A stretch of 64,000 bases of DNA, taken from the IMG/VR virus record IMGVR_UViG_2675903433_000022. One strand, 5' to 3'. The notes beneath the pieces are model-generated. The model was not told the DNA's origin, did no database searches, and saw only the letters and a list, made by a program, of their open reading frames with translations. Of this stretch, positions 1-64,000 are shown in pieces. Source of the stretch: a virus (taxonomy: Duplodnaviria; Heunggongvirae; Uroviricota; Caudoviricetes). Both the position numbers and the translations under genes were made by a program. The number at the start of each line of letters is the position of its first letter. Within the stretch, counting starts at the first letter, position 1.

Positions 1-189
1 ATTACATACAAGTTGGCGAAAGAGGTTCAAGAGTTTCGAAAAGTCAGTGTCGAATCAGAGTCTACCAAAGCCGCAATAAACACTCTTATTCGCATGGGGT
101 TCACATGGGACGGTGGAGCTTACTGGCAAGCACCTCAACCCATTTTATCCGGCAATTAGGCGCTACAAATCCTTCTGCATGAATAAATA

Positions 190-210
190 AAGGCCATAAC
201 TTATGGCCTT
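190..210 (+). terminator. Stem-loop aaggccataacttatggcctt, first of three related aaggcca...tggcctt hairpins
   Basis: Inverted repeat read directly; related copies at 5432-5452 and 14574-14596; no strong T-run. Confidence 0.4.
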
Positions 211-297
211 AAATAAATTGTTTTCTACCTTTTCTTATTTGTGAAAATAAACCAGCACTTGGTAGTGCTTATGTAACAGCAAAGAAGAGAAAAACAC

Positions 298-747
298 ATG
301 AGTAACAAAATCGAAAACCCCGTAGTTCTCATTCACAAGCGTGAGAACCACGACTCCTATGCCGTGACGATCACCAATGGGAGTCACGATTTTTACGATG
401 GTCTGCTAATGGCCTCAGTGTCGCCTGATGAGGCAGACAACTCTTTTGCCGTCTTCGCTATGGTTGGTTACTACATGGCTGCCGAAATTGAGAAGTTGCG
501 GGCGCAGAGAGAAGCATTAGCGGCGGAGAATGCAGCCCTGAAAGAATCTGAGCGAGCATTCGATGCGATGTGTGCCGAGGAACACGGAGATAATTGGGTT
601 AGCGAATTAACGGAAGCCCCTGCTACCGACGCTTTTCTGGCTGAGATACGAGCGCAGGGCGTGGAGATGTTTGCTGAGTGCGCATACACACTTGAACATC
701 ATGATCACGCAGTAGCCTTCGCCGCTGAGCTTCGCAAAGGAGCATGA
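298..747 (+). CDS. Hypothetical phage early protein
   Basis: 149 aa ORF, first gene of a tightly packed plus-strand operon; stop is 1 nt from next start. Confidence 0.6.
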   Translation: MSNKIENPVVLIHKRENHDSYAVTITNGSHDFYDGLLMASVSPDEADNSFAVFAMVGYYMAAEIEKLRAQREALAAENAALKESERAFDAMCAEEHGDNWVSELTEAPATDAFLAEIRAQGVEMFAECAYTLEHHDHAVAFAAELRKGA

Positions 748-748
748 T

Positions 749-994
749 ATGGCAACCAATAAAACGTTAGAAGCCGCCAACTTATGGCAGATTGAGCGTG
801 CAAGGTTTGAAGCGGAACACCCGGATTTGCGAATAATGCTTAACCGTGTCGAAGAGCAACTGCATTGCAATATTATGGCGTCGGTCATCATGCTTAATGA
901 CCTTTCTTATACCGTTCGAGAAGTTAAGCGCAAAGCTAACGCGAAAGAAGTAAATAGCTCACCGAATACAAATGGTGATGTGAAATGCAGATAG
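749..994 (+). CDS. Hypothetical protein
   Basis: 81 aa ORF; RBS-like aaaggagca upstream; coupled to preceding gene. Confidence 0.5.
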   Translation: MATNKTLEAANLWQIERARFEAEHPDLRIMLNRVEEQLHCNIMASVIMLNDLSYTVREVKRKANAKEVNSSPNTNGDVKCR

Positions 995-1154
995 TGTTCT
1001 TCGGCTTGCTTCCACACCCAATTCGCCTTTGGGCGTCAACATCACTCATAAAGCCGCATGTCTTTTCTGATGGAACCGGTATTCCTGCATCAAAGCGTCG
1101 TACCGGTATCGCGGCGGCACGGCGTGCAGCAAGGAAACGCAGGAGAGCAAAACG

Positions 1155-1325
1155 ATGAAAAACCGTAAAGCAAAGATTCTATTAGTTCGTAGAAACGACC
1201 CTCGAGTCTTGCAATGGACAAGAATCAGCAACAGGAGAACGGGATTGTTCACTCATGTTGGTCAGATTATGCACTCATTTCGGGATGGTGGATTTTGGTT
1301 AAATCATGATCGTGTCGAAAATTAA
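1155..1325 (+). CDS. Small basic hypothetical protein (56 aa)
   Basis: ATG preceded by gcaggagagcaaaacg (AGGAG, 9 nt spacing); below the ORF-track size cut-off; translated by hand. Confidence 0.3.
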   Translation: MKNRKAKILLVRRNDPRVLQWTRISNRRTGLFTHVGQIMHSFRDGGFWLNHDRVEN

Positions 1326-1336
1326 GGTGAAAGAAG

Positions 1337-1660
1337 ATGACCACATCGCATTCTGCTATTACCCAGGAAAAAGCCTTCCACATACTCGAACGATTAGAGG
1401 CGCTTGCTACGGAGGAAGATATATCACTGGAGAAACTGGTTGAGTTCAGCCGTGTGATATTGCGTCGCAAGAACGATATGGAGCGACTGACATCTGGCGC
1501 TCAATCCTTATCAGTCAGGCGAACACTTTGTTGCAGCTTCTGCAACAAATCCCAGTACGCCGTCAAAAAGTTAATTGCTGGGGACGCCGTTTTCATCTGC
1601 GACGAGTGTGTGGATGTGTGCAACAGAATTATCCGGGGAGAGAAAGAGGGATCAGCATGA
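1337..1660 (+). CDS. Protein with C-terminal ClpX-type C4 zinc-finger domain
   Basis: C-terminus [35 protein letters not shown] closely resembles the ClpX N-terminal zinc-binding domain; RBS aaggtgaaagaag before ATG. Confidence 0.6.
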
Positions 1661-2178
1661 AATTTTCCAAATTTTCTGAGTTGGTGAATCGTATTTTGTC
1701 CAACAACCACAGCCATCGTCGCGATATGGATGTAACGATCGTTGTTCATTCGCCTGGTCGCATCGGTTCAACACCATCAGTTGAGGTTCAGTCAATTCAG
1801 GCGGGTTTTGATTGGGATGCCGGGAAAGTGATGATTTTTCCAGCACAGCCACTGACCACGCTAACACCGGAGCAGGTTGCTGATATTACTGAAAGTGTGC
1901 ACAAAGGCCAGTCATGGCACGCGTATCAGGAATACAAGAAGCATAAAGAGCAGTTGGAAAAATTGTCGATGGAGTTGGAAGCCGCTAAACAGAGGGAAAA
2001 AGATCTGTTTATGGAAAATGTTCGACTTAAGTCAGGTATAGCCGGTCTGATACACCTCGGTATTCGATATGCGGATGTTGAGGTCATGAAAATTGCTGGA
2101 GATGCCCAGCTTTCTACTCCATGCACTGACAGCATCATAAACAGCATTGCAACAGGCATTCGCATTACAGCAGAGTGA
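1657..2178 (+). CDS. Hypothetical protein
   Basis: ATG at 1657 overlaps previous stop (ATGA); RBS gagaaagaggga; the track ORF from 1528 is an in-frame upstream extension overlapping the previous gene. Confidence 0.55.
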
Positions 2179-2381
2179 GTGATATGGATAAAAATACCCC
2201 TGCTTACTGGAGTTTATCACTTGATACCGAATGCCCAAAATGCGGTCACAATTTCGATCTGCTTTGTGATGCTGATTTTTGGGAGTTTTCTGGAGCGAAA
2301 CAGGCGTGTGAAGAAATAGAAGGTTACGAAACATGCTGTCCAGAATGCAACCATGAATTTAAAACAGATTTTGTGTATTGA
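2175..2381 (+). CDS. Small zinc-ribbon protein
   Basis: Two CxxC pairs (CPKCGH...CCPECNH); GTG at 2175 overlaps upstream stop, alternative ATG at 2184. Confidence 0.5.
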   Translation: MSDMDKNTPAYWSLSLDTECPKCGHNFDLLCDADFWEFSGAKQACEEIEGYETCCPECNHEFKTDFVY

Positions 2382-2391
2382 AGCATAGCAA

Positions 2392-2913
2392 ATGACCACC
2401 TTTACCAAAGAACAACTAATTGATCATATTAATGATCGCAAAGATGTCCGTCAGAGAATGTTGGATACCGCAACGATTTCTTCTGGATTCCGAGAATATC
2501 TTGAAAGAGAGCTTGCCACCGATCAGATTGCCCTAGCGTCGCTGGAAGCTGAACCTGTTCTGTATCAGTCCTGCACTCGCCCCACTTGGAATAGCGGTGT
2601 TCCGTGGACGGAATGGAAAGAACGTAGTCGTGAGGGCTACGAAAACGATTTGCGCTTTACAGACACGCCTGACCATGCCGGTTGGATAAACAAATGTCGA
2701 AAACTATATACCACTCCGCCAGCGTCACTGCTACCTGACGGACTGGTTAAAGCCGTGCGCTTCTATGAACAGGTTAAGCGTGAAAATCCGCCAGTCGAAA
2801 CCGGAGCATGGAAAGACGCGGTTGACTGGGTGCTTAAAGAGGCTTTCCAGGCTGTATCAGTGTTGGAAAGCAGTAGAGAACACGAAGTTATTAGCCAGCA
2901 GGAGAAGGCATGA
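2392..2913 (+). CDS. Hypothetical protein, N-terminal paralogue of the 3108-3812 product
   Basis: 173 aa; starts MTTFTKEQLI, same as the ORF at 3108. Confidence 0.6.
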   Translation: MTTFTKEQLIDHINDRKDVRQRMLDTATISSGFREYLERELATDQIALASLEAEPVLYQSCTRPTWNSGVPWTEWKERSREGYENDLRFTDTPDHAGWINKCRKLYTTPPASLLPDGLVKAVRFYEQVKRENPPVETGAWKDAVDWVLKEAFQAVSVLESSREHEVISQQEKA

Positions 2914-3098
2914 GACAACTTTACACCATTGTTATCGCATTTGTTTTTGGTTTTGGCGGCATTTGCGTCGGTGAGAGTGCTGGCTATAACCGTGGATTAA
3001 GTGAAGGAGTTGCTATCAGCAAGGGGGATAAGTGGGATTGTGCTTACTCATACGTGACTGGATTCCTTATGTGTGATCGAACCCCAAAATATAAGTAG
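2910..3098 (+). CDS. Small membrane protein
   Basis: 62 aa, hydrophobic N-terminal segment IVIAFVFGFGGICVG; ATGA overlap with upstream stop. Confidence 0.45.
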   Translation: MRQLYTIVIAFVFGFGGICVGESAGYNRGLSEGVAISKGDKWDCAYSYVTGFLMCDRTPKYK

Positions 3099-3107
3099 AG
3101 GCTATCA

Positions 3108-3812
3108 ATGACCACCTTTACCAAAGAACAGTTAATCTCCCATGCACGCGAAAGCGTTAGTTATCTGGAAAACTTGAAAGGACGTGTTAGCAAAGAAGGT
3201 GCGGACTGCAAAGTTGTTATTGAGATGGTTGCACGAGATCTAAAACTGGCTCGAATTGCACTGACCTCACTTGAGACAAAACCAATAGGTGCATTCCACA
3301 TTGCAGAACAGCAAGTTGACGGTACAAGTGACTACATCAAGGATGGAGAGTGGCCTATTGATAATGGGACAATTGAAGTATACGCCGCCCCTCCAGTGCC
3401 AGTAGTACCGGAAGAAAAACCAATGCCTAATCCTCTTAGCATGTACGCGGTTGATGCTGTTGCCGCTATTGCAGAGGTGAGAGGCTGGAACGCCTGTCGT
3501 GCCGCTATGCTTCAGAGTCAAGATAATTGCATTAAGGATGGTTGGATAAGCTGTAGTGAGCGAATGCCTGTAATCGGCGAGCTAAATTGGAGAACTGGTT
3601 TTCCTTTGCTGATTACGTGTGAGATCGGCGTTATACCAGCTTATTACGGCTTTGTGAGCGTTAATGGGGATAAGCATTATGGTTTTATGGAAAGTTTTAA
3701 ATACGGAGACGATCGCGGCGGCCATCCTAAAACTAATGAATATGGTCTGATTAGCAATGTCACACACTGGATGCCGCTACCAGAACCTCCGCAGGAGTCG
3801 AAGAGTGAATAA
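3108..3812 (+). CDS. Hypothetical protein (paralogous N-terminus)
   Basis: 234 aa; MTTFTKEQLI start shared with the 2392 product. Confidence 0.6.
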   Translation: MTTFTKEQLISHARESVSYLENLKGRVSKEGADCKVVIEMVARDLKLARIALTSLETKPIGAFHIAEQQVDGTSDYIKDGEWPIDNGTIEVYAAPPVPVVPEEKPMPNPLSMYAVDAVAAIAEVRGWNACRAAMLQSQDNCIKDGWISCSERMPVIGELNWRTGFPLLITCEIGVIPAYYGFVSVNGDKHYGFMESFKYGDDRGGHPKTNEYGLISNVTHWMPLPEPPQESKSE

Positions 3813-4026
3813 AGCAGAGTTATTTCAGAAAATATCGGCTCTCGCGACTGAATGCCACGCTATAGCATCTGAGCTTGATGTTGGCGATGAACGAACCGAG
3901 ATGTTCGAAATATACAGTGTGCTGCGCAATCTCTGTCGGCGTGGCTACGCCACTCAAGTAGGGCGAATGACTAACCCACTACTCTCATCCTGTGATGAGG
4001 ATGACTCGGATGAGGATGACGAATGA
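3805..4026 (+). CDS. Small protein with acidic C-terminal tail
   Basis: GTG at 3805 preceded by AGGAG at 3793-3797; C-terminus DEDDSDEDDE; track ORF from 3757 overlaps upstream gene. Confidence 0.4.
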   Translation: MNKAELFQKISALATECHAIASELDVGDERTEMFEIYSVLRNLCRRGYATQVGRMTNPLLSSCDEDDSDEDDE

Positions 4027-4877
4027 TGCATAAATCAGTAGCCGGTGAGTTTCAGAAGGAAGTCGATAATACTACCGTTCTATTGGACGATATTTTAAGC
4101 ATTCTCGCGCTGCTTGAGGCTGGCGATTGGTCAGAACATTGCACTAAAACAGAGCTAGGCGGTCGGCTTGAAAGAGAGATTACACGACTTATTGGTGATG
4201 CGCAGGAAGCTACAGTCACTAGTTATGAGTTAATCGCTGAAGCCTGGCGTTTGATGGATGGACAAGATCCTAAAACCAGCGATTGGCATAGCAAGGCTTC
4301 GAAGTATTTAAATTCCAATAGGGTAGAAAAAGTTGATGATGTGAAACCGAAGCCAGTAGATCACGGTTTCCGCGATAACTGCGAATGCTCTAGTTGCCAG
4401 ACCACGGCCCGTATTTGTTCCGAATTGACAGATAAGTCCAGCCTAATCTACGAAGTTAATGTAGGCGGTAATACATGGGTCGAATGCACAAGAGCTGCAT
4501 ACGTAAGAGCAAAAGACAAGGGTGAATTAACCAGAGTTGTTACCCATCACCCAAATAATGAGCTTAAAGATCACCAGATTCGAGAACTAGTGAACGAGTT
4601 GCGGGATATTGCGGTTACGTATCACGGAACGCAGCAATTGCGGGAGAAAATTGCCAGAGCAGTGAACAACTCGCTCAAAGGTGGACAATCCCAACCGAAA
4701 CGTATACGAATTACACATATAGGTGAAAACGGAACAGAAATCCCCCAATTTTCTGTTGGGGACATCTTTGATGTACATGGAGAAGAGTTTGGTGAGCCTC
4801 ACATCACTATGCCTAGTGGCCATGTTTACTGGCTAAGAGCTATGGAGAAATATGGTGATAAATGGGAAGTGTTATGA
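4023..4877 (+). CDS. Hypothetical protein
   Basis: 284 aa; ATGA-coupled start. Confidence 0.6.
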   Translation: MMHKSVAGEFQKEVDNTTVLLDDILSILALLEAGDWSEHCTKTELGGRLEREITRLIGDAQEATVTSYELIAEAWRLMDGQDPKTSDWHSKASKYLNSNRVEKVDDVKPKPVDHGFRDNCECSSCQTTARICSELTDKSSLIYEVNVGGNTWVECTRAAYVRAKDKGELTRVVTHHPNNELKDHQIRELVNELRDIAVTYHGTQQLREKIARAVNNSLKGGQSQPKRIRITHIGENGTEIPQFSVGDIFDVHGEEFGEPHITMPSGHVYWLRAMEKYGDKWEVL

Positions 4878-5415
4878 GGGATGCGAAGTTATGACCAAAT
4901 TTGGAAAGCTGGAAGCTCATTTGCTGACTCGTAACTACCGCCATGATATACACCCATATAGACAGTGGATTGATGAAAGCGAAGGAGTTGTTACATTCCC
5001 TCTATACAGGTTTGATGGGATGTTGGCCGGGTATCAGACATACAGACCAGGCGCTCCTAAGCAGCATAGCAATCCGAAGATGGCCCGGTATTTCACACGA
5101 GCGCACGGCAGACAGCTACTATGGGGTACCTATCTTCCTTTAAAAGATGGACCGATATGGATAACTGAGTCGATTTTTAAAAGTGCAGCAGTGCACAACG
5201 CGGGCGGAAATTCGTGGGCGCTGTTAGGCTCGACTTTCTCAGCAGGATTACGTCGTCAACTGGCAATGCTGCCGTATGACTTTCGTGTAATAGGTGACAA
5301 TGATGCGGCTGGCGAATCACTTGTGAAGTCTTTCGGAAAAGGTTTTGTGGCACCGGATCTTGACGAGCTACAACCACATGAAGTGTCTAATTTGATTTTT
5401 AGCCATAGCCAATAA
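4852..5415 (+). CDS. Hypothetical protein
   Basis: Track ORF; alternative ATG at 4891 with GAGGGA RBS. Confidence 0.55.
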   Translation: MVINGKCYEGCEVMTKFGKLEAHLLTRNYRHDIHPYRQWIDESEGVVTFPLYRFDGMLAGYQTYRPGAPKQHSNPKMARYFTRAHGRQLLWGTYLPLKDGPIWITESIFKSAAVHNAGGNSWALLGSTFSAGLRRQLAMLPYDFRVIGDNDAAGESLVKSFGKGFVAPDLDELQPHEVSNLIFSHSQ

Positions 5416-5431
5416 GTATCACTTCTCCATT

Positions 5432-5452
5432 AAGGCCACAACTAGTGGCCTT
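5432..5452 (+). terminator. Stem-loop aaggccacaactagtggcctt at end of early operon
   Basis: Perfect inverted repeat immediately followed by the AAACAAtTTGTTT palindrome. Confidence 0.5.
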
Positions 5453-5465
5453 AAACAATTTGTTT
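5453..5465. promoter_or_regulatory. 13-bp palindrome AAACAAtTTGTTT (recurrent early-region motif)
   Basis: One of at least 11 intergenic copies read in the sequence. Confidence 0.45.
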
Positions 5466-5538
5466 TCTACGTTTTCTTATTTGAGAAAATCACGTTGTTG
5501 GCAGCTCATAGGCTTGTTGTTATACATAGCTGTATAGA

Positions 5539-5895
5539 TTATGAGCGTAAATTATTAGCGGATTTTAAGCCATATTCACCGTTATAGTAATTACTCGCGT
5601 TCCATTCATTGGGAAGCTCTTGTCTGTCCAATGTATAGTGGCGCACGATGTAACGACCTGCATCTTCTTCGAGGTACAGGCGGACATAGCCAATGTGAAT
5701 TACCGGTATGGGCGGCGTTCGTATTGCATAGATGTCGCGGAGATATACCGGTAGCTCGACAAATGCATCAGGTGCATCTGTGATGCTCGTTTTTTCACAG
5801 TATTCATATAACGCATCGTTGATATCGTTAAGGGATTCATGATCGTATATTTCCAGGTAATTACCCCGATCGCGATGGTACTCGATTTTAGCCAT
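5539..5895 (-). CDS. Hypothetical protein
   Basis: 118 aa, start adjacent to upstream stop (TGAATG on minus strand). Confidence 0.55.
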   Translation of the reverse strand: MAKIEYHRDRGNYLEIYDHESLNDINDALYEYCEKTSITDAPDAFVELPVYLRDIYAIRTPPIPVIHIGYVRLYLEEDAGRYIVRHYTLDRQELPNEWNASNYYNGEYGLKSANNLRS

Positions 5896-6480
5896 TCAAA
5901 ATCCCCTATTATCGTTTTGCATTTCTCTAATCCGGTCCAGAACAACTTCATGTTGGGCTTGGATAGCGGCTTTTTCGTTTTCAAGCCGGGCAATAGACTT
6001 CTCTAATTCTTTGCTGTACCAGGCAAGTTGGGTAAGGTTCATCCGGTTGTGATCGAGAGTTGGCGACACCTCGACGTGATCCCCTTCTTCCTGCCTTAAT
6101 GAGAAGAGATTCATCTCATCCCTTGAGGAAAATTCAGCAACAATTTCTTGTTGATGATCCGGTCGCTGCGGCATCCTTGCCAGTATAAATGGCGGTTCTA
6201 TTGAAAACATGAATGACGGTTTAGACCGTGTTTTGACCCATCTAGCTTGCTGTCTTTCGGCAAGTTCACAGGCTTCATCATAGTTATCTACAAAACCAAG
6301 CACGGATGGACGGTCCCACGCGCCACCATTCAGACAATAAACAACAATTTTCCCGTCAGGTTCTGTAACTCCATAGGGATGGTCCCACCAGGCGTCCAGC
6401 TGGGCTTTGGAGCGTTTCTCGTTAGGAGTGCAGTCAAAATTTTTGGGCAATGCAGGATCGAGAGGAATGCGGGCAGGCAT
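5896..6480 (-). CDS. Hypothetical protein
   Basis: 194 aa; RBS aaggaa 6 nt before ATG on minus strand. Confidence 0.55.
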   Translation of the reverse strand: MPARIPLDPALPKNFDCTPNEKRSKAQLDAWWDHPYGVTEPDGKIVVYCLNGGAWDRPSVLGFVDNYDEACELAERQQARWVKTRSKPSFMFSIEPPFILARMPQRPDHQQEIVAEFSSRDEMNLFSLRQEEGDHVEVSPTLDHNRMNLTQLAWYSKELEKSIARLENEKAAIQAQHEVVLDRIREMQNDNRGF

Positions 6481-6614
6481 GGCTAATTCCTTATTAATTG
6501 ATTAGTAACGAGGTTACGCTGATCCAGCGGTGATGAATAGTAGCAAAGCGCACAAAGTCATCAGAGGGGTTAAGACCCATAACGCGTTTGCACCAAAGGT
6601 GCATCTTTAATGTA

Positions 6615-6634
6615 TACTGTATGGATAAACAGTA
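6615..6634. promoter_or_regulatory. LexA (SOS) box tACTGTatggataaACAGta
   Basis: CTGT-N8-ACAG match to the SOS-box consensus TACTGTATATATATACAGTA, 19 nt upstream of the UmuD'-like start, overlapping a TATACT -10-like hexamer. Confidence 0.6.
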
Positions 6635-6652
6635 TTTTGAGGTGAAAACGCT

Positions 6653-7042
6653 ATGGGCTTCCCTTCTCCTGCGGCGGATTATGCTGAGAGCCGTATTTCT
6701 CTTGATCAGCAGATAATTAGACATCCTTCAGCGACCTACTTCATGAGGGCAGCTGATAGCCATCATCGTGAGGGAATATTACAGGGTGCATTGCTGGTGG
6801 TCGATTCCTCACTTACCCCGGTTGATGGTTCTCTGCTTGTATGCGCTCTGGATGGGGAATATCGCGTAAAAAGATACCGGAAGTATCCACGTCAGCATCT
6901 GGAGGATTTAAGAACCGGTAAGAAGGAAGCATTGCCAAAGGATGACGATGGATGCACGGGCAGCAATGCCGTGTTTGGTGTGATCACTCACATTATCAAC
7001 GACGCAAGAAGTGGCGAGTTTGATGATTGTCCCGTGATGTAG
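6653..7042 (+). CDS. UmuD'-like S24 peptidase-family protein, lacking the N-terminal arm
   Basis: Begins MGFPSPAADY, matching UmuD just after its self-cleavage site as remembered; conserved HPSATYF and VK motifs; RBS GAGGTGA; no umuC downstream. Confidence 0.7.
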   Translation: MGFPSPAADYAESRISLDQQIIRHPSATYFMRAADSHHREGILQGALLVVDSSLTPVDGSLLVCALDGEYRVKRYRKYPRQHLEDLRTGKKEALPKDDDGCTGSNAVFGVITHIINDARSGEFDDCPVM

Positions 7043-7054
7043 GAGAACTGATTA

Positions 7055-7078
7055 GGCGGTGCAATGCACCGCCTTTTT
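7055..7078. terminator. Bidirectional rho-independent terminator
   Basis: ggcggtgcaatgcaccgcc hairpin plus T-run, between convergent UmuD'-like gene and apbC. Confidence 0.6.
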
Positions 7079-7079
7079 A

Positions 7080-8180
7080 TCACACTGCGCGGAATGCGAT
7101 TTCGCCAGGTATTACTTCACCTTGCCAATACATTTGGGCAGCAACGCGATCTGCGAGGTCACGATAAATAGCCGTAAATTCGCTATCTGGACGACTAATA
7201 ACGGTTGGTGTTCCGTTATCCAGATCTTCACGAAGAGAGATATGAAGTGGCATTTGGCCTAACAACTGCGTGTTGTATTTCTCGGCCAGTTTCTGTGCGC
7301 CACCGGTGCCAAAAATTGGCTCGTGATGACCGCAGTTACTGCAAATATGCATACTCATGTTCTCGACAATACCGAGCACCGGAACCTCGACTTTCTCGAA
7401 CATCACAATGCCTTTTTTCGCATCGATCAACGCGATGTCCTGCGGCGTAGTTACCACAACCGCACCAGTTACAGGAATGTTCTGCGCCAGCGTCAATTGA
7501 ATATCACCAGTGCCCGGCGGCATATCGAGAACGAGATAGTCCAGATCAGGCCATAGAGTTTCCTGCAACATCTGCATTAACGCCTTGCTCGCCATCGGAC
7601 CACGCCACACCATCGCATTGTCGTCAGTTACCAGATAACCAATTGAATTGGTTGCCAGTCCATGAGACATAATCGGTGCCATGTGAGTACCGTCCGGTGA
7701 GGTTGGACGTTGGTTTTCCGCGCCAAGCATGGTTGGAATTGATGGCCCGTAGATATCGGCATCCAAAATACCAACTTTCGCACCTTCAGCAGCCAACGCC
7801 AGTGCCAGGTTTACCGCCGTGGAGGATTTACCAACGCCGCCCTTGCCTGAGCTGACGGCGATAATGTTCTTAACGCCATTAATGCCTGGTTGGTTTTTGA
7901 CGCGCTTAAGCGTGGCAATGTTGTACGACAGCTTCCAGTCGATAGCCTTTGCGCCAGTGATACGGAGCAGATCACCACTACATTGCTCTTTCAGGTCTTC
8001 AAAAGGCTTATTCCACACGAAAGGCATGATTAGTTCGACATGCAGTGTGTCATCCATCAACGCAACATGGTGTAACGCTTTAAGCGTAGTCAGGTTGTGT
8101 TTCAGGGTTGGGTGCTGAAAATTAGCCAGCGTACCGGCTACCATTGCTCTCAGGGCATCCGGCGATTTGGACTCGCTCAT
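7080..8180 (-). CDS. apbC: Fe-S cluster carrier ATPase ApbC/Mrp
   Basis: 366 aa; SSGKGGVGKSSTAVNLALALA Walker A, CSNCGHHEPIFG motif; ortholog-level similarity to enterobacterial Mrp; divergent from metG as in enterobacterial chromosomes. Confidence 0.9.
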   Translation of the reverse strand: MSESKSPDALRAMVAGTLANFQHPTLKHNLTTLKALHHVALMDDTLHVELIMPFVWNKPFEDLKEQCSGDLLRITGAKAIDWKLSYNIATLKRVKNQPGINGVKNIIAVSSGKGGVGKSSTAVNLALALAAEGAKVGILDADIYGPSIPTMLGAENQRPTSPDGTHMAPIMSHGLATNSIGYLVTDDNAMVWRGPMASKALMQMLQETLWPDLDYLVLDMPPGTGDIQLTLAQNIPVTGAVVVTTPQDIALIDAKKGIVMFEKVEVPVLGIVENMSMHICSNCGHHEPIFGTGGAQKLAEKYNTQLLGQMPLHISLREDLDNGTPTVISRPDSEFTAIYRDLADRVAAQMYWQGEVIPGEIAFRAV

Positions 8181-8337
8181 CCCGTCTCCTTTATTTTAAT
8201 TTGCGCAATTGTCGCCTTGTAGTGTACTCCAGCTACGGCATTTAATCATTTATGAGAAATGCTGTTATCACATGGCAGACATAAGGCCATTTTGTTACTA
8301 TCAAGCCCCTTTTCACTACAAAGAAGTAATGCCTACT

Positions 8338-10371
8338 ATGACCCAAGTCGCGAAGAAAATTCTGGTGACGTGCGCGCTGCCGTACGCTAACGGCTCAATC
8401 CACCTCGGCCATATGCTGGAGCACATCCAGGCTGATGTCTGGGTTCGTTACCAGCGAATGCGCGGCCACGAGGTTAATTTCATCTGTGCCGACGATGCCC
8501 ACGGTACGCCGATCATGCTGAAAGCACAGCAGCTTGGTATCACACCGGAGCAGATGATTGGCGAAATGAGTCAGGAACACCAGACTGATTTCGCAGGCTT
8601 TAACATCAGCTATGACAACTATCACTCGACGCACAGCGAAGAGAACCGTCAGTTGTCTGAGCTTATCTATACTCGCCTGAAAGAGAACGGTTTTATTAAA
8701 AATCGTACCATCTCTCAGCTGTACGACCCGGAAAAAGGCATGTTCCTGCCGGACCGTTTTGTAAAAGGCACCTGCCCTAAATGTAAAGCGCCAGATCAAT
8801 ACGGCGATAACTGTGAAGTCTGCGGCGCGACTTACAGCCCGACTGAACTGATCGAGCCGAAATCGGTAGTTTCTGGTGCTACGCCGGTAATGCGTGATTC
8901 CGAACACTTCTTCTTTGATCTGCCTTCTTTCAGCGAAATGTTGCAGGCATGGACCCGCAGCGGTGCGTTGCAGGAGCAGGTGGCAAACAAAATGCAGGAG
9001 TGGTTTGAATCTGGCCTGCAACAGTGGGATATCTCCCGTGACGCACCTTACTTCGGTTTTGAAATTCCGAACGCGCCGGGCAAATATTTCTACGTCTGGC
9101 TGGACGCGCCGATTGGCTACATGGGTTCCTTCAAGAATCTGTGCGACAAGCGCGGTGATACCACCAGCTTCGATGAATACTGGAAGAAAGACTCCACCGC
9201 CGAGCTGTACCACTTCATCGGTAAAGATATTGTTTACTTCCACAGCCTGTTCTGGCCTGCCATGCTGGAAGGCAGCAACTTCCGCAAGCCGACCAACCTG
9301 TTTGTTCATGGCTATGTGACGGTGAACGGCGCAAAGATGTCCAAGTCTCGCGGCACCTTTATTAAAGCCAGCACCTGGCTGAATCATTTTGACGCTGACA
9401 GCCTGCGTTACTACTACACTGCGAAACTCTCTTCGCGCATTGATGATATCGATCTCAACCTGGAGGATTTCGTTCAGCGCGTGAATGCCGATATCGTGAA
9501 CAAAGTGGTTAACCTGGCCTCCCGTAATGCAGGCTTTATCAACAAGCGTTTTGACGGCGTGCTGGCAAGCGAACTGGCTGACCCGCAACTGTACAAAACC
9601 TTTACTGATGCCGCTGAAGTGATTGGTGAAGCATGGGAAAGCCGCGAATTTGGTAAAGCGATTCGTGAAATCATGGCGCTGGCTGATCTGGCTAACCGCT
9701 ATGTCGATGAACAGGCTCCGTGGGTGGTGGCGAAGCAGGAAGGACGCGATGCCGATCTGCAGGCGATTTGCTCTATGGGCATTAACCTGTTCCGCGTGCT
9801 GATGACGTACCTGAAACCGGTACTGCCGAAACTGACTGAACGTGCAGAAGCATTCCTGAATACAGAACTGACCTGGGATGGTATCCAGCAACCGCTGCTG
9901 GGCCATAAAGTGAATCCGTTCAAGGCACTGTATAACCGTATCGATATGAAACAGGTGGAAGCACTGGTGGAAGCATCCAAAGAAGAAGTGAAAGCCACAG
10001 CTGCACCGGTAACTGGCCCACTGGCTGACGACCCGATTCAGGAAACCATCACCTTTGACGACTTCGCCAAAGTTGACCTGCGTGTGGCGCTGATTGAAAA
10101 CGCGGAGTTTGTCGAAGGTTCTGACAAACTGCTTCGCCTGACGCTGGATCTCGGTGGTGAAAAGCGTAATGTCTTCTCAGGCATCCGTTCCGCTTATCCA
10201 GATCCACAGGCACTGATTGGTCGTCACACCATTATGGTGGCTAACCTGGCTCCGCGTAAAATGCGCTTCGGTATCTCTGAAGGCATGGTGATGGCTGCTG
10301 GCCCCGGCGGGAAAGATATCTTCCTGTTAAGCCCGGATGCTGGTGCTAAACCTGGCCACCAGGTTAAGTAA
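8338..10371 (+). CDS. metG: Methionyl-tRNA synthetase
   Basis: 677 aa from [29 protein letters not shown] (HIGH motif), KMSKS present, C-terminal tRNA-binding domain; track ORF 8209 is an upstream in-frame extension. Confidence 0.95.
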
Positions 10372-10393
10372 TTAAACAACCTCTCTTCGCAAT

Positions 10394-10418
10394 GCCCGGC
10401 AACACGCCGGGCATTTTT
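10394..10418 (+). terminator. Rho-independent terminator after metG
   Basis: gcccggcaacacgccgggc hairpin followed by TTTTT. Confidence 0.7.
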
Positions 10419-10456
10419 CATATAGACACAATCCCTTCTGATTTACACAGTACCTA

Positions 10457-10469
10457 AAACAATTTGTTT
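10457..10469. promoter_or_regulatory. AAACAAtTTGTTT palindrome
   Basis: Perfect copy ~40 bp after the metG terminator; second copy at 10508-10520. Confidence 0.45.
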
Positions 10470-10533
10470 TCTGCCTTTTGTTGATGGAGATAATAAACCA
10501 CATAAGAAAACAACTTGTTTTGGAGTGGTTGAA

Positions 10534-10833
10534 ATGTTGAACATTACCCAAGCCTACCAGGTGGCATTGATCAGCTCATCTCATACATCAGAGGAAGATG
10601 CTCGCCGATTCATGATCGCAAGCAATGAGCTGGATTGGGTTTCACAAATTGAGTACGGTTGCATTGTCCACGCCGGGTTACAGGACGATGACTGGAAAGA
10701 TGAGTTGCGTCGATATGGTATATCCGAGGGCGCGATTGCGAACATTCAGAAAGTACTTGATGTAGGCTTTGACTCTGTACATTTTGATTGTGGCGCACCG
10801 GTCGTTGAAGGGCTTGAGTGCTGGCAATGGTAA
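10534..10833 (+). CDS. Hypothetical protein
   Basis: ATG with GGAG 8 nt upstream; 99 aa. Confidence 0.55.
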   Translation: MLNITQAYQVALISSSHTSEEDARRFMIASNELDWVSQIEYGCIVHAGLQDDDWKDELRRYGISEGAIANIQKVLDVGFDSVHFDCGAPVVEGLECWQW

Positions 10834-10869
10834 TCCGGCAATCGCTTCATACTAGATAACGGAGAATTT

Positions 10870-11055
10870 ATGCTTAAAGAAGACTCATATCTACTAAAGG
10901 CGCTTGAAATGCGTGGCGTTGAACCTACAGTGAAAAACGCTCACGATATCTACCTTCAGTTTTCGCCAGAGCTGAAACAGCTCATAAATAAATATGGAGT
11001 GAATGACTCCAGCGTCAAAGCCATGATAGATGATGAATTAGACCATCTCATCTAA
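10870..11055 (+). CDS. Hypothetical protein
   Basis: 61 aa; RBS acggagaattt before ATG. Confidence 0.5.
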   Translation: MLKEDSYLLKALEMRGVEPTVKNAHDIYLQFSPELKQLINKYGVNDSSVKAMIDDELDHLI

Positions 11056-11159
11056 CCAAACCGTTGATAATGGCGGTCACAATTTGATTCTTTTCTATAA
11101 GAATCCGTTGATCGCCACTACTCCCCTTCCATACCTGCAATCATATCCTTAAATATCAA

Positions 11160-11950
11160 TAGGTTATAGTTGTTTGCACAAACAAGAAAACAACTGAATA
11201 ACAGATCAACGAAACGTCAACGCTTTCTCCCGATTTGGTCTAAAAAATTGACGTTTTCACACATCACTTCTTATACCCGTAATTCTACGCAGCAGATAGC
11301 GCCACAGCGTTCAATTTTCACCACAGACGACTCAACACACTACCAACAAAAACACACGCTCAAAATCGCTCCCGTTGCGTTACACAACCATATAAACAAC
11401 TTATTTTCAGGTATAACAAAACAACTAAATAACACATACGCCATTACCAAAAACAACCAACCTCTTTATGGCAGGCTACCGAAAAGACCCACCTCTTCTT
11501 CCCAGGCTACCGGACAGCCAACCTAACTTTCACAGGCAATCCGAAAACATTCATACGCGCGATACCCACGACACGCCATTACCCAAACATCGAAGAAACA
11601 CCAGAATCACTGAAACCCCAACGAAGTCTGTAACCGCAAGGCTTCTCTCAATCCCAAAAGACACGAAACATAACAATCACGGGAAACGCCATTACCCAAT
11701 ACACGAATAACTACAAAAGCCCTTCACACACTCCAGACAAACAACTCAAACACAATAACGAAAGGAATAGCCCACCTGCCATTACTCCATATACGGAGAA
11801 GAACAATAACCATAACGACGAGAACACCCCATAGAAGAACCACCGCAAAACGAACGAAACCACATACACCGACAGAGAAAACAACACACCCAATCCACCA
11901 ACAGAAATAGTCGCCCTATAGAACGTTCTGGTAGGAGTGAGCATTAACGC
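11160..11950 (+). other. ORF-poor, strongly C+A-rich (G-depleted on plus strand) tract; possible non-coding RNA or origin-proximal region
   Basis: No ORF with an RBS; plus-strand composition skew visible by eye; terminator hairpin at 12035-12058. Confidence 0.3.
11457..11557. repeat. Three tandem ~30-bp direct repeats (CAGGCTACCGAAAAGACCCACCT-type), family 1
   Basis: Units read at 11472, 11503, 11533; related set at 14618-14705. Confidence 0.5.
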
Positions 11951-12034
11951 CTATAGAGAGGTTGAGACAGATAAAACACGAAGAAAACACAACATGTATA
12001 GCGAAGAAGCCAGGTATGTATAAGTGGGGAGGGA

Positions 12035-12058
12035 AGGAGGGGTGTCGCCTCCTTTTTC
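12035..12058 (+). terminator. Rho-independent terminator
   Basis: aggagg-ggtgtcg-cctcct hairpin followed by TTTTT. Confidence 0.5.
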
Positions 12059-12120
12059 GTATTTATTCAACTCCTGATTTTATCCCCCGTAACACCCCTA
12101 CGGTCAGCCTTCGGTCCATA

Positions 12121-12268
12121 CAGGGAAAAGGTTGCATCCCGCTACAGAAACGGCTGGATTGCCTTCGGGGAACGGCTGGAGGTTTTCAGGGAAACGGTCG
12201 AGCTGCCTTTGTGGATTTCGGGAAAAGGCTCGATGCCGGTTCAGGAACGGTGGCGTACCGGTATAGCG
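12121..12268. repeat. Six tandem ~22-25-bp direct repeats with core GGGAAA(C/A)GGCTG (iteron-like), family 2
   Basis: Cores at 12123, 12147, 12168, 12190, 12221, 12245; related set at 15304-15385. Confidence 0.5.
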
Positions 12269-12612
12269 AGAGAGAGTTGCGGCTACCCACCTGTAATGTG
12301 CGGTAAGAAGAGAGGCGCTCACGTGCAGGCGAACTTACTTACCGCTGGATTCCCTCTGAATGCCCAGCTACAGCGTAATTGTGCCAGACAGTCAGCGGGT
12401 CACAATCGATTTCAGTAGGTTTTCGGGGAGGGGATTATTCTGCCCACCAGCCATCTTCGGCCATTAAATCAGAATAATGTAAAAAGTGTACTCGGTACTG
12501 AACCTGAAAACTCACTGCCAAAACCACATTCACCGGAATAAAATCCTTTTTAGCCTTTGCGTTATTGCGATAATAACACCATCAAGAAAACATGTTGTTT
12601 AAGGATTGCTTT

Positions 12613-12942
12613 ATGTTTGCAAATATCGACATCAACCAAATCAAGAAAATGACTCAAAAAGAGTTTGACCAGTTTTATGAGCTGGAAGGTTGGTCTTCCA
12701 CTCTGATTAATTCAAGATGGGTGCTGGAACTGATGACTCGTGATGACGCACCTGCTTTGATGATCAGCGACCTGGGTGAAGATGCTGACTTTATGGATAT
12801 GAGCGAATTTTGTGTGGACACATACAACCGCAGCCAGAAGTACTACTTCACATGCGATAGCGAAAATGACGTGATTTCTAAGGTCTATCTTCACCTCGTC
12901 CAGCATTGGGACGTTCAGGAGTTTCTTGAAGTATTCGAGTAA
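12613..12942 (+). CDS. Hypothetical acidic protein
   Basis: ATG preceded by AAGGA (7 nt); track start 12592 falls inside the palindrome motif. Confidence 0.55.
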   Translation: MFANIDINQIKKMTQKEFDQFYELEGWSSTLINSRWVLELMTRDDAPALMISDLGEDADFMDMSEFCVDTYNRSQKYYFTCDSENDVISKVYLHLVQHWDVQEFLEVFE

Positions 12943-13096
12943 ACCCAACCAAAGCCAGCAATGCTGGCTTAACTTCATCTGTAGCCGCAGGGAAGAACCT
13001 GCATATCGCTCATGCGCCTGATCAATATGCTTTGTAGCCGTTTTCTTACTGGTATTATTTACGCCATTGAGAAAACAAGTTGTTTACGGAGTTGTG

Positions 13097-13408
13097 ATGA
13101 AAAAATCATTGGTTCTTGGTCTGGACAAAGACCAGAAGAGAAAAGAGAAGCCTGCACTGGTTGCTCAATTAACTTTGCTGGACATCGTTGCCAATGGGAC
13201 CTCTATTCGTCTGTTCCGTGAAACAGCGGTGTCTTTCGATAAAAACACCTTTACTCGTTATGTAATGAATGTTCGTCGCCAGCGTGGAAAAGGCTGGGTG
13301 GCATTTCAAAGAATGTGGCCGGAACATCAGCTCGAACTGGCTTTGATGGAAGTAAACCGCGTGGCCCAGCAAGAGATTCAGAGAGCATCAGTGATGGCAA
13401 TAGCCTGA
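13097..13408 (+). CDS. Hypothetical protein
   Basis: ATG with GGAG RBS, preceded by palindrome AAACAAgTTGTTT at 13073-13085. Confidence 0.55.
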   Translation: MKKSLVLGLDKDQKRKEKPALVAQLTLLDIVANGTSIRLFRETAVSFDKNTFTRYVMNVRRQRGKGWVAFQRMWPEHQLELALMEVNRVAQQEIQRASVMAIA

Positions 13409-13443
13409 TAATGTGCAAGTGGTAATTAGTCGACCGTACGACA

Positions 13444-13470
13444 GCCCCGCCATCCTTACGGGGCTTTTTT
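13444..13470 (+). terminator. Rho-independent terminator
   Basis: gccccg...cggggc hairpin plus TTTTTT. Confidence 0.6.
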
Positions 13471-13534
13471 GTATTGTAAGTACATACTTACGATCATAGA
13501 ATATAAAAATAACCAAGACACTACGGAGAGTGAA

Positions 13535-13930
13535 ATGACCGTTAAACGCGAAAAACTGACAGTTGATGTTTACTATGCCTCTGAAACCGCCGAAGGTAAG
13601 AATGTGGCAAAAATCACCGTTGTTACGTACAACACCGAAACTGGTGCCGAAGTACAGGCCAGTACGATCGTGCGTAAAGGTGATGCCTCCGGCGGCGAGT
13701 ACGCGACTCAATACCAGTCCATTCTCGATGCAACTGACCCGCTGCTGCTGAAAATCGAGAACTACTTCCGCCAGGTTGATGAAGAGGTGTTTGAAACCAT
13801 GATGAATATGGTTAACACAGTATTCGCCTCCAGCCTGAATACCAACACTACCTGGATTGGTCAGTACGGCCTGCGCATTACCTCCGGCATTCCTGCTGAC
13901 ACCTTAATCCCTGAAAGCGTATTCGCTTAA
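13535..13930 (+). CDS. Hypothetical protein
   Basis: ATG after ctacggagagtgaa RBS; track ORF start 13469 lies inside the terminator. Confidence 0.6.
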   Translation: MTVKREKLTVDVYYASETAEGKNVAKITVVTYNTETGAEVQASTIVRKGDASGGEYATQYQSILDATDPLLLKIENYFRQVDEEVFETMMNMVNTVFASSLNTNTTWIGQYGLRITSGIPADTLIPESVFA

Positions 13931-13941
13931 TCTTCTTTGAA

Positions 13942-13966
13942 TGGCGCGTAAACCGCGCCATTTTTT
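13942..13966 (+). terminator. Rho-independent terminator
   Basis: tggcgcg-taaac-cgcgcca hairpin plus TTTTTT. Confidence 0.6.
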
Positions 13967-14046
13967 ATGCCCGATAACAATTTGTTTTCTACCTTATCTG
14001 ATTTGTGAAAATGATTTCACTGAAGCAACTTAATAAGGAAACCATC

Positions 14047-14421
14047 ATGGGACTTGATATCTATATCGAGACACAGCCTAAAAACGATCTGAATAACGAG
14101 GCATCCAGAAAGCAGGTTGCTTACTTCCGTAAGTTCAATGCGCTCGTTGGGTGGATGGAGCGCAACGTAGGTGAAGTCGAAAATTGTGAGCTTTTAGAAT
14201 TAACGATGAATGACATTTGTTTTCTGAAGGCTCATTTGATGCACATAAACGAAAGTAATTGCGAAGAGTACTTGCCTACCCGGGAAGGCTTTTTCTTCGG
14301 CAGTCAGGAGTACGATGAAGGTTACTGGCATGACGTGGACAAGCTGAAAAAACTTGTGGAAGACCTGATCAGGAACCACGACTTTCACAATAACAGACTG
14401 ACGTTCTGCGCCTGGTGGTAA
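14047..14421 (+). CDS. Hypothetical protein
   Basis: ATG with AAGGAA RBS; track start 14005 lies in the promoter-like motif. Confidence 0.55.
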   Translation: MGLDIYIETQPKNDLNNEASRKQVAYFRKFNALVGWMERNVGEVENCELLELTMNDICFLKAHLMHINESNCEEYLPTREGFFFGSQEYDEGYWHDVDKLKKLVEDLIRNHDFHNNRLTFCAWW

Positions 14422-14573
14422 ATATGGGCGATTTCAAGAAACGCCTGAAGGAAAGAGCCGAGATGGTCAGAAAGCAAAACGCCTCTTCTGTCATCAGATA
14501 TGCAAGGCAGTTTAGTCGCAACAACAAATCAGTTGAGGAAAAGATCCTTAGCGTAATCGGGCGATAATTATTA

Positions 14574-14596
14574 AGGCCATCAGCATTGGTGGCCTT
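14574..14596 (+). terminator. Stem-loop aaggccatcagcattggtggcctt
   Basis: Third copy of the aaggcca...tggcctt hairpin family. Confidence 0.5.
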
Positions 14597-14617
14597 AAAT
14601 GACCATCCTGTTTCCCG

Positions 14618-14705
14618 CAGGCTAAAAACACCAACCTCTTACCTCCAGGCAACCGACAAACCCACCTGTTCCCGTCCGGCTACCGCAACTTTCCACTTTG
14701 ACGCC
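14618..14705. repeat. Three tandem ~30-bp direct repeats, family 1 (second locus)
   Basis: caggctaaaaacaccaacct / caggcaaccgacaaacccacct / cggctaccgcaac units. Confidence 0.5.
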
Positions 14706-14771
14706 TTATTCGTACAACGATAATTAACACCAACAAGAAAACAATTTGTTATTTACGATAAGGAATTAATC

Positions 14772-15254
14772 ATGAATTTTATCGCTACTGTAAACGCACC
14801 CGCACATGGCAATATCGTTGTAACGTTCTCTGACATTGAAAAACGAGTACTTGGTGCCTGGCGTCACAATGAGACGGTAGAACTGTCAGAACAAGAAAAA
14901 TGCATTATTTCACGCGACATCATTGGCAATCGTCGTTACTCGCGGGTATTTGAGAAAGCGTATGTGGTAAATTCTGGATTCGGAACGTTCGTCTTTCCGG
15001 TGCGCTCCGGGCGATTCTGCCAGTCCAAGCTGATTGAGTTCGCTACGCAGATTTCTGTCTGGATTAAAACTCAATCGTCGTTCAAATTTTCCGACGATGA
15101 AGCAGTATCGCAGGGGATGCGGATCGCCAACAATGCGATTAAATGCAAAAACATTACGTATACCGCTGGCGTTGATACATGGAAACTGTTTTGCGCTAAC
15201 TTTATGCTGAATGTATACGCAAGCAACCGCATCCACATCCTTGATGGCGTGTAA
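14772..15254 (+). CDS. Hypothetical protein
   Basis: 160 aa; RBS ataaggaattaatc; preceded by palindrome site 14739-14751; followed by terminator. Confidence 0.6.
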   Translation: MNFIATVNAPAHGNIVVTFSDIEKRVLGAWRHNETVELSEQEKCIISRDIIGNRRYSRVFEKAYVVNSGFGTFVFPVRSGRFCQSKLIEFATQISVWIKTQSSFKFSDDEAVSQGMRIANNAIKCKNITYTAGVDTWKLFCANFMLNVYASNRIHILDGV

Positions 15255-15263
15255 CTGAGAAGA

Positions 15264-15285
15264 GGGCCAGAAACGGCCCTTTCTC
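15264..15285 (+). terminator. Rho-independent terminator
   Basis: gggccagaaacggccc hairpin plus T-rich tail; the hairpin itself contains the GAAACGGCC core. Confidence 0.55.
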
Positions 15286-15303
15286 TATAGCCACCAGCTG
15301 CCG

Positions 15304-15385
15304 CAGGGAAATTTTCAGAAACGGCGAGGAACGCATTCATGAGCCGACGGGAAACGGCCAGGATTTTTTCGGGAAACGGCTGCAT
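15304..15385. repeat. Tandem GGGAAACGGC-core repeats, family 2 (second locus)
   Basis: Cores at 15306, 15319, 15350, 15372. Confidence 0.45.
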
Positions 15386-15870
15386 TCGCCTTTGTGTAGA
15401 AAAAAACATCGGGAAGCTGGTGGAATCCAACCAGCGGTTGTCGGACAGGTGAGCGGGGAAAATTATGATGACTTTCGTCGCCTGAGACATCCAGATTTCT
15501 TTCGTAGCGTAATCACATACGTGATTAAGTGGTGTGATTATGTGAAAAATCACGCGCACATAATACGCGAGCGGATACGGAACAAAACAAAATGCCGATC
15601 CGCGCCGACAATTAAACGCGGACACATAGCAAGAATAAAAGCCAATGATTAACCATACACCATAACGCAATATAACGCGATTTAAGCGCGTTAATGCGCT
15701 AAGTAATGGGTATGTACTGGTAAGGATATAAAAGCGCGTCTATGGCGTTATTTTGGCGCTTATTTTTATGTTGTTGGCTTGAGTCAAAGACAATAAAAAA
15801 AGCGCCATCATTGGCGCGTTATGGTGGAAGTATTGGAAACGAAAAAAGCGCCCATAGTGGGCGCTCGATT

Positions 15871-16101
15871 TTATTTGTGTAAACTGATTTTAAATCCCAT
15901 TTCTACAAACGCTTTTAACATTAAAAATATATCAGCGTCGTTCACGTCTGCTTTTTTTCGCTCCTGGTCGCTCAATAAGTCAATTTTGCGCGTCGTTTCA
16001 TCTATAAGCTCGACTGCGCGCCCAGCGTAACCAGCGATCCCAGCGATGCGATTAACATAATATTCATTATGGACGTTAACGCCAGCGATAAGAACAAACA
16101 T
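15871..16101 (-). CDS. Hypothetical small protein in AT-rich island
   Basis: 76 aa; RBS ttaaggagcttaatc before ATG on minus strand. Confidence 0.5.
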   Translation of the reverse strand: MFVLIAGVNVHNEYYVNRIAGIAGYAGRAVELIDETTRKIDLLSDQERKKADVNDADIFLMLKAFVEMGFKISLHK

Positions 16102-16120
16102 GATTAAGCTCCTTAAAAAA

Positions 16121-16324
16121 TTAAATAGAATTTTGAAGTTTTCCGATTAATGCGCTTAAACGTAAGTATTCACGTTTACGCTTGCAATCTCGCTTGTTGT
16201 TAAGCAAATCAGAAAACGTAAAATTTAATTGGTCGCGTTGCGCGATCAAATCATCGATTAATTCCAGTTTATAAGCGCGATACTTTGCGCGATATTCCGC
16301 GCGGATCTTGTCATAGCTGACCAT
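16121..16324 (-). CDS. Hypothetical small basic protein in AT-rich island
   Basis: 67 aa from MVSYDK; RBS aaaggag 8 nt upstream; track ORF extends to 16369. Confidence 0.45.
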   Translation of the reverse strand: MVSYDKIRAEYRAKYRAYKLELIDDLIAQRDQLNFTFSDLLNNKRDCKRKREYLRLSALIGKLQNSI

Positions 16325-16372
16325 CTTTAAAGCTCCTTTAAAGCGCCCACTATGGGCGCTTGATTCCATTAA

Positions 16373-17023
16373 TTACGCTTTGAAAGCATCAGCTAAATAA
16401 TTGTAGAAATCATTTTTAATGAAGCGATATTGCTGAGTACCAGCTTTCGCACTCCCAGCTCCTTTGACTTTTTCAACAAGTCCAAGACGTTCGCAAAGAT
16501 TGATCAACTGGTTGGCTTGAGTATAGCCAGCGTCCAATTTAATTTCACACGCTTTTTTAGCTTCATTCATTAAATCGAAAACAGCGCCATTGGTGAACGT
16601 GTCGATCTCGTCGTTAATCATATCGATTAAAGCGAATACACGAGATCCAGACATATCAGCGATGGAATAAACGCATTTACCAGATTTAATTGATTTAACC
16701 AGATAAACCAGTTTTTCCAGAGAATAACTATTAGTCATTGCATCACGGAAAAATACTTCTGGCGCTTGTTTGCTTGCTTTAATCGCATAGTAGAAAACAG
16801 AGCATAATTTTTCGTCTTCAACAGCGTTTACAACGTTGTTGATGAAGTAAGCAAGTTTAGTGGTCGCAGCTTGCATATTTGCTTTGTCTGCTTTAGTGTG
16901 CGTACCATTTTTATAATGTTCGTTATATGTTTGAGTTGCCAGATCTGCTTTTTCGCGCAGTTCATCGGATACAATGGAAGCAGCTTCAATGATGGATTTT
17001 TTAGAAATGATAATGTTAGCCAT
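16373..17023 (-). CDS. Hypothetical protein in AT-rich island
   Basis: 216 aa; RBS aaggaaaaattatc; locally low GC. Confidence 0.6.
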   Translation of the reverse strand: MANIIISKKSIIEAASIVSDELREKADLATQTYNEHYKNGTHTKADKANMQAATTKLAYFINNVVNAVEDEKLCSVFYYAIKASKQAPEVFFRDAMTNSYSLEKLVYLVKSIKSGKCVYSIADMSGSRVFALIDMINDEIDTFTNGAVFDLMNEAKKACEIKLDAGYTQANQLINLCERLGLVEKVKGAGSAKAGTQQYRFIKNDFYNYLADAFKA

Positions 17024-17306
17024 GATAATTTTTCCTTATGTAAATTTAAAATTTATTGTCGTTAGCGTCTTCGCTTTCGACGAGTTCAATTATCGATACA
17101 CGAAAAAAGATTGCAAGTGTTTTTTTAAAATTTTTTGCAGGGATGAAAGTCCTAGAAATAAAAGCGAGATCGTCGAAGGTGTTCCCTAAATAAATAATCG
17201 ATTCCGACTTTCGACCTTATATATATTTAGATTATTTGATTTATAGATATAAAGAAGTGATGTGAAAAATAATAACCGGACTTAGCCGGTTATTAACCTT
17301 ATAGAT

Positions 17307-17615
17307 TTATTGAACAGACTCTACAGCCTTACGATTGGTGTCAAATAGCGCATCAACGAACTGTGCCGATGACTCGCTAGATTCGCAATCCAACATTGCC
17401 CGTTCTTCATTTGCCACTTTCTTACACAGTTCCACATTCTCACCTATCGCTTTTCCTGCTTTTACGGCTGCCGAAAATTGATACATGCAAACTGATACAT
17501 TCTGAGACGTTGAGCACACGTCATTCATCAGCGACTGAATGACAGGCTTATAGTCCATTGCATTTGCCGCAACTGAGCAAAGTAAAAATAATGGTGGTAA
17601 CAATATCGATTTCAT
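17307..17615 (-). CDS. Small secreted (signal-peptide) protein
   Basis: N-terminus MKSILLPPLFLLCSVAANA resembles a Sec signal peptide; several Cys in the mature part. Confidence 0.55.
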   Translation of the reverse strand: MKSILLPPLFLLCSVAANAMDYKPVIQSLMNDVCSTSQNVSVCMYQFSAAVKAGKAIGENVELCKKVANEERAMLDCESSESSAQFVDALFDTNRKAVESVQ

Positions 17616-17618
17616 AAC

Positions 17619-18143
17619 TCAAAAAGGCAAAATTCGCTCAACCCAATCGAACAAAACAACTATTTTTCTACCGTTCTCGACACGTAGTGTAACCTGACAA
17701 GCATCTGCGCCTGCTGACACTCCCTCAATTTCACGGCCATCCGCCATGTACACCCTTATAGATTTGTTTGCTTTGTAGGCTTGGTTGCAAATTGCAAAAA
17801 AATCGCGGCGTGATGGCCGATTATCGACATAATCAGGGTGAACTGTTAGTCGACCTTTGAAATCGTGAGCGATACTGTCAACCACACCTGATTCAATTGT
17901 ACTAATGCGTTCAAGTGGGAGCCTTATACGATTTTCTTTATCAAAAGGGGCTGGGCAAAGGTCAACTTTGTTACGAGATGGCATGAGGCCATAAACGTAC
18001 ATGCAAAACGCCTGGCCATCTTCGAGAGTGACCCTTACAGGAATTTGTTCTCTGCGCCAGAACATCAGTAGTTTTTCAACGTTAGTGTAATCTCGCGGCC
18101 AGAGTTCAGCTTGGATACCGTAGGTAATATCTTTGGTTGTCAT
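17619..18143 (-). CDS. Hypothetical protein
   Basis: Start MTTKD directly after the upstream stop; track ORF to 18221 overlaps the upstream gene. Confidence 0.5.
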   Translation of the reverse strand: MTTKDITYGIQAELWPRDYTNVEKLLMFWRREQIPVRVTLEDGQAFCMYVYGLMPSRNKVDLCPAPFDKENRIRLPLERISTIESGVVDSIAHDFKGRLTVHPDYVDNRPSRRDFFAICNQAYKANKSIRVYMADGREIEGVSAGADACQVTLRVENGRKIVVLFDWVERILPF

Positions 18144-18147
18144 GTCA

Positions 18148-18612
18148 TCACAGAGTTGTTGGCAGAATGTCGATGTCACCAGAATTGCTGGTGAACACCC
18201 TGAACGCTTTTGTGTCTCCATTCTTCAGAGTCGTTTCTCGCTCTTGACGAGCGGGGTTTAGAGCACATAAACCTGCACCTTCAAGAGATGCACCCACAAT
18301 TAATTCTCCGGCATTTAAATGGAAAGTCGCTTTTTCGCCTGTAGCCAGTTTTGCGACAGTTTCGCCGTTGATGAAAATGGAAGCATCACATCCAGCTCCT
18401 ACAAAACCTGTGTCTCTCATTACCACCAACGTAGCTGGCGCTGCGCTTTGATACTTGAACACTTTGGCCTGCGGTGCTGGTTTGGCGTCATGGATTGATA
18501 TTGGGCGTGATTGGCACGCGGTAAGCATCAACACTGGTAACGTTAGTAGAGGGAGAAGCGAGTATTTCATGATAGTTTTAGAACAGAAAGTGAACAGTAT
18601 GGGAGACTTCAT
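18148..18612 (-). CDS. Putative lipoprotein
   Basis: Signal peptide with lipobox LTAC (…LPLLTLPVLMLTAC); RBS agggagacaaag before the first ATG; a shorter start at MKYSLL is possible. Confidence 0.6.
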   Translation of the reverse strand: MKSPILFTFCSKTIMKYSLLPLLTLPVLMLTACQSRPISIHDAKPAPQAKVFKYQSAAPATLVVMRDTGFVGAGCDASIFINGETVAKLATGEKATFHLNAGELIVGASLEGAGLCALNPARQERETTLKNGDTKAFRVFTSNSGDIDILPTTL

Positions 18613-18638
18613 CTTTGTCTCCCTAATTGATAGCGTGA

Positions 18639-18917
18639 TTATTTTAATCTGCTTAATAGCGTTTCGAGATCTTCCTTTGTCATATTAGAGTTCTCATAGA
18701 TACGCATGATTTTCTCACGAGTCTTAGCGGAAGCCCCGACAGAAGATATAACCTTGTCAAAGTCGGCCATTGTCAATTGTTCCAGAATGGTATTTATGAC
18801 TTCAGCCTTAGACATTTTGATATTTTTTTCTTTTAGTTTCACTTGAAACTTTCCAAGTTTGTCATTGGCCTTATCAGACAATGCTACCTGACAATAAGTT
18901 GTTTTCTTTTCACTCAT
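18639..18917 (-). CDS. Hypothetical small protein
   Basis: 92 aa, immediately downstream of the helicase gene on the minus strand. Confidence 0.5.
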   Translation of the reverse strand: MSEKKTTYCQVALSDKANDKLGKFQVKLKEKNIKMSKAEVINTILEQLTMADFDKVISSVGASAKTREKIMRIYENSNMTKEDLETLLSRLK

Positions 18918-18919
18918 AA

Positions 18920-20479
18920 CTAATCTCGTTTCAGAACTCCAAAATCGAATGCTCCATCAATAGGCAATACACCTTCTGCAAAGCCAGGTGTGGTGTCGAT
19001 GATGTGTTTTCGCTCATAAGAGTGAGACAACAGGTATTTGTTGCTAATGTCAATGAAATCAGTGATAAAACACACGTTTGCCTGATTTTTTTTGGCTCGT
19101 AAGCCACGACCGACACGCTGCCTCATTTCAACTTCTGCTTTCCCACCACCAGCAAGAATGACCGCACCAACGCTTGGCACATCAACACCGACATCCAGAA
19201 TAGTCGAGCCTATTAAAACATCTATTTCTCCAGACGCTAAACTGTTCAGCTTTGCTTGCCTTGTCGCCTGGTTAGATTCCCCATAGATGAAGTCAACTCT
19301 AAGGCCGGACTCTTTCATCATTTCCATCAGGATTTGCCCGTGGCGTTTAAGACGAACCAGAGTCATACAATTGAGAGAATGTTGCTTATAGAGCAATGCT
19401 TCGCGAACAATGGCCTCGTTACGTCCCAAATTATACACGATCCCCAACTGATAAGCCTTTTGGTAGGCGGTGCTCATACCAACTCTAAAATTGAGGTGTT
19501 TGTTGGCAAGTTCGGCCTTGATTCTGGCCTCGTCTGGCTTGTAGGCAACTTTATGATAAAGGAAGTACGGCTTTGCCAGAATGCCTCGATCAATCAGGTA
19601 CTTTTCTGTGACTTTAATTTCAATTCGCCCGGCCACCGCCATCAGGCGCATGTTGGCTTCCGTCGAATCCTTCATGAACGGCGTGGCTGTAAGCGCCAGA
19701 CGATAGTCTGCGTTCACACATAATCTGGCGATGTCATAGAAATTTGAGCCTGAAGACTCATGCGCCTCTTCCAGAATAAGAAGAGAGACACTTGAAAGGA
19801 AGCGTTTCACCAACTCCCGACGTTTGAGGTGGTAGCTTTTCTTATCTGGTGTTGCATCGCGTGGTGGTTCTTCGAGGAAACTTGCAAGAGTTTGAACTGT
19901 AGCGACGTTGATATGTCGTGATACCTGGAACTCACCCGAGCCAATGACTCCAACCTTTTGGTCTTTTAACCACGGTTCGCCATTTTCGGCGCGGTAGTCG
20001 ATGGATCTCTGGAAGTTTTCGGCCATTTGAAACATCAGAACAGAGCGGGTTGTTAAAAATAATGTCATTCGACCGATACGTGCAGCTGCTTTGCAGGCAA
20101 CGTTAGATTTCCCGCCACCAGTAGCGATCTGCGCAATCATCATTCCCTCTCGAACCAGTGTTTCCACAGTCTGATCCTGATACGCATAATCAGGATTGTA
20201 TGGGAATGGGTTAACCGCCGGATTTGGTTTACCAAGCGCCGGGGCTTTGTCTTTGCGGATATGAACACATTTGATGCCCGCCTTGTTCAAGTTCGCCGCT
20301 ACAGGCTTGGCAAAGCCAGCAGGGAACGAGTTTTTACTCCAGTTGAACATCGTGCTTGTGCCCTTCCAGTCGCCAGTCTCGACTTCGTAGCTCAACATTT
20401 GCTGCACCAGTTGCTTTACCTTGTCATCTGCGCCAGAAATAAGCGCATTTACTGCGTTAGATACAATCCGAACAGTCAT
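18920..20479 (-). CDS. Superfamily-2 DEAD/DEAH-box helicase
   Basis: Walker A IATGGGKS, DEAH-type LILEEAHE, TATP motif, C-terminal helicase motifs (GRGLR). Confidence 0.8.
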   Translation of the reverse strand: MTVRIVSNAVNALISGADDKVKQLVQQMLSYEVETGDWKGTSTMFNWSKNSFPAGFAKPVAANLNKAGIKCVHIRKDKAPALGKPNPAVNPFPYNPDYAYQDQTVETLVREGMMIAQIATGGGKSNVACKAAARIGRMTLFLTTRSVLMFQMAENFQRSIDYRAENGEPWLKDQKVGVIGSGEFQVSRHINVATVQTLASFLEEPPRDATPDKKSYHLKRRELVKRFLSSVSLLILEEAHESSGSNFYDIARLCVNADYRLALTATPFMKDSTEANMRLMAVAGRIEIKVTEKYLIDRGILAKPYFLYHKVAYKPDEARIKAELANKHLNFRVGMSTAYQKAYQLGIVYNLGRNEAIVREALLYKQHSLNCMTLVRLKRHGQILMEMMKESGLRVDFIYGESNQATRQAKLNSLASGEIDVLIGSTILDVGVDVPSVGAVILAGGGKAEVEMRQRVGRGLRAKKNQANVCFITDFIDISNKYLLSHSYERKHIIDTTPGFAEGVLPIDGAFDFGVLKRD

Positions 20480-20543
20480 AAACCTCTTTCCTTAGTGCCT
20501 TTTGTATGTTATTTGGCTATTATAATAAGTAAGTGATTACTTA

Positions 20544-21242
20544 GTGGATTGTAGCAATAAAATGGATGTAAAAATCACGATTTTGCAGGTTGATGTTGCC
20601 AACCTTCGCCCGAATACCTGGAACACCAATTCGGTTGGTGCGCAGAATTTTGAAAAACTGAAAGGTTCTATCGAAAAATTGGGCTTTTTTAAGCCAATTT
20701 TGGCTCGTGAACTTGAAGATGGATTTTTTGAAATCCTCGGCGGCGAACATCGCTGGCGTGCTGCTATTGAGCAAGGAATTTCAACGGTTCCGGTGCTTTC
20801 TGTGGGCAAAATTAGCGATGTCGTAGCTAAACAGATGTCACTGGTGGACAACGAGCGATACGGTGAAGACGACCAAATCGCATTGCAACGCTTCATTGAA
20901 GAAATTCAGTCAGAACTTGACTATCAACTGTCTGAAATCGCCCCGTATGACGACGAAATCTCGATGGTTTTAGCAAAAGAGGCGGCAATCGACCTTGAAG
21001 CACTGGAGGCGTTGTCTCGTGGTAGTGATGAGCCTGTCGATACCGACAAACGAGAGAAAACCGAACGTGTGGGGGCGGAACATCAGACCATGCGCTTCAA
21101 AGTAACTTTCGATGCGTCAGATCGTGTTGCAGAAACCATAAAAAACATCATCAAAGAGCAGGCTATTAACACCGGTAATGAAATGGAGAACGCTGGTGAG
21201 GCTCTGGTGTGGCTGGTCGACTACTACAAGGAGCGTATGTAA
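20544..21242 (+). CDS. ParB/Srx-fold (ParB N-terminal domain) protein 1
   Basis: VANLRPNTWNTN and GGEHRWRAA motifs typical of the ParB nuclease-like domain; start ambiguous (GTG 20544 or ATG 20562). Confidence 0.7.
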   Translation: MDCSNKMDVKITILQVDVANLRPNTWNTNSVGAQNFEKLKGSIEKLGFFKPILARELEDGFFEILGGEHRWRAAIEQGISTVPVLSVGKISDVVAKQMSLVDNERYGEDDQIALQRFIEEIQSELDYQLSEIAPYDDEISMVLAKEAAIDLEALEALSRGSDEPVDTDKREKTERVGAEHQTMRFKVTFDASDRVAETIKNIIKEQAINTGNEMENAGEALVWLVDYYKERM

Positions 21243-21910
21243 TGACCAAAAAGTTTGAAATCGTATATCGCGACCCGGCAGATCTTATTCCCTATGAGAT
21301 GAATGCCAAAAAGCATGATGAACAGCAGATCCGAGATCTGGCCGCAGCCATTAAAAAGCGCGGATTTGACCAGCCAATTACGGTCGATAAGAACGACGTA
21401 ATTATTACTGGCCACGGCCGCCGTGAGGCTGCAATTTTTGCTGGACTTGAGCGCGTGCCGGTTATTGTTCGCGATGATCTCAGTGATGACGAGGTTCGTG
21501 CGAAGCGCCTTGAAGATAACCGACTTGCCAGCATTGATTACGATGCAATTAAGCTACAGAAAGAGCTTGAGTCGCTTGTTCTGGACGATATCGAGGTTTT
21601 CGGCTTTGAAGAGCGTGAGTTGAATGTTCTCGTTGGCAGTATGACAGAAGAAATGGACACCGACTCGCTAGTTATCGATCTTGGCGAAGAAACTAAACGA
21701 CAGAAGGATGAACACACCGAGATCAGTCGCGAAGTTGCAGCGGAAGAAGTACGTGTTGTCGACGTATTGGGCTTTAAAACGCTTCCTGCTGGCTCTGCCA
21801 TTGTTGTTGGTGATTTGCTTGCCCACATGGAAGAAATGACGGGAGAGAGCGGGGTAGACGCATTTGTGGCATATGCGGAGAAGATCTCTTCCGGGGAGAT
21901 GGCTGCATGA
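21242..21910 (+). CDS. ParB/Srx-fold (ParB N-terminal domain) protein 2
   Basis: LIPYEMNAKKH...GHGRREAA motifs; ATG overlaps upstream stop (TAATG); RBS AAGGAG. Confidence 0.7.
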   Translation: MTKKFEIVYRDPADLIPYEMNAKKHDEQQIRDLAAAIKKRGFDQPITVDKNDVIITGHGRREAAIFAGLERVPVIVRDDLSDDEVRAKRLEDNRLASIDYDAIKLQKELESLVLDDIEVFGFEERELNVLVGSMTEEMDTDSLVIDLGEETKRQKDEHTEISREVAAEEVRVVDVLGFKTLPAGSAIVVGDLLAHMEEMTGESGVDAFVAYAEKISSGEMAA

Positions 21911-22572
21911 GCAAATACATCATCAACGTATCGTTTCAGACTCGCGTAAATAAAACCACGCGCACATTGGAAATCGCTGAGTCGTTCGGGCTTGGCCTGG
22001 ACGAAAAAGAGTGGACGCTTTACGACAATCTGGAGCTGGAAGTGAAGCAGGGCGATGTGGTGTACATCACCGGCCAATCCGGTTCCGGCAAATCCGTTGT
22101 GCTGCGCGAGTTGCAACGACAGATGAAGGATGAAGGGCTGTCTGTAGCCTCCATCGATGATTTTACCTTCGATAATGAGGTTAACGTCATCGATCAGTTG
22201 GGCAAAACGACCAGTGATGCGCTTGGGTTGTTATCTATGGCTGGTCTGAACGATGCATATCTGTTTGTTCGCAAGCCTTCTGAAATGTCAGACGGCCAGA
22301 AATATCGTCTCAAGATTGCCAAACTGATTGAGTCAGGCGCTAAAGTGTGGGCTGCTGACGAGTTCGGCGCTGTTCTCGACCGTGTAACCGCTCAGGTTGT
22401 GGCGTCTAACCTCCAGCGTGCCGCTCGAAAGGTTGGTGCGACGGTAATGGTGGCGACGACTCACGAAGACCTGAAGAACGCGCTGCGCCCGGATATGCAG
22501 ATCACCAAGCACTACAAAGAACGCGTGAAGGTGGAATATCACAATGGTAGTCATGATGAGGTCCATTCATGA
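21907..22572 (+). CDS. ABC-type ATPase (no transmembrane partner)
   Basis: Walker A GQSGSGKS, signature-like MSDGQKYRL, Walker B VWAADEF, H-loop TTHE; ATGA-coupled. Confidence 0.7.
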   Translation: MSKYIINVSFQTRVNKTTRTLEIAESFGLGLDEKEWTLYDNLELEVKQGDVVYITGQSGSGKSVVLRELQRQMKDEGLSVASIDDFTFDNEVNVIDQLGKTTSDALGLLSMAGLNDAYLFVRKPSEMSDGQKYRLKIAKLIESGAKVWAADEFGAVLDRVTAQVVASNLQRAARKVGATVMVATTHEDLKNALRPDMQITKHYKERVKVEYHNGSHDEVHS

Positions 22573-23459
22573 CGGACATCATCATTAAACGCTACCGCCC
22601 TGAAGAGTTTCCGCGTCATCTGGACTTTCTGGAGCGAATGACTGTTACAAAGGGAACTGTAGAGGACTGGCACGCTCTTAAGTCGCTTCACTACAAAACA
22701 GACGGCAAACCTTTCGCGCCAACTTACTATCGCTGCGAACTTGATGACCGTCTGGTGGGCGTCGTGGTTATGGCTTACCCGAAACTACTGTTGGCACCTC
22801 GCCACCGCATGTTTCCTAAGTTGAAACCAACCACTAATACCACCGTGGCTAACCAGTACTGGGGTCGGTACGTGAATAACAACTTTGCGGTGATCAGTCG
22901 CTCAGTTGTGGATACTCAGTATCGTGGCGTAGGCGTCTCTTATCGAATGATTAACCTGGTTAGCAGGATGCATGACCGGCCAATCATTGAGATCCAGTCC
23001 TCGATGAGCAAATACAATCCCTTCGCCATGAAAGCAGGGTTTAAGTTCATCCGCCCTGAGCGACCGAAGAGCTATGAAAGTGCACTGCGTGTATTCCAGC
23101 GCCATTTCCGTTCCGACCCGGGTGATAACGAGGCGATCGTCAAAGAGTTGTTCGCAATGAGCGAGTCTCGTCGTCGCCGTGCACTGCGTGATCTGGTGGC
23201 GGACTACCACAAGAACAGTTCCCTGGCAAAAGCTGGGCGGAATCGTGGCACTACGATTCAGGACATTGCCGACAGTCTGGTGGACGAGGCCAGCATTGTG
23301 AAGCTGCTCAAGGACATTCACAACCTGAGCTTTACGTCTCCGTTGTATGGTGTGTACCGAAACCCTGACTTTGGCCGTCGACTGCCTGACACGCTGCCAC
23401 TGCTGGCATTCGACAAACAACCTTTGGATAAACCGTTAGAAATTGCTTTACCGGCATAA
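22569..23459 (+). CDS. Hypothetical protein with GNAT-like acetyltransferase motif
   Basis: VVDTQYRGVGVSYRMINLV resembles GNAT motif A; ATGA-coupled to the ATPase gene. Confidence 0.5.
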   Translation: MTDIIIKRYRPEEFPRHLDFLERMTVTKGTVEDWHALKSLHYKTDGKPFAPTYYRCELDDRLVGVVVMAYPKLLLAPRHRMFPKLKPTTNTTVANQYWGRYVNNNFAVISRSVVDTQYRGVGVSYRMINLVSRMHDRPIIEIQSSMSKYNPFAMKAGFKFIRPERPKSYESALRVFQRHFRSDPGDNEAIVKELFAMSESRRRRALRDLVADYHKNSSLAKAGRNRGTTIQDIADSLVDEASIVKLLKDIHNLSFTSPLYGVYRNPDFGRRLPDTLPLLAFDKQPLDKPLEIALPA

Positions 23460-23468
23460 GGATTTGCC

Positions 23469-23735
23469 ATGACGTTAACCGACAAACAAAAGGACATCAT
23501 CAAAACGCTCAATCTCGGTTATGAGCGAGGTCATCTACTTGATCTGGACGAATTGCTTGAAGTTTTGCCGTACAAGACAACCAAGCAAAGTATCCAGTTC
23601 TCAATTCGCGCTCTGATAAAAAAGGGGCTGGTGGAGAAAGGGCATACGCGCCAACGCAGTGACAATCGCTATCACCGCCGGACTCTTGGGTTAACCACTT
23701 TAGGTCGAGCCAAAGCGAAGTTACTGGTGATGTAA
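23469..23735 (+). CDS. Small basic putative DNA-binding protein
   Basis: 88 aa; RBS AAGGA; sits immediately upstream of the packaging genes. Confidence 0.5.
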   Translation: MTLTDKQKDIIKTLNLGYERGHLLDLDELLEVLPYKTTKQSIQFSIRALIKKGLVEKGHTRQRSDNRYHRRTLGLTTLGRAKAKLLVM

Positions 23736-23758
23736 TCGGTCTGGGAGCTTATTTAAAG

Positions 23759-23815
23759 ACCTGCTTCTGTATATATAAATAATAAGTAACTTATTAAATA
23801 TATACGGAAGCAGGC
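23759..23815. repeat. ~56-bp imperfect palindrome, copy 1 (cctgcttctg-core-cggaagcagg)
   Basis: Second copy at 56808-56866 has an identical 36-bp core with the flanking stems reverse-complemented. Confidence 0.6.
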
Positions 23816-23877
23816 TTCGTAAGACATGCCAGACCTAATTAAACACCCCAGAAAACAAGTTGGTTAGCAGATGCAGT

Positions 23878-23890
23878 AAACAAGTTGTTT
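23878..23890. promoter_or_regulatory. AAACAAgTTGTTT palindrome upstream of terS
   Basis: Perfect copy, with an imperfect copy at 23853-23865. Confidence 0.45.
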
Positions 23891-23930
23891 TAGAGCGCAT
23901 GGACGCGCTCTGTGTGTTTTAGAGGGATCT

Positions 23931-24563
23931 ATGACGGTCGAAAAAGACGAGGTAAAAACTCGCCTGACACCAGCGGAGTGGGCCGAAGCTGAAGCCAAAT
24001 GGACGTCAGGCGAATATACACTCTCAAAGCTGGAGGAAGAGTACGGCATTCGTCGTGAAACACTCTCCAGACATTTCAAAAAGCGAGGATTAGAGAAAGG
24101 CGCGGACTCTGTTGGGAAGATGGTTCGTGAGTCTCTTAAATCTGACGCAGAGCTTCGCGCTAAAGCCCGTGCGGAAAAGATAGAAGAACGTCGTACACGT
24201 TATGACGGCTGGGCGTATGCGTTGGGGCAGATGGTGATGGTCGAAGTCACTACGGCCAAACGTGAGGGTAAGCCTTTAGGGGCGATTGAGGATTCTCTCA
24301 AGAGCTTACAGAGAGCCAGTAATACCCTTGCAAAATGCTTTGAAGTTTCGTCCAAAGCATTGGGCATGGATCATGCGGAAAATGACGAGGAAGAAATTCC
24401 GAACCTGGTATTTGGTGAGCTTACGCCTTCCCAGGTGGCGAAATTACGTCAGGAAGACGACGAGCCTGAAATCATCGATGACGAATTGCTTGAGACGTTG
24501 GAAGAAGAAGCTCTAAGCGAATTTGATGCGACAGATGATGGAATTGAAGGGGAGGACGAATAA
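23931..24563 (+). CDS. Terminase small subunit (putative)
   Basis: 210 aa directly upstream of and overlapping terL; HTH-like LSKLEEEYGIRRETLSRHF; acidic C-terminus. Confidence 0.6.
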   Translation: MTVEKDEVKTRLTPAEWAEAEAKWTSGEYTLSKLEEEYGIRRETLSRHFKKRGLEKGADSVGKMVRESLKSDAELRAKARAEKIEERRTRYDGWAYALGQMVMVEVTTAKREGKPLGAIEDSLKSLQRASNTLAKCFEVSSKALGMDHAENDEEEIPNLVFGELTPSQVAKLRQEDDEPEIIDDELLETLEEEALSEFDATDDGIEGEDE

Positions 24564-25819
24564 TGGCAATCCCGTCCTCGCTCAGTCTTGTGCAACTGCA
24601 TTCTGGACAGATGAAAGTCTTCCAGTCTCCGCATCGATTTAAAGTTGTTTGTGCTGGTCGACGCTGGGGAAAATCCCGGTTGTCGATCTCCACTATTATT
24701 CGTGCGGCGGCAAAGGAAAAAAAGCAAAGAGTCTGGTATGTCGCTCCTACTTACCAGATGGCTCGCCAGATTTTGTGGGACGATCTACAGGAAGTTCTGC
24801 CTCGTAAGTGGGTTAGGAAAAAGAACGACACCACGATGACAATCGTGTTGAAGAACGGTTCGGAGATCGCCCTCAAAGGTGCTGATAAGCCTGACACTCT
24901 GCGCGGCGTAGCGTTGCATTTTGTAGTGCTTGATGAATTTCAGGATATGAAGGCTGACACCTGGTACAAGGTGTTACGACCTACTCTTTCATCGACACGC
25001 GGCGGTGCACTGATCATTGGTACGCCAAAAGGCTTCTCGGAATTTCACAAACTGTGGACTATAGGCCAGAACGTAGAGCTGCAAAGAAAGGGACAGTGGA
25101 AGAGCTGGCAGTTTGTAACTGCCGATTCTCCGTTTGTACCTACGGCGGAAATTGAAGCTGCTAAGAATGATATGGACCCGAAATCGTTCGCTCAGGAGTA
25201 CCTGGCGAGCTTTGAGAACATGTCCGGGCGCGTTTACTACCCGTTCGATCGTAACGTGCATGTAAAACCGCTTCAGTTCAACCCTCGGTTGCCTATATGG
25301 GTAGGGCAGGACTTCAACATTGACCCGATGTCTTCAGTAATTTTGCAACCTCAGCCAAATGGTGAGCTATGGGCAATTGATGAATTGGTGCTCTTTTCCT
25401 CTAACACGGCAGAGGTTTGTGATGAGCTTGAGAGACGCTTCTGGCGCTGGAAATCACAGATAACGGTATTTCCAGATCCGGCAGGTGCTTATCGCCAACA
25501 TGCTCGCGGGGAGTCTGACGTCGACATATTCAAAGAGAAGGGATTCTTACGTGTCGATTATTCGAAAAAGCACCCGCCAATTGCGGATCGTGTTAATGCT
25601 GTTAACCGAATGCTGATGACCGCATCTGGAGATATCCGGTTGTATATCGATCCGAAGTGCAAGCATTTGATTGATTCACTGGAAAAAGTCATCTACAAGC
25701 CTGGAACACGAGATATGGATAAGACAGGTGGCATTGAGCATAGTGCAGACGCATTGGGCTATCCAGTACATCGTAGGTATCCAGTCAAAAACCGTGTTAT
25801 TCTTGGTGGTTCTCGATAG
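24563..25819 (+). CDS. Terminase large subunit
   Basis: 418 aa; Walker A-like VVCAGRRWGKS; gene order terS-terL-portal. Confidence 0.8.
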   Translation: MAIPSSLSLVQLHSGQMKVFQSPHRFKVVCAGRRWGKSRLSISTIIRAAAKEKKQRVWYVAPTYQMARQILWDDLQEVLPRKWVRKKNDTTMTIVLKNGSEIALKGADKPDTLRGVALHFVVLDEFQDMKADTWYKVLRPTLSSTRGGALIIGTPKGFSEFHKLWTIGQNVELQRKGQWKSWQFVTADSPFVPTAEIEAAKNDMDPKSFAQEYLASFENMSGRVYYPFDRNVHVKPLQFNPRLPIWVGQDFNIDPMSSVILQPQPNGELWAIDELVLFSSNTAEVCDELERRFWRWKSQITVFPDPAGAYRQHARGESDVDIFKEKGFLRVDYSKKHPPIADRVNAVNRMLMTASGDIRLYIDPKCKHLIDSLEKVIYKPGTRDMDKTGGIEHSADALGYPVHRRYPVKNRVILGGSR

Positions 25820-25834
25820 GTAAGTAATTATCTA
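25817..25834. promoter_or_regulatory. TAGGTAAGTAATTATCTA, copy of late-region ATAAGTAAGTA-type motif
   Basis: Intergenic between terL and portal; one of at least 14 related copies. Confidence 0.4.
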
Positions 25835-25845
25835 AGGTTATTCAA

Positions 25846-27420
25846 ATGGAATTGAACGACAAACAAATTAAGGATCTGGTGGCGCGACGCCACCCGGAAT
25901 ACGAAAAGAAAAAAGAACATTGGGACTTCCTCGCCAGCACTTACGCTGGCGGGCGTGGTTGGTTTACAGACAATATCTTTCGTTACTTTAAAGAGGGAGA
26001 TCAGGAGTTTAAGGAGCGAGTTGAGCGTGCTTATCGCTTCAACCACACTCGTGAGGTGGTAAACCTCATCAACAAATATCTCTTTAAAGAAGACATTCAT
26101 AGAAATATCGAAGAGGCACCAGAGCAGATCCGCAATTTCTGGAAACGTGCGACTCGCCAGAATGCCTCTATTGACTCATTTATGGCCGCTATTGATTTGC
26201 AGTCGTCTATTTACGGTCGCATATGGGTTGTTGTCGATAGCACGATGAGTGGTGATGTTGAGTCAGTAGCTGACGAGAAAAAGAAAGATGCTCGCGCCTA
26301 CGCCTACTGGATTTCACCTCAGCAAATGCTGGATGTGGCATGGGACGACGACGGGAATATGTTGTGGGCGTTAATTGTGGAAGTCGCTCGTGATGACGCA
26401 GATCCTTTTACTTCTACAGGTCAGGAATACCAACGTTATCGTCTGTGGACACAAAACGAGTGGTATCTGTTCCGTGAGGAAGTGAAGAAGGGCGCTGGTG
26501 GAGCAGGTCGCCGTCAGGCAAAAGTTATTTTAGAGGATAGCGGTGAGCATAATCTCGGCGTAGTTCCTGTGTTTCCTGTTGATTGTATTGGAGAAAGTGA
26601 ATCACCGTATTTCAGCCCATCGTTGATCGATGATATCGCTTATCTTGATCGTGCGGTTGCAAACTATCTGTCAAACCTTGATGCCATTATTCAGGATCAG
26701 ACATTTAGCCAGTTGGCTATACCGGTACAGTCGCTTTTACCTGGTGATGAAAACCACACTAAAGTGCTTGAAATGGGCACAAAGCGAGTCTTCACCTACG
26801 ATTCTGAAGGTGGAAACCAGCCGTTTTATCTGTCACCAGACCCGAAACAAGCTCAGATGATCATCACTACGATTAAGACGGTGATTAACGAAATCTACCA
26901 TTCAGTTGGTGTAGCTGGTGAGCGAACGAAGCAGGACAACGCACAGGGAATCGATAACTCATCTGGTGCCGCAAAAATGTATGACTTCCAGCGTGTAAAT
27001 AGCTTGCTTGTCACAAAAGCAGAGCGTCTGGAAAGGGCTGAACGCCAAATCATGCTACTGGTTGCGAAATGGATGGGGGTAGATCTGGACGAAGACCACT
27101 CTTTAATTGCGTATCCAGAAAGTTTCGATATTCGTGGCCTTACAGATGAATTTTCTGTTGCCGAGAAACTGTCATTACTTCAGGCACCGGACTCTGTACG
27201 TCGTCACCAGATGGAAATGCTTATTGAGAAGATTTTCCCGAACATTACTGAGGCGATGAAAAAGGAATTTGATAAAGATCTCTTGAATTTTCCGCCAAAA
27301 AATGATCTAAATACCCTTGAAAATAAGTCAGTACTTACTTATGATCGTGGTACAGCCCAAGAAAGCGGGCAAGATCAACCCCGAGGGAATGGGGACTCAT
27401 CTACTCAAGAGAACGAGTGA
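25846..27420 (+). CDS. Portal protein (putative)
   Basis: 524 aa, immediately after terL and before scaffold and capsid genes. Confidence 0.7.
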   Translation: MELNDKQIKDLVARRHPEYEKKKEHWDFLASTYAGGRGWFTDNIFRYFKEGDQEFKERVERAYRFNHTREVVNLINKYLFKEDIHRNIEEAPEQIRNFWKRATRQNASIDSFMAAIDLQSSIYGRIWVVVDSTMSGDVESVADEKKKDARAYAYWISPQQMLDVAWDDDGNMLWALIVEVARDDADPFTSTGQEYQRYRLWTQNEWYLFREEVKKGAGGAGRRQAKVILEDSGEHNLGVVPVFPVDCIGESESPYFSPSLIDDIAYLDRAVANYLSNLDAIIQDQTFSQLAIPVQSLLPGDENHTKVLEMGTKRVFTYDSEGGNQPFYLSPDPKQAQMIITTIKTVINEIYHSVGVAGERTKQDNAQGIDNSSGAAKMYDFQRVNSLLVTKAERLERAERQIMLLVAKWMGVDLDEDHSLIAYPESFDIRGLTDEFSVAEKLSLLQAPDSVRRHQMEMLIEKIFPNITEAMKKEFDKDLLNFPPKNDLNTLENKSVLTYDRGTAQESGQDQPRGNGDSSTQENE

Positions 27421-27441
27421 TAAGTAACAAAGGGAATTTTT

Positions 27442-28329
27442 ATGAAACTGTGGCAAATGCTTTTGGCCCGTCGTGGTCTGATGGATGTTGCTGAAGCGCA
27501 TGAGCGTGGGGGCGCTGGCGGTGTAGCTGCTGATAATGAGCAGAGTACACAAGATCCTGACAAGCAGGGTGAACAAAAAGAGCAGCCGAAGGGTGATGAC
27601 GAATACGCTGGCATGACTCATGAAGAGTTACTGGTCGAACTTCGCAAAACCAAGAAAGCTGGTGCTGAACTGCTGAAAGAGAACATGAAGCGCAAAGAGA
27701 AAGAGCGCACATTGGCCGATCAGCTTGCTCAGTACGGTGATATCGACCCGGCGCGTGCTCGCCAGCTTTTAGAAGCTGAACAGGCCGCAGAAAACGCACG
27801 TCGTGAGGCGGAGCAAGCTGAACTGGAGCGTCGTGGTGAGTTCGATGCTGTTAAAAAACAGATGATCGAAGCACACCAGGCAGAGCTGGCACAGCGTGAC
27901 GAACGTTATGCAGCACTGGAAAGTGAAAACGCATCACTGAAATCTCAATTAGTCGAGATGACCGTGGGCGCTTCCTTCAGTAACTCTCTCTTCCTACGTG
28001 ACAAAGTTCTGATGACTCCGGCAAAAGCCCGCGTGATCTACGGTTCTCATTTTGAAGTGGGTGAAGACGGTAGCGTAGTGGGTTATGACAAACCGGCAGG
28101 TCATAAAGAACGAGCTGTTCTGGTTGACGGTGAAGGTAAGCCGTTGCCGTTTGAATCCGCGATTGAACGCATTGTGCGGGCAGATCCGGAAGCTGACGCA
28201 TTGATGCGTAGCGAAGCCAAGCAGGGTGTAGGCTCACATTCCAAATCGACCTACACAATATCCCAACCGAAGAACAAGTCGACTATGGATAAGTTGGCCT
28301 CCGGTCTGGGGAAAATTGGACTTAAGTAA
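27442..28329 (+). CDS. Head scaffolding protein (putative)
   Basis: 295 aa, charged helical sequence with coiled-coil character, between portal and major capsid. Confidence 0.6.
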   Translation: MKLWQMLLARRGLMDVAEAHERGGAGGVAADNEQSTQDPDKQGEQKEQPKGDDEYAGMTHEELLVELRKTKKAGAELLKENMKRKEKERTLADQLAQYGDIDPARARQLLEAEQAAENARREAEQAELERRGEFDAVKKQMIEAHQAELAQRDERYAALESENASLKSQLVEMTVGASFSNSLFLRDKVLMTPAKARVIYGSHFEVGEDGSVVGYDKPAGHKERAVLVDGEGKPLPFESAIERIVRADPEADALMRSEAKQGVGSHSKSTYTISQPKNKSTMDKLASGLGKIGLK

Positions 28330-28354
28330 CATCTAAATCAAAGGGAATTGATAG

Positions 28355-29230
28355 ATGCCATTACTGCGTGAAGAAGCTGAAAAGCTGTCTAACAACGAAC
28401 TTGAACAGGGTGTGATCGAAACTATCATCGATCGCGATGACCTGTTTGCCATCCTGCCTTTTATGAAAATTAATTCAAAGGCATATCTGTACAACCGTGA
28501 AAAAACGCTGAGTGAAGCTACCTTCATCGACGTTAACGACACCATCCCGGAAGGTGCAGCAACCTTCGAAGAATGCGTTGCGAAACTGCGTATTCTGGCT
28601 GGTGACGTAGACGTTGATAAATTCCTGGCAACCACTATGGCCGACACCAATAACCAGTTGGCTATTCAGGTTCGTCAGAAAGTTAAAGGTCTGGCTCGTG
28701 CGTTCCGTCGCAATCTGATTTTGGGTGACTCCAGCACCAACAACAAAGCGTTTGACGGCATTCCACGCCTGATGCACGCAGATCAGAAGATCGATATCGC
28801 CGGTGCATCTATGACTTTCTCTATGTTCGACGAACTGGTCGATGCGGTGAAAGATCTTGGTGCTGACTGCATCATGATGCGTTCAGAGCACCTTCGTGCT
28901 TACCGTGCGCTGCTGCGTACAGTAAACGTAGGTCCGTCTGAAATCATGATGGAGAACTTCGGTCGTCCGATGCTGTGTCATAACGGCGTTCCGTTCATCA
29001 TCAACGACTTCATCCCGACCGATGCTGGCAAAGCAAGCATCTACTGCCTGCATCTGTCAGAAGAGAACGGCGTTACTGGTCTGTATGGCGGCGACAACGC
29101 AGGTATCGTTGTTGAAAACATTGGTACTGTACAGAACAAAGACGCAGTACGTACCCGTGTGAAGTGGTACTGCTCTCTGGCGAATAAGCACGATAAGGCT
29201 ATCGCTGCACTGACCAATGTAAAAATTTAA
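28355..29230 (+). CDS. Major capsid protein
   Basis: 291 aa after scaffold; strong RBS; followed by a strong terminator as expected for an abundant late product. Confidence 0.75.
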   Translation: MPLLREEAEKLSNNELEQGVIETIIDRDDLFAILPFMKINSKAYLYNREKTLSEATFIDVNDTIPEGAATFEECVAKLRILAGDVDVDKFLATTMADTNNQLAIQVRQKVKGLARAFRRNLILGDSSTNNKAFDGIPRLMHADQKIDIAGASMTFSMFDELVDAVKDLGADCIMMRSEHLRAYRALLRTVNVGPSEIMMENFGRPMLCHNGVPFIINDFIPTDAGKASIYCLHLSEENGVTGLYGGDNAGIVVENIGTVQNKDAVRTRVKWYCSLANKHDKAIAALTNVKI

Positions 29231-29262
29231 TCAGTGTAGTAGATAGGTAGTTATCTATGTTA

Positions 29263-29290
29263 AAGGGTGGGCTATACGCCCACCCTTTTT
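29263..29290 (+). terminator. Rho-independent terminator after capsid gene
   Basis: aagggtgggctatacgcccaccctt hairpin plus TTTTT. Confidence 0.6.
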
Positions 29291-29303
29291 GTAGGAGCGA
29301 GAA

Positions 29304-30224
29304 ATGCCAGAACAAAAGATGAAGATTACGGAAGAGGCATTTTCGGATTTTACGGGGCATATGTGCCGTGCCGGATTTACCAATTCTATCTCCGATGAAC
29401 CTTTAACCGAGCGGCAACAAAGTCAGCTATCTGCTTGTTTGCAGGCGGTTCCCCTCTCCCAATCCGTAAACATAACCCCGGCTTCACCGTCAGTTTTGGT
29501 TGGGAAAACTGTTCAACTTAGTGCAGGTATTAGTATGGGTAAGAGTGCCAGTTCATTCACCTGGAAGTCAGCCAATGACCAAATTGCAACCGTTAACGGC
29601 ACTGGATTAGTAACTGGCGTAGCACCAGGCAAAGTAAAAATTACTGCAACTGATCAGGAAACCCAGCTTTCCGCTTCAGTGGAAGTCACCGTAAATCCGG
29701 TAGCCGTTCAATCCGTAACGGTAACGCCAGAATCAACGTCTGTTGAGAAAGGGAAATCAGTCAGTCTGAAAGCGAATGTTCAGCCGTCAAATGCGACGAA
29801 TAAGGCTGTTACCTGGTCTTCCAAAAATGAAGATAAGGCAACGGTAGACCAGAGCGGGAACGTAACTGGTGTAGAAGTTGGCACTGCGACGATTGAGATC
29901 GTTTCCCAAGATGGTAGCAAAAAGGCAACTGCAACGGTGGAAGTAACTGCGCCTGTTGTGGCTGTTACCGGCGTCGAAATCGACCCAAATAGCACAACCG
30001 TTGAGGCAAACAAAACTGTTCAGCTGACCGCAAATGTCGAGCCGGCAGGAGCCACAAATAAAACCGTTACTTGGGAATCCAAAAATACCGAGTTTGCAAC
30101 GGTTGACAGCGAAACCGGTGTTGTAACTGGTGTTGCGGCTGGTACTGCCACAATCGAGGTTACTACCCAAGATGGTAGCCACAAAGCGACAGCAACTGTA
30201 GAAGTTACTGCCGCACAGGAATAA
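29304..30224 (+). CDS. Ig-like (Big_2-type) domain protein, probable head decoration protein
   Basis: Three tandem ~80-aa Ig-like repeats (VTVTPESTSVEKGKSV..., VTGVEIDPNSTTVEANKTV...). Confidence 0.65.
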   Translation: MPEQKMKITEEAFSDFTGHMCRAGFTNSISDEPLTERQQSQLSACLQAVPLSQSVNITPASPSVLVGKTVQLSAGISMGKSASSFTWKSANDQIATVNGTGLVTGVAPGKVKITATDQETQLSASVEVTVNPVAVQSVTVTPESTSVEKGKSVSLKANVQPSNATNKAVTWSSKNEDKATVDQSGNVTGVEVGTATIEIVSQDGSKKATATVEVTAPVVAVTGVEIDPNSTTVEANKTVQLTANVEPAGATNKTVTWESKNTEFATVDSETGVVTGVAAGTATIEVTTQDGSHKATATVEVTAAQE

Positions 30225-30268
30225 CCGATATTGGGCGGCGAAAGCCGCCCAAGTGGAGAGAAAGCGTT

Positions 30269-30703
30269 ATGAAACCAGCAAAAATTGTTTTATTAGAACC
30301 GCAATTTTCCGGTTATTCGGGAATGCTGTGTGGCGTTCAGTTCGAGAACGGGGTATCCGTAGCAGAGTTGCCTTTTATCGACCAGCAGAGGATTTGTGCT
30401 TCAATGCGAGCGTCAACAGTAGAGGGCAAAAATGTTTCTCCGTCTGCCGCATACAGTGATCGTGGTGAATTGACAGCAGACCTGATTACCGAGCCAGCAG
30501 CGCCTGACATTGTGCCAATGAAACGTGGGACACCAGATGAACCGGCCAAACAGATCCAGACTTTCACACGAGAAGAGCTGGAGTCAATTGCAGACAACGA
30601 AGGTATTGCCGGTCTACGAGTTATTGGTAATCAGGTTGGTGTCAAAGCGAAAGGAATTGTCGAAATGATTGAAGGCATCCTGAAAGCACAAGGCGGTGAG
30701 TAA
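30269..30703 (+). CDS. Hypothetical head protein
   Basis: 144 aa; RBS GGAGAG. Confidence 0.5.
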   Translation: MKPAKIVLLEPQFSGYSGMLCGVQFENGVSVAELPFIDQQRICASMRASTVEGKNVSPSAAYSDRGELTADLITEPAAPDIVPMKRGTPDEPAKQIQTFTREELESIADNEGIAGLRVIGNQVGVKAKGIVEMIEGILKAQGGE

Positions 30704-31536
30704 TGGCGCAGATCGACTCGTATCGTAGCGGTGAAGCTGTTTCTCTTTCATTTGCCTTCAACGTGCTGGATATCGAATCTGCCACCTACACAGTAAAGGA
30801 CAGCACCGGGGCTATTCTCGTTGATGGCGAGCCGCTAGAAATTACCAGCGGTCAAATGTCGATTCCGGTTGTCGTGTCGGCTGAATATAACCAGCTCTCT
30901 GAGAAAGAGCGAGATCTGCGGTACGTCATTGTGAAGGCTGTTGCATCGGGCCTGACGCATGAAGAGCGTCAAATGTATGTTCTGCTGAATAGTTTTGAAC
31001 TGTCGATACCAGAACAGTCGTTTGCAACTGTCGCTGATGCTCAAATGCAGGCGATCGATATGCTGAATGGGGACACTTTGCTGTCGGATGGTGAAGGCTT
31101 AATGCGCAAGCGTCTCATTGAGGCTACCAGACGAATTAAAACTTTACCGTTCTCAATCCGCAAAATTCTACGTATCGACTTTGACCGATACGATCGCCCT
31201 CAAAATATGCTGAATGTGTATGACATTCCGTGGGGAGCAGATGGAGCGTACCGGCATGATTTAGTCGATTGGGAAAAGATGACGCAGGAGAAGTTTGAAG
31301 AGTTCCCTGACTACTTCAAAGAAGCGTTGATGCTTGCCGTTGTCAACGAAGCGTGTGAGATCGCAAATGGCAATGATGTTGCCGCAGCACGAGAAGATGG
31401 CATTTTGTCAGAGTCCATCGGTGAAACAACCAACATGTACCGTACCGGCAAAGCTGCAAACGTGCATGTGGCTCGCAGTACCTGGCGCTTGCTGGTCAGT
31501 TACATCAACAACCGTATGATTGTTCGCCGTGCGTAA
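30703..31536 (+). CDS. Hypothetical head/connector protein
   Basis: 277 aa; TAATG coupling. Confidence 0.5.
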   Translation: MAQIDSYRSGEAVSLSFAFNVLDIESATYTVKDSTGAILVDGEPLEITSGQMSIPVVVSAEYNQLSEKERDLRYVIVKAVASGLTHEERQMYVLLNSFELSIPEQSFATVADAQMQAIDMLNGDTLLSDGEGLMRKRLIEATRRIKTLPFSIRKILRIDFDRYDRPQNMLNVYDIPWGADGAYRHDLVDWEKMTQEKFEEFPDYFKEALMLAVVNEACEIANGNDVAAAREDGILSESIGETTNMYRTGKAANVHVARSTWRLLVSYINNRMIVRRA

Positions 31537-31615
31537 CGCCAGTCGCATTATTTACTTTTGGTCGAAAGGTTTTTTGGCCAGTAATGAGAGCGACCGACAA
31601 CAACAGGGAGAGAGC

Positions 31616-31960
31616 ATGAATATTTCATGGCAAACAGAAATTGCGATCTACCGCTTTGGCGCAAAGAACGTTTACGGTGAGGCGCAATTACAATTCGTCA
31701 GGAAGACGAATGTCGGCGTGGTTAAGTTCGAACAGAGTAATGAGAAATCGTCAGTTCGTGCTGATAGCTCTGGTAGTCGTGGTAAGGCGAGTCTGGAGCT
31801 GTTTGATGCTGTGTTAGTTGTCCCTTTAGAAGCGGCTGTACAACTTGATGATGTGCTGATCCTTGAAGGTCAAAAATTAAAGGTGTCCAGTGTTCATCGT
31901 CGCTGGGGGCTACGAGGAAGACCAGGGCATCTTGAAGTGGGGGCGAATATATGGGTCTGA
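31616..31960 (+). CDS. Head-tail adaptor (putative)
   Basis: ATG with GGGAGAGAG RBS; small protein in connector region. Confidence 0.5.
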   Translation: MNISWQTEIAIYRFGAKNVYGEAQLQFVRKTNVGVVKFEQSNEKSSVRADSSGSRGKASLELFDAVLVVPLEAAVQLDDVLILEGQKLKVSSVHRRWGLRGRPGHLEVGANIWV

Positions 31961-32424
31961 AATACGATGCGCATCAGTTCAAACGTGCGGGGAATAGACT
32001 CAACAACAGCCAGAAAGCATTTAAGCGATATCTTATTCGGGACATGGAAAAGCTGGCGCGCTTGGTTGAGCGTCTTAGCCGTGCAATGGCCCCGCTGGAA
32101 ACCGGATCTCTGGAGACAGCCATCTTTGCCAGGGTGATTAAAGAAGGTTATTCAGGGCTGCGCATTGAGCTTTCTGTGTCTGGAGCAAAACCACGTCAGG
32201 GGCATCCGGGTGTAGAAGTAGGTGACTATGCTAAGTACATGGAGCTGGGTAAATACCGACTCGGTTATCTTTCTCGAATGAAGAACGTGACAAACCCACC
32301 AATTGCCGGTGTTAAACCCCGTGTTGGGCCACACTTTCTGGAAAGAGCGGTGGAAATTAGCGAGAAGCAGTTCTCAGAAGCGATTCTTGAGGCTGCCAGA
32401 AAAGCCGGTTTTACGAGAGGTTAA
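31951..32424 (+). CDS. Head-tail joining / tail-completion protein (putative)
   Basis: 157 aa, overlaps upstream stop. Confidence 0.5.
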   Translation: MGLKYDAHQFKRAGNRLNNSQKAFKRYLIRDMEKLARLVERLSRAMAPLETGSLETAIFARVIKEGYSGLRIELSVSGAKPRQGHPGVEVGDYAKYMELGKYRLGYLSRMKNVTNPPIAGVKPRVGPHFLERAVEISEKQFSEAILEAARKAGFTRG

Positions 32425-32425
32425 T

Positions 32426-32809
32426 GTGTTTATCGAAGCGTTTGCAAGTTTGATGCAGAAGGCAAAGATTGGCACGGTCGGGGCTGACATTTTCTGTCAC
32501 TACTTGCCTGCCAATGTGAAATCTGGCGTCCTGCTTATTAACCCAAATACCGGTATCAGCATCGATCATGAGCTACAGGGCTTTTACCACGAATCATTCA
32601 CAATAATTGTACGTGGTTCGTCAATCACTACGACGGTTGAGAAAGCCAATAAAATCATTGAGATGTTTCCAGTAGAGGAAACGGAATCTGGTGGTGTTTA
32701 TTTTCGACTGGTACGACCGATGGCGATGCCAATCATTTATCCCAAAAATGATGGAGCATTAATAGAAGCAGGCATTCCTGTTGAATTTGCTGGCTATTTA
32801 TTGAATTAA
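32426..32809 (+). CDS. Tail component (putative tail terminator)
   Basis: GTG start after upstream stop with GAGAGG RBS; track ORF from 32303 overlaps the previous gene. Confidence 0.45.
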   Translation: MFIEAFASLMQKAKIGTVGADIFCHYLPANVKSGVLLINPNTGISIDHELQGFYHESFTIIVRGSSITTTVEKANKIIEMFPVEETESGGVYFRLVRPMAMPIIYPKNDGALIEAGIPVEFAGYLLN

Positions 32810-32815
32810 CTCAAT

Positions 32816-32835
32816 TAGTAAGTATATACTTACCA
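32816..32835. promoter_or_regulatory. TTAGTAAGTATATACTTACC, late-region motif copy
   Basis: Directly upstream of the major tail gene. Confidence 0.4.
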
Positions 32836-32883
32836 TTAGCGCAATGAATGCGTAGAATTAACGGAAAAAGGAGTTTTCCATCA

Positions 32884-33630
32884 ATGTCTAATACCCATGT
32901 AAAAAACATCAAACTTGGTGCCTGTAAGGTGTCGTTTGGTGGTGTGGATTTGGGTTACACCAAAGGTGGTGTTCAGGTTGAAGTAGCCACTGAAACGCTG
33001 AAAGTCACCGTCGATCAGTTGGGGCAGACCGTAATTTCCGAATTAGTTCAGGGGCGCAACATTACCATCACCGCGCCTCTGGCTGAGTCTGTACTCCAAA
33101 ACATGGTTGACCTGATGCCTGGTTCTACTCTGAGCGAAGATGACAACTCTGTCACGATCACATCTGCACAGGGCGTTAACCTGATTGATGTGGCGAAGGA
33201 GCTGGTTCTGACTCCGCAGGACACCACCGACTATGTGTTGACCATCCCGAAAGCGGCAACCGCGGGCAACTTCACTATGACCTACCAGTCTGATGATGTT
33301 CGTGTGTTCTCTGTTCAGTTCAGCGCATACCCGGATGATGAAGGCGTTCTGGGCAAAATGAGCGGTCCTAAACCGGTAAAAACTGTGTCGATCTCACCGG
33401 AATCTCCAACCGTAAAAGCTGGAGAAACTGTGCAACTGACAGCCGAAATCACTCCAGCTGATGCCGCAGACAAAACCGGTGTTTGGGAATCCGAAGACCA
33501 GGAAAAGGCCACGGTAGATCAAACGGGTCTTGTGCGCGGTGTGGCGCAGGGTACTGCAAACATCTCCTTCACCAGCAATAGCGGTTCTAAGAAGGCAACT
33601 AAGTCAGTAACGATTAACCCCGCAGATTAA
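32884..33630 (+). CDS. Major tail protein with C-terminal Ig-like domain
   Basis: ATG with AAGGAG RBS; C-terminal Big_2-like domain; positioned before chaperone and tape-measure genes. Confidence 0.65.
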   Translation: MSNTHVKNIKLGACKVSFGGVDLGYTKGGVQVEVATETLKVTVDQLGQTVISELVQGRNITITAPLAESVLQNMVDLMPGSTLSEDDNSVTITSAQGVNLIDVAKELVLTPQDTTDYVLTIPKAATAGNFTMTYQSDDVRVFSVQFSAYPDDEGVLGKMSGPKPVKTVSISPESPTVKAGETVQLTAEITPADAADKTGVWESEDQEKATVDQTGLVRGVAQGTANISFTSNSGSKKATKSVTINPAD

Positions 33631-33643
33631 TCAGTAATTAAGC

Positions 33644-33669
33644 AGAGGCTCAGGATGGGCCTCTCTTTT
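33644..33669 (+). terminator. Rho-independent terminator after major tail gene
   Basis: agaggc...gcctct hairpin plus CTTTT. Confidence 0.5.
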
Positions 33670-33685
33670 AAAAGGATTTTAACCA

Positions 33686-34003
33686 ATGACCAAATTACTC
33701 GATCTAGATTCCATTCTGCCTCCGAAGAAAAGCATCAAATTTGGCGGTCAGGAATATCCCATCGTTGAAATGACGGTAGGTCTGTTCGTTTCCATCAAGC
33801 AGATGGAAGGAAAAGATCTCATGAACATGTCTCCTGTTGAGCAAGTGACAGCTTATGCAGATCTGGTTCGTAAGGTTATCCCTTCAGTGCCTGATGAAGT
33901 TCTTGAAAAACTGACTGTTCCGCAACTCCAGCAGATCTTCACCTTCGCTATGGAAGTGATTGATGAAGAAAACGAAAAAGCGGCTGGCGAAGGGGCAAAG
34001 TAA
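33686..34003 (+). CDS. Tail assembly chaperone (lambda G-like)
   Basis: 105 aa directly upstream of the tape-measure gene. Confidence 0.6.
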   Translation: MTKLLDLDSILPPKKSIKFGGQEYPIVEMTVGLFVSIKQMEGKDLMNMSPVEQVTAYADLVRKVIPSVPDEVLEKLTVPQLQQIFTFAMEVIDEENEKAAGEGAK

Positions 34004-34353
34004 TTTCCCGCGATGAATCCGGGACAAGGACCGTCTCAATAGATCTCGGATTCTATTTCAGTCGTGTAGTTGCTCACTACGCCGTGTCGCCATTAGAGCT
34101 ACTGAACGTTCCTCTCACGATGTTCTGGATGCTCAGTCGCAATATAGACCGTCTGCGTGCGGAAGAGGATGTCCGCAACTTACAAGTCGCTCGTGCGTCC
34201 CAGGCGGATGGCGAGGCTGTGAAGGCGTTCATGGAGGGTTTGCAACTCAGGATTGGAAGACCAGTCGTAACAGATAAAGTCTACGATCCAAGCCAGGATA
34301 AGGCAGACCCTGACGCCAAAGAGCAACTGATGCAAATATTTGGCAGAGGATGA
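33686..34353 (+). CDS. Tail assembly chaperone frameshift product (G-T-like), -1 slip near 33974-33980
   Basis: The -1 frame is open from 33967 to 34353 and overlaps the G frame only at 33967-34003, which contains the A-run GAAAAAG. Confidence 0.45.
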
Positions 34354-34360
34354 CAAGGGA

Positions 34361-37300
34361 ATGTCACAAAACGTAGAGTTTATCCTGTCGCTGGAAGACA
34401 AACAGTTTACAGCGTCAATCGATCGTGCGGGGAAACTGCTTACTCGATTTGGTGAGCAGGTAACAAAGCCTGCTCAAAAAATCCAAACCTTTGAACGCTC
34501 TTTGGGTTCGGTCGCCCGTATCACTGGCGTTCTGGAAAGCAAGCTCGATTCTACGGCAGATAAACTACAGGATGTAGCTGCCGGTTTTGAGCTTGCTTCA
34601 GATGCTACGCGTAAAATGCGTGGCAACATCACCAGCCTCAATTCTGGTCTTAAAGCCCTGATTGAGCGCGTCGATACGACAACTTCTTCAGTAGATAAAC
34701 TCACCGCGTCATTACGTAAAGTGCAATCAGAGCTAAATGATTTCTCTGATTGGGCGACCTATGCAAGCAAAAGCGCAAGCCGCTTTGGTACGGAGGTCAA
34801 AGAAGCCTCTGCGTCCGTGAGTGGCATGAATACGCGCCTTAATACCACGACGAAGCGACTCAGTAATTGGGGTGTCACAACGAGTCAGGCTGCCGAGGGA
34901 CTGAAAAAGGTTCGTGAGCAGATGGACGAAGTTATCGGACGTCAGCAACTGATTAGCAAGCCGGTACGCGTTCGTACATCTGGAAGTGGCGATGGTGGTA
35001 GCGGGCGGCGTAGCGGCGCTTCTGGCCATAGCGGTAAAAGTAACGAAGGAGGTATGTTCTCTGGCCTTCGTGGCAACATTTTCCTGCTTGGCGAGATCGG
35101 AGATGCAGCCAGAACGGTTACTGACATCATGTTTGGGTGGCAGAAGCCTATTGTTGAAGCTGCGGCCGAAATGGAACGTATGCGGGTGATGCTTCGAGGG
35201 TTGAATAAGGAGAAGTCCAACCCGGGCCAGGCTGCCGCTGATGATATGAAGTACATCGTAGACATGGCTCAAAATGCGCCGTTCGCGATGCAGGCGTTAA
35301 CAGACTCCTTCGTGAAGTTTCGTTCTGCTGGCTTAGATCCAACCGATGGTTCTCTGAAGGCGCTGGTGGACTCCGTTGCTCGTTTTGGTGGTGATAGTGA
35401 GCTGTTGAAACGTGCGGCTGTGGCCGTTCAGCAGATGTCCGGTAAGGGCGTTGTGTCAATGGAAGAGCTACGTCAGCAATTAGGTGAAGCCGTTCCTAAC
35501 GCGATGCAGGCAATGGCAGACGCCGCAGGCATCACTATGGGGGAACTGACTAAAGCCGTTGCCAGCGGTACGGTTGAGGCAAAACAGGCGTTGTCTCTGA
35601 TGTTTGTTGGTCTGCGTGCGGAGAATGAGAACGCAGCGAAAGACATGATGCAAACCTACACAGGTGCGCTGGCGCAACTTCAGACGTCATTCACGTTATT
35701 TGCTGATCGGGTTGGTCAGGCCGGATATCTGGATTCTCTATCGAAGGGGATGAAAGAACTGGCTTCAATCATGAATAGCGCCGAAGGGATTTCGTTTGCC
35801 AATTCTTTAGGCTCGGGGTTAACGACGGCAATTGATGGGTTGCGTCAGCTTGCTCAATGGTTAGCAAAGAACCAAGAGCTGGTAATTAATCTCGGTAAGG
35901 TCGTGGCCGCGATGGTTGCGTTCAAACTGATGCGAGCAGGGATCATGGGGGTAGTTGGCGCAGGCAGCCAGATGGTTAGCACCTTTGCCACGATGGCGAC
36001 CGCCATACAGACTCCATTTAACCTCGGCGCTACAGCAGTAACCCGATTCAATCGTGCGGCACGTATGGGGCTGGCTCCGATCCCCTCTCTTATTTTCGCC
36101 ATCCGTGGGGCGATTACTGGGCTTAAAGGCGCTTTTGCTGGATTAACGGCGTTCATTGCAGCAAACCCTATAGGGGCAGCATTTACAGTTGCCACTGTAG
36201 CTGTTGCTGGCCTAATCACGTACATGACCATGCTCCGCAGCGAAACTTCAAAGGTCGTTGACGAGATTAGGAAAATACCAGAGGCGATGACGGCGGCCAA
36301 ACGTGCACAAATGGCCGACCGCGCAGAAAAGCTCGAAAAGCAGATTCTTGCTGATCAACGAGCATTAAAAACTGGTGAGGGTGTTAATTACGTATCTAAC
36401 TCTGCCGGTGTTATTACTCACAAAGAGTCGAAGGCTGACATCGAAGCACGCCTGAAAAAAAATCAGGAAGAGTATCAAAAGATAACCGGCACGATAGCTC
36501 TTGGTGACGGCGCTGTAGCAAAGCGTTTGGCTAAAGAGGCTGCCGAATCTCAGATTGAGAAAATTCGAGCGGAAAACCAGATTTTCGCGGCAACATTCGT
36601 GAAAGCCCGGCAGGAGGCTCTGGAGAAGATCCAGAAAATCAATGATGACGGTTCACTTTCAGATGACGAAAAGAACAAGCTATTGGCACCGTTACGTGAA
36701 ACGGTAAACAAAAGCTATCTGGAGCCTGCGCAAAAACTGGTTGATTCACTTTCTTCTCGTAAGAATGCGACCGAGAAGCAAATCGCGACTCTTAATGATC
36801 AGCTTGAAAAAGCCAAAAAGGATGGAAATACCGAGCAGATCCAGAAACTGCAAGGCAGTATTCGTGGTTATCAGGAGCATTTGGAAGCCGTTGCTCAGGA
36901 GCTGACTCAGGCAGAGTTCGAGAGAGATAACGCGGCCAAAACTGGTAAGGGCGTAATGTCAAACCAGGGGACTGTTCTTGGGTTAGGTACAACTGATAAA
37001 GCTGCTCAGAAGGCGCTGGCGCAATATATGCGAAACCAGATGGATTCTGCGACTTATCAGCGTACTTTGCCTGACGGCACTCCGATGATGGACTTCGAAG
37101 GTAAGCCGATTATTGGGCCTAAACAACTCAAGACGCAGCTTAATTTGCAGAAAGCATCCAGTGCCAGCTCTCTGGAGAAAATGAGCGATGAAGAGCGTGC
37201 CGCAGCCATTGCTGCACTGACTAAAGCTCGTGAACAGGATGCAGCAGCTGCCGAGAAAGCAGCCCAACGATCAGCTAACGCCTCGCAGCGTGCGGCCAAG

Positions 37301-38914
37301 AAGGAACAGGCAGCGCAACAGAAACTGGCAGCCGGATACCAGAAGGCTCTGGACAAAGCCGATCAGCTTATGGGGCAAATGGGTGAAAGCTCTAAGGCTA
37401 CGGTATCGTTTGATCAGTCTCTTCGCGATACAACGAAATCGCTGACAGATTTGGCTAATGCGGTTCCTAACGAGTTCATCACTCAAGAGATGATCGACAA
37501 GGCGAAAAAACGTCTTGAGGACCTCAAAAATGCGACACCTGAATATCGCGAGATGTTTAATCGCCGCAATGTTGAGCAGATGATCTCCACTTGGGCACCG
37601 GAGGCGGATTCCATTATTAGTGCTGGCTATACGCCGTCTCGTGAAGAGAAAGTTGCTGATTTCGAAGACACCTACAACCGCAATCTTAAAGCGTTGATAG
37701 AACTTCGTGATAAGGCGTCTGATCCTAAAGTCGTGGCGCTTTATACAAAGAAAATCAATCAACTTATTGCTGCTGGCAATACCGCGCTTATTAAAGAGAC
37801 GGGGACTGCGACGCAGAAGTTGGCACTGGAATACGAAAACCTGGCAGAGCAGATCGAAAGCACCTGGACTGATTTGTTTAGTGGCTTAACTGATGTCCTG
37901 ACTGATTTCGTTATTAACGGGAAGATGAGCTTCTCCAGCCTATCTCAGTCCATTTTGAAAGATATCACCAATATGGTCGTGAAGTCGCAGATCACGCTGC
38001 CTCTAATGAACATGTTGGGGATGGGAACCACCGCAGCTGGTAGTTCACAGAGTGATAATTTGCTGACCGGGGTTGCTTCCGCCGTTGCCAATCAAGGTGT
38101 ACGAATGGGTAACACTGTTAACGGCGACAAATCAGTAGGAGAAGCAACGAAGGAGACGTCCAGTTCGGTAACTGGATTGGGGCAAACAACACAGCAGACC
38201 ACCAGCGCAATTGGCACAGCAACAAATGCGATTGGTAGCTGGGTATCAGGGCTATTTGATAGCACTGAAGCCAAAGATGCTGAGACAAAAGCAGTGAAGG
38301 ATTCCATCTTCTCGATGCAGAACCTCAGCTCTGTTACCGGCGCGCTGTCTGCCGCGTTTGCAATGCTTGGAGCTAATGCTTCCGGCTCTGGTAATAAGTG
38401 GTTGAGTTTTGGAGCAACGGTTGCATCTGGTCTTGTTTCAGCTTGGGCTGGCGGTGGTTTCGACAGCGTGACATCAAGCTCTGCTAAAACCGCAACCAGC
38501 AGTGTGGCTGACGGAACTAAAGGTATTCCTGCAATCCCGAAGTTTGCAAATGGAGGAATATTCGGAAAAGACGGCGTGATCCCGCTCCGGGCATACCAGA
38601 AAGGCGGTATTGCTAACTCACCTCAATTGGCGTTGTTTGGGGAAGGTTCTATGAATGAGGCGTATGTTCCATTGCCTGATGGTCGAACAATCCCTGTAAC
38701 GCTCAGTACCGATGGTATGAGTGGAGGAGGAAATGTTCTTTCTCCGGTATCAATTGAGATCAACGTCCATAGTGACGGTAGCACAACTGAATCCGGCGAT
38801 ACAGAAAGCATATGGAACAATGCCGCTCAACGGATGAAAGCAATCGCGCTTGAGACTATCGCTCAAGAGAAACGCCCTGGCGGATCACTCAACCCAAACA
38901 CTCAACGTAACTAA
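34361..38914 (+). CDS. Tail tape-measure protein
   Basis: About 1520 aa, helical N-terminal half, Gly/Ala-rich hydrophobic middle; alternative TTG start at 34340. Confidence 0.85.
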   Translation: MSQNVEFILSLEDKQFTASIDRAGKLLTRFGEQVTKPAQKIQTFERSLGSVARITGVLESKLDSTADKLQDVAAGFELASDATRKMRGNITSLNSGLKALIERVDTTTSSVDKLTASLRKVQSELNDFSDWATYASKSASRFGTEVKEASASVSGMNTRLNTTTKRLSNWGVTTSQAAEGLKKVREQMDEVIGRQQLISKPVRVRTSGSGDGGSGRRSGASGHSGKSNEGGMFSGLRGNIFLLGEIGDAARTVTDIMFGWQKPIVEAAAEMERMRVMLRGLNKEKSNPGQAAADDMKYIVDMAQNAPFAMQALTDSFVKFRSAGLDPTDGSLKALVDSVARFGGDSELLKRAAVAVQQMSGKGVVSMEELRQQLGEAVPNAMQAMADAAGITMGELTKAVASGTVEAKQALSLMFVGLRAENENAAKDMMQTYTGALAQLQTSFTLFADRVGQAGYLDSLSKGMKELASIMNSAEGISFANSLGSGLTTAIDGLRQLAQWLAKNQELVINLGKVVAAMVAFKLMRAGIMGVVGAGSQMVSTFATMATAIQTPFNLGATAVTRFNRAARMGLAPIPSLIFAIRGAITGLKGAFAGLTAFIAANPIGAAFTVATVAVAGLITYMTMLRSETSKVVDEIRKIPEAMTAAKRAQMADRAEKLEKQILADQRALKTGEGVNYVSNSAGVITHKESKADIEARLKKNQEEYQKITGTIALGDGAVAKRLAKEAAESQIEKIRAENQIFAATFVKARQEALEKIQKINDDGSLSDDEKNKLLAPLRETVNKSYLEPAQKLVDSLSSRKNATEKQIATLNDQLEKAKKDGNTEQIQKLQGSIRGYQEHLEAVAQELTQAEFERDNAAKTGKGVMSNQGTVLGLGTTDKAAQKALAQYMRNQMDSATYQRTLPDGTPMMDFEGKPIIGPKQLKTQLNLQKASSASSLEKMSDEERAAAIAALTKAREQDAAAAEKAAQRSANASQRAAKKEQAAQQKLAAGYQKALDKADQLMGQMGESSKATVSFDQSLRDTTKSLTDLANAVPNEFITQEMIDKAKKRLEDLKNATPEYREMFNRRNVEQMISTWAPEADSIISAGYTPSREEKVADFEDTYNRNLKALIELRDKASDPKVVALYTKKINQLIAAGNTALIKETGTATQKLALEYENLAEQIESTWTDLFSGLTDVLTDFVINGKMSFSSLSQSILKDITNMVVKSQITLPLMNMLGMGTTAAGSSQSDNLLTGVASAVANQGVRMGNTVNGDKSVGEATKETSSSVTGLGQTTQQTTSAIGTATNAIGSWVSGLFDSTEAKDAETKAVKDSIFSMQNLSSVTGALSAAFAMLGANASGSGNKWLSFGATVASGLVSAWAGGGFDSVTSSSAKTATSSVADGTKGIPAIPKFANGGIFGKDGVIPLRAYQKGGIANSPQLALFGEGSMNEAYVPLPDGRTIPVTLSTDGMSGGGNVLSPVSIEINVHSDGSTTESGDTESIWNNAAQRMKAIALETIAQEKRPGGSLNPNTQRN

Positions 38915-38956
38915 CTATCGACTGCCCCGGTCGGGGCAGTCTCACAAGGATGTGAG

Positions 38957-39292
38957 ATGGAAAGACAAACGTTTAATTGGTATCCAGATTACGAATCTGA
39001 AAAAAGCGTAAAACCGAATGTAACTGTACTTAATTTTGGTGATGACTACGAGCAGCGACAGGCTCAAGGTCTTAATCGTATTAAAGAAGAATGGTCGTTA
39101 ACCTTTACCAGATCATACAACGAAATTAATGCAATCGATGACTTCCTGACTGAGCGATCAGGCGTTGAATCGTTCTATTGGGTTAATCCAAGAGGCAAGC
39201 AGATTGTAGTTGTATGTGACAGTCATACGGTCAAGCGATATCAGGGGTACTGTGTCTTAACAGCTACATTCAGACAAGTATTTGAAGCTTAA
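38957..39292 (+). CDS. Minor tail protein (lambda M-like)
   Basis: 111 aa immediately after tape-measure gene. Confidence 0.6.
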   Translation: MERQTFNWYPDYESEKSVKPNVTVLNFGDDYEQRQAQGLNRIKEEWSLTFTRSYNEINAIDDFLTERSGVESFYWVNPRGKQIVVVCDSHTVKRYQGYCVLTATFRQVFEA

Positions 39293-39298
39293 GTATCT

Positions 39299-39324
39299 GG
39301 ATAAGTAAGTACTAATTTACTATC
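39299..39324. promoter_or_regulatory. GGATAAGTAAGTACTAATTTACTATC, late-region motif copy
   Basis: Intergenic before the L-like gene. Confidence 0.4.
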
Positions 39325-39374
39325 ATTGTGGCGCTGACAGGATGTTAGCGCCTACTTATTTCAAGGATGAAACA

Positions 39375-40073
39375 ATGGGAATTAAAGCTGATATTCAGAG
39401 CTTATCTCCCTCTGCACTCATTGAGTTGTTCGTACTGGATATGTCGAACACAACTTCAGGGGGGAAGCTATTCTTCCACGCCGGAACAAACGAACTGATG
39501 CAACCGGTCGTCTGGCAAGGGGTGACATACGAGCCGTGGCCAATCAAAGCATCAGGCTTTGACAAAACGGGCCAGGGAACGTTGCCACGTCCAAAAATTC
39601 AGGTATCGAACTTTGCCGGAACCGTCTCTGCGGAAGTTCAGGCGAACGACGATCTTGTTGGCTGCCGCATTATTCGCAAGATGACGCTGGCTCGCTTCCT
39701 CGATGCCGTTAATTTTAAAGACGGCAACCCAACAGCAGATCCAAACCAACATTTCCCGGATGAAATGTGGTTTATCGAACAGAAAACTCTCGAAACTCAT
39801 CAGGTTGTCGAGTTTGAATTGTCCAGTGTGTTCGATTTGATGGGGGTGCAACTGCCGTATCGTCAGATCATTAAAAACACCTGCCCGTGGAAATACCGAG
39901 GGCCAGAATGCGGCTATACCGGTCCATATTTCGACAAAAATAACCAGCAGACGTCTATGTCTGGTGCTGATTACTGCACAAAACGTTATGACGCCTGTAA
40001 TGCGCGTCGGAATTATTTTGCCAACGGAGTGATCCATTTTGGCGGGTTTATTGGAGCTACGCGATATGGGTAA
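39375..40073 (+). CDS. Minor tail protein (lambda L-like)
   Basis: 232 aa from MGIKADIQ; AAGGA RBS; Cys-rich C-terminus. Confidence 0.65.
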   Translation: MGIKADIQSLSPSALIELFVLDMSNTTSGGKLFFHAGTNELMQPVVWQGVTYEPWPIKASGFDKTGQGTLPRPKIQVSNFAGTVSAEVQANDDLVGCRIIRKMTLARFLDAVNFKDGNPTADPNQHFPDEMWFIEQKTLETHQVVEFELSSVFDLMGVQLPYRQIIKNTCPWKYRGPECGYTGPYFDKNNQQTSMSGADYCTKRYDACNARRNYFANGVIHFGGFIGATRYG

Positions 40074-40863
40074 TAAAGCAATCCCTGAGCTTGGCTCTGA
40101 CGTTATGCAGCAAATCTATCTCTGCGCCATAAATCGCTACCCTAATGAAGCGTGTGGCTTTCTGGTTAGAACTAATGGCGACAAATATCGCTTTATGGAA
40201 GCGCGGAATGTTTCGGAGAACCCGCAGAACACTTTTGTAATGCACGTTGACGACATTATGGCGGCAGAGGATGCGGGTGATGTTATCGCAATCTGGCATT
40301 CACATACTGATGAATCAGCAGAAGCATCTGATGTCGATCGTGCAGGCTGCGAAGCGACGGAAGTTCCGTGGATGATTCTGGCTATTCGCAAGAATGTTGA
40401 GGGAGATGCCCCTTTCCATTTTAGCGAGATGAATGTGATCACACCTGATGGTTTCGAAATGCCATACCTGGGCAGACCGTATGTATTTGGCGTATTCGAT
40501 TGCTGGATGTTGTGTCGGGATTATTTGAAGCGTGAGTTTAACGTCGAACTAAACCCGAACGCACACCTGCATATTCCATCGTGGTACACCGGCGATAACG
40601 ACATTCTCGATCAGAACTACCGTAACGAGGGATTGGTGCGTCTTGCGCCCGGAACAGAGCCTCAACGTGGGGACGTATTCTTTATCCAATACGGGAAAAT
40701 GCCTGACCACTGCGCGGTTTATATCGGCGATGGAATGATTCTTCATCACCAGATCGACCGCCTAAGTTGTCGTGCTTATTACGGCGGAATGTATCAGAAA
40801 CATACGACGCATCACTTGCGTCACAGAGACTTGCTCAAGGGAGATGAGACGTGTCTGAGTTAG
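40066..40863 (+). CDS. Tail tip assembly protein (lambda K-like: MPN/JAB plus NlpC/P60-type domains)
   Basis: HSHTDESAEASDVD (JAMM-like) and NlpC/P60-like Cys/His region; ATG overlaps the L-like stop. Confidence 0.7.
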   Translation: MGNKAIPELGSDVMQQIYLCAINRYPNEACGFLVRTNGDKYRFMEARNVSENPQNTFVMHVDDIMAAEDAGDVIAIWHSHTDESAEASDVDRAGCEATEVPWMILAIRKNVEGDAPFHFSEMNVITPDGFEMPYLGRPYVFGVFDCWMLCRDYLKREFNVELNPNAHLHIPSWYTGDNDILDQNYRNEGLVRLAPGTEPQRGDVFFIQYGKMPDHCAVYIGDGMILHHQIDRLSCRAYYGGMYQKHTTHHLRHRDLLKGDETCLS

Positions 40864-41441
40864 TTCATGTGCAGCTTGGCGGCCCTATGGCCAAACATTT
40901 TGGCCGCCACTGGCATCTAAAGGTGCGTAATACAAAACAGGCTCTGGATTTAATTGAGGCCAACAAGCCTGGGTTTAAAGCATGGATGAAGCGCAATATC
41001 AAAACCTATGACAGATACCACATCCAGATCACCAATAAACAGGGCCACAAGTGGTCTGTGGACGAGAGTGAATATCAGATGATGGGGCAGTCTGACAACA
41101 TAGCCAAAATCCGCATTACCCCTGTTCCGCGAGGAAGCGGCGGTTCTGCTTTTGGGTGGTTTCAGACGGTTGTTGGAGCAGTATTAATGGTTGCCTCGAT
41201 ATGGGTGCCCGCTCTTGCGCCTCTCGGTTTGTCACTGATGATGGGCGGTATAGCGCAAATCATATCTCCGCAAGCCACTAACGAAAGTGTGAGGCAGGCG
41301 GATAACTCGAACTCTTATTACTTTGATGGACCTCAAAACACAACAAACCAGGGGAACCCTGTACAGCTTATCTATGGCGAGGAAATTTTAGTTGGCTCAC
41401 AGGTCGTGAGTTCTTCTATCACCATCGACCAGCTTATGTAA
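40851..41441 (+). CDS. Tail assembly protein (lambda I-like)
   Basis: 196 aa with hydrophobic C-terminal half; GTG start with AAGGGAG RBS. Confidence 0.6.
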   Translation: MSELVHVQLGGPMAKHFGRHWHLKVRNTKQALDLIEANKPGFKAWMKRNIKTYDRYHIQITNKQGHKWSVDESEYQMMGQSDNIAKIRITPVPRGSGGSAFGWFQTVVGAVLMVASIWVPALAPLGLSLMMGGIAQIISPQATNESVRQADNSNSYYFDGPQNTTNQGNPVQLIYGEEILVGSQVVSSSITIDQLM

Positions 41442-41458
41442 TCAAGGATTTTTTGGAC

Positions 41459-44400
41459 ATGGAACAGTTCAAGAAGAAAAAATTACCGCTTTTTATTGCC
41501 GGTGCTGGTGGCAAGAAAAGTAAAAGCTCCAGCCGTACCCCGGTTGAAGCTGATGATACTGTCAATTCTCGTGCTATGGCAGCCATCCTCGACCTTCTTG
41601 GCGAGGGGGTTATCGGTGGCCTGGTAAATGGCGCAAAGTCGATCTTCATCGACGATTTACCGATCTTGAATGAAGATGGCTCTTCCAACTTCAGCGGTAT
41701 TACATGGGATTTTCGTGACGGCTCACAAGACCAGACGCCAATGGCTGGTTTTGATTTTGTCGAAACGCCTAAGTCCGTAAATATTCAGCTTAAAAAAACA
41801 CACGACGTTACGGTTTCAATCGATAACGATGAAGCTGATCGCGTTCGTGTCATCATGAAATTCCCCTCTTTACGTAGCGTTGATAAAAGCTCTGGCGATA
41901 CAAATGGCACTACGGTGAAGTACAAATTCCAGATCGCCAACGGAGACGCAACATTTTCTGATGTAGTGGCAGAAGGTGAGAAAAGCGTTGATATCACGCT
42001 AACGGCAAAGAAAACCGGCGTGTATTACCGTAGCTATGAGCTGAAACTACCTAAGCCTGGTCGTGCATACAAGGTTAGGGTGATTCGTCTTACAGATGAT
42101 AACAGTAGCCAGTACCTCTACAACGACACATGGGTTGATTCCATAGGTGAGATTGTCGACACGCCAATGAACTACCCTAACTCTGCTCTTGTTGGCTTGA
42201 AGGTCAATTCAGAGCAGTTTGGTAGCACAATGCCTTCCCGTTCGTATTTGGTGCGCGGTATCAAAATCCGAGTACCGTCAAACTACAACGAATACACCAA
42301 TACTTATGTCGGCGTATGGGACGGTACTTTTAAGCTGTTGTCTTCTTCAAACCCTGCGTGGATTCTCTACGATTTGCTTACCAATACTCGGTATGGTCTT
42401 GGGCAATTTGTGTCGGAATCCATGATTGACCTCGGCCAGCTCTACCAGATTGGTCGATATTGTGACGAAGAGGTCGATGATGGCTTTGGGGGTAAAGAGA
42501 AACGCTTTGCAATCAATACGCAGATCACCAGTCGACAAGACGCATACCGATTAATTCAGGATATTGCCGGTGCATTCCGCGGCATGGTGTTTTGGGCTGG
42601 TGGCATGGTTAACATCATGCAGGATAGCCCATCAGATCCAGTAATGATGTTTACCAACTCCAACGTCAAAGATGGACTGTTTACCTATAAAGGTTCTGCG
42701 CGTAAAGATCGCCCATCCGTTGCGCTCGTAACCTACAACAACAAGGAGGACGGTTATAAGCAAAACATCGAGTACGTTGAAGATCAGGACGCAATGCGCC
42801 GTTATGGTGAGCGTAAAACAGAAGTCGTAGCATTTGGATGTACAAGCCGAGGCCAGGCTCACCGAGTTGGTTTGTGGCTTTTGTATACCGCCAGAATGGA
42901 GTCGGATGTAATTACATTTACTGCCGGCTTAGACGCCTCATTTCTGATGCCCGGTGAAACCGTTCTGATTCAGAACAAATATCGTGCAGGTAAACGTAAC
43001 TCCGGTCGAATTGTGGAGTTTACCAAAAACAGCATCACTCTCGATGCGCCTGTGTCGTTAGCTAAAAGCGGCAGCTTTATTCGGATATTGAATCAGGAAG
43101 GCAAAATCGTTGAGCGCGATGTTCTTGAAACTGGCGAAAACATAACAAAGGTTACGTTTTCAAAAGCTCTGTCGTCAGCGGAAACGCCTGTTTTGAACGG
43201 TGTCTGGACAATTACAGAACCAGATCTCGAACCTATGCGCGTTCGCATCGTTAACATCGCTCAGGGGGAAACGTCGGGTAGCTTTGACATCACCGCTGTT
43301 GAGAACAATCCGTCTAAATATGAGGCAATCGACAATGGTGCAACGCTTATCCCGCAGAATACGACGGTATTGGACCCGACTTACTCTAAGCCATCTAATT
43401 TGCAAATCACTGAAGGGACTTATCTCTCAAGCCCGGGCAACCTGTCAGTAAAACTGACTGCAACATGGGAAGGAAAATCTCCAGAGTATTGGATTAGTTG
43501 GCGACGTTCTGATGAAAACAATGTATCGAACTGGCAATCGGCGCGTGTAACCGAAGAGCAATACGAAATCGTTAATGTCGCGGAGAATGGACGCTACGAC
43601 TTCCAACTGTATGCGGTTTCATTCAACGGTAAAAAAACAGAGATTATCAGTACCGTTTATCAGGTGTTGGGCACAATGACACCGCCGGATGCCCCAACGT
43701 CATTAACGGCCGTTGGAGACTATCGTAATGTGATACTGAATTGGGTTAATCCAGATTCGGTAGACCTTGATCACATTAATGTTTACGCATCCCAGACCAA
43801 CAATCTGGATACAGCGAAACTGATCGCAGAGTCTGCAAGCACCACCTTTACACATGCTGGTCTTGGGGATAGCGAAACGTGGTATTACTGGGTTCGAGCA
43901 TCGAACAAGCGAGGTATGTTAAGCCCTCCGAACTCAAACTTGGGTACAGAGGCGACAACTCGCGATGTACTGTCGTTCCTGGCTGGCAAAATTACATCTT
44001 CCGAGCTTGGTCAGGCTCTGCTTGAGGACATCAACAGCAAAGCCTCTCAAGAAGCAGTTGACGAGTTAAATGAGCATATCAACCAGAGCGTCGAATCTTT
44101 GGAGGGGTCGGTAAACGACGTTAAGGAAGATATAGCTGAATTAGATAAGCAGTTCAGCGATAACCTCGCGGGTTTTGAAATAAAATTCAACGAGCGTAGC
44201 GATGCTTTGGAGAACGCACAAACCGAGCTTAAAGGTGAGGTTTCGGCAACGATCGACAAGGTCAATGAAGCGTTTGAAAAAATTGATGCTGCTGATGCTG
44301 CAATTGTTGAAATCGAAAACACCGTATCTGAACACGATAAAGCTCTCGCTAATACAGTCGAGGCAATAAAGGCTGCAAGAGACGAAGCGGCGGCTCTTAT

Positions 44401-46183
44401 TGCTAAGGAAAGCGAGGCTCGTGTAGAAGGTGATGCCGCAAACGCTAAACAACTGGAAGTGTTGCAGTCGACGGTAGAGGAAAGTTCCGCAGCCGTTGAA
44501 GAAATGAAAAAGACGGTTGCAGAGGTCGATCGTGCCAGTGCAGAACTGACTACGAACATTGAGGCGTTAGCCAAAACAAATATTGACCTGGCTCTTCGTC
44601 AAGATGAAGACCAGCACAAGCAGATGGTCAATAACGCGAAGATCGCAACAACACAGAAAACCTTTGCTGATGATATGTCTGCAATGGCCACGAAGGTTGA
44701 GGAAATTCGCGTAGAAATTGGCGAAGACATTAAGGCCAGTATTCTGGAAGAGTCCACCGCTCGTGCCGATGGCGATGAAGCGTTGGCAAAGCGTGTCACT
44801 CAGCTGCAATCTAAGTTTGAAGGAGATATCAGCGCGGCGATTAGTACAGAACAGGAGGCTCGTACATCTGCCGATGAAGCTTTGACGAAACAAATAACTC
44901 AGCTTGAGTCGAAAGTAAGCAACGATATTGTCGCAGCCATTAAGGAAGAGCAAGAAGCCCGAGCAACGGAAGATTCGGCTCTGGCAAGCCAGATCACCCA
45001 ACTTCAGGCAAAAGTTGATGATGATATTTCTGCTGCAATACGCAGTGAGCAGGAGGCGCGTGCGAGCGGAGACTCTGCGTTAGCTAAACAAATAAACCAG
45101 CTTCAAGCAAAGGTTGACGGTGATATATCCGCCGCCATCACTCAGGAGCAGGAGGCCAGAGCAAGTGCTGACGAGGCGCTCTCACGAGAAATTAACAGCC
45201 TGCGGGCGCAGACCGGAACTGACATTGCCGCAGCCGTTGCTGTAGAGACAAAGGCAAGGACTGACGCCGATAGTGCATTGTCCAGCCAGATTACATCTCT
45301 TACAGCAAAAGCTAATGATCTCGAGGCGTCTCTTGCCAAAGAAACAACGGCTCGTGCAGATGGCGATACCGCTTTAACAAAAGAGGTTTCAAGTTTAAAA
45401 GCACAGACAGCGAAAGATATTAGTGCGGCCGTTGCAGTGGAAACGCAGGCTCGAACTGATGCTGACTCGGCGCTATCGTCTCAGATCACCAAGCTGACCT
45501 CTCAATACAAAGAGGATATTAAAGCGGCTGTAGCAACCGAAACGAAAACGCGTACAGAGCAAGATGCGGCACTGGCGACTCAAATCACAAACTTAGAGTC
45601 TCAAACAGCAGCCAACATTTCTGCGGCGGTCACAACTGAAACGACAGCGAGAACGCAGGCAGATAATGCACTAAGTGGGCGAATCGATACTCTGAAAGCA
45701 GAGGTGGATGGAAATACCGCGACAATTCAACAGCAGGCAACAGCCATTGCTGATACCAACAAAAAAGTCTCAACCGCGTGGACGTTGAAAATGGAGACTT
45801 CAACGAGCGGAGGGCAGAAGTATGTTGCCGGTATTGCGCTTGGTATCGACACCACCGGTCTTTCTCAGTTTTTGGTGCAGGCGGACAGATTTGGTTTGGT
45901 CAACTCTGTTAACGGGAAGATCACCACGCCATTTGTTATCGAAAACAGTATCGCCTATATGAATGGTGCGTATATCAAGGATGGCACAATCACCAATGCA
46001 AAAGTAGGCGATCTGCAATCTACCAATTTTGTTAGCGGTAGATCTGGATGGCGGTTCGGCAAAAATGGAACGCTTGAGATCAACGGTAATAGCGGCGGCA
46101 ATGGGCGATTGGTTATAAATGGTCAGCGGATTGACGTTTATGACGATAACAACGTCCTACGAGTAAGAATTGGCCTTCTGTGA
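41459..46183 (+). CDS. Tail tip / host-specificity protein (lambda J-like) with internal coiled-coil repeat array
   Basis: About 1570 aa following M-L-K-I-like genes; fibronectin-type region; ten or so 33-aa repeats. Confidence 0.8.
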   Translation: MEQFKKKKLPLFIAGAGGKKSKSSSRTPVEADDTVNSRAMAAILDLLGEGVIGGLVNGAKSIFIDDLPILNEDGSSNFSGITWDFRDGSQDQTPMAGFDFVETPKSVNIQLKKTHDVTVSIDNDEADRVRVIMKFPSLRSVDKSSGDTNGTTVKYKFQIANGDATFSDVVAEGEKSVDITLTAKKTGVYYRSYELKLPKPGRAYKVRVIRLTDDNSSQYLYNDTWVDSIGEIVDTPMNYPNSALVGLKVNSEQFGSTMPSRSYLVRGIKIRVPSNYNEYTNTYVGVWDGTFKLLSSSNPAWILYDLLTNTRYGLGQFVSESMIDLGQLYQIGRYCDEEVDDGFGGKEKRFAINTQITSRQDAYRLIQDIAGAFRGMVFWAGGMVNIMQDSPSDPVMMFTNSNVKDGLFTYKGSARKDRPSVALVTYNNKEDGYKQNIEYVEDQDAMRRYGERKTEVVAFGCTSRGQAHRVGLWLLYTARMESDVITFTAGLDASFLMPGETVLIQNKYRAGKRNSGRIVEFTKNSITLDAPVSLAKSGSFIRILNQEGKIVERDVLETGENITKVTFSKALSSAETPVLNGVWTITEPDLEPMRVRIVNIAQGETSGSFDITAVENNPSKYEAIDNGATLIPQNTTVLDPTYSKPSNLQITEGTYLSSPGNLSVKLTATWEGKSPEYWISWRRSDENNVSNWQSARVTEEQYEIVNVAENGRYDFQLYAVSFNGKKTEIISTVYQVLGTMTPPDAPTSLTAVGDYRNVILNWVNPDSVDLDHINVYASQTNNLDTAKLIAESASTTFTHAGLGDSETWYYWVRASNKRGMLSPPNSNLGTEATTRDVLSFLAGKITSSELGQALLEDINSKASQEAVDELNEHINQSVESLEGSVNDVKEDIAELDKQFSDNLAGFEIKFNERSDALENAQTELKGEVSATIDKVNEAFEKIDAADAAIVEIENTVSEHDKALANTVEAIKAARDEAAALIAKESEARVEGDAANAKQLEVLQSTVEESSAAVEEMKKTVAEVDRASAELTTNIEALAKTNIDLALRQDEDQHKQMVNNAKIATTQKTFADDMSAMATKVEEIRVEIGEDIKASILEESTARADGDEALAKRVTQLQSKFEGDISAAISTEQEARTSADEALTKQITQLESKVSNDIVAAIKEEQEARATEDSALASQITQLQAKVDDDISAAIRSEQEARASGDSALAKQINQLQAKVDGDISAAITQEQEARASADEALSREINSLRAQTGTDIAAAVAVETKARTDADSALSSQITSLTAKANDLEASLAKETTARADGDTALTKEVSSLKAQTAKDISAAVAVETQARTDADSALSSQITKLTSQYKEDIKAAVATETKTRTEQDAALATQITNLESQTAANISAAVTTETTARTQADNALSGRIDTLKAEVDGNTATIQQQATAIADTNKKVSTAWTLKMETSTSGGQKYVAGIALGIDTTGLSQFLVQADRFGLVNSVNGKITTPFVIENSIAYMNGAYIKDGTITNAKVGDLQSTNFVSGRSGWRFGKNGTLEINGNSGGNGRLVINGQRIDVYDDNNVLRVRIGLL
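44750..45700 (+). repeat. About ten tandem ~99-bp (33-aa) repeats inside the J-like gene
   Basis: Periodic units ALxxQIxQLQAKVxxDISAAIxxEQEARASxD read in the translation. Confidence 0.5.
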
Positions 46184-46211
46184 TGGTAGAAAAAAATATT
46201 TATATCGGTAA

Positions 46212-46236
46212 AAATAAGTAGGTAATTACTTAATGG
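46212..46236. promoter_or_regulatory. AAATAAGTAGGTAATTACTTAATGG, late-region motif copy
   Basis: Intergenic before the tail-fibre gene. Confidence 0.4.
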
Positions 46237-46276
46237 TGGGCAAGAATAGCCCACCAAATCAAGGAGCATATTCAAC

Positions 46277-49200
46277 ATGTGGTACAGGGAAGGTACTATC
46301 ACATTTACACAGGGCAGCAATACTCTGGTTGGGGCAGGGACAGCCTGGAACGTAACAGCTAATGGTGTGTTGCCGGGGATGATCGTCATTGGCCCCGACA
46401 ACAAGCTGTATGAGATCAAGCGCGTAACCAGTGATACGAACATTGTTCTCTCAGAACCTTATACCGGCGAAACTCAGTCTGAAGTTCCGTGCCGAATCAT
46501 TACGACCTATGAAGGCGACTTAACACAGTTTAGCGCGCGCTTTACTGCACTAATGTCGCGTATGTCGGCTGATTCCAAGTCCATGCGCAGTTGGTTGACT
46601 GCTCTGGATGAGGTGACAATCGAGCGTGAAGACGGTACAGAAGTGACCGTTAAGCCGCTAATGCAGATCGTCAACGAGCACAACGAAAACGTTGAGTGGT
46701 ATAAAAATAACACTGACGCGATTAATGCTGCTGGCGACAAAGCTAGTGAGGCGGCGGCCAGTGCTGCCGCAGCAGCAGAAAGCGCCAATACCGCTGGAGA
46801 AAAAGCCTCTCAAGCGTCTCAAAGTGCATCCGCTGCGGCATCTTCACAAAGTGCTGCAAGTGCGAGCGCAACTGCTGCGAAAAAATCTGAAACGAACGCA
46901 CAAGCTGCAAAAGAAGCGGCAGCAGAATCAGCATCTGTAGCGTCGGCCAAAGCATCGGAGGCAGCAACATCTGCGTCCAGTGCCTCTGCGTCTAAGGATG
47001 CAGCCAAAGCATCAGAGACTAACGCTTCATCGAGTGCAAACGCGGCGGCATCATCGGCAACAGAAGCTGCAAATTCGTCTAAGGCAGCAAAAACGTCAGA
47101 GACAAACGCAAAAGCATCTGAAACGGCAGCCGAACAAAGTGCATCGTCTGCAAACAGTTCGAAATCTGCGGCAGAAGCATCAGCGAGCGCAGCCTCAGCA
47201 AGTGCGGTTAGTGCTTCATCAAGTGCAACAGCGGCAGGAAAATCTGCGGATAGTGCATCGTCATCAGCGACAATAGCTACCACAAAAGCGACAGAGGCGA
47301 CAAGTCAGGCTACAGCTGCTAAAAATTCAGCATCGGCAGCAAAAACCTCTGAAACAAATGCAAAGGTCTCAGAAGACAATGCGGCTTCCTCTAAGGCGGC
47401 AGCTGCTGAATCTGCAAGTTCTGCGTCTGCATCAGCCACCTCAGCATCCGCTTCAAAAGATGAGGCGACCAAGCAGGCATCAGCAGCGAAGGGTAGTGCT
47501 TCAACGGCATCCACGAAAGCAACAGAGGCGGCAGGCAGTGCGACGGCTGCATCTCAGAGCAAAGCTGCTGCTGAATCCGCTGCGACCCGTGCAGAAGCTG
47601 CCGCTGATCGTGCTGAAGAGATTGCCGGTGCAGTTGCGATGGAAGATGCAAGCCTTACCACCAAAGGTGTTGTGAAACTTAGCAGTGCTGTCGACAGCAC
47701 CAGTGAATCTTTAGCCGCGACACCAAAAGCAGTTAAGACCGCATATGATAATGCTGAAAAACGACTACAGAAGGATCAGAATGGTGCTGATATCCCCGAC
47801 AAGGGCCGCTTCCTGAATAACATTAATGTTTACAGCAAAGGTGAAGTGGATAAGAAAAAGGGGATGCGATACGTTGTGGTAAATGCCCCGGCGGGTGTCC
47901 AGGAAGGTAAATATTATCCGTTAGTGATAAAAAGGAATGACAGCCATCGGGCATCCCGCGTTGTCATTTCAACGCCAAGTCGCACAGCTAATCACAGAAT
48001 GAATAACTGTGAGTTTAATGGTTTTGTTTGCGCAGGCGGCTGGACGGACCGGGGTAGCTATGCCTGTGGTATGTTCTGGGCTTATTCATCATCGGAACGC
48101 GCTATTCATTCCATTCTGATGAGTAATAAAGGCGATACCGTAGACAGCGTATTCTATATAGAAGGTGGGGCATTTCCCGTAGAGGTCTTTTTAGAAGAAG
48201 GACTCTCCGTTACTGCACCTGCTTCTGATTATGTTGTTGCTGAAACGACTTATAAATTTGGCGCAACTGATCCTTATTCTGAATCAGTTGCGGTAAATTT
48301 AATTTTAGATTTTAAACAAGGCAATGGATTTTATAGTTCGTATCCTGTTTTGAGTAAGTCAGACATTAGCGGTAATAAGGTTTACGCTAATGATGAAGTT
48401 ATTGTCCGTAGTCAGAATGCGTTAAGGATGATTGCTGGCGATTACGGTGTCATATGGCGAAATGATGGAGCAAATACTTACTTGCTGATGACTGATAAAG
48501 GCGACCAGTACGGTGGCTGGAACGGTCTTCGACCATTTGCTGTAGATAACGCAACAGGTGAAGTTACGATCAATACACCACTTAATTCTCCAAAAGGGGT
48601 TAAGGGGAATTCTGATACAGCTACGAAACTTCAGACTGCAAGAAAAATATCCGGTGTTCCATTTGATGGCTCTACTGATATCACTTTAACCGCCGCGCAT
48701 GTTGCCGCTTTCGCAAGAAGAGCAACAGGGTCATATGCGGATGCTGATGGTGGCGTGCCGTGGAATGCTGAATCTGGTGCTTACAATGTAACTAGAACAG
48801 GCGACAGTTATATTCTTGCCAACTTTTATACCGGTGTAGGTAGTTGCCGTACGCTTCAAATTAAAGCTCACTATAAAAATGGTGGTCTGTTCTACCGTTC
48901 CTCAAGAGATGGCTATGGTTTTGAAAGTGGTTGGGAGCAGGTTTACACGACTGGATTTATGCCTCAGCCGGCTGATATAAACGCACCAACCGCTGCCGCT
49001 GGATGGTTAAATAGTGGTAACGGAACGGCATTTACGACTGCTCAATTTATAACTTGGCTAAATAATCAGGGGGCATTTACAAACAAACATTGGATCGCAC
49101 GGTGCTCATGGACTTACGCCAACAATAATTATATAGACGACACTGGTTGCGGTAGGATCGATCTATCTGGTTCCGTGATTGAGGTGTTTAGTAATAAGGC

Positions 49201-50695
49201 AACAAGCCACTACACTATTCGTGTTACAACGACAACAACATCAGGTCATGGTGGTGTTAATAATGCGGAATTTATTTATGTGTACAATGGGAGTGATTAT
49301 GCGCCAGGCTGGCGTCGTTCTTATAACACCAGAAACAAACCAACAGCTTCTGATGTAGGAGCATTACCGCTTTCAGGTGGCACATTATCTGGGGGGTTAA
49401 CGTCTTCTGGTGAGATCGTTTCAAAATATGCAAATGGTTTCCGCATTGCTTACGGTAACTATGGGTTCTTTATCCGTAATGACGGCGGCAGCACATATTT
49501 CATGCTAACAGCATCAGGAGATACGTTAGGTTCATGGAACAGTTTGCGACCGATTACAATTAATAATACCAGCGGTGTTGTGTCTATTGGTAATGGACTA
49601 AATGTTACTGGTGGCGTAAATGGTAGCTTGAATGGCAATGCTTCAACAGCTACGAAGTTACAAACAGCGAGAAACATCAATGGTGTTAAGTTTGATGGTT
49701 CAGGCGATATCAATATTAATACATTGGTTTCTCGTGGCCGAGTTACGGCTTTAAGCGGTTCTACTCAAGGTACTGCTGGCATTCAAATGTACGAGGCGTA
49801 CAACAATAGCTACCCGACCACGTATGGCAACGTATTGCACATGAAAGGGGCGAGTGCTGCTGGTGAGGGCGAGTTGCTTATTGGCTGGAGTGGTACGAGC
49901 GGTGCACATGCGCCGGTTTTCATTCGCTCCCGAAGAGATACCACTGATGCGGCATGGTCAGCGTGGGCGCAGGTATATACTGCTAAGGATTCAATTCCTG
50001 GTGTGAATACAACCGGTAATCAGAACACTACTGGTAATGCCGCAACCGCCACAAAATTGCAGACAGCAAGGAAAATTGCTGGTGTGGCGTTTGATGGCTC
50101 TGCCGATATTACTTTGACTGCGGCTAACCTTAATGCCTATACGAAAACAGAGGTAACAAACCTTCTAAGTTCCTATGCAACCAGATCATCACTGACAGGC
50201 TATAGTGGCAACCTGGATATTATTGCTGAAACACTGGTTGTCAAATCAGGCGGTAGTGGAGGGTTTGCTATATGGGATATTGGCACAACTACTAGCGGTG
50301 CCAATATGTACATTGATCCAAACCCAGGTATCAATACAGTTTGGCGTTCAACATCTTCAAGGCGCTATAAAAAGGATATTGAAACATTACAAGATCGATA
50401 TGCTGATGAACTTTTGTCATTAAGACCTGTTTGGTATCGTTCAATTTGTCGAGGTGACCGAAAGGATTGGGGGTATTACGGCCTTATTGCTGAAGAGGTT
50501 GGTGAGATTGCCCCGCAATATGTCCATTGGCGTGAACCAACAAATAATGATTCTCCAGAAGATATTTCCTCAAATGGTATGGTCGCTGAAGGGGTGATGT
50601 ATGAGCGTTTGGTTGTACCACTCATTCATCATATTCAGCAATTGACCAAAAGGGTTGAGGAGCTTGAAACGAAGTTAAATTCACCTAAAGAATAA
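46277..50695 (+). CDS. Long tail fibre with C-terminal intramolecular chaperone (S74-type)
   Basis: 1472 aa; Ala/Ser-rich low-complexity region; three ATKLQTARKIxGVxFDGSxDI repeats; C-terminal YKKDIETLQDRYADELLSLRPVWYR resembles self-cleaving chaperone domains. Confidence 0.8.
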   Translation: MWYREGTITFTQGSNTLVGAGTAWNVTANGVLPGMIVIGPDNKLYEIKRVTSDTNIVLSEPYTGETQSEVPCRIITTYEGDLTQFSARFTALMSRMSADSKSMRSWLTALDEVTIEREDGTEVTVKPLMQIVNEHNENVEWYKNNTDAINAAGDKASEAAASAAAAAESANTAGEKASQASQSASAAASSQSAASASATAAKKSETNAQAAKEAAAESASVASAKASEAATSASSASASKDAAKASETNASSSANAAASSATEAANSSKAAKTSETNAKASETAAEQSASSANSSKSAAEASASAASASAVSASSSATAAGKSADSASSSATIATTKATEATSQATAAKNSASAAKTSETNAKVSEDNAASSKAAAAESASSASASATSASASKDEATKQASAAKGSASTASTKATEAAGSATAASQSKAAAESAATRAEAAADRAEEIAGAVAMEDASLTTKGVVKLSSAVDSTSESLAATPKAVKTAYDNAEKRLQKDQNGADIPDKGRFLNNINVYSKGEVDKKKGMRYVVVNAPAGVQEGKYYPLVIKRNDSHRASRVVISTPSRTANHRMNNCEFNGFVCAGGWTDRGSYACGMFWAYSSSERAIHSILMSNKGDTVDSVFYIEGGAFPVEVFLEEGLSVTAPASDYVVAETTYKFGATDPYSESVAVNLILDFKQGNGFYSSYPVLSKSDISGNKVYANDEVIVRSQNALRMIAGDYGVIWRNDGANTYLLMTDKGDQYGGWNGLRPFAVDNATGEVTINTPLNSPKGVKGNSDTATKLQTARKISGVPFDGSTDITLTAAHVAAFARRATGSYADADGGVPWNAESGAYNVTRTGDSYILANFYTGVGSCRTLQIKAHYKNGGLFYRSSRDGYGFESGWEQVYTTGFMPQPADINAPTAAAGWLNSGNGTAFTTAQFITWLNNQGAFTNKHWIARCSWTYANNNYIDDTGCGRIDLSGSVIEVFSNKATSHYTIRVTTTTTSGHGGVNNAEFIYVYNGSDYAPGWRRSYNTRNKPTASDVGALPLSGGTLSGGLTSSGEIVSKYANGFRIAYGNYGFFIRNDGGSTYFMLTASGDTLGSWNSLRPITINNTSGVVSIGNGLNVTGGVNGSLNGNASTATKLQTARNINGVKFDGSGDININTLVSRGRVTALSGSTQGTAGIQMYEAYNNSYPTTYGNVLHMKGASAAGEGELLIGWSGTSGAHAPVFIRSRRDTTDAAWSAWAQVYTAKDSIPGVNTTGNQNTTGNAATATKLQTARKIAGVAFDGSADITLTAANLNAYTKTEVTNLLSSYATRSSLTGYSGNLDIIAETLVVKSGGSGGFAIWDIGTTTSGANMYIDPNPGINTVWRSTSSRRYKKDIETLQDRYADELLSLRPVWYRSICRGDRKDWGYYGLIAEEVGEIAPQYVHWREPTNNDSPEDISSNGMVAEGVMYERLVVPLIHHIQQLTKRVEELETKLNSPKE
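46720..47650 (+). repeat. Low-complexity Ala/Ser/Lys-rich repeat region within the tail-fibre gene
   Basis: Repetitive ASxAAxSA units; generates spurious ORFs on both strands. Confidence 0.4.
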
Positions 50696-50755
50696 ACAAC
50701 TTCAATCGGGGCTGGAACTAAACCAGCCCCTGCTTAAAAGTATAAGGATATATTT

Positions 50756-51010
50756 ATGAGCTATGGTGCACAGGTATGGTCGCCATCAAGACAGGAGATG
50801 GTCGATGCGTTGGCCCCTGTTTATTACCTCGATTATTTTACTCCCTCTGGTTCTGGAAGTAGAACATATGAGGTTGAGGCGGGATTGGGAATCGACTATT
50901 ACATAATGGACGTAACCAATGGGAAATACACAAGTCTTACGGTTTCTGGAAATACCATTTCATGGTCTGGAGCTAGTGGCAATTTAAACATATTGGTTTT
51001 TCAAAAATAA
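50756..51010 (+). CDS. Hypothetical tail-fibre-associated protein
   Basis: 84 aa; AAGGA RBS. Confidence 0.5.
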   Translation: MSYGAQVWSPSRQEMVDALAPVYYLDYFTPSGSGSRTYEVEAGLGIDYYIMDVTNGKYTSLTVSGNTISWSGASGNLNILVFQK

Positions 51011-51618
51011 TGTACGGAAGCAAGATATATCGATCTGACGGGAAGGTCTGGATGTCTCCTTCTTTGTCTCCTATCGTTTTTCAGAGAAAGCAGGTTGTTT
51101 CTTTGTCTGGCGGGACAGAGTTTAACACCCAAATATCTCCAGATCGTTCACCGATGATTTTTGTTGCCTATTCGAAAGCTGTTTCATTAATAGCCAACAG
51201 AATAGTGCGTAACAACCAGGTGATTTACAGTTTCGGAGGTCAGGGTAGCGACTCTAGTGCCACGATATACGTATTTTCGAAAGGTATAGCCAAAAAAGAA
51301 ACTTGGGGCATGAGTTTTTTCAATGCGCGAGGAGAGGAGATCTATAATACGGCAAATATCCCACTTTCATTTACCTTTCTTAATAATACGGAGTGGAACA
51401 GTTCTGGAGGGCATGTTTTTGATTACCCGCCAGCGATAATCCCAACATATGCAAATGTGTTCGCGGTTCCAGTACCGGGCGGGGCCATGACAATGGTTTA
51501 TGGATATGCGGCATATGGAAATACTGTTAGTTCCATATTCGTAAACCAACTTAATGGCGGCCATAGTTTTAGCGTAAATGGCAGAGTACCGGTAATAAAT
51601 AGAAATCTGTATAACTGA
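51010..51618 (+). CDS. Hypothetical tail-fibre-associated protein
   Basis: 202 aa; TAATG coupling. Confidence 0.5.
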   Translation: MYGSKIYRSDGKVWMSPSLSPIVFQRKQVVSLSGGTEFNTQISPDRSPMIFVAYSKAVSLIANRIVRNNQVIYSFGGQGSDSSATIYVFSKGIAKKETWGMSFFNARGEEIYNTANIPLSFTFLNNTEWNSSGGHVFDYPPAIIPTYANVFAVPVPGGAMTMVYGYAAYGNTVSSIFVNQLNGGHSFSVNGRVPVINRNLYN

Positions 51619-51628
51619 TGAGTAAACG

Positions 51629-51859
51629 ATGAAAAGATTATTTCTAACAATAGCTGTTGTTCTCTCTCTTACTGGCTGTCAGAAATTGCCGACACCCATA
51701 TGTTATGGTGAGGCTATCATTGGTGGACAGGAGACAGTCATACCTATATATGCTGTTAAAAAGGTTAACGGCTATACCTTATACAAAGCGGGTAGCATCT
51801 ATAACTGGCGATGGGTTGGAGTAGGTGCTTTCTCATCAGTGCGTTGCAATGCTGAATGA
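51629..51859 (+). CDS. Small lipoprotein, candidate superinfection-exclusion (Llp/Cor-like position)
   Basis: 76 aa with signal peptide and lipobox LTGC; located directly downstream of the fibre genes. Confidence 0.6.
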   Translation: MKRLFLTIAVVLSLTGCQKLPTPICYGEAIIGGQETVIPIYAVKKVNGYTLYKAGSIYNWRWVGVGAFSSVRCNAE

Positions 51860-51879
51860 TAAGTAAGTACATACCTACA
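51859..51879. promoter_or_regulatory. GATAAGTAAGTACATACCTAC, late-region motif copy
   Basis: Intergenic before the lysis cassette. Confidence 0.4.
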
Positions 51880-51940
51880 ACAAGAAGGTGAAATGTGATA
51901 TAAATCCGCCATCCCGATTTGACTTTTCATGGAGGAAAAC

Positions 51941-52264
51941 ATGTCGAACGAGATGGCGGGCGTTACAACAGAGCAAGTTGAGCGTATTGCCGCGATCGTT
52001 GCTCGGGAGGTTGTTGGCAAATTAGGCAAAGAGCTACGTGAAGAAATTGGCCAGGAGGTCAATGATCAGCTGAAAACCTACTTTGGTGATATGACCCCGG
52101 CGCAACATAGTATTCAACACTCCAACCTGGACAAGCTCCTTAACCGGTTAGATTCCATCTCCAGTGGGTTCTTTGGCGGCATTGTTTCTAAAATAACGTC
52201 GTTCATTATTACCGCACTGCTTTTGGGGTTAGCCGCGTATGGCGTAAAAAATGGACTGCAATAA
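51941..52264 (+). CDS. Membrane protein with single C-terminal TM segment (possible holin-like protein)
   Basis: GGAGG RBS 5 nt before ATG; C-terminal ITSFIITALLLGLAAYGV. Confidence 0.45.
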   Translation: MSNEMAGVTTEQVERIAAIVAREVVGKLGKELREEIGQEVNDQLKTYFGDMTPAQHSIQHSNLDKLLNRLDSISSGFFGGIVSKITSFIITALLLGLAAYGVKNGLQ

Positions 52265-52277
52265 CAGGAGATCAAGG

Positions 52278-52970
52278 ATGAAGACTCCGAGAGGCATTCG
52301 TAATAATAACCCCGGTAATCTTGATAAAGGATCACCGTGGCAAGGTCTGGTTGCGAATCCAGACGAACCGCGTTTTTGCACGTTTAAAGACCCTGTTTGG
52401 GGGATTCGTGCGCTGGCGGTGACTCTAATTACCTACCACGACAAACGTCGCGCAAAAGACGGCTCAAGTATCGATACCATTCGTGAAGTTATTGAACGTT
52501 GGGCACCGCCGAATGAAAACAACACTGACGCCTACATTAATGAGGTGTCTAAAGCCGTTGGTGTAACCGCAGACATGATCATCGATCTGCATGATTACGA
52601 CATCCTTCGACCTTTGGTTGAGGCAATCATTCGCCACGAGAATGGCCGGGGTCCGCTAAAAACGCTGAACACCTGGTATGCGGCAGAAGTTATTGAGGAA
52701 GGTCTGCGTCGAGCTGGCGTTGTTAAGCCGGTGAAAACCGTGAAGGCTGTTCCTGTAACTAAAGAAACAGCAGGCGCAACTGTTACAGCAGGTATTGGTC
52801 TGGCGCAACTGGCCGATGTTATGCCGCAGGTTTCCGCTGCTATGGATAAGGCACAAGGCCATATCTCTAGCGGGGATACAGTACGCATCATCTTCGGTAT
52901 TGCCACTATTGTTGTGGCCGGATTCATTGCCTGGTCGCAGGTAAGAAAACACCAGAAAGGGATGGTCTAA
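52278..52970 (+). CDS. Lysis-module protein, possible cell-wall hydrolase with C-terminal membrane anchor
   Basis: AGGAG RBS; hydrophobic C-terminus IIFGIATIVVAGFIAW; position between putative holin and spanins. Confidence 0.5.
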   Translation: MKTPRGIRNNNPGNLDKGSPWQGLVANPDEPRFCTFKDPVWGIRALAVTLITYHDKRRAKDGSSIDTIREVIERWAPPNENNTDAYINEVSKAVGVTADMIIDLHDYDILRPLVEAIIRHENGRGPLKTLNTWYAAEVIEEGLRRAGVVKPVKTVKAVPVTKETAGATVTAGIGLAQLADVMPQVSAAMDKAQGHISSGDTVRIIFGIATIVVAGFIAWSQVRKHQKGMV

Positions 52971-52971
52971 T

Positions 52972-53223
52972 ATGCTAGGCAGCCTGATGACAAAGCTAAA
53001 AGTTGCTTTGATTACGCTGGCTGCCGTTCTTTTCGTTCTGGTCGGCGCTTACACGATGGGCGGGAATGCAGCACGACGAGCAATGGAAGAGAAGGCAAAA
53101 CAGGAAGACAGAAAACGACTTCAAAGCACAGTGGACGTCAAAAATGAAACACTTGATGAGTTACGGCGCAAGGATGCTTCTTCTGTTCATCATGAGTTGC
53201 ACAATAAGTGGTTGCGTGATTAA
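52972..53223 (+). CDS. i-spanin (Rz-like)
   Basis: 83 aa, N-terminal TM helix then charged coiled region. Confidence 0.6.
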   Translation: MLGSLMTKLKVALITLAAVLFVLVGAYTMGGNAARRAMEEKAKQEDRKRLQSTVDVKNETLDELRRKDASSVHHELHNKWLRD

Positions 53224-53374
53224 GCCTCAACCCGCTGGTGTGCTTTTCTGCGATGCGGCTACACCGCTATACATCAGCCGTGATGATCTCATGACCGAAG
53301 AGACTGAAAGAGAGGTGCTTTTTCACAATATGATAGGGGAGCGATTGTGTGGATGGGGCAGAAAAGTACCATAA
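53144..53374 (+). CDS. o-spanin (Rz1-like lipoprotein), overlapping the i-spanin gene in the +1 frame
   Basis: MKHLMSYGARMLLLFIMSCTISGC signal with lipobox; start lies inside the Rz-like gene. Confidence 0.55.
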   Translation: MKHLMSYGARMLLLFIMSCTISGCVIKPQPAGVLFCDAATPLYISRDDLMTEETEREVLFHNMIGERLCGWGRKVP

Positions 53375-53551
53375 CAGAAGAGGAGTTTTCTAACATAAAA
53401 TTTGCATATTATTAGAGCACAAGGTAGATTTGGCACATGGATGTCAAGTAAATCATCCCTTGCATTAATGCTGCGACGCATACTCGTAGCCTCTAAACCC
53501 TGACAAGGGTCGCCGCTATGACATTAAGTTAATACCGGCTAAGGTGGACAC

Positions 53552-53935
53552 ATGCTGAACGAAAAACGTTCTATACAAACAATTCGCGATTGCACGAGTG
53601 TTATCGCAACTCATGTGCTGAATAAGCGCAAACTTGAGGTGCGTAAACTTAACAACGATGCGACTGCGCCAAAAGACACTCGCTTCATCGTAACTTTCAA
53701 AGACGATGTTGAGAATGCTGGTGCCAGTGTAAAACCGTTGGCTGAAGCGATTTTCCTGAACGATCGTGTTCGTTTCATTGTGAAGCCAGCAAAACAATAC
53801 CCTGAATTAGCACGGTTTAGTGACCAATTCTCTGAAATTATTGAGAGTGCAATTCGCCGCTTTCTTAATACTCATGGTAGCATTGTCAGCAATACAACTG
53901 CTGATGGTACTGCTCTAAGATGGCACCTACACTAG
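53552..53935 (+). CDS. Hypothetical protein
   Basis: 127 aa; RBS ctaaggtggac. Confidence 0.5.
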   Translation: MLNEKRSIQTIRDCTSVIATHVLNKRKLEVRKLNNDATAPKDTRFIVTFKDDVENAGASVKPLAEAIFLNDRVRFIVKPAKQYPELARFSDQFSEIIESAIRRFLNTHGSIVSNTTADGTALRWHLH

Positions 53936-54672
53936 AACGCACATACTCTAAAAATCTTTATGAGTTTCCTCACCGTGGGGAAACTCGCGTTTCACGTTTT
54001 GGCTACCTCATCAACGAAGCATCGCTTTTCAAAATATCTGAAATAACCATTATCGAGCCTGATGATGATATCTGTCTGTATATCCTGATGGAGAAAGTTG
54101 GAGCACGAGATCAGGGTGAACTGATGGACTTCATTCTGGACAGAGGCGAAGATGGAATGTCTGATTCGGACATTATTCAAGCAATTCTGCGTTCCGACAT
54201 GCTCGATCAGAGCAGAAACACGATAGCAGGCAGAATTGCCTTGCGTGAATACACATTCATCGAGGATGGGGTAGAGATTGACTGCTATCAGATTGCAGGT
54301 GTTGAAACAGAAAGAGCAATAAGGCAAAGGGGACTGTGCAACCTCACGTATCGCTTCCTCCTTCATTGGTACGAACATCTTGTCTGTGATTACAATCAGA
54401 CCATTCCTGGCGCAAAAATCTGGGCCGGTCCATTAATGCGAACAGGTGATGTAAGAATTTACAACGCAAAAACTGAGACGTTCGAGGATGTGTTAGGCGA
54501 ATATGGGATGGGAAAAGAAACCGGCTTTTTGCCGTGGAACAGAGGATTGTTACTTGATCCAGAATTAAGCTCTTGGTTTCCAAATAAGGTGCAAGTTAAC
54601 GTTGAGAAATTTATCGTACTTATCATCTCCCGCAAAACAAGAACCCCAGTTGGTTTATATCTAAAAGATTAA
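53920..54672 (+). CDS. Hypothetical protein
   Basis: 250 aa, overlaps upstream gene by 16 nt. Confidence 0.55.
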   Translation: MAPTLERTYSKNLYEFPHRGETRVSRFGYLINEASLFKISEITIIEPDDDICLYILMEKVGARDQGELMDFILDRGEDGMSDSDIIQAILRSDMLDQSRNTIAGRIALREYTFIEDGVEIDCYQIAGVETERAIRQRGLCNLTYRFLLHWYEHLVCDYNQTIPGAKIWAGPLMRTGDVRIYNAKTETFEDVLGEYGMGKETGFLPWNRGLLLDPELSSWFPNKVQVNVEKFIVLIISRKTRTPVGLYLKD

Positions 54673-54677
54673 CAATT

Positions 54678-54700
54678 AGGCGACTTCTGTCGCCTTTTTT
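54678..54700 (+). terminator. Rho-independent terminator
   Basis: aggcgac-ttct-gtcgcct hairpin plus TTTTTT. Confidence 0.65.
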
Positions 54701-54800
54701 GTTAACAGCCATTGATTCTCGCCTAAAAATTCTAAGGCAGCACCTACCATTTAACCTTTACACAGCAGCCGTAGGCATTTAGGCTATATCACATATAAGA

Positions 54801-54813
54801 AAACAAGTTGTTT
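54801..54813. promoter_or_regulatory. AAACAAgTTGTTT palindrome upstream of parA-like gene
   Basis: Perfect copy 36 nt before the ATG. Confidence 0.45.
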
Positions 54814-54848
54814 CAGACAATAATAATAGACGCAAAGGGAACTCTCCA

Positions 54849-55517
54849 ATGACCAAGATCTTTGTGGTTGGCGGCACAAAGGGCGGGCCTGGCAAATCCA
54901 CTGTTGCCCAGCAAATTGCCGTTTGCCTGAAAGTCAAAAAGAAGAAGAAGGTTTATATCACTGATATAGATATTCAGCGCACGACAACAAGCTGGTGTGA
55001 AGACCGTCGACAGAACGAAGACCTTGAGCTGATTCCTTTTGCCTACGTTCAGGATGACATCATTAAGCACCTAAAATCGCTTCAGGGTAGAGCTGAGTTT
55101 GTAGTGGTAGATGCTGGTGGCTTTGACTCCGAAATTCAGCGACAAGCGATGCTGATGGCCGACGTTATCATTATCCCGCTGCGTCCTAAGCGTCGTGATT
55201 TGAAATCTCTGCGTGACATCGATCCTATTATCGACAATGTTCGTAATGTAAACGATAAAGTGAAGGTCCGCGCGGTCATGAACCAGTGCCCGGCTTTGCC
55301 ATCACAAGTGTCTCGCATTCTGGCGGCTAAAGAGATTGTCGAGACGTTTGGCATCGAGTCTGCGCCAGTCAATCTATATAACCGCAACGTCTACGATGAT
55401 GCGGAAGAGTCTGGTCGTTCTATCTTCGAAATGACCGGTAGCGAGCGCGACAAAAAGGCTGAAGCCGAGTTTGAAGAATTTGTAGATTATCTGTTGAGTC
55501 TGGAGGAAGAAGAATAA
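54849..55517 (+). CDS. ParA/ParF-family partition ATPase
   Basis: Deviant Walker A KIFVVGGTKGGPGKST; 222 aa (small type Ib ParA size). Confidence 0.85.
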   Translation: MTKIFVVGGTKGGPGKSTVAQQIAVCLKVKKKKKVYITDIDIQRTTTSWCEDRRQNEDLELIPFAYVQDDIIKHLKSLQGRAEFVVVDAGGFDSEIQRQAMLMADVIIIPLRPKRRDLKSLRDIDPIIDNVRNVNDKVKVRAVMNQCPALPSQVSRILAAKEIVETFGIESAPVNLYNRNVYDDAEESGRSIFEMTGSERDKKAEAEFEEFVDYLLSLEEEE

Positions 55518-55876
55518 TGTCCATGAAAATGGGTGACCTAGCAAAGCGCAAAGAGCCTGATGCACCGGCTAAGAACACAACTCCTTTGCGCCAACCAGTC
55601 AGACCACAGGGACGCCCGACTCGTGGCAAAGAGAAAATTAAGAGCCGCACGATGTCACTGGAGGACGAATACTTCGAACTGCTGGAGATGATGAAGTTCA
55701 TCCCTCGTTTCGAGAAATTCACCCGTTCAGACGTGATTCGCGCAGCCATTTTCCATCTGGCAGAGAAGTCACCGCAGGAAATCGAGGACATCGTGAAACT
55801 TAACGAGGCGATCACAGCTGCCGATGTCACGATGCGTACCGATGAAATCAAACGAGAGTTGATGAAAAAAGGTTAA
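55517..55876 (+). CDS. ParG-like small partition / centromere-binding protein (putative RHH)
   Basis: 119 aa, basic disordered N-terminus, TAATG-coupled to ParA-like gene. Confidence 0.55.
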   Translation: MSMKMGDLAKRKEPDAPAKNTTPLRQPVRPQGRPTRGKEKIKSRTMSLEDEYFELLEMMKFIPRFEKFTRSDVIRAAIFHLAEKSPQEIEDIVKLNEAITAADVTMRTDEIKRELMKKG

Positions 55877-55928
55877 AAATCATGCATTGGCGCAATGTAC
55901 GCGCCAATGCATAACTACAGTGTCAGCT

Positions 55929-56696
55929 TTATGCCGCGCTAACACTATGTTCAGTCCTAACCACCCCAACCTTCACAAAAGGGCTACCGTAGCTTGGTGG
56001 CTTCTTGATTAATTTGCCTACATACAGTTTTCTAATATGCTCATCGGCTATTCTGCCAACAAATTCATAACGTTTTGTGTCGGGGCCAAGAGCTATATCC
56101 CTTGTAAAGTACTGCTGAGAACCGGCTTTGACCCAGCATTCAATCCGATAAACTTCCATTATCAGCCCACCATATGTAGCGTAGGCATATTTGAGATTCT
56201 CGTCTCTTGGAACCTTTGCCCATACGCCACGCGTAGCTTCATATAATGCCAGAGCGGACATTCCTGACTTGTAGGTGCTGTTTAGCAGGAAGGCAAGACC
56301 GGCGTGCTCAGGAGCAATTTCAGTTTCCTCTTGCAGCACTAAGTGATGGTAGGCGTCCAGTGATATTCTGCCCATCATGGAACCACTTCCTCGTACCTTA
56401 TTCGTAAGCTCTCCGACCCCCATAAGGTCGATGCATGTCGCCTCAACAAGTTTGGCTGTGGTTTCATCCATACCATGACGAAGTATATCTATGCCTAATT
56501 TTTTATTAGCCAAAAGTTCTTTGATCCGCATGGATTTGGGAGAGTCATCGGGATACTTGATGTGATCGAGACAACGAGTCGATTTGCCTTTTCCTATGTA
56601 AAACGGTCTTTTCATCTTGTCTTCTGTATCATAGAGACAGTAAACATAGTATTTAGCCTTATCCAATGATCTCGCGTATACCGATAAATCGTCCAT
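55929..56696 (-). CDS. GIY-YIG nuclease-domain protein
   Basis: N-terminal YVYCLYD...PFYIGKGKSTRCLDHIK matches the GIY-(10-11)-YIG pattern; lone minus-strand gene. Confidence 0.65.
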   Translation of the reverse strand: MDDLSVYARSLDKAKYYVYCLYDTEDKMKRPFYIGKGKSTRCLDHIKYPDDSPKSMRIKELLANKKLGIDILRHGMDETTAKLVEATCIDLMGVGELTNKVRGSGSMMGRISLDAYHHLVLQEETEIAPEHAGLAFLLNSTYKSGMSALALYEATRGVWAKVPRDENLKYAYATYGGLIMEVYRIECWVKAGSQQYFTRDIALGPDTKRYEFVGRIADEHIRKLYVGKLIKKPPSYGSPFVKVGVVRTEHSVSAA

Positions 56697-56807
56697 TATT
56701 GCATCTCTTAGCTACTGACTAATGCGTTCTATTTTACACATAAGTTTTTAATCAATTTAACAGGCTCAAAGTGTAGAGCTTCTGGGCGTCTAAGACGACA
56801 AGTTATG

Positions 56808-56866
56808 CCTGCTTCCGTATATATAAATAATAAGTAACTTATTAAATATATACAGAAGCAGGTCTT
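56808..56866. repeat. ~56-bp imperfect palindrome, copy 2
   Basis: Core tatatataaataataagtaacttattaaatatatac identical to copy 1; stems reverse-complemented. Confidence 0.6.
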
Positions 56867-56945
56867 TTAAAAGACACCACCAGAACAACTCCCTTCCGTT
56901 TCCACTTCCAAAAACTGCCACCAGTCGCTATCATCCGCTCATTGT

Positions 56946-56967
56946 GATAAGTAAGTAACTACCTACC
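56946..56967. promoter_or_regulatory. GATAAGTAAGTAACTACCTACC, late-type motif copy
   Basis: Immediately upstream of the 56979 gene. Confidence 0.4.
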
Positions 56968-56978
56968 AGGTGAGCCAC

Positions 56979-57719
56979 ATGAGCCAAATCTTTTTCGATA
57001 CCATCGACAACGACCAGTACGACTTCATGACAGAGTGGAATACCGCTGTTATGGACAAGTGGGTCGCTGAAAACATTGGTTTGTCGCGCTGTAAAGACGA
57101 GGCTGAACTCTTCGAGACGAAGTGGTTTGATTATCGCGACATGCATCCTCTCATGGCCACCTGTCTTTTTACGGAGGCATACAAACGTCAGTACTCAAAT
57201 ATCATGCTGACGCACGGTCGCGAACACTTTGAAACAGCTCCGTTCACCACCGGGTTAAAACGCCTGCCTTATCAGGAGTTGTCGACTGCCAATAAAACGT
57301 CGCTATGGAAAGCACGCCAGTTTGCTGACCGCTATTGCTGCTCATACGACTACTTTATCTCCACCGTTCTTTCCGCAGCTGCACGACGACTGTGGGACAA
57401 GCTGCCGCGTCCGCAGCATTTGTGGCAGCCAGAACTGATTGAGATATTCGAAGATAAATTAGCCAGACGCGCAACAACCCGTCTGGATGACTCTCTGGTT
57501 AGCTTTAAGCATATGGGAGACATGCAGTTCAACCCGATTCAGGAAAGCTATTTTGAGTGGATTCTTGAGCGTTTACGCGCCATCCCCCGCAGCAAGCGCA
57601 TACGCGCAATTTTCTCCGCTATCTGGCTAATGGAAATCGTTCCAGAGCGCCTTATTTCCGCCCACTTTCCAGAAGAACTGGAAGAAGCACGGCGGTTTAT
57701 TGATCCCCTATCTAATTAA
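56979..57719 (+). CDS. Hypothetical replication-module protein
   Basis: ATG with AGGTGA RBS; upstream of the helicase gene. Confidence 0.55.
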   Translation: MSQIFFDTIDNDQYDFMTEWNTAVMDKWVAENIGLSRCKDEAELFETKWFDYRDMHPLMATCLFTEAYKRQYSNIMLTHGREHFETAPFTTGLKRLPYQELSTANKTSLWKARQFADRYCCSYDYFISTVLSAAARRLWDKLPRPQHLWQPELIEIFEDKLARRATTRLDDSLVSFKHMGDMQFNPIQESYFEWILERLRAIPRSKRIRAIFSAIWLMEIVPERLISAHFPEELEEARRFIDPLSN

Positions 57720-57730
57720 CTAATACTAGA

Positions 57731-57743
57731 AAACAATTTGTTT
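57731..57743. promoter_or_regulatory. AAACAAtTTGTTT palindrome upstream of helicase gene
   Basis: Perfect copy 20 nt before the ATG. Confidence 0.45.
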
Positions 57744-57762
57744 AAAAAACAAAGGAAAGCAC

Positions 57763-59103
57763 ATGACCGAACTTTGCCATACAGGACGCGGGCTGTCCGA
57801 AGAGTTTGATGAAGATTTCCAGAACAGACTGACGGCATATTTTTGTCGTGATCACGAGTTTCTTACTCGTGCGGGAGATCTGGTTGTGCCTAGCCAATTT
57901 GCCAATGCGGCCAATGCCATATTGGTTAATATGGTTTCGGGCTATTACCGTATGTACAAGAGCGCGCCCTCTTCATCTGCAATTCTGGATATGCTTAAGC
58001 GTGCGAAACGCGATAAGACTATCCGTGAGGAACTATTCGCCGATGTTGTTGCTGCGTTTAAGCGCATCCTTGCAGAAAAATTGTCCGATACCTCGTACAT
58101 GGTTGACCAGGTATCAACCTTCGCAAAAAGCGTAGCGTTTGATGATGCTCTGATTAAGGCTGCTGAACTGAAAGAGAAAGGCGACTTTCAGGGGGCGATG
58201 GCAATCATGGCCAAGGTTCAGCAGATTGGATCGAACGAAGCGACCGGAATCTATGACTACTACACCTCCGCAAGTGAGCGATTGAAAGCGCGTGAATATG
58301 AGGCTTCAGAGGAGTATGTGCCAAACAGCATTACAACTGGACTCCCTCTGCTCGATAGGTTGCTGTACCAAAAAGGCTGGGCGAAGCGTGAAATGGTGCT
58401 CTTCATGGGGTTCGCTAAATCCGGTAAATCGACCGCAATGGGTGAATTTTCCATAAACGCAACGCTTGCTGGCTACAATGTTCTGTATCTCTCGCTGGAG
58501 GTTCACACCACCATTTTATCCGACCGTTTTGATGCAAGATTGTCGGAGACAGAAATGTCCAAGCTGGTGGAACGGCGCGATGAGGTTCATCGTAAGTTGG
58601 CAGAGTTGGGAGCCACGAAGGGGATTGGTAGTTTGTGGGTGGTTGAGCGTCCGTCAGGAAGTATGTCACCGGCAGATCTGGACCGTATGCTTAACAGCAT
58701 GAAAGCCAACGGCATGGTGCCTGACATGGTTGTTGTCGACTACGCAGATTTGATGCGTGCCAGTTATGACCTTCGTGATGATCGCGCCAACATTCGTAGT
58801 ATCTACACCGATTTGCGCGCTCTTTATGACAAGCATAACGTTGCTGGTATCACGGCATCGCAGACAAACCGTGAAGGTGGCGCGTCAGAAGTTGCCACAA
58901 TGATGCACGCTGCCGACAACATCGAAAAAGTACGTATTGCTGACCTGGTAATAACGATCAACAAAACCGAAGAAGAAGAAGCGAAAGGAGAGGCTCGTCT
59001 CTACTTTGCTGGTTCACGTAACCAGCAGGGAGGGATCAGCATTCGCGTTAAACAAAACCTCGAACAAATGCGCTTCATTGAGCGAATCTTAGACGTTACC
59101 TAA
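57763..59103 (+). CDS. DnaB-like replicative helicase (RecA-fold)
   Basis: Walker A GFAKSGKST and DnaB C-terminal-domain-like motifs; adjacent to the primase gene. Confidence 0.7.
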   Translation: MTELCHTGRGLSEEFDEDFQNRLTAYFCRDHEFLTRAGDLVVPSQFANAANAILVNMVSGYYRMYKSAPSSSAILDMLKRAKRDKTIREELFADVVAAFKRILAEKLSDTSYMVDQVSTFAKSVAFDDALIKAAELKEKGDFQGAMAIMAKVQQIGSNEATGIYDYYTSASERLKAREYEASEEYVPNSITTGLPLLDRLLYQKGWAKREMVLFMGFAKSGKSTAMGEFSINATLAGYNVLYLSLEVHTTILSDRFDARLSETEMSKLVERRDEVHRKLAELGATKGIGSLWVVERPSGSMSPADLDRMLNSMKANGMVPDMVVVDYADLMRASYDLRDDRANIRSIYTDLRALYDKHNVAGITASQTNREGGASEVATMMHAADNIEKVRIADLVITINKTEEEEAKGEARLYFAGSRNQQGGISIRVKQNLEQMRFIERILDVT

Positions 59104-59184
59104 AAAATAAGCGTGGAGAACACCTCCACGCTTGATTCATTGGTGAAACAACTTTTCTTTTGCCAAACCACAAAAGAAAAACAC

Positions 59185-60366
59185 ATGAGCCTTTATGTTA
59201 TATCAACATTTAGGTTGGTCACAATATTGCCTGTTAAAAGTGGAATTATCGTGAGCGAGCTGAAAGAGCTAATTACCGAATTAGATTTTGAACAATGGTT
59301 GGACACTGAAGGTATCGTTTATCGACGTGGAGGCGTGAGTGCTCGCGGTCGTGAAGTGAATATCAAGGAGTGTCCGGTATGCGGCAGCTCCAACTGGAAG
59401 GTATATTTCAATCTGACCAGTGGTGTCGGCAAATGCTTCGCTGGTGATCATCCCGAAGAGATTCAGTTTAATAAGCTGGTCTTCCTCAAGCACTACAGCG
59501 GTAAATCACGACGACAGTTCGAGGAATATGTGCAGAACGCTCTTCTTTCCCAGGGGTGGGCACCAAAGAAAGAAGAGATAGTGCTTGCAAGCACAGTCGA
59601 GTTAGAGGGACCACTTGCACTCCCTCGTCATTACGAACTTCCTATAGATGGCCGTCTTCCAGACTATCTGGTTGAACGAAACATATCGCCTGAAATGGCA
59701 AAGTATTTTGACCTACGATACTGCGTCGAAGGCAAGCACGCTTATGTAGATCCGTATACAGATCAGGTTAAAGGACAGATATTCGATATGCGAATACTGA
59801 TACCGGTTTACGATCTGGATGGGGTAATGAAGACATTTCAGGGACGAGACATTACCGGTACAGCAGAACGCCGCTACCTCTTTCCTATGCAGCTTCCAGC
59901 TTCAGGTAAGTTTCTCTACAACGGCCATAATGCGGTCGGCAAACAGACTGTAGTTGTCTGTGAGGGGGCATTCGATGTTATGGGGGTTAAACGAGCTATT
60001 TTTGATGAAGAAACATTACGTGATTACGTGGAACCAATAGGAACGTTCGGGATGCATCTATCTGGTAACACCACTCAGGATGCAGAAGATCAGTTAGGCG
60101 CGTTCCTGACGCTCAAGGCGCGTGGGTTACGTAATGTGATCATGATGTGGGATAGTGAAAAGCAAGCTATACGCAACACTATGGCCGCAGCCAGGCGACT
60201 GACCAGTATCGGTCTTAATGTCAAAGTGGCGTGTTTGGGCGAGGAAGGACTCGACCCGGGCGATGCAACGCCAGAGCAAATCATCAAAGCCTATTATCGG
60301 GCAAAACCGTATACCAAGCAGTTGGAGTTACAAAGCAAGGTTTTGGGCATTAAGGCTCTATCATAA
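59185..60366 (+). CDS. DNA primase (zinc-ribbon plus TOPRIM)
   Basis: CPVCGSSNW...CFAGDH zinc ribbon; VVVCEGAFDVMG TOPRIM; start uncertain (ATG 59185 or GTG 59251); track start 59113 lies in a hairpin. Confidence 0.7.
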   Translation: MSLYVISTFRLVTILPVKSGIIVSELKELITELDFEQWLDTEGIVYRRGGVSARGREVNIKECPVCGSSNWKVYFNLTSGVGKCFAGDHPEEIQFNKLVFLKHYSGKSRRQFEEYVQNALLSQGWAPKKEEIVLASTVELEGPLALPRHYELPIDGRLPDYLVERNISPEMAKYFDLRYCVEGKHAYVDPYTDQVKGQIFDMRILIPVYDLDGVMKTFQGRDITGTAERRYLFPMQLPASGKFLYNGHNAVGKQTVVVCEGAFDVMGVKRAIFDEETLRDYVEPIGTFGMHLSGNTTQDAEDQLGAFLTLKARGLRNVIMMWDSEKQAIRNTMAAARRLTSIGLNVKVACLGEEGLDPGDATPEQIIKAYYRAKPYTKQLELQSKVLGIKALS

Positions 60367-60379
60367 CAATCACCTTTAA

Positions 60380-60401
60380 AATAAGTAGATGATTACTTAT
60401 C
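60380..60401. promoter_or_regulatory. AATAAGTAGATGATTACTTATC, late-type motif copy
   Basis: Intergenic after the primase gene. Confidence 0.4.
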
Positions 60402-60441
60402 TTTCTGTGAGAATACTTTCATCTGTTAGCTAGGAGTTGGT

Positions 60442-61224
60442 ATGAAAGACGAAATTCAGAAATTAGCCTGCGACATCATTGATAAAACTGGTTTAGAAAT
60501 CAGCGAGAGCAATCGGCTAGACATCATTGAAAAAGCCGTAAAAACAGCAATGGATCATATCGCCACTCGTTTGGTCGAGATCCCGCTACCGGGGCTACCT
60601 TATCTGAAGGTTAAGTTACACGTATGGGGTGAACCTTCTTGTGCACGGCGTTCTGCATTAGTTGTTTTTATTAGCAAAGAAAACCCGATCAGTCTTAAAG
60701 TGCAGGTTGGGGCATGGATGGATGGCAAAGTGATCTACACAAATACCGTTTTTTGTGCGTCAAATGACAGTATTATTGAAGAGGCTATTCAAGAATCACT
60801 TCTAACTATGCATAGCTTAGTTTTGCTGGAAGACAAGCAAAACTACGAAGAGTACTTACGGTCGATAAAAGGTGAGAGAACATTGTCACTTAAAGCCGAT
60901 TTCGTTACCCCGACAAACCTGTTGGAAGTCTTGCTTAATAAAGGGGCTAATGATGCCGTAAATGTAATCAGAGAGAGTGAGTATGCGTCTCTTTGCGACA
61001 TGTGCAAAAGCCAGTTGGATCTGGTGCATATCGTTATTGATGCTGGGAAGGCATGTGATGGCGTAATGGCGGAATTTGCTGGGAAGATGGTCAGGATTGC
61101 TAACGAATTACCGATGATAGAGCAAGAGGCTAAATCATACGCCACCAATCATGTCACAGAGCTTCTTGTCCCCTATCGCTTAGAAAGCAATCAGCGCAAG
61201 ATGATTAGCTGGGGAAGTTGGTAA
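60442..61224 (+). CDS. Hypothetical protein
   Basis: 260 aa; TAGGAG RBS. Confidence 0.55.
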   Translation: MKDEIQKLACDIIDKTGLEISESNRLDIIEKAVKTAMDHIATRLVEIPLPGLPYLKVKLHVWGEPSCARRSALVVFISKENPISLKVQVGAWMDGKVIYTNTVFCASNDSIIEEAIQESLLTMHSLVLLEDKQNYEEYLRSIKGERTLSLKADFVTPTNLLEVLLNKGANDAVNVIRESEYASLCDMCKSQLDLVHIVIDAGKACDGVMAEFAGKMVRIANELPMIEQEAKSYATNHVTELLVPYRLESNQRKMISWGSW

Positions 61225-61281
61225 TCTCTCCGCGCGTCGTTTTTTTTACGCAAACAATGATAGGTAAGTACAAGATTATTT

Positions 61282-61764
61282 ATGGCGATAGTTGTGAAAG
61301 CTGATTTGTCAAAAATCCCCTCTATTTCAGGAAATAATGGTTATTCACTTCGTTGTGAGGAAGTAAAGATAAACGGTGAGTCGGCATATTGCAGTTACTC
61401 CGTTTGCCAGCACACCATTCTTGCCTTCAAAGAAAGCCGTCTTCCTCGAACTTCTTTCCAGTCGTGCGCAACCGCTATTAAAGCAGGCAAATGCAAGGCG
61501 TTAAAAATGATGGTTGAAGAGATTCGTAAAGGAGAATCTCTGTATTTCGAAGATATGACCGCACTCATTAAGGAGGTTGAAGAACGGAATAAACAAGCCA
61601 GAACTATAAAACGAAAACGTGACAGTGTAACGATTAATAGCATGGTTAAGAAGAGCGCCACATCACAAACAGCGATCACTGACGTGTATGCGGCGTTGCT
61701 TGAAGAAACAACAAAAGAAACACATGAGCAAATCGATCAACATATGGAGGCAAAACAACAATGA
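61282..61764 (+). CDS. Hypothetical protein
   Basis: 160 aa; ATGA-coupled to the ligase gene. Confidence 0.5.
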   Translation: MAIVVKADLSKIPSISGNNGYSLRCEEVKINGESAYCSYSVCQHTILAFKESRLPRTSFQSCATAIKAGKCKALKMMVEEIRKGESLYFEDMTALIKEVEERNKQARTIKRKRDSVTINSMVKKSATSQTAITDVYAALLEETTKETHEQIDQHMEAKQQ

Positions 61765-63083
61765 AAAAGTTGATCGCACTTAAGCATAAGCTGGACGAAA
61801 TGAAAGCTATGGGAACCAATGCAAAAAAAGAGGCATTGGCCAACATGGATGACTTTGAACAAAGCATGGTTTCATTGATGCTCAACCCTTTCATCCGTTT
61901 TGGGGTAAAGAAATACAAAGTGGCAGAGCCGCTTAGTGAGTCCGTCCTAAGTGACGAAAAAGCCATTGATGTACTGAATAAGCTGGCCTCTCGCGAGCTG
62001 ACGGGGAGCGCAGCAATAGTTGCTGTTGAGTCTATCGTGGCGTCAATGTGCGCCGATGGGCAGGACGTCTTCCGTCGTTTCCTCTTAAAAGATCCGAAAG
62101 CTGGCGTTGGGATTAGCCTATGTAACAAGGTTTTTGAAAATCCCATTCCGAAATTCGAGGTGCAGCTGGCGTCACCGTATAAAGAAAAAGGCGACAAATA
62201 CCCCTTCAAGCCAAATCCTAAAGCCAAATGGCCGATGATTGGCAGCCTTAAGCTCGATGGTTTGCGAGTAATTTGTGAGGTTATTGTTGACGAGGAAGAG
62301 GTTAACTTCCTTTCTCGTACTGGTAATCCAATCACGTCTCTCGATCACCTAAAGCCAGCCATGCTCGAATTAGGCAAACTTTCAGGCCACAAACACATCT
62401 TCTTCGATGGTGAAGGAACAGCCGGTTCATTTAACCAGTCCATATCTGCATTGCGCAAAAAGAACGTGCAGGCAATTGGCGCTATTTATCATGTTTTCGA
62501 CTTCTTCCTACCGGAATGGCGAGCACAGGCTAAATCCAAAGAGTATGCAAAGACAGGTATGAAGCTGAAAGAGCGCCTGGCTATGCTGGTGGCGTTGTTC
62601 AAAAACGATCGCAGTGAAGGCTACACACAAGACATTCACCTGCATCCGTTCTATATCATCCATAGCCACGAAGACTTCATCGAACGCTTCATGAAACGCC
62701 TGGACGATAACGAAGAAGGGGAGATGGGCAAAGATCCGAACTCTGTTTACGAGTTTAAACGTACCCGCAGCTGGTGGAAGTTAAAAGACGAAGATTCAGA
62801 AGATGGTGAAATTATCGACTTTGAGCCGGGCGACCCGGACTCTGGTTTTGCCAACACACTTGGAAAAATTGTTATTCGTCTTGAAAACGGCGTCATCGTT
62901 CGTGCGAGCGGCATTAAGCATAAATATCTGGACGAGATCTGGAACAACAAAGAGAAGTACCGTGGTCGTATTGTCGAGGTTCATTGTCACGAGAAAACAC
63001 CGGACGGCAGCTTACGCCACCCACGACTGAAATGGCCGCGTTGCTTACGCGATACAGAAGATCGAATCGGAGATAAAGAATGA
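61761..63083 (+). CDS. ATP-dependent DNA ligase
   Basis: Motif I KLDGLR, motif III FFDGEG, C-terminal DPNSVYEFKRTRSWWKLK resembling T7-type ligase motifs. Confidence 0.85.
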   Translation: MKKLIALKHKLDEMKAMGTNAKKEALANMDDFEQSMVSLMLNPFIRFGVKKYKVAEPLSESVLSDEKAIDVLNKLASRELTGSAAIVAVESIVASMCADGQDVFRRFLLKDPKAGVGISLCNKVFENPIPKFEVQLASPYKEKGDKYPFKPNPKAKWPMIGSLKLDGLRVICEVIVDEEEVNFLSRTGNPITSLDHLKPAMLELGKLSGHKHIFFDGEGTAGSFNQSISALRKKNVQAIGAIYHVFDFFLPEWRAQAKSKEYAKTGMKLKERLAMLVALFKNDRSEGYTQDIHLHPFYIIHSHEDFIERFMKRLDDNEEGEMGKDPNSVYEFKRTRSWWKLKDEDSEDGEIIDFEPGDPDSGFANTLGKIVIRLENGVIVRASGIKHKYLDEIWNNKEKYRGRIVEVHCHEKTPDGSLRHPRLKWPRCLRDTEDRIGDKE

Positions 63084-63259
63084 TGCTCGGCTGGATGATT
63101 GCATTTTTAGCGGTTGGTTTTTTAATCGGTATTGTGGTGATGTCCAGTTGCATCAATGACTACATTAAAAGCGGTGTTATAGAACGACGCGGTCGTATTT
63201 ATCGCATTGTAGAAATAACCCACACAGTGAAGGAGATTAAGGATGATCGTATTAAGTAA
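63080..63259 (+). CDS. Small membrane protein (59 aa)
   Basis: ATG overlapping the ligase stop; hydrophobic MIAFLAVGFLIGIVVM; paralogous to the 63455 ORF; translated by hand. Confidence 0.3.
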   Translation: MMLGWMIAFLAVGFLIGIVVMSSCINDYIKSGVIERRGRIYRIVEITHTVKEIKDDRIK

Positions 63260-63458
63260 GCGGGAGAAGGAAACGCTTCATGAAATCAGTAAGTGGCCGG
63301 AGTTCCCTGAGTACTGGAAGCCTAAAACGCGAGCTAAGTTAGAGCGTTTAGGGTTGGTTGCAAACGTTTCTGAAACGAAGTGTTCGGCCAACTACCAGTT
63401 AACTGATAAAGGGAAAGTATTGCTACAGCAATTAGTAGAATCAGGAGTGTTAAAATGA
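63243..63458 (+). CDS. Hypothetical protein
   Basis: 71 aa; AGGAG RBS 7 nt upstream. Confidence 0.5.
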   Translation: MIVLSKREKETLHEISKWPEFPEYWKPKTRAKLERLGLVANVSETKCSANYQLTDKGKVLLQQLVESGVLK

Positions 63459-63607
63459 TTCCATACATCTCATTAGCTTTTATGGGTGGCTTCCTTATTG
63501 GCTTCGGCATCTGTCGTGATTTAATTAAGCAGGAACTTAAAACCAAAACACTGTGCATCGGAAAGCGTGTGTATCGGGTAGTTCATGAAACAAAGGTTAG
63601 AAAATGA
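63455..63607 (+). CDS. Small membrane protein (50 aa)
   Basis: AGGAG RBS; hydrophobic LAFMGGFLIGFGIC; ATGA coupling on both sides. Confidence 0.3.
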   Translation: MIPYISLAFMGGFLIGFGICRDLIKQELKTKTLCIGKRVYRVVHETKVRK

Positions 63608-63894
63608 TCAATTTAACTTCTTGGAACTGGTGGTTGGCCACCTATTTCTTAGCGGCCGGAGTCGCATTCGCCTTTTACGTAGGTCAGTTAGTCGTAAAAC
63701 TGTTGCTGATTAAATTTGCTAGTCATAAACGTATCGATGATGGTCTGTGGCGTCTTGGCACCTTGGTGGAAACTCGCTACGGGCAACTTAAGGAGAACGA
63801 AACCATTACTATCCAAGCGAAACGATTCACTGCCACCATCACAAGAACACCTAGTCGTAGAGTGGCCTTGATCAAAAAAGTTACAACCGAATAA
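63604..63894 (+). CDS. Membrane protein
   Basis: 96 aa, N-terminal TM WWLATYFLAAGVAFAFYV. Confidence 0.5.
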   Translation: MINLTSWNWWLATYFLAAGVAFAFYVGQLVVKLLLIKFASHKRIDDGLWRLGTLVETRYGQLKENETITIQAKRFTATITRTPSRRVALIKKVTTE

Positions 63895-64000
63895 AAATAC
63901 AATGATAAGTATTTACTTACTTATCATTTATGTATAAGATGACTTTGTTTTCGTTGAGACGCGACTGTTTGAACTTAAATACAAGTGCAAACGAAGAAGT

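Follow-up and report, generated by a model that had tools for sequence, protein, structure and literature searches.

A leftward gene block of SSU5-type phage-plasmids combines a helicase backbone, a FljA-family protein and exchangeable envelope cargo

The stretch of DNA analysed here (64,000 nucleotides, hereafter the window) is an Escherichia coli phage-plasmid of the SSU5/pHCM2/pMT1 type, with an identity of 98.5% to Escherichia phage CMS-2020a and of about 80% to SSU5. Its minus strand carries, at 20479..17307, a block of five tightly packed genes with a terminator hairpin 3' of the last one (Table 1). All five open reading frames of the original prediction are present. The accompanying description of their stops and starts as overlapping or adjacent holds for adjacency but not for overlap, the sole overlap being that of an over-long reading frame of 200 aa. 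The gaps from stop to start measure 2, 26, 4 and 3 nt along the block, the second widening to 68 nt if the lipoprotein starts at its later ATG. For the fourth gene, a length of 174 aa was chosen over the mechanical 200-aa frame (from 18221), since most of the 79 homologue clusters fall in a range of about 170-187 aa.

Table 1. Genes and transcription signals of the block and its downstream boundary (positions in the window)
Feature	Coordinates	Strand	Remarks
Candidate -10 box (perfect TATAAT) of the helicase-operon promoter	20519..20524	-	Read from the sequence; presumed role
SF2 helicase, 519 aa	18920..20479	-	Backbone gene; Pfam and PHROG profile matches
92-aa cytoplasmic protein	18639..18917	-	phrog_1466, E 5e-46; always accompanies the helicase
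Accessory lipoprotein, slot 1, 154 or 140 aa	18148..18612	-	Lipobox LTAC; phrog_890
FljA-family protein, 174 aa	17619..18143	-	PF03614; core gene in enterobacterial SSU5-type phage-plasmids
Accessory secreted protein, slot 2, 102 aa	17307..17615	-	Sec signal peptide; phrog_9536
Intrinsic terminator	17260..17295	-	10-bp stem TAATAACCGG/CCGGTTATTA, then TTTTT; dG -12.6 kcal/mol, z -4.5
Sigma-70-like promoter TTGCAA-16-GATAAT	17089..17116	-	Serves the next, separate 216-aa gene (17023..16373); downstream boundary

The helicase contains both RecA-like motor domains and the helicase motifs of the SF2 DEAD/DEAH type, and it scores above the Pfam cut-offs for ResIII (55.1 bits, 1.1e-14), DEAD (53.7 bits, 2.7e-14) and Helicase_C (49.7 bits, 4.9e-13), besides matching phrog_16 'DNA helicase' (E 2.3e-93). 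Its nearest solved structures are archaeal XPB (XPBII, 2e-12), RecG (3e-8) and T4 UvsW (2oca, 5.5e-8); the orthologue in the element Cyrano is annotated 'UvsW helicase', a match that covers residues 233-485 only and is equalled or bettered by XPB and RecG. The likeness to XPB/Rad25, RecG and UvsW is confined to the motor. What sets the protein apart is its N-terminal domain (about 95 aa), for which no relative was detected in Pfam, PHROG or NCBIfam profile searches. None of the NCBIfam equivalogs scored near its cut-off. The gene is preceded by the Shine-Dalgarno sequence AAGGAAAGAGG and is strongly constrained, with 91-99% identity across 11 related loci and a dN/dS of 0.02.

The 92-aa gene, which starts 2 nt past the helicase stop, holds this place in every related locus, with identities of 52-86%. 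A reading of its product as a ribbon-helix-helix protein was tried and found unsupported. In LF82 lysogens, its homologue CYRAN_117 gives the highest transcript of the block (PMC9928086 S1 Table). An Acinetobacter element, in which the FljA-like gene is absent, also has ParB and ABC genes divergent from a helicase gene and a small protein, the latter a possible distant counterpart of the 92-aa protein (21% identity in the alignment). The helicase/92-aa module is old enough to be common to Acinetobacter phage-plasmids. The backbone of the block consists of the XPB/UvsW-like SF2 DNA helicase plus the 92-aa protein, whose translation would be coupled to that of the helicase, and it is divergent from a ParB-ParB-ABC-ATPase cluster.

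Between the 92-aa gene and the fljA-like gene lies the first of two cargo positions (slot 1), here occupied by a gene whose product would be a lipoprotein of the outer-membrane type. It can start at ATG 18612 (154 aa, Shine-Dalgarno sequence AGGGAG) or at ATG 18570 (140 aa), which places the lipobox cysteine at residue 33 or 19, respectively, behind the hydrophobic stretch LLPLLTLPVLML and ahead of a glutamine at position +2. The lipobox agrees with the signal peptidase II pattern [LVI][ASTVI][GAS]C, its cysteine is invariant in 14 homologues, and phrog_890 'lipoprotein' matches the protein (E 1.2e-51), whereas a match to DUF2846 is weak (17.8 bits, below the cut-off). The mature protein is all-beta with two cysteines; its AlphaFold model is poor (pLDDT 57). 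The family was found solely on contigs of about 100-120 kb. Klebsiella elements hold a homologous lipoprotein in slot 1 on the opposite strand (28% identity, E 5e-18), a distant Klebsiella homologue having the lipobox VAGC, and Cyrano and pNH25.3 hold other genes there. Across relatives, the slot is filled by other lipoproteins, by secreted proteins or by the inverted homologue.

The last gene of the block fills the second position (slot 2), which is flanked by the stop codon of the fljA-like gene and by the conserved terminator. Its product would be a small protein of the periplasm, probably with two disulfides. Its precursor starts with MKSILLPPLFLLCSVAANA, followed by cleavage and MDYK. The n, h and c regions of a signal peptidase I substrate can be recognised as MK, SILLPPLFLLCSV and AANA, with small residues at -3 and -1 and cleavage between ANA and M. 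Release of this peptide leaves a mature product of 83 aa with four cysteines (C34, C43, C64 and C77), whose conserved spacing would fit periplasmic disulfides. The signal peptides of the family diverge, and the AXA site (ANA, VSA, ASA) is kept before an invariant mature N-terminus, MDYKPVIQSLMNDVC; the match to phrog_9536 (E 5.8e-55) begins at residue 20. The gene stands directly 3' of the fljA-like gene in the three carrying loci opened (the window, L013 and L014). Its insertion is precise, bounded by the fljA stop on one side and by the invariant ATCTATAAGG and the hairpin on the other. In K. pneumoniae TH1, slot 2 is filled by a 99-aa analogue, unrelated in sequence and identical in cysteine spacing. 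Both envelope assignments of the original prediction are thereby borne out as far as sequence features can carry them, the predicted lipoprotein by its hydrophobic core, lipobox LTAC and invariant cysteine, the signal-peptide protein by its n, h and c features and the AXA site kept in homologues.

The most informative of the five genes is the one that had been left without identity, the 174-aa gene. Its product matches PF03614 (Flag1_repress) over positions 1-170 of 170 of the profile (281.7 bits against a cut-off of 24, E 2.5e-84) and phrog_1444 (E 2.7e-100). Aligned over 171 aa, it is 36% identical (E 1e-37) to P0081, the representative of a 1141-sequence cluster that bears the name 'phase 1 flagellin gene repressor FljA [Salmonella enterica]'. 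With genuine FljA of Salmonella, which is 179 aa long and likewise covered by PF03614 over its full length, it has in common the N-terminal motif D-I-[ST]-Y-G-x-x-A-E-x-W-P-R-D-Y and the C-terminal motif DWV-RI. The family is tiny, with 29 clusters among 1.84 billion representatives, and confined to Enterobacterales; on phage-plasmids, the gene had been annotated 'transcriptional regulator'. Full-length copies make up 822 of the 831 plasmid records, and a dN/dS of about 0.1, obtained with Klebsiella and Yersinia copies among those compared, indicates purifying selection. The protein is a cytoplasmic FljA relative with a predicted tandem Hfq/Sm-like fold, in which a helix at the N-terminus leads into a bent beta-sheet of five strands, as in Hfq and Sm-like proteins. 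Pfam Hfq (PF17209) matches the C-terminal half only, below its cut-off (19.1 bits against 27; E 0.001). Hfq and the bacterial Sm-like chaperones differ from the 174-aa protein in having one Sm unit per chain instead of two, and sequence identity to them is just 14-22%. We speculate that a trimer of the FljA-like protein would mimic the Hfq hexamer.

Comparison with relatives separates these genes into backbone and cargo. The order helicase, 92-aa gene, 174-aa gene recurs in 13 of the 13 related enterobacterial loci inspected and so is not a product of chance. In SSU5 (SSU5_124-121), pHCM2 and Y. pestis pMT1/pFra, the helicase, 92-aa, lipoprotein and FljA-like genes and the terminator follow one another in identical order, with homologues already annotated 'DEAD/DEAH box helicase', 'lipoprotein' and 'putative repressor of phase 1 flagellin'; to this order the window element and pHCM2 add the secreted four-cysteine gene in slot 2. 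The block is, in other words, the ordinary left-hand operon of an SSU5-type phage-plasmid, and no new biology is needed to account for it. Among PLSDB plasmid records searched by tblastn, the helicase was found in 1002, the FljA-like gene in 831, the lipoprotein in 421 and the secreted protein in 259. The FljA-like gene accompanies the helicase about 1:1 in enterobacterial phage-plasmids (helicase/FljA-like: Klebsiella 346/341, Escherichia 228/229, Enterobacter 92/92, Yersinia 62/62), whereas the lipoprotein occurs in about half and the secreted protein in about a third of related plasmids. Both accessory genes sit in fixed slots that hold other lipoproteins, an inverted copy or nothing in relatives. 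Their presence thus varies among close relatives at a fixed site, which makes them accessory 'moron' cargo at hot spots, next to the conserved backbone of helicase and 92-aa gene. Because the cargo is accessory, confined to these slots and swapped, inverted or absent in relatives, the link between helicase and envelope proteins is positional and not functional, and the original view of their co-occurrence as an unusual combination finds no support in the counts (421 and 259 records of cargo against 831-1002 of backbone) or in the replacement and inversion seen in slot 1.

These comparisons also bear on the idea of one functional system made up of all five genes, such as a machine for anti-phage defence or exclusion whose helicase would sense or process foreign DNA and whose envelope proteins would serve as effectors or gatekeepers. 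Implied at the outset, this reading is disfavoured. Tight spacing, a terminator in common and the expression of homologues in lysogens would agree with it, as would the partial matches of the helicase motor to PADLOC defence helicases (PbeA, 6.6e-23; type IV restriction; DpdF). Those matches are, however, limited to the generic SF2 motor, and the other four proteins fit no defence model: in the PADLOC search, the 92-aa protein had two chance-level matches to unrelated models (E about 0.006-0.008) and the lipoprotein, FljA-like and secreted proteins had none, so that no single defence system was matched by several genes of the cluster. At least half of the helicase-bearing elements lack the lipoprotein or the secreted protein, and the lipoprotein cassette is inverted or replaced in relatives. 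The helicase is far more conserved than the cargo (identity and dN/dS as given above) and belongs to a conserved block with ParB-like and ABC-ATPase genes, in Acinetobacter too. We consider a single system highly improbable.

Transcription signals are in keeping with a composite unit. The candidate -10 box lies 40 nt upstream of the helicase ATG and has no good -35 box; our consensus promoter scan requires both hexamers and therefore did not report it. The terminator hairpin, which with its T-run spans 17295..17270, begins 12 nt past the last stop codon and is nearly invariant in eight elements, whether it stands behind the fljA-like or the secreted-protein gene. Across it, the Cyrano transcript falls from log2 7-8 (CYRAN_114) to about 3 (CYRAN_113) (PMC9928086 S1 Table). 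The promoter of the 216-aa gene beyond is conserved in its -10 (TCGATAAT) and -35 (CTTG) elements in 14 loci, including the most divergent. In LF82 lysogens, the homologues of the helicase, 92-aa and FljA-like genes and a non-homologous Cyrano slot-1 lipoprotein reach log2 7-10, while transcripts of the ParB genes and of the 216-aa gene beyond the terminator remain close to the floor (PMC9928086 S1 Table); lysogenic expression of slot cargo refers in this published RNA-seq to the slot genes of Cyrano, a different element. The 92-aa, fljA-like and secreted-protein genes have no Shine-Dalgarno sequence of their own and start 2-4 nt past the preceding stop, and would therefore be translated by coupling.

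The stretch between the 92-aa and lipoprotein genes bears on the number of transcription units. In SSU5, pFra and Kluyvera elements, the lipoprotein gene is preceded by a terminator-like hairpin with a T-run, which would suit a view of the lipoprotein, fljA-like and secreted-protein genes as an autonomous moron cassette, parked with its own promoter behind a helicase/92-aa operon. The strong Shine-Dalgarno sequence of the start at 18612 points the same way, as does a promoter-like site (18667..18638), and the inverted lipoprotein of Klebsiella requires a separate fljA promoter. In Cyrano, the RNA of the FljA-like gene exceeds that of the gene upstream, and the former thus has its own promoter there. 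The window, however, differs from its SSU5-type relatives in the 5' end of the lipoprotein gene and in the lack of any terminator-like hairpin at this point, where the gap is just 26-68 nt. The promoter-like site is weak (9 of 12), and sites of this kind are no more numerous in the region than in shuffled sequence (16 against 10.1 +/- 3.2). An autonomous cassette is hence possible, if rather doubtful, for this element. Most likely, to judge from these signals, all five genes are read here from a single promoter upstream of the helicase, and transcription would end at the conserved hairpin 17295-17260. The absence of a terminator between the 92-aa and lipoprotein genes and its conservation after the last gene make the single operon originally proposed plausible here, and we infer co-transcription of the five genes in this element.

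By comparison with Salmonella FljA and the fliC mRNA, the FljA-like protein would bind RNA and repress the translation or stability of a target mRNA. Its fold and family suggest RNA binding, and the analysis as a whole points to a lysogeny-expressed RNA-binding regulator. The main target is probably not host fliC. Klebsiella and Y. pestis make no flagella, and the gene is present on 341 Klebsiella and 62 Yersinia plasmids, every Yersinia record opened being Y. pestis. A tblastn search with E. coli FliC found no flagellin-like sequence in the window or related loci, and the gene is in no operon with an alternative flagellin gene of the fljB, flkA or z66 type; the annotated neighbours in related loci are helicase, lipoprotein and hypothetical genes. 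Salmonella FljA (fljBA operon) and FljA(z66) of pBSSB1 are flagellin-linked, whereas the 174-aa gene has neither a flagellin nor an invertase neighbour, is a core gene of the backbone and is also kept in flagella-less hosts. The natural Cyrano host LF82, which has a 78%-identical FljA-like protein (CYRAN_114), is fliC-dependently motile and exceeds K-12 in motility (PMC10809763). This motility was assayed in LB, the condition of lowest CYRAN_114 expression. Since the gene is kept in flagella-less hosts, is unlinked to flagellin and does not stop flagellin production in a natural lysogen, its main target is more probably one of the element's own mRNAs, or some other RNA of the host, than host fliC. 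A scan of the window for fliC-leader-like sequence found none, and no RNA target was found.

The full-length PF03614 match, the 36% identity to named Salmonella FljA and the WPRDY and DWV-RI motifs in common could also be taken to indicate a translational repressor of host fliC, which would turn flagellin off in lysogens and make the envelope proteins part of the same surface-remodelling conversion package. The gain proposed for such a repressor is a cost saved, an avoidance of TLR5 recognition or the exclusion of flagellum-dependent phages. FljA(z66), located on a linear plasmid, acts post-transcriptionally, and plasmid-borne FljA turns motile E. coli non-motile upon z66 plasmid transfer (PMC2652032). 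The gene is moreover missing from Acinetobacter elements, its family is limited to the ancestrally flagellated Enterobacterales, and an FljA-like homologue is transcribed in lysogens. Set against this are the intact copies in flagella-less hosts at a dN/dS of about 0.1, the missing flagellin linkage and the hyper-flagellated state of LF82 despite its transcribed copy. That S. Typhi strains with pHCM2 are typed H:d counts against a fliC repressor as well. We therefore regard this role as unlikely, and retain a main target other than fliC; some action on fliC in flagellated hosts may nevertheless occur, given the motif common to genuine FljA and the arrest of motility by plasmid-borne FljA.

Both cargo proteins would change the lysogen envelope, and the most obvious purpose of such a change would be to keep other phages out. 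A part in superinfection exclusion, as the original prediction had suggested, is plausible by analogy: like T5 Llp and Cor of phi80 and N15, they are small envelope-targeted proteins from a temperate element with patchy presence and fixed insertion points, and a different lipoprotein in the Cyrano slot is transcribed in lysogens. No sequence or profile similarity of the envelope proteins to characterised exclusion lipoproteins or defence proteins was detected. SSU5 is reported to use the LPS core, and it is not obvious how a lipoprotein could mask it.

Altogether, the genes and their families, the fold predicted for the FljA-like protein, the synteny, the variable slots, the conserved terminator and the range of hosts, along with the published transcription of homologues in lysogens, make it reasonably probable that the block is a leftward, lysogeny-expressed composite unit of a helicase/92-aa backbone, an FljA-like core regulator whose target is likelier something other than fliC, and envelope cargo. 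Phage-plasmids of the SSU5/pHCM2/pMT1 type are frequently found in clinical E. coli, Klebsiella, Salmonella and Y. pestis, and all enterobacterial SSU5-type elements examined hold the orphan FljA-like gene, which has otherwise been ignored to date. Its predicted double Hfq fold, its transcription in lysogens and its retention in flagella-less hosts offer a lead on lysogeny control or host-RNA manipulation, and the two cargo slots offer a convenient starting point in the search for exclusion or envelope-modifying functions. The findings also bear on the origin of the Salmonella phase-variation repressor. We speculate, with considerable reservation, that the FljA family consists of tandem Sm RNA-binding proteins at home in the SSU5-type backbone, where, expressed in lysogeny, they would regulate genes of the element post-transcriptionally or hijack host RNA control, and that the Salmonella repressor may be a domesticated offshoot.

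All five open reading frames of the originally predicted minus-strand operon are present in the window (coordinates are collected in the table below): the helicase gene is followed by the genes of a 92-aa protein, a lipoprotein, a 174-aa protein and a secreted 102-aa protein. Their stops and starts are adjacent, as predicted, but none truly overlap. The gaps range from 2 to 68 nt: 2 nt between the helicase and the 92-aa gene, 26 nt from there to the first ATG of the lipoprotein gene (68 nt when counted to the start codon that SSU5 uses), 4 nt between the lipoprotein and the 174-aa gene, and 3 nt on to the 102-aa gene. A Shine-Dalgarno sequence precedes only two starts, that of the helicase (AAGGAAAGAGG) and the first ATG of the lipoprotein gene (AGGGAG); its absence from the other three starts fits translational coupling. 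The helicase ATG is preceded at a distance of 40 nt by a perfect TATAAT, and a terminator consisting of a 10-bp hairpin and a T-run begins 12 nt past the last stop (dG -12.6 kcal/mol; 0 of 200 shuffles folded as well).

Coordinates of the features discussed (window positions unless another sequence is named)
Feature	Position	Strand	Details
P1-like segment	1987-7032		~92% nucleotide identity to phage P1 segments (EaA, LexA-regulated function, error-prone repair / S24 peptidase gene)
ApbC/Mrp Fe-S carrier ATPase gene	7080..8180	minus	PF10609, E 2e-102
Methionyl-tRNA synthetase gene	8209..10371		full length with tRNA-binding domain; PF09334, E 5e-166; divergent from the ApbC-like gene
ApbC/MetRS pair	7080-10371		host-like housekeeping genes
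Non-coding gap	15255-15870		~600 nt without convincing ORF; several terminator-like hairpins
Bidirectional hairpin in this gap	15846-15866
Segment compared with named phages	15800-21000		98.5% identity to Escherichia phage CMS-2020a, 95% to Cyrano (phage-plasmid pLF82), ~80% to Salmonella phage SSU5
216-aa gene	17023..16373	minus	next gene downstream of the terminator
Spacer, terminator to 216-aa gene	17023-17265		79% mean identity over 8 elements; promoter TTGCAA-16-GATAAT
Five-gene block	20479..17307	minus	helicase (519 aa) to 102-aa gene
Hairpin at lipoprotein start	18601-18623		7 bp; dG -12.3
Genes divergent from helicase	20544-23459		two ParB_N-domain proteins, ABC-type ATPase, 296-aa protein with faint GNAT match
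Decayed block (L007)	E. coli chromosome CP125919, 385158-397682		helicase in three tblastn pieces, 216-aa gene in two
Lipoprotein homologue in pHCM2 (L014, S. Typhi)	3570-3923		annotated from internal GTG, 117 aa, VSVADAKP start

A single transcript running from the helicase to this terminator would be the simplest reading for the window. The alternative that the last three genes have a separate promoter of their own seems possible, if somewhat doubtful. A GC-rich terminator-like hairpin with a T-run occupies the spacer between the 92-aa and lipoprotein genes in SSU5, pFra, Buttiauxella and Kluyvera (among loci L002, L004 and L008-L010), where the lipoprotein also starts 14 codons later than the first ATG of the window; this hairpin is absent from the window. 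The lipoprotein Shine-Dalgarno region (GGGAGAC) and first ATG of the window can pair with codons 2-4 (GTCTCCC), and the resulting hairpin is not significant against shuffles.

The nucleotide identities around the block, together with the large terminase and typical SSU5-type genes in the rest of the window, place the five-gene locus in an E. coli phage-plasmid of the SSU5 group. By its sequence the window is thus a member of the SSU5/pHCM2/pMT1 supergroup described by Pfeifer et al. (PMC7969092). The P1-like segment is a mosaic junction of SSU5-type with P1-type phage-plasmids. Annotations of Cyrano, PhiR41_1 and over 150 E. coli plasmids of ~110 kb include the neighbouring ApbC/MetRS pair as well; in LF82 lysogens the ApbC-like gene is expressed and the MetRS gene barely. 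A non-coding gap comparable to that of the window occurs in SSU5 and in Klebsiella plasmids. Rfam (gathering threshold) and tRNA scans of the window gave no match.

The block was compared across 13 enterobacterial loci, comprising Cyrano, SSU5, four K. pneumoniae plasmids, pFra of Y. pestis, pHCM2 of S. Typhi, one Buttiauxella and two Kluyvera elements, a MAG and a chromosomal remnant. Their order is constant: ParB, ParB and ABC genes divergently, then helicase, 92-aa gene, a first cargo site (slot 1), the gene of the 174-aa FljA-like protein, a second cargo site (slot 2), terminator and 216-aa gene. With two outliers set aside, L006 (a divergent Klebsiella element) and L007 (the decayed copy on a chromosome), the helicase is 91-99% identical to its counterpart in the window, the 216-aa protein 84-97%, the FljA-like protein 65-83% and the 92-aa protein 52-86%. 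The median dN/dS is 0.02 (helicase), 0.09 (92-aa), 0.12 (lipoprotein), 0.12 (FljA-like) and 0.07 (216-aa). Slot 1 holds the lipoprotein of the window in six loci, a 28%-identical homologue on the opposite strand in two Klebsiella plasmids, an unrelated 266-aa lipoprotein in Cyrano, and a signal-peptide protein among other genes in pNH25.3. Slot 2 has no gene in some loci and encodes the 4-Cys secreted protein in others; that of K. pneumoniae TH1 carries a 99-aa protein unrelated in sequence, which has a signal peptide and matches the secreted protein in Cys spacing. In an alignment of eight elements, the ATCTATAAGG motif and the terminator hairpin are nearly invariant and directly follow whichever gene is last, which places the insertion of the secreted-protein gene exactly between the stop codon of fljA and the terminator.

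Plasmid counts show the same division. Searches of PLSDB with tblastn found 1002 records with the helicase, 831 with the FljA-like protein, 421 with the lipoprotein and 259 with the secreted protein; by genus, helicase and FljA-like records number 346 and 341 in Klebsiella, 228 and 229 in Escherichia, 92 and 92 in Enterobacter, and 62 and 62 in Yersinia. A further 153 Acinetobacter plasmids carry the helicase at ~42% identity and no FljA-like gene. Since slot contents and counts vary while the core order is constant, the pairing of a helicase with envelope proteins, which had been singled out as an unusual combination, is a positional association with variable cargo. On this comparative evidence the core is formed by the helicase, 92-aa and FljA-like genes, and the two envelope genes are accessory. 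The module of ParB, ParB and ABC genes divergent from the helicase and small-protein genes is kept as far as a 112-kb Acinetobacter baumannii plasmid (L016), with a 42% identical helicase. In the chromosomal remnant L007 the FljA-like reading frame is still full length, at 52% identity and with many changes at otherwise conserved positions. SSU5-type loci assigned to a 'Bacillota bacterium' MAG and an FljA-like fragment assigned to Gemella morbillorum (L012 and P0079) probably reflect binning or contamination artefacts, not true Gram-positive hosts.

On sequence features and comparison with homologues, both envelope assignments stood up. The lipobox LTAC shows the expected features and its Cys is invariant in 14 homologues; Gln at position +2 would, under the usual sorting rule, direct the lipoprotein to the outer membrane. 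The signal peptide of the 102-aa protein (MKSILLPPLFLLCSVAANA, cleaved before M) likewise has the expected features, and its homologues in Klebsiella and pHCM2 differ in signal sequence and keep the AXA site and an identical mature start, the pattern of real signal-peptide evolution. This protein is presumably periplasmic with two disulfides. The lipoprotein belongs to phrog_890, with a DUF2846 match below threshold, and its relatives are almost confined to contigs of about 100-120 kb; its structure model (pLDDT 57) was too poor for a fold search, and a PDB sequence search gave no match. The secreted protein belongs to phrog_9536. Pfam, PADLOC and PDB sequence searches revealed no likeness of either to known exclusion or defence proteins; their patchy distribution, divergent alleles and the lipoprotein-rich slot 1 would fit lysogenic-conversion or exclusion functions. 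The homologue in pHCM2 lacks signal peptide and lipobox as annotated, from its internal GTG.

For the helicase, Pfam (ResIII, DEAD, Helicase_C) and phrog_16 matches are accompanied by remote homology limited to the motor domains, with archaeal XPB, RecG and T4 UvsW as closest solved relatives; the first 95 residues, in the N-terminal domain for which a remote homology search had been suggested, gave no match. The 92-aa protein belongs to the function-unannotated family phrog_1466 and has no Pfam match. A ribbon-helix-helix reading of it was rejected, as a PDB profile search returned only designed helical repeats and nothing relevant. A PADLOC scan gave no system-level defence match.

The 174-aa protein, left unnamed in the original prediction, matches the whole profile of Pfam PF03614, 'Repressor of phase-1 flagellin' (E 2.5e-84). 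A profile search of 1.84 billion representative proteins yielded only 29 clusters of this family. One of these bears the name 'phase 1 flagellin gene repressor FljA [Salmonella enterica]' and is 36% identical to the window protein over 171 residues (E 1e-37); the two have in common the motif D-I-[ST]-Y-G-x-x-A-E-x-W-P-R-D-Y in the N-terminal part and DWV-RI in the C-terminal part. An AlphaFold2 model built with 29 family members (pLDDT 91.5, pTM 0.88) predicts a helix followed by five strands, a unit present twice. Compared as profiles, the two halves are in register (hhalign E 9.3e-5), the C-terminal half has a sub-threshold match to Pfam Hfq, and a BFVD fold search returned only single-domain Hfq-like phage proteins and no full-length match. 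No solved structure was found for the family. A non-exhaustive literature search found no paper tying FljA to the Sm fold, and none connecting SSU5 or pHCM2 to fljA function. FljA acts post-transcriptionally on fliC mRNA (as summarised in PMC2652032), which the modelled double Hfq-like fold fits; by fold and family, the FljA-like protein of the window may bind RNA. In divergent FljA-like proteins of the K. pneumoniae hvKP859 plasmid (L006) and of clusters P0097, P0099 and P0102, several of them encoded on Klebsiella contigs of about 108-112 kb, both Sm-like halves and the DWV motif remain and the N-terminal WPRDY, which the main group has in common with genuine FljA, is lost. The loss may point to the region involved in recognising fliC.

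Published RNA-seq data for the orthologous block come from E. coli LF82, in which Cyrano naturally resides (PMC9928086, S1 Table).

Expression of Cyrano orthologues (not of the window element itself) in LF82, as log2(FPKM+5), our mean of two replicates
Gene	LB overnight	1 h no macrophages	6 h no macrophages	1 h in macrophages	6 h in macrophages
Helicase (CYRAN_118)	5.5	7.5	7.8	8.3	7.3
92-aa gene (CYRAN_117)	6.8	9.0	9.9	8.9	8.7
Slot-1 lipoprotein (CYRAN_115)	4.8	8.0	9.2	9.3	8.7
FljA-like (CYRAN_114)	4.2	7.2	7.0	8.1	8.0
216-aa gene (CYRAN_113)	2.5	2.8	3.1	3.7	5.6

The Cyrano ParB genes are near the floor (~2.3-5.2), and the ParB/ABC side is nearly silent while the helicase side is transcribed; we therefore assign the block to the lysogenic programme. 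The lytic cycle of Cyrano appears repressed in macrophages, and the 92-aa gene was listed among lysogeny-expressed 'morons' (PMC9928086). Transcription drops sharply across the conserved terminator. The transcript level of the Cyrano FljA-like gene exceeds that of the gene upstream, and it therefore has a promoter of its own in that element.

Is repression of host fliC the main function of the FljA-like protein? The family name points to it, as does the N-terminal motif common to it and genuine FljA; there is also the precedent of a linear plasmid with fljA(z66) that turns motile E. coli non-motile (PMC2652032). The absence of the gene from Acinetobacter relatives would agree. LF82 with a transcribed, 78%-identical copy nevertheless swims better than K-12, in a fliC-dependent manner (PMC10809763), although motility was assayed in LB, where FljA-like expression is lowest. 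The distribution of the gene among hosts, its selection and its genomic setting also speak against this as the main function. Klebsiella and Y. pestis make no flagella, yet 341 Klebsiella and 62 Yersinia plasmids (all inspected Yersinia records being Y. pestis) carry an intact copy, with dN/dS ~0.1 in comparisons with these copies; 822 of all 831 copies are full length. To our knowledge every characterised fljA is accompanied by a flagellin gene, whereas none ever stands beside the FljA-like gene in the window and related loci, where position and conservation are those of an element backbone gene. We thus regard fliC repression as unlikely to be the main function, and prefer an RNA-binding regulator whose targets would be RNAs of the element itself or different RNAs of the host. 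A mimic of the fliC leader was also sought in the window with the MG1655 fliC 5'UTR, which gave chance 9-12-mers only (best E 0.27).

The spacer between terminator and 216-aa gene is unusually conserved, with long invariant blocks that include AAATATATAAGG and TTTATTTAGGnAACACCTTCGA, and its promoter is conserved as well. It could be a regulatory site and a candidate target of the FljA-like protein. The leader hairpin of the 216-aa gene (RTCG-AA-AGCR-loop-YGCT-AA-CGAY) shows two compensatory changes and three one-sided disruptions. The 216-aa protein has no Pfam or PDB relative.

Altogether, gene layout and envelope signals hold as predicted, a functional link between helicase and envelope proteins is not supported, and from its sequence the operon is an ordinary phage-plasmid backbone unit with moron-type cargo. 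Its genes were already annotated one by one in SSU5, pHCM2 and pMT1. Two points are modestly new: the FljA family is predicted to have a tandem Hfq-like fold, and an orphan FljA-like gene is recognised as belonging to the lysogeny-expressed core of enterobacterial phage-plasmids, also where the host has no flagella.

Follow-up and report, generated by a model that had tools for sequence, protein, structure and literature searches.

A conserved palindrome dispersed through an SSU5-type phage-plasmid as a possible operator of a global phage regulator

The window, which is the whole 64,000-nucleotide stretch of DNA analysed here, is about 99% identical to the E. coli phage-plasmid Cyrano/pLF82, a relative of SSU5. 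It carries uvsW, a parB-like operon, terminase, portal and major capsid genes, tail genes, a holin, a primase and a tRNA region, and a repeat of the form TAAGTAAGTA..TACTTA is scattered among them. This repeat is a genuine, deeply conserved palindrome. In fact, TAAGTAAGTA with at most one mismatch occurs 20 times in the window against 2.7 expected, and none of 100 shuffles reaches 20; TAAGT-N4-ACTTA and TAAGT-N8-ACTTA have 14 matches each, and all other spacings 0 to 2. The full-length site is dyad-symmetric and 20-26 bp long, wwR-ATARGTAAGT/ACTTACYTAT-Yat. A scoring matrix derived from 11 copies, used with a threshold of at least 14 bits, detects 12 strong copies in the window, whereas 30 Markov simulations gave 0.07 on average, and leave-one-out scores of the copies are 11-32 bits. 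The copies, to which no strand is assigned, are the following:

13470-13492: motif copy, 21.4 bits, after a terminator, in the gap corresponding to CYRAN_106-CYRAN_107
20523-20545: motif copy, 29.4 bits, in the gap from which uvsW (leftward) and the parB-like operon (rightward) diverge
25814-25836: motif copy, 20.0 bits, spanning the terL stop codon, with the portal start 9 nt later
27322-27344: motif copy, 28.9 bits, within the portal ORF
29238-29260: decayed copy, 9.7 bits, between the major capsid gene and its terminator
32812-32834: motif copy, 26.8 bits, preceding a tail protein gene
39299-39321: motif copy, 27.0 bits, between tail genes M and L
46212-46234: motif copy, 27.5 bits, between the J-like and tail fibre genes
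51857-51879: motif copy, 30.4 bits, upstream of the holin
56945-56967: motif copy, 30.2 bits, before the CYRAN_31 homologue
60379-60401: motif copy, 24.1 bits, between the primase and the CYRAN_34 homologue
61258-61280: motif copy, 23.3 bits (leave-one-out 14.6), after a terminator
63904-63926: motif copy, 33.5 bits, the best of all, a near-perfect palindrome GATAAGTAnnTACTTACTTATC

The first-pass annotation had listed 14 positions, eleven of which are true copies (all the strong ones above except that within the portal gene, which it overlooked together with the unity of the 20-26 bp palindrome). The position given as 29236 is the decayed copy, whose orthologues are strong in SSU5 (20.3 bits) and in Klebsiella phage pJN2-26 (28.5 bits), and those at 27418 and 28324 are merely TAAGTAA beside a stop codon, below 8 bits. 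The claim that the sites are intergenic holds throughout Cyrano, where 21 of 22 copies lie in the non-coding 13% of the genome (P = 6e-18); that they sit just upstream of an RBS is merely loosely true, because the distance to the next start codon runs from 1 to about 130 nt. At 61258, where the left half is good and the right half degenerate, this distance is about 2-10 nt.

The 22 copies of the Cyrano genome compare with about 0.25 expected, and SSU5-type phage-plasmids carry approximately 22-33 copies per genome. Orthologous positions are shared with SSU5 and with Klebsiella, Kluyvera, Yersinia, Morganella, Xenorhabdus, Photobacterium and Halomonas relatives. Over 56 pairs of orthologous copies in Cyrano, SSU5 and pJN2-26, identity is 88% inside the palindrome and 48% in the flanks, and the motif persists in the Halomonas relative despite a terL identity of just 65%. 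The copy at 25814 is kept in all relatives as far as Halomonas, and that at 20523 has orthologues in Klebsiella, Kluyvera, Yersinia, Xenorhabdus, Morganella and Halomonas. The copy within the portal gene is present in all three of Cyrano, SSU5 and pJN2-26; in Morganella it keeps the variant of the motif specific to that lineage at an amino-acid cost (NKSVLTY to NRYVNTY). Within Enterobacterales the inner six bases vary by phage lineage, Morganella and Xenorhabdus sharing one variant, and the motif is absent from two more distant relatives.

The copies are not confined to late genes, as a late promoter class, suggested by the first-pass annotation, would be. Cyrano copies are also found in the replication and nucleotide-metabolism modules, and therefore the motif is not late-specific: nine of the 22 fall beyond the window, in the early region and among genes of recombination and nucleotide metabolism, and further copies precede replication genes and the parB-like operon. 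Moreover SSU5, which is reported to be virulent, retains all the sites, and therefore whatever regulator reads them must matter in lytic growth too.

The motif most probably acts as a DNA site and not as RNA. Read on the gene strand, its left and right halves are mirror images carrying 12.5 and 10.8 bits, and the two halves of each site vary independently: half-site pairing is 7.88/10, against 7.98/10 after the right halves are shuffled among sites, and the combinations at positions 4 and 17 (A:T 17, A:C 17, G:C 12, G:T 12) are those expected under independence. No compensatory changes between halves were found, nor any strand bias of the motif, though nearly all genes lie on one strand.

Many copies coincide with promoters, and the earlier view of a conserved regulatory DNA site is supported. 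Conserved sigma70-type promoters overlap them with the motif centre from about -37 to +16, predictions of such overlaps being inflated because the AT-rich motif itself yields -10-like hexamers. The copy within the portal gene is the spacer of TTGAAA-17-TATGAT (27317-27345), the best sigma70-like match of the window between 13 and 33 kb (10/12); both here and at the recA-memb gap the arrangement is TTGAAA-17-TATsAT with the motif as spacer and its centre at -19.5. In the Tc1-tail and CYRAN_59-CYRAN_60 gaps the motif centre is the -10 hexamer, a deviation conserved in three genomes: the centre of copy 32812 is TATATAC instead of AGTACT and serves as the -10 of a conserved TTGAAT-16/18-TATATA/TATACT promoter. 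The copy at 13470 overlaps a promoter-like TTGTAA-17-TAGAAT (13474-13502), and its TTGTAA deviation is also kept in SSU5 and pJN2-26. At dam (TTGCCA-17-AAAAAT) and parB (TATAAT, adjoining the left edge of copy 20523) the motif lies at about +1; at 56945 its centre is at about +15 of a conserved TTCCAA-17-TATCAT promoter situated upstream; and at the holin it lies at about -42, with a conserved extended -10 (TGATATAAAT) about 16 nt downstream of the copy.

These overlapping elements are ordinary sigma70-type hexamers in variable placement. A promoter of fixed geometry is not supported: across 68 sites no -10 stands at a constant distance, and the site is symmetric, without gene-strand bias. No convincing promoter was seen near the terL-portal, M-L, J-fibre, MCP-Ig and ruvC-nrdA copies, and the promoter-like sites that a scanner counted in the region were not in excess overall (25 against 28.4).

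Expression could be followed in published RNA-seq data of the Cyrano lysogen (PMC9928086, supplement), which concern Cyrano rather than this exact element and are without 5'-end resolution. In LB the motif-linked genes CYRAN_4 (10.9), CYRAN_56 (5.0), CYRAN_60 (5.0), CYRAN_31 (6.2), dam (6.0) and parB (5.0) compare with a median of 9.8. Their promoters are silent in the LB lysogen despite near-consensus hexamers, and for this reason repression fits better than activation. Under macrophage stress some promoters turn on exactly at motif sites. In log2 values of the 6 h macrophage samples, expression steps up from RecA (4.06) to CYRAN_56 (7.61), from CYRAN_59 (4.84) to CYRAN_60 (8.77), from Tc1 (5.98) to the tail gene (8.49) at the equivalent of copy 32812, from portal (4.75) through CYRAN_4 (5.97) to MCP (7.35), and from CYRAN_106 (5.64) to CYRAN_107 (7.31). 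A log2 rise from primase (4.67) to CYRAN_34 (7.24) spans the equivalent of copy 60379. Two observations are contrary: strong copies precede CYRAN_34 (43.7) and the tRNA region, yet both are expressed in the lysogen, and dam, which has the best predicted promoter, is not induced in macrophages.

We propose, with a probability of about 0.5, that the palindromes are operators of a global, mainly repressive, phage-encoded regulator acting on host sigma70-type promoters. The operator of about 20-26 bp would consist of two 10-bp half-sites ATARGTAAGT, and a dimeric or tetrameric phage-encoded DNA-binding protein would bind it. Most copies would overlap host sigma70-type promoters among lytic genes (head, tail, lysis, replication, recombination and nucleotide metabolism), where occupancy would chiefly block RNA polymerase; such a block would silence internal promoters in the plasmid-prophage state and time them in lytic growth. 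A similar arrangement is known in P1, another phage-plasmid, whose C1 repressor has 22 dispersed operators (PMC8546580): there too a short sequence occurs about 20 times at promoters of lytic genes (replication, recombination, methylase) that are silent in the plasmid prophage. The P1 operator, however, is an asymmetric 17-bp ATTGCTCTAATAAATTT, whereas the predicted operator described here is a 20-26 bp palindrome of unrelated sequence, and the late structural genes of P1 use a separate class of sites, Lpa, whereas the same motif stands here among head, tail and lysis genes.

Three sets of genes were considered as a source of the binding protein:

18639-18917, minus strand: 92-aa protein, homologue of CYRAN_117, directly after uvsW, with an RHH-like N-terminus
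23469-23735, plus strand: 88-aa winged-helix protein, homologue of CYRAN_123, just upstream of terS
20562-21242 and 21242-21910, plus strand: two ParB_N-domain genes, directly downstream of copy 20523

The 92-aa protein is the best candidate and the most likely binder. Its gene is expressed in the lysogen at 114 against the median of 9.8 (12 times background) and keeps an identical syntenic position in all relatives. It is probably a ribbon-helix-helix protein, with marginal scores: the Halomonas orthologue, the sole one to match, hits Pfam ParG at E = 3.5e-4 (21.1 bits, cutoff 21.4), a PDB profile match to TTHA0139 has E = 0.011, hhalign against CopG gives a probability of 1.3%, and the AF2 monomer model is of low confidence (pLDDT 55). 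The predicted DNA-facing strand is most divergent in the two relatives that lack the motif. Operators of P22 Arc/Mnt and other ribbon-helix-helix proteins span about 21 bp and consist of two 10-bp half-sites spaced by one helical turn; the Arc/Mnt type is occupied by a very small protein as a dimer of dimers, and the gene of this protein is divergent from the repressed genes. By analogy the half-site layout, the small regulator and the divergent gene would be alike here, but Arc and Mnt have one operator each against more than 20 copies, and the candidate's membership of the family is marginal. The candidate gene lies on the leftward side of copy 20523, and this copy, between the divergent uvsW operon and the parB-like/terminase operon, might serve the autoregulation of the regulator.

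The 88-aa alternative is modelled by AF2 with pLDDT 72.5 and an H-H-H-wing topology; its top Foldseek matches, to LexA DNA-binding domains, have prob 0.99 with E = 0.14, Pfam LexA_DNA_bind gives E = 0.07, and its gene is at lysogen background (7.8). The first-pass annotation had suggested looking for a sigma factor or RNA polymerase; neither is found among the annotated Cyrano genes or by Pfam/PHROG scans of about 40 proteins of unclear function. Its wider idea of a site read by a phage-encoded factor stands as the probable reading, but that of a special late promoter class does not.

Activation has to be weighed in a broader form, namely a class of middle and late promoters at which a palindrome-bound activator replaces the -35 and recruits host RNA polymerase. 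Five to six conserved gaps would suit it, with an extended -10 (TGn followed by AAGAAT, CATAAT or TAAGAT) 5-8 nt downstream of the motif, no -35, and the motif centre at -29.5 to -32.5 (five gaps: primase-CYRAN_34, 90-91, 64-sbcD, CYRAN_39-tRNA and 106-107). At 60379 the extended -10 is 7 nt downstream and the centre at about -30.5, without a -35 hexamer, and copy 63904 is followed by a TAAGAT -10 and then by the tRNA region; CYRAN_34 and the tRNA region follow sites of this sort and are both expressed. Most blocks of structural and lysis genes have a site in front of them, and the small winged-helix proteins CYRAN_123 and CYRAN_37 are off in the lysogen, as lytic-phase activators would be. 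A precedent, which the copies without a -35 resemble, exists in P1, where 11 late promoters share the inverted-repeat Lpa site, dispersed beside a -10 without -35 before morphogenesis and lysis genes (PMC10695390), but the repeat is 9 bp there against 20 bp here, and here there is no fixed -10 distance, orientation or restriction to late genes. Many copies lie in the spacer, over the -10 or past +1, where a bound protein should block polymerase. Furthermore, the stress-induced sites have good -35 and -10 hexamers, while 64-sbcD and 90-91, which lack a -35, remain off. We thus consider this class unlikely. A variant of it would be a dual protein, activating at about -31 and repressing elsewhere.

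It is less plausible still that the palindromes are parS-like loading sites at which a ParB_N protein of the ParB/KorB/Noc type forms CTP-dependent clamps for silencing, DNA organisation or packaging. A motif copy stands directly upstream of the ParB_N operon in every relative, and the two proteins (Pfam ParB_N 3e-13 and 1e-8) have a GxxRxxA-like GGEHRWRAA box and N-domains resembling those of Spo0J, Noc and KorB. Dispersed palindromes are classically used by the ParB family, and overlap with a promoter at every site would be unnecessary. Noc NBS sites and the dispersed centromeres of N15 are one-protein palindromes scattered over the replicon, part of them at promoters, as are the operators through which KorB acts on plasmid RK2 (PMC11790492). 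Those sites, however, are 13-16 bp long and their binders are expressed in the maintained state, whereas both genes here are silent in the lysogen, the plasmid state, with values no higher than about background (5.0 and 9.5), and therefore cannot mediate partition or silencing in it. No HTH was detected past the N-domain, the genes belong to phage-widespread PHROGs related to ParB-methyltransferase fusions, and ParB1 diverges fast, its identity being 45% in Xenorhabdus and Morganella and 39% in Halomonas, with no change in the motif arms. Partition is more probably served by a separate pair of ParA and ParG-like proteins.

A conserved host protein, either nucleoid-associated or a global regulator of Enterobacterales, Vibrionaceae and Halomonas, is a very improbable reader of the sites. 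From E. coli to Halomonas the motif stays unusually constant in spite of the change of host, and the candidate phage proteins have diverged far more quickly; against this, its inner six bases are lineage-specific within Enterobacterales, two distant relatives lack it, and no E. coli regulator is known to us to have such a consensus.

Hardly tenable, finally, and already disfavoured, is a role in RNA, either as an mRNA hairpin for processing, stability, translational control or termination, or simply as all-frame stops (TAAgTAAgTAA) between genes. Every intergenic copy is transcribed inside polycistronic units, several contain the upstream stop codon or abut the RBS, either strand of the motif has stops in two frames out of three, and copy 63904 folds at -10.7 kcal/mol. 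This is the sole stable fold among the six window copies folded, the other five lying at -0.2 to -4.4 kcal/mol, and most copies fold no better than shuffled sequence; covariation is missing, with A:C mismatches as frequent as A:T, the GTAC at the centre is a palindrome in its own right, for which a hairpin loop has no need, start codons are 1-130 nt away, the portal copy is translated through in an open frame, some copies lie in divergent promoter gaps, and an Rfam search returned no matching family.

Some copies immediately precede a terminator-like hairpin. A hairpin lies after copy 46212 (about 46235-46255), and a stem-loop at about 39330-39352 follows copy 39299, its stem covarying in three genomes and its loop conserved.

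A 4.7-kb terminase-capsid probe taken from the window matches Escherichia phage Cyrano (pLF82, OV696614) at 99.3% identity, Salmonella phage SSU5 at 84% and Klebsiella SSU5-like phage-plasmids at 81%; the window therefore represents about 64 kb of an SSU5-type phage-plasmid of about 108 kb. In order, it contains a portion of the early region of small genes, then a leftward block with uvsW at its end and a parB-like operon, followed by the genes for terminase, head, tail and lysis, by parA and by the replication module. The full genomes of Cyrano, SSU5 and the Klebsiella SSU5-like phage pJN2-26 were used as comparators.

The recurrent motif that the first-pass annotation had picked out is well above chance: a matrix built from 11 copies finds 12 window sites scoring at least 14 bits, against 0.07 in simulations, and TAAGTAAGTA with at most one mismatch occurs 20 times in the window for 2.7 expected. 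Leave-one-out scores of the copies range from 11 to 32 bits, and all good copies align without gaps. Inverted pairs of TAAGT/ACTTA are found 14 times at spacer 4, 14 times at spacer 8 and 0-2 times at any other spacer, the two registers arising because the left arm is the 4-bp-periodic TAAGTAAGT. Eleven of the 14 positions originally proposed are true copies; the one at 29236 has decayed in the window, with a strong orthologous site in SSU5 and pJN2-26, and those at 27418 and 28324 are merely TAAGTAA adjoining a stop codon. One strong copy had been overlooked:

27322-27344, motif copy inside the portal gene

Reading on the gene strand 68 sites from the three genomes, we found base frequencies that mirror each other between the halves (left 12.5 bits, right 10.8 bits). 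The symmetry extends three flanking bases on each side, giving wwR-ATARGTAAGT to the left of the dyad and ACTTACYTAT-Yat to the right, with the 26-bp consensus AATGATAAGTAAGTACTTACTTATCATT; in the Klebsiella phage many copies are perfect palindromes of 20-22 bp centred on GTAC. Information peaks at positions 5-6 and 15-16, 10 bp apart, which fits the operator format of ribbon-helix-helix (RHH) proteins, with half-sites about 10-11 bp apart. Operators of the Arc/Mnt type consist of two 10-bp half-sites one helical turn apart, and by analogy the motif appears to share this format.

Cyrano (108 kb) carries 22 copies against about 0.25 expected, and 21 of them are intergenic, that is, in the non-coding 13% of the genome (P = 6e-18). 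Cyrano, SSU5 and pJN2-26 share about 20 orthologous positions, with 88% identity in the palindrome versus 48% in the flanks. In terL-anchored loci the shared places are the divergent gap between uvsW and parB, the gap between terL and portal, the portal gene itself, the region after the capsid gene and that before the tail gene; they are kept in Kluyvera, Yersinia pestis, Morganella, Xenorhabdus, Photobacterium and a Halomonas relative whose terL is 65% identical. Morganella and Xenorhabdus retain the outer arms ATARGTA-N6-TACYTAT with a different inner hexamer. The copy in portal follows the variant of its lineage: in Morganella the peptide NKSVLTY becomes NRYVNTY, yielding ATAGGTATGTAAATACCTAT. 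Since the motif is conserved and the portal copy alters the peptide, selection acts on the DNA. In Xenorhabdus szentirmaii (L080:12757-12779) the same copy brings an in-frame TAG that interrupts the annotated portal frame, which could reflect a pseudogene, a dispensable C-terminal tail or an assembly error.

The motif is absent from two more distant relatives, the loci L084 and L085 (terL 56-58% identical), in which no replacement palindrome was found. L085, from a Pseudohongiellaceae relative, has an asymmetric element, (A/T)GTAAGTCA, in the spacer directly after the -35 of four sigma70-like promoters, one of which is the promoter of its own RHH-like gene; this element may be a diverged form of the operator. 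Its sites in L085 are:

3077
8890-8920
~5040-5075
11231

Sigma70-type elements conserved in the three genomes overlap about 12 of the 22 site groups, in registers from -37 to +16, a count to be read knowing that the AT-rich motif itself supplies -10-like hexamers; a generic promoter scanner detected no overall excess of promoter-like sites. The arrangements are as follows:

Motif as spacer, centre at -19.5: in portal, TTGAAA-17-TATGAT; between recA and memb, TTGAAA-17-TATCAT
Motif centre forming the -10: before the tail gene, TTGAAT-16/18-TATATA/TATACT; between genes 59 and 60, TTTACA-17-TAGTAT
Motif at about +1, hexamers adjoining its left edge: dam, TTGCCA-17-AAAAAT; parB, TATAAT
Motif at about +15: before CYRAN_31, TTCCAA-17-TATsAT
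Motif centre at -29.5 to -32.5: five gaps, extended -10 without a -35
Motif centre at about -42: holin
No convincing promoter: gaps terL-portal, M-L, J-fiber, MCP-Ig and ruvC-nrdA

The promoter in portal is the best promoter-like match in the window between 13 and 33 kb, and in the tail-gene and 59-60 copies the deviation from AGTACT is conserved in the three genomes. Several of the gaps that lack a promoter have a hairpin with a covarying stem 5-10 nt after the motif. In the tail-gene gaps, stem-loops that are also present in the Cyrano, SSU5 and pJN2-26 orthologues lie at:

~39330-39352, stem-loop after the motif
~46235-46255, stem-loop after the motif

Their stems covary between genomes (GGCGCT/AGCGCC versus CAACGT/ACGTTG) around a conserved loop, ACAGGATGT, and they are probably weak terminators or elements of RNA processing or stability.

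Expression was taken from per-gene RNA-seq values for all Cyrano genes in the supplement of the LF82 prophage paper (PMC9928086). In the LB lysogen (median 9.8), genes behind motif copies are at background: CYRAN_4 (10.9), CYRAN_56 (5.0), CYRAN_60 (5.0), CYRAN_31 (6.2), dam (6.0) and parB (5.0). Near-consensus promoters precede several of them. After 6 h in macrophages, sharp rises occur at sites with good hexamers, with steps at 6-7 sites; the -35-less gaps 64-sbcD and 90-91 stay off, as does dam. The log2 steps are:

RecA 4.06 to CYRAN_56 7.61
CYRAN_59 4.84 to CYRAN_60 8.77
Tc1 5.98 to tail 8.49
portal 4.75 to CYRAN_4 5.97 to MCP 7.35
primase 4.67 to CYRAN_34 7.24
CYRAN_106 5.64 to CYRAN_107 7.31

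This suggests that the predicted sigma70 promoters are genuine and probably kept silent in the lysogen, with leakage beginning at those whose core elements are best. Our preferred reading is that the palindromes are operators at which a phage-encoded regulator, global in reach and chiefly a repressor, controls sigma70 promoters dispersed among the lytic genes; we put the probability of repression at about one half. Silence in the lysogen together with the macrophage pattern is more easily reconciled with repression than with activation. Repression is not uniform, since the LB lysogen already expresses CYRAN_34 (43.7) and the tRNA region, and a regulator that both activates and represses is conceivable.

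Dispersed operators read by a global phage regulator are a kind of system already known. The nearest functional analogue is P1, also a phage-plasmid, whose C1 repressor has 22 dispersed 17-bp asymmetric operators (PMC8546580) and whose late genes have 11 Lpa-dependent promoters with a 9-bp inverted repeat (PMC10695390). The logic of dispersed operators would be common to both phages; in contrast to the C1 sites, the motif described here is a symmetric palindrome, unrelated in sequence to the P1 operator ATTGCTCTAATAAATTT, and it shows no split into early and late classes. Unlike the Lpa promoters, it has no gene-strand -10 at a fixed distance and is not limited to late units (morphogenesis, lysis). 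Dispersed palindromes of the KorB, Noc and N15 types fit less well, given that the ParB-like genes are not active in the lysogen.

It had been proposed from the sequence that the motif marks a late promoter class read by a phage factor. What holds of this is a conserved regulatory site, probably read by a phage protein, with many copies at promoters; the restriction to late genes does not. Nine of the 22 Cyrano copies fall beyond the window, where they occupy the recombination, nucleotide-metabolism and early regions, so the motif is not a late-gene feature; copies also occur upstream of gp32-like, sbcD, nrdA, thyX, dam and replication-module genes and of the parB-like operon, and the scan of the full Cyrano genome rules out late specificity. 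The Cyrano annotation lists neither a sigma factor nor a single-subunit RNA polymerase, and Pfam/PHROG scans of about 40 proteins revealed none. A promoter of fixed geometry is likewise ruled out by the flank information profile and offset counts, which across the 68 sites reveal no -10 at constant distance and no strand bias; -10-like hexamers recur at a constant place only as the two symmetric ends of the palindrome itself, where neither strand has the better match.

The weakest alternative, an RNA hairpin or structured RNA element, is ruled out by the lack of compensatory covariation (the half-sites are independent, with 7.88 of 10 positions paired versus 7.98 when right halves are shuffled among sites, and at the polymorphic pair 4/17, with A:T 17, A:C 17, G:C 12 and G:T 12, A:C is as common as A:T), by folding energies of only -0.2 to -4.4 kcal/mol in five of six window copies, and by an Rfam search of the window that returned no match. 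Mirrored but independent halves and weak RNA folding are the signature of a DNA dyad bound by protein, and the motif is very likely a protein-bound site of some kind.

As to which protein may bind it, the candidate that we rank first is a putative RHH protein, homologous to CYRAN_117:

18639-18917 (-), 92-aa protein after uvsW

Its gene belongs to the leftward operon headed by the motif copy between uvsW and parB, is expressed in the lysogen at 12 times background and has a syntenic counterpart in every relative. The N-terminus is compatible with a strand-helix-helix pattern; the Halomonas orthologue matches Pfam ParG at E = 3.5e-4, just under the cutoff, and RHH_10 at E = 0.04, and the family profile matches PDB TTHA0139 at E = 0.011. 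The predicted DNA-facing strand is TYCQVAL in E. coli, IHCQVQL in SSU5, ISCQVKL in Klebsiella, VVQFRAT in Xenorhabdus, ISVNVNF in Halomonas and RTSLRM/L in the two motif-less relatives. The RHH fold was confirmed neither by hhalign against CopG (probability 1.3%) nor by the AF2 monomer (pLDDT 55, a disordered N-terminus and then helices), a model of insufficient confidence to be relied on.

The other candidates are less convincing. The CI-like CYRAN_45 is an unlikely binder: the motif does not occur in the neighbourhood of its gene, and SSU5 keeps all sites without having this gene. The AF2 model of CYRAN_123, a winged-helix protein, is similar to the DNA-binding domain of LexA, and CYRAN_37 is likewise winged-helix-like; these two and two ParB_N proteins are all at or near lysogen background and could thus act only in lytic growth. 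The ParB-like proteins, which have ParB_N domains with no HTH detected, are ruled out as lysogenic binders, their genes being silent in the lysogen. A FljA-like protein is unlikely too, since the Morganella, Xenorhabdus and Halomonas relatives retain the motif but have no such protein encoded in the vicinity of the conserved module:

17619-18221 (-), full-length FljA homologue (Pfam Flag1_repress, E = 2.5e-84)

FljA is the repressor of phase-1 flagellin, and its homologue suggests that the phage-plasmid interferes with flagellin expression in the host; more distant relatives do not have the gene.

A more specific scheme, of low probability, makes the palindrome the operator of the small RHH protein encoded beside uvsW, acting as core switch and titration timer. 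Throughout the SSU5/pSLy3/pKpn/pMT1-type phage-plasmid supercluster, as far as Halomonas, the universal core switch would be this protein and not CYRAN_45, an accessory CI-like repressor that SSU5 lacks. Each genome copy would offer it more than 20 operators, placed on sigma70 promoters that would be constitutive without it; lytic replication would multiply the operators and dilute the repressor out, and structural and lysis promoters would then fire without a dedicated late activator.

SSU5-type phage-plasmids occur frequently among clinical E. coli, Klebsiella and Salmonella, often with resistance genes, and a 2024 review of phage-plasmid regulation gives no regulator for this group (PMC11652158). 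No description of the motif sequence was found in the literature searched; Gilcrease & Casjens 2018 may mention it. A 26-bp site with about 22 mapped positions, candidate binders and predicted repressed promoters makes the control of lysis-lysogeny and timing testable, and the motif would aid the annotation of transcription units in hundreds of related plasmids; as the dispersed-operator concept is familiar from P1, the finding is useful more than surprising.

Two further genes expressed in the lysogen were noted. CYRAN_43 (Cyrano 40268-40822 (-), outside the window), encoding 184 aa of no known function and absent from SSU5 and pJN2-26, has by far the highest value of all Cyrano genes, about 7000 against the median of 9.8. 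The second, also expressed, follows parA:

55517-55876 (+), CYRAN_29 homologue (…RTMSLEDEYFELLEMM…FTRSDVIRAAIFHL), annotated in Cyrano as a RelE/ParE toxin

It has no Pfam match, and from its sequence looks like a ParG-type RHH centromere-binding partner of a small ParA, not a toxin.

Other palindromes are dispersed in the same genome. One, GAAAACAAnTTGTTTTC, is probably the first motif of the first-pass annotation:

209, 5451, 10455, 10506, 11392, 12586, 13071, 13973, copies of GAAAACAAnTTGTTTTC
14737, 17652, 18890, 23851, 23876, 54799, 57729, further copies

It occurs upstream of small early genes, terS, parA, helicase, cobT and nrdB, typically 8-10 nt downstream of a GATAAT-type -10 and often with a second copy over the -35 region, so that the pairs look like a two-operator promoter. 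About 20 copies are present in each of Cyrano, SSU5 and pJN2-26, and none in the Xenorhabdus, Morganella or Halomonas loci. Finally, a 56-bp palindromic element, CCTGCTTCyGTATATATAAATAATAAGTAACTTATTAAATATATACrGAAGCAGG, is present twice:

~23760-23815, upstream of terS
~56808-56863, between the parA operon and the replication module

The core of the element, AATAAGTAACTTATT, contains the main motif's outer arms set much closer together; the whole could serve as a centromere, a pac site or a high-affinity site.

Follow-up and report, generated by a model that had tools for sequence, protein, structure and literature searches.

A coupled ParB-ParB-ABC-GNAT operon of an SSU5-like phage-plasmid as a candidate variant of a predicted DNA-modification module

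Gene content and layout of the locus

The window, the whole 64,000-nucleotide stretch that was analysed (IMG/VR record IMGVR_UViG_2675903433_000022), belongs to an SSU5-like phage-plasmid and is 99.3% identical to Escherichia phage Cyrano. The genes considered here lie between a divergent helicase gene and the terminase genes, with the following features.

18920-20479, reverse strand: DEAD/ResIII helicase gene, divergent from the operon
20480-20561, no strand: divergent intergenic region between the helicase (reverse) and ParB-A (forward) genes, presumed regulatory from its sequence, repeats and motif count
20522-20532: motif ATAATAAGTAA, within a 7-bp inverted repeat (TAAGTAA/TTACTTA)
20562-21242, forward strand: ParB-A, with ATG at 20562 and an alternative GTG at 20544
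21242-21910, forward strand: ParB-B, with a Pfam ParB_N domain
21907-22572, forward strand: ABC-type ATPase, with a Pfam ABC_tran domain
22569-23459, forward strand: GNAT-fold acyltransferase, 296 aa
23469-23735, forward strand: fifth gene, 88 aa, matching phrog_900 (1.9e-45)
23760-23814, no strand: 55-bp palindrome, GC-clamped and AT-rich in its middle part, separating the operon from terS and recognised by its inverted repeats
23931-24563, forward strand: small terminase subunit TerS (phrog_867 and Cyrano annotation), context only
24563-25819, forward strand: large terminase subunit TerL (terminase PHROGs and Cyrano annotation), followed by the portal gene, context only

An initial sequence-only reading had described a four-gene operon joined by overlapping stop and start codons and placed between the helicase and packaging genes. 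This location and all three overlaps were recovered: the TAA of ParB-A (21240-21242) overlaps the ATG of ParB-B (21242-21244; TAATG), the ATG of the ABC gene (21907) overlaps the TGA of ParB-B (21908-21910; ATGA), and the ATG of the GNAT gene (22569) overlaps the TGA of the ABC gene (22570-22572; ATGA). The four genes and their coupling therefore stand, but the size does not. The GNAT gene is followed after a gap of only 9 nt by the 88-aa gene, which is preceded by an AAGGA ribosome-binding site, so that five genes is the minimum size of the unit. The fifth position is filled by a gene of 80-113 aa in all annotated relatives inspected, except in Xanthomonas JGB6, whose record is full of frameshifts. 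The 88-aa protein is basic (pI 10.2) and shows weak matches to Sta1/Lrs14 winged helix-turn-helix proteins, so that it is possibly a winged-helix DNA-binding protein; no similarity to the archaeal HTH_45 neighbours was observed.

The SSU5 and Cyrano records are cut inside the 55-bp palindrome, at window position 23797, and a Rhizobium phage and L005 have analogous inverted repeats at the corresponding place. Judged from its sequence and position, this palindrome may serve in packaging, in regulation or as a terminator, and its membership in the system is uncertain. A scan for sigma-70 promoters and terminators gave nothing above shuffled sequences, and Rfam and tRNA scans of the window gave no matches.

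The operon is widely distributed. In PhiR41_1 and Cyrano, relatives that infect E. coli K-12, it is 98.6-99.3% identical; it is present in 247 of 5426 complete E. coli genomes, and the module is carried by 757 PLSDB plasmids, including plasmids of Klebsiella, Salmonella (pHCM2-like) and Yersinia. Annotations for the block already exist in SSU5, in Cyrano and on hundreds of plasmids, but they are uninformative: the two ParB genes bear the label "ParB partition protein" in the databases, and genes 3 and 4 are labelled ABC transporter ATP-binding in SSU5 and PHROGs. The gene order persists in phages of other genera at a protein identity of about 40%, which shows that the arrangement is more than chance.

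Families of the encoded proteins

As the sequence-only reading had proposed from the motifs GGEHRWRAA and GHGRREAA, the first two genes encode ParB/Srx-fold proteins, both matching the Pfam ParB_N domain (PF02195) above its cutoff of 26.3 bits. ParB-A (226 aa, or 232 aa from the GTG at 20544; pI 4.55) matches it with an E-value of 3.2e-13 (50 bits), matches phrog_723 at 1e-78, and joins a ParB/Srx NTP-binding domain at its N-terminus through an acidic linker to a conserved C-terminal domain. ParB-B (222 aa; pI 4.53) matches ParB_N with an E-value of 1.3e-8 (35.2 bits). The two proteins are paralogous (33% identity over the N-terminal domain; E 5e-10) and align to Spo0J/ParB/Noc structures. The GERRxRA CTP-binding box departs from the canonical form in both. 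In ParB-A, where GGEHR replaces GERR, it reads GEHRWRA, its first arginine being replaced by a histidine (histidine in the family, or threonine in Stenotrophomonas). The corresponding position in ParB-B reads GHGRREA, and its GHGRR motif is identical in six of six aligned ParB-B sequences. Homologues of the ParB-A C-terminal domain returned by the search were all 85-100% identical, and the AlphaFold model of ParB-A is unreliable beyond residue 97 (mean pLDDT 53.6). Our impression from the family alignment is that ParB-A and ParB-B may share a candidate beta-alpha-alpha (ribbon-helix-helix-like) C-terminal domain.

ParB-B matches phrog_930 (1e-112), phrog_498 (ParB-MTase; 1e-31) and the PADLOC MTase_II model (2.8e-17), and proteins of its type occur fused to phage DNA methyltransferases. 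It also matches the ParB of the Streptococcus pyogenes prophage 315.4 (2.9e-24), encoded there upstream of ABC-GNAT.

The third gene encodes a 221-aa ABC ATPase consisting of the nucleotide-binding domain only, with all the catalytic motifs (Walker A GQSGSGKS, signature SDGQ, Walker B AADEF and H-loop TTHED). It matches Pfam ABC_tran (PF00005) with an E-value of 5.8e-13 (50.1 bits against a cutoff of 25) and phrog_293 at 6e-59. No hydrophobic 19-mer above 1.6 was found in any operon protein (maximum KD19 1.0), nor any permease ORF alongside the ABC gene; the protein is therefore soluble, in agreement with the initial reading.

The fourth protein, in which only a GNAT-like motif had been noticed, has the GNAT fold (beta4-alpha3-beta5 core). 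Its GNAT core spans approximately residues 20-165 and is followed by a family-specific helical/beta C-terminal domain; the whole protein is strongly basic (pI 9.8, net +15). It contains the motifs YRGVGVS (R-x-x-G-x-S/G/A) and NPFAMKAGF. Motif A (Q/R-x-x-G-x-G/A), the pyrophosphate-binding loop, is present as R119-G-V-G122-V-S, with R119 and G122 invariant in the family alignment, and fused relatives read RGIGL(A/G). The match to Pfam Acetyltransf_10 (14.4 bits) is below the cutoff of 23.6, while some fused relatives pass Acetyltransf_1 (a precomputed match). No match was retrieved in NCBIfam, and searches of the PDB sequences with the protein and its family profile returned nothing meaningful. 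Taken together, the profile and fold searches confirmed the family assignments first proposed.

The four genes had not been recognised as a named system. This does not hold for the ABC and GNAT genes, which represent, in split form, a widespread protein with ABC and GNAT in one chain (COG2401, "MK0520"), so the combination is not wholly unrecognised. The gene 4 profile finds hundreds of ABC_tran + GNAT fusions of 450-500 aa (E 1e-20 to 1e-27), and gene 3 matches the ABC half of 80 fused viral proteins with phmmer E-values of 1e-43 to 1e-64; by homology, ABC is the N-terminal half of the fused proteins and GNAT the C-terminal half. The fused family also matches phage pT24, a published example, and the split form is found again in nickie, in Rhizobium phages and in prophage 315.4. 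Natural ParB_N-ABC-GNAT polypeptides of about 630-680 aa (P0196, P0310, P0317, P0337 and P0367) unite all three domains, their N-terminal domain resembling ParB-A.

Co-occurrence of the genes is likewise widespread. ParB, ABC and GNAT are found together in Pseudomonas nickie, Rhizobium RHph_N1_15, Stenotrophomonas BUCTxx99 and Xanthomonas JGB6, as well as in Gordonia phage Axumite (genes 1-2) and prophage 315.4, and in phages of Pseudomonas, Rhizobium, Stenotrophomonas, Gordonia and Streptococcus the triad directly precedes the terminase. Synteny thus extends across phyla, the module being hosted by phages of Proteobacteria, Actinobacteria and Firmicutes, and also by archaeal viruses. In the latter, a ParB gene is near ABC-GNAT in only 2 of the 19 loci with enough flanking sequence, and an obligatory ParB linkage was rejected for them.

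Neighbours of the DNA-modification type accompany the module in its relatives. Amidoligase_2 and GGACT genes adjoin it in Desulfofarcimen and Pelotomaculum prophages, and an N6/N4 methyltransferase with Mrr_N, or a type I hsdRSM system, lies beside the ParB fusions. An ASCH gene is near ABC-GNAT in prophage 315.4, Formyl_trans_N is near the module in Gordonia phage Axumite, and a Tad2 gene lies inside the Rhizobium version of the operon. In Microbacterium phage Antuna, a ParB-like gene overlaps a Mom-like GNAT gene beside a tRNA-Gly.

According to PMC7824862, Iyer et al. (NAR 2013) predicted that ABC-GNAT proteins place an uncharacterised acyl mark on a DNA base, and the Aravind group restated this DNA-base acylation in Viruses 2021 (PMC7824862). 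No experimental report of acyl transfer to DNA by COG2401 was found in the literature searched. The split, ParB-paired operon is predicted to be a variant of this computationally predicted DNA-modification module.

Predicted function and competing explanations

The sequence-only reading had suggested DNA modification, anti-restriction or packaging-accessory functions; these correspond to the two leading readings after our analysis, both of which are predictions. We favour, with moderate confidence, a reading in which the operon would be a late-expressed, ParB-targeted, ATP-driven acyltransferase marking phage DNA before packaging. The ABC ATPase and the GNAT protein presumably form one complex; closing with ATP, the ABC dimer would grip DNA and bring a base within reach of the basic GNAT subunit. 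The latter would transfer an acyl or aminoacyl group onto the exocyclic amine of the base, taken from acyl-CoA or, in the manner of Mom, perhaps from an aminoacyl donor. The ParB/Srx paralogues, binding NTP, would load the enzyme on DNA or target it there, as in the DpdA, Dnd and ParB-methyltransferase cases, and replicated DNA would be marked just before encapsidation, blunting host restriction. We infer DNA as the substrate, the donor, the target base, the late timing and the anti-restriction pay-off.

Several observations argue for a DNA mark. Genes 3 and 4, which overlap by ATGA, correspond to a single enzyme divided in two, ParB is physically linked to this enzyme in the natural fusions, and the triad recurs in unrelated phages. 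Near it lie conflict genes and genes for enzymes that modify nucleic acids or amines, and ParB-like partners of DNA modifiers have precedents (DpdB-DpdA, ParB-MTase and Antuna). The GNAT protein is basic, and its best match among viral models is Mom. In addition, the genes are co-oriented with, and directly upstream of, the packaging genes, which fits modification just before encapsidation. Other considerations count against this reading. Most GNATs target proteins or small molecules, the near-constant location next to the terminase would suit a packaging factor just as well, ParB is non-obligatory in the archaeal viruses, and the window contains no amidoligase, ASCH or methyltransferase neighbour. 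No report of modified SSU5-like virion DNA was found in the literature searched.

More tentatively, and with some doubt, the triad may be a pan-phage writer of an undescribed DNA base mark, in which ABC would expose the base, GNAT would acylate or aminoacylate its exocyclic amine and the ParBs would load the machinery shortly before packaging. ASCH proteins hydrolyse N4-acylcytosines (PMC6972931), and the ASCH gene adjoining the module in the Streptococcus prophage hints at N4-acylcytosine as a possible mark. Alternatively, the formyltransferase, amidoligase and GGACT neighbours, which act on amines, hint at a Mom-like aminoacyl adduct with a free amine.

The module adjoins the terminase genes in every module-bearing tailed-phage lineage examined, being upstream of TerS/TerL in the SSU5/nickie group and preceding the terminase also in phages of Gordonia, Streptococcus, Desulfofarcimen and Pelotomaculum. 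This raises the possibility, which we regard as unlikely, of a packaging accessory: the ParBs would load or condense the concatemer near pac/cos, the ABC protein would remodel DNA for the terminase, and the GNAT would acetylate a protein or polyamine. Acetylation of the terminase, the portal or a nucleoid protein of the host, or of polyamine counter-ions, would then promote encapsidation. Archaeal viruses have the gene immediately downstream of TerL, with a TerL-family gene in 61 of 80 loci, and 43 of 80 such viral contigs terminate no more than 1.5 kb beyond the gene, compared with 2 of 80 that do so on the side preceding it. The large palindrome between the operon and terS, the canonical ParB role in DNA loading and condensation, and an N-terminal P-loop in fusion P0190 with a weak Pox_A32 packaging-ATPase match (E 0.015) also agree with packaging. 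The PD-(D/E)xK-like and A32-like nature of the P0190-type N-terminal domains, drawn from visual motifs and this sub-threshold Pfam match, is tentative. However, TerS and TerL are ordinary and complete, leaving no obvious gap in the packaging machinery, and the amidoligase, GGACT, ASCH, formyltransferase, methyltransferase and restriction-modification neighbours would make no sense for a packaging factor. Moreover, the ParB-ABC-GNAT fusions lie beside restriction-modification genes, and the genes called in their retrieved flanks include no terminase; one archaeal virus has the gene after its tail genes instead of TerL, and the same late-operon position is common for DNA-modification genes.

It is rather improbable that the operon encodes a host-takeover or anti-defence acetyltransferase acting on a protein or small molecule, with ParB and ABC as regulators or localisers. 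Phage GNATs acting on host proteins are known, such as Rac on RNA polymerase alpha (cited in PMC7824862), the Tad2 anti-Thoeris gene is inserted in the Rhizobium operon, and variable small ORFs lie between the conserved genes, as in anti-defence hot spots. Nevertheless, the repeated covalent fusion to a DNA-binding ParB domain, a possible fusion to a PD-(D/E)xK-like domain (by eye only), the basic GNAT and the DNA-modification neighbours point to DNA, and no anti-defence family was matched in PADLOC or elsewhere. A known defence or anti-defence system was also rejected, PADLOC returning only the ParB-domain MTase_II matches and weak mad3, mad8 and PtuA ATPase matches.

A role in partition or maintenance of the phage-plasmid, suggested by the database names and by the resemblance of the ParB_N domains to Spo0J, ParB and Noc, is very improbable and was rejected. 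The operon has no ParA, the ParA locus of Cyrano being separate and about 30 kb away, and the same block occurs in non-plasmid phages (nickie, Rhizobium and Stenotrophomonas) and, as a homologue, on an apparently chromosomal 3.27-Mb metagenome contig. The TIGR00180 scores of ParB-A and ParB-B (43.2 and 43.1 bits) are below the cutoff of 58.45, and domain searches matched no HTH_ParB in either protein; the L141 ParB has one. Finally, an ABC transporter ATP-binding subunit is hardly credible and was rejected: the nucleotide-binding domain of gene 3 is closest in sequence to those of transporters, but no gene for a permease or a binding protein is present, hydrophobic segments are absent, gene 4 encodes a GNAT and not an ATPase, and members of the family occur fused with GNAT and ParB domains.

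If the predicted DNA acylation were true, the operon would represent a new chemical class of phage DNA modification with an unusual mechanism, in which an ABC ATPase and ParB-type NTPases serve a GNAT. Its consequences would extend to restriction evasion and host range in resistance-spreading phage-plasmids, to the reading of the DNA by sequencing platforms and to the toolkit of DNA-modifying enzymes. A packaging factor would instead be a new terminase accessory common to several phyla. As PhiR41_1 and Cyrano infect K-12, the 2013 computational prediction is directly testable in a tractable host.

Comparison with known systems

The Mom protein of phage Mu is a GNAT that modifies adenine N6 in double-stranded DNA via Gly-tRNAGly (PMC13219725, PMC7261163), with catalytic residues H48/Y49, R101, D139 and Y149 in the literature numbering. 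The invariant H41-Y42 of gene 4 aligns with the Mom H-Y; this is the sole aligned segment, the rest being out of register. A specific kinship to Mom was rejected, as hhalign of the gene 4 family against Mom homologues gave a probability of 2.9% (E 0.016). In addition, Mom acts alone without an ATPase, and gene 4 bears another C-terminal domain.

In the DpdA-DpdB system, a transglycosylase and a ParB-like ATPase insert preQ0 into DNA, and the modification requires nucleotide hydrolysis (PMC12839542). The pairing of a ParB/Srx-type NTPase with a DNA base-modifying enzyme is a design principle common to Dpd and the operon. In contrast, the Dpd enzyme has a TGT fold and another chemistry, sequence kinship is limited to the ParB superfamily, and Dpd is a cellular restriction-modification-like defence system. 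TmcA/NAT10 couples an ATPase/helicase to a GNAT and writes N4-acetylcytidine in RNA; it would resemble the operon in coupling an NTPase to a GNAT to gain access to a paired base, and differs in its RecD-like helicase domain, which is not ABC, and its tRNA/rRNA substrates. ASCH proteins, one of which is encoded beside ABC-GNAT in the Streptococcus prophage, are readers or erasers of N4-acylcytosine (PMC6972931).

With ParABS and Noc/Spo0J, the operon shares a ParB_N domain with recognisable box motifs. Its ParBs differ in having no ParA partner, no detected ParB HTH and an altered GERR, its ATPase is ABC-type and not ParA-type, and ParBs of its type occur in non-plasmid phages. COG2401 has the same ABC-GNAT order and the same viral, late-gene context as genes 3 and 4, together with common motifs specific to the family, among them AExFGLGxDE, LSDGQKYR, HY(K/R) and RGxG. 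In contrast to this single polypeptide, the operon splits the enzyme into two coupled genes, and adds two ParB/Srx paralogues upstream and an 88-aa basic protein downstream.

Architecture of the operon and its distribution on phage-plasmids

The operon at 20544-23735 of the window comprises five genes:

20562-21242, + strand: ParB-A, ATG start (alternative start GTG at 20544), Pfam ParB_N above cutoff
21242-21910, + strand: ParB-B, Pfam ParB_N above cutoff
21907-22572, + strand: gene 3, an ABC nucleotide-binding domain alone, every catalytic motif present
22569-23459, + strand: gene 4, GNAT protein, by sequence only a marginal GNAT (Pfam, E 0.037)
23469-23735, + strand: fifth gene, 88 aa, basic, with weak winged-helix signals

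The sequence-only reading had described a four-gene operon. The four coupled genes are indeed present, with overlapping stop and start codons at all three junctions (TAATG, ATGA, ATGA), but a fifth gene also follows, preceded by a 9-nt gap and a good ribosome-binding site. The ParB_N matches confirm the two adjacent ParB-fold proteins of that reading, and the absence of a membrane segment from every operon protein agrees with its soluble ABC-type ATPase. All annotated relatives inspected, save the frameshift-ridden JGB6 record, have a gene of 80-113 aa where the 88-aa gene stands. The pI is 4.5 (acidic) for the two ParBs and 9.8 (very basic) for the GNAT protein. In the databases, these genes are labelled ‘ParB partition protein’, ‘ABC transporter’, ‘DNA modification methylase’ or ‘hypothetical protein’, annotations that are uninformative or wrong.

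Over the 2.9-kb operon region, Escherichia phage Cyrano is 99.3% identical, PhiR41_1 (host E. coli K-12 MG1655) 98.6% and Salmonella phage SSU5 85.7%, and the window is therefore assigned to an SSU5-like phage-plasmid. The operon DNA is present in 247 of 5426 complete E. coli genomes, plasmid-borne in every case, and a search with window 20544-23459 retrieved 757 PLSDB plasmids (Klebsiella 292, Escherichia 218, Enterobacter 91, Yersinia 62, Salmonella 49), 725 of which are predicted to be non-mobilizable. The 62 Yersinia plasmids and many of the Salmonella plasmids carry it at 80-90% identity; the former may be pMT1-like and the latter pHCM2-like, and plasmids seldom regarded as active phages may therefore retain the module.

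Other genes of the window deserve mention. A full-length methionyl-tRNA synthetase (8209-10371, +; tRNA-synt_1g, E 5e-166; C-terminal tRNA_bind domain) is divergent from an adjoining Mrp/ApbC-type P-loop NTPase (7080-8180, -; Pfam ParA/NUBPL, E 2e-102), a pair that we take to resemble a captured host metG-mrp pair. ARAGORN detected no tRNA genes in the window; Cyrano is annotated with three in the matching region. The 200-aa product of 17619-18221 (-) scores E 2.5e-84 against Pfam Flag1_repress (FljA-like repressor of phase-1 flagellin), and such a host-motility regulator is unexpected on an Escherichia phage-plasmid.

A putative split ABC-GNAT enzyme and its ParB partners

An exhaustive profile search retrieved 903 relatives of the gene-4 family, many of them proteins of 450-500 aa in which the GNAT-like region lies in the C-terminal half and the N-terminal half is ABC_tran (Pfam); the name given by the JGI and Cyrano annotators is COG2401, ‘ABC-type ATPase fused to a predicted acetyltransferase domain’. 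Against the ABC half of 80 fused viral proteins, gene 3 reaches E-values of 1e-43 to 1e-64, compared with about 1e-13 at best for transporter NBDs (PDB), and a role in transport, as one of the database labels would have it, is effectively excluded. On these matches, genes 3 and 4 are the two halves of one predicted enzyme. Among the fused relatives P0166, P0177, P0203 and P0155, one contains an intein with a LAGLIDADG endonuclease within the ABC domain, one has a C-terminal TFIIB repeat and two are predicted behind a family-B DNA polymerase. These variants point to archaeal viruses or plasmids, and possibly to gene-calling run-ons. A further fused variant has an N-terminal P-loop and a segment whose likeness to PD-(D/E)xK was judged by eye only.

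Natural ParB_N-ABC-GNAT single polypeptides of ~630-680 aa also exist (P0196, P0310, P0317, P0337 and P0367), and their ParB domain resembles ParB-A. ParB-B is of the type to which phage DNA methyltransferases are joined as fusions (phrog_498, 1e-31; PADLOC MTase_II, 2.8e-17), a type also encoded right upstream of ABC-GNAT in Streptococcus pyogenes prophage 315.4 (2.9e-24). The two ParBs are paralogues (E 5e-10) with nucleotide-binding boxes altered relative to the canonical GERR, namely GG(E/H/Q)HR in ParB-A and GHGRR in ParB-B, the latter in 6/6 aligned ParB-B sequences. On these sequence links, ParB belongs to the ABC-GNAT system. An identity as partition ParB was considered and rejected: both proteins fall below the TIGR00180 cutoff and lack an HTH_ParB domain and a ParA partner, and Cyrano carries a separate ParA locus elsewhere. 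Plasmid partition, the function named in one of the labels, is thus effectively excluded.

Conserved neighbourhoods and the question of packaging

The co-occurrence of the four genes beyond this window, which the sequence-only reading had proposed to check, was recovered in phages of other genera at ~40% identity. The conserved order is helicase (on the opposite strand), ParB-A, ParB-B, ABC, zero to three variable small ORFs, GNAT, small gene, TerS, TerL (small and large terminase) and portal, and it is found in the cultured ~110-kb siphoviruses Pseudomonas nickie, Rhizobium RHph_N1_15 and RHEph10, Stenotrophomonas BUCTxx99 and Xanthomonas JGB6, as well as in an Ectothiorhodospira contig and a 3.27-Mb metagenome contig.

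The small ORFs between the ABC and GNAT genes vary by lineage (RHph_N1_15, L169, 5043-5345; SSU5, L002, 6994-7248; contig L004, 6961-7999), and this gap behaves like an accessory-gene hot spot. The inserts include a Tad2-like anti-Thoeris protein (E 1e-23; RHph_N1_15), Phage_gp49_66 and a RyR-domain protein; that of SSU5 is an 84-aa ORF missing from the window.

The ParB, ABC and GNAT triad is also found in unrelated phages of Gordonia and Streptococcus. In Gordonia phage Axumite, genes 1-4, all overlapping, lie at the left genome end and encode a ParB-like protein, ABC-GNAT, a Formyl_trans_N protein and terminase; the third (1805-2452; Pfam, E 1e-8; annotated ‘tRNA-methyltransferase’) overlaps the ABC-GNAT and terminase genes. 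Prophage 315.4 presents the order ParB_N, ABC, short GNAT ORF, ASCH, small gene, TerL and portal. Downstream of the fused gene, Desulfofarcimen and Pelotomaculum prophages encode Amidoligase_2 and GGACT and, beyond these, terminase and portal, and the ParB fusions on large contigs adjoin either an 841-aa N6/N4 methyltransferase with Mrr_N or type I hsdRSM. Archaeal tailed viruses form a large group, with one member integrated in a Bathyarchaeota genome, that carries the fused gene directly after TerL, last in the late block; ParB is mostly absent from the neighbourhoods checked. In these viruses, the genome or provirus apparently ends with the fused gene, as 43 of 80 IMG/VR contigs (L088-L167) end within 1.5 kb downstream of it, 18 of the 43 inside it, versus 2/80 within 1.5 kb upstream.

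This clustering of contig ends could reflect a packaging role for the module, which adjoins terminase in every tailed-phage lineage examined, one archaeal virus excepted. A 55-bp near-perfect palindrome with an AT-rich centre, CCTGCTTCTGTATATAT...ATATATACGGAAGCAGG (window 23760-23814), also separates the 88-aa gene from terS. Both SSU5 and Cyrano were deposited as genomes cut at window position 23797, within this palindrome, and in the corresponding intergenic region RHph_N1_15 (34-nt arms) and contig L005 (19-nt arms) have GC-clamped inverted repeats around an AT-rich centre. The palindrome may serve as a cos/pac site or in late regulation. Nevertheless, the enzyme-type neighbours and restriction-modification contexts oppose a packaging role, and DNA-modification genes often sit at this late, terminase-side position anyway, so that packaging, the strongest rival, is considered unlikely.

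The motif ATAATAAGTAA has six copies at ≤1 mismatch in the window (0.88 expected; 0/100 shuffles reached six):

20522, 23779 and 56827: exact copies
27335, 51856 and 63917: one-mismatch copies

Of these, one immediately precedes ParB-A and another sits in the middle of the palindrome that precedes terS, a placement that hints at co-regulation of the ParB and terS operons.

Candidate DNA acylation and comparison with known modification systems

We propose that a ParB-targeted, ATP-dependent GNAT would acylate the phage DNA shortly ahead of packaging, a proposal in which our confidence and our doubt are about balanced. That the enzyme instead acetylates proteins or small molecules for host takeover seems rather improbable. 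An acylation of a DNA base by ABC-GNAT was already predicted computationally (Aravind group, PMC7824862, citing NAR 2013), and Tenacibaculum pT24, a phage named in that prediction, is matched by the fused family. Our results are consistent with this prediction and extend it, through the covalent and operonic ParB/Srx linkage, the nucleic-acid- and amine-modifying neighbours, the restriction-modification neighbourhoods and the basic catalytic subunit. DNA acylation is favoured because of this fit and because ParB-like partners of DNA modifiers have three precedents, namely DpdB with DpdA (PMC12839542), the ParB-methyltransferase fusions and the Antuna gene pair described below. ASCH proteins are hydrolases of N4-acylcytosines (PMC6972931), and an ASCH neighbour thus makes cytosine N4 the putative target. 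The neighbouring formyltransferase, amidoligase and GGACT genes would fit a product with a free amine that is processed further in some lineages. No evidence of modified DNA was found for SSU5-like phages.

Database entries for the gene block itself go back to the sequencing of SSU5. The sequence-only reading, which did not recognise the combination as a named system, is superseded for the ABC-GNAT pair but stands for the split architecture with two ParB paralogues, of which we found no description. The same holds for the recurrence of the triad ahead of terminase genes in different bacterial phyla, for the natural triple fusions and for the amine-modifying neighbours, although some of this may have been described before. 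Widely distributed, the module is a purely predicted candidate for DNA modification, carried by a phage that grows on E. coli K-12.

Comparison of the gene-4 family with Mom by hhalign gave no specific relationship (probability 2.9%); Mom was the top match among viral structure models, by a small margin only. Microbacterium phage Antuna provides a precedent noticed in this analysis: at 2969-4228, the gene of a ParB-like protein with a nuclease domain shares 8 nt with that of a Mom-like acetyltransferase, and tRNA-Gly(CCC) comes next. The tRNA is meaningful because Mom modifies dsDNA with Gly-tRNAGly (PMC13219725), and the arrangement looks like a compact cassette fitting this Gly-tRNA-dependent chemistry, in contrast to Mu, whose Mom works without a ParB partner.
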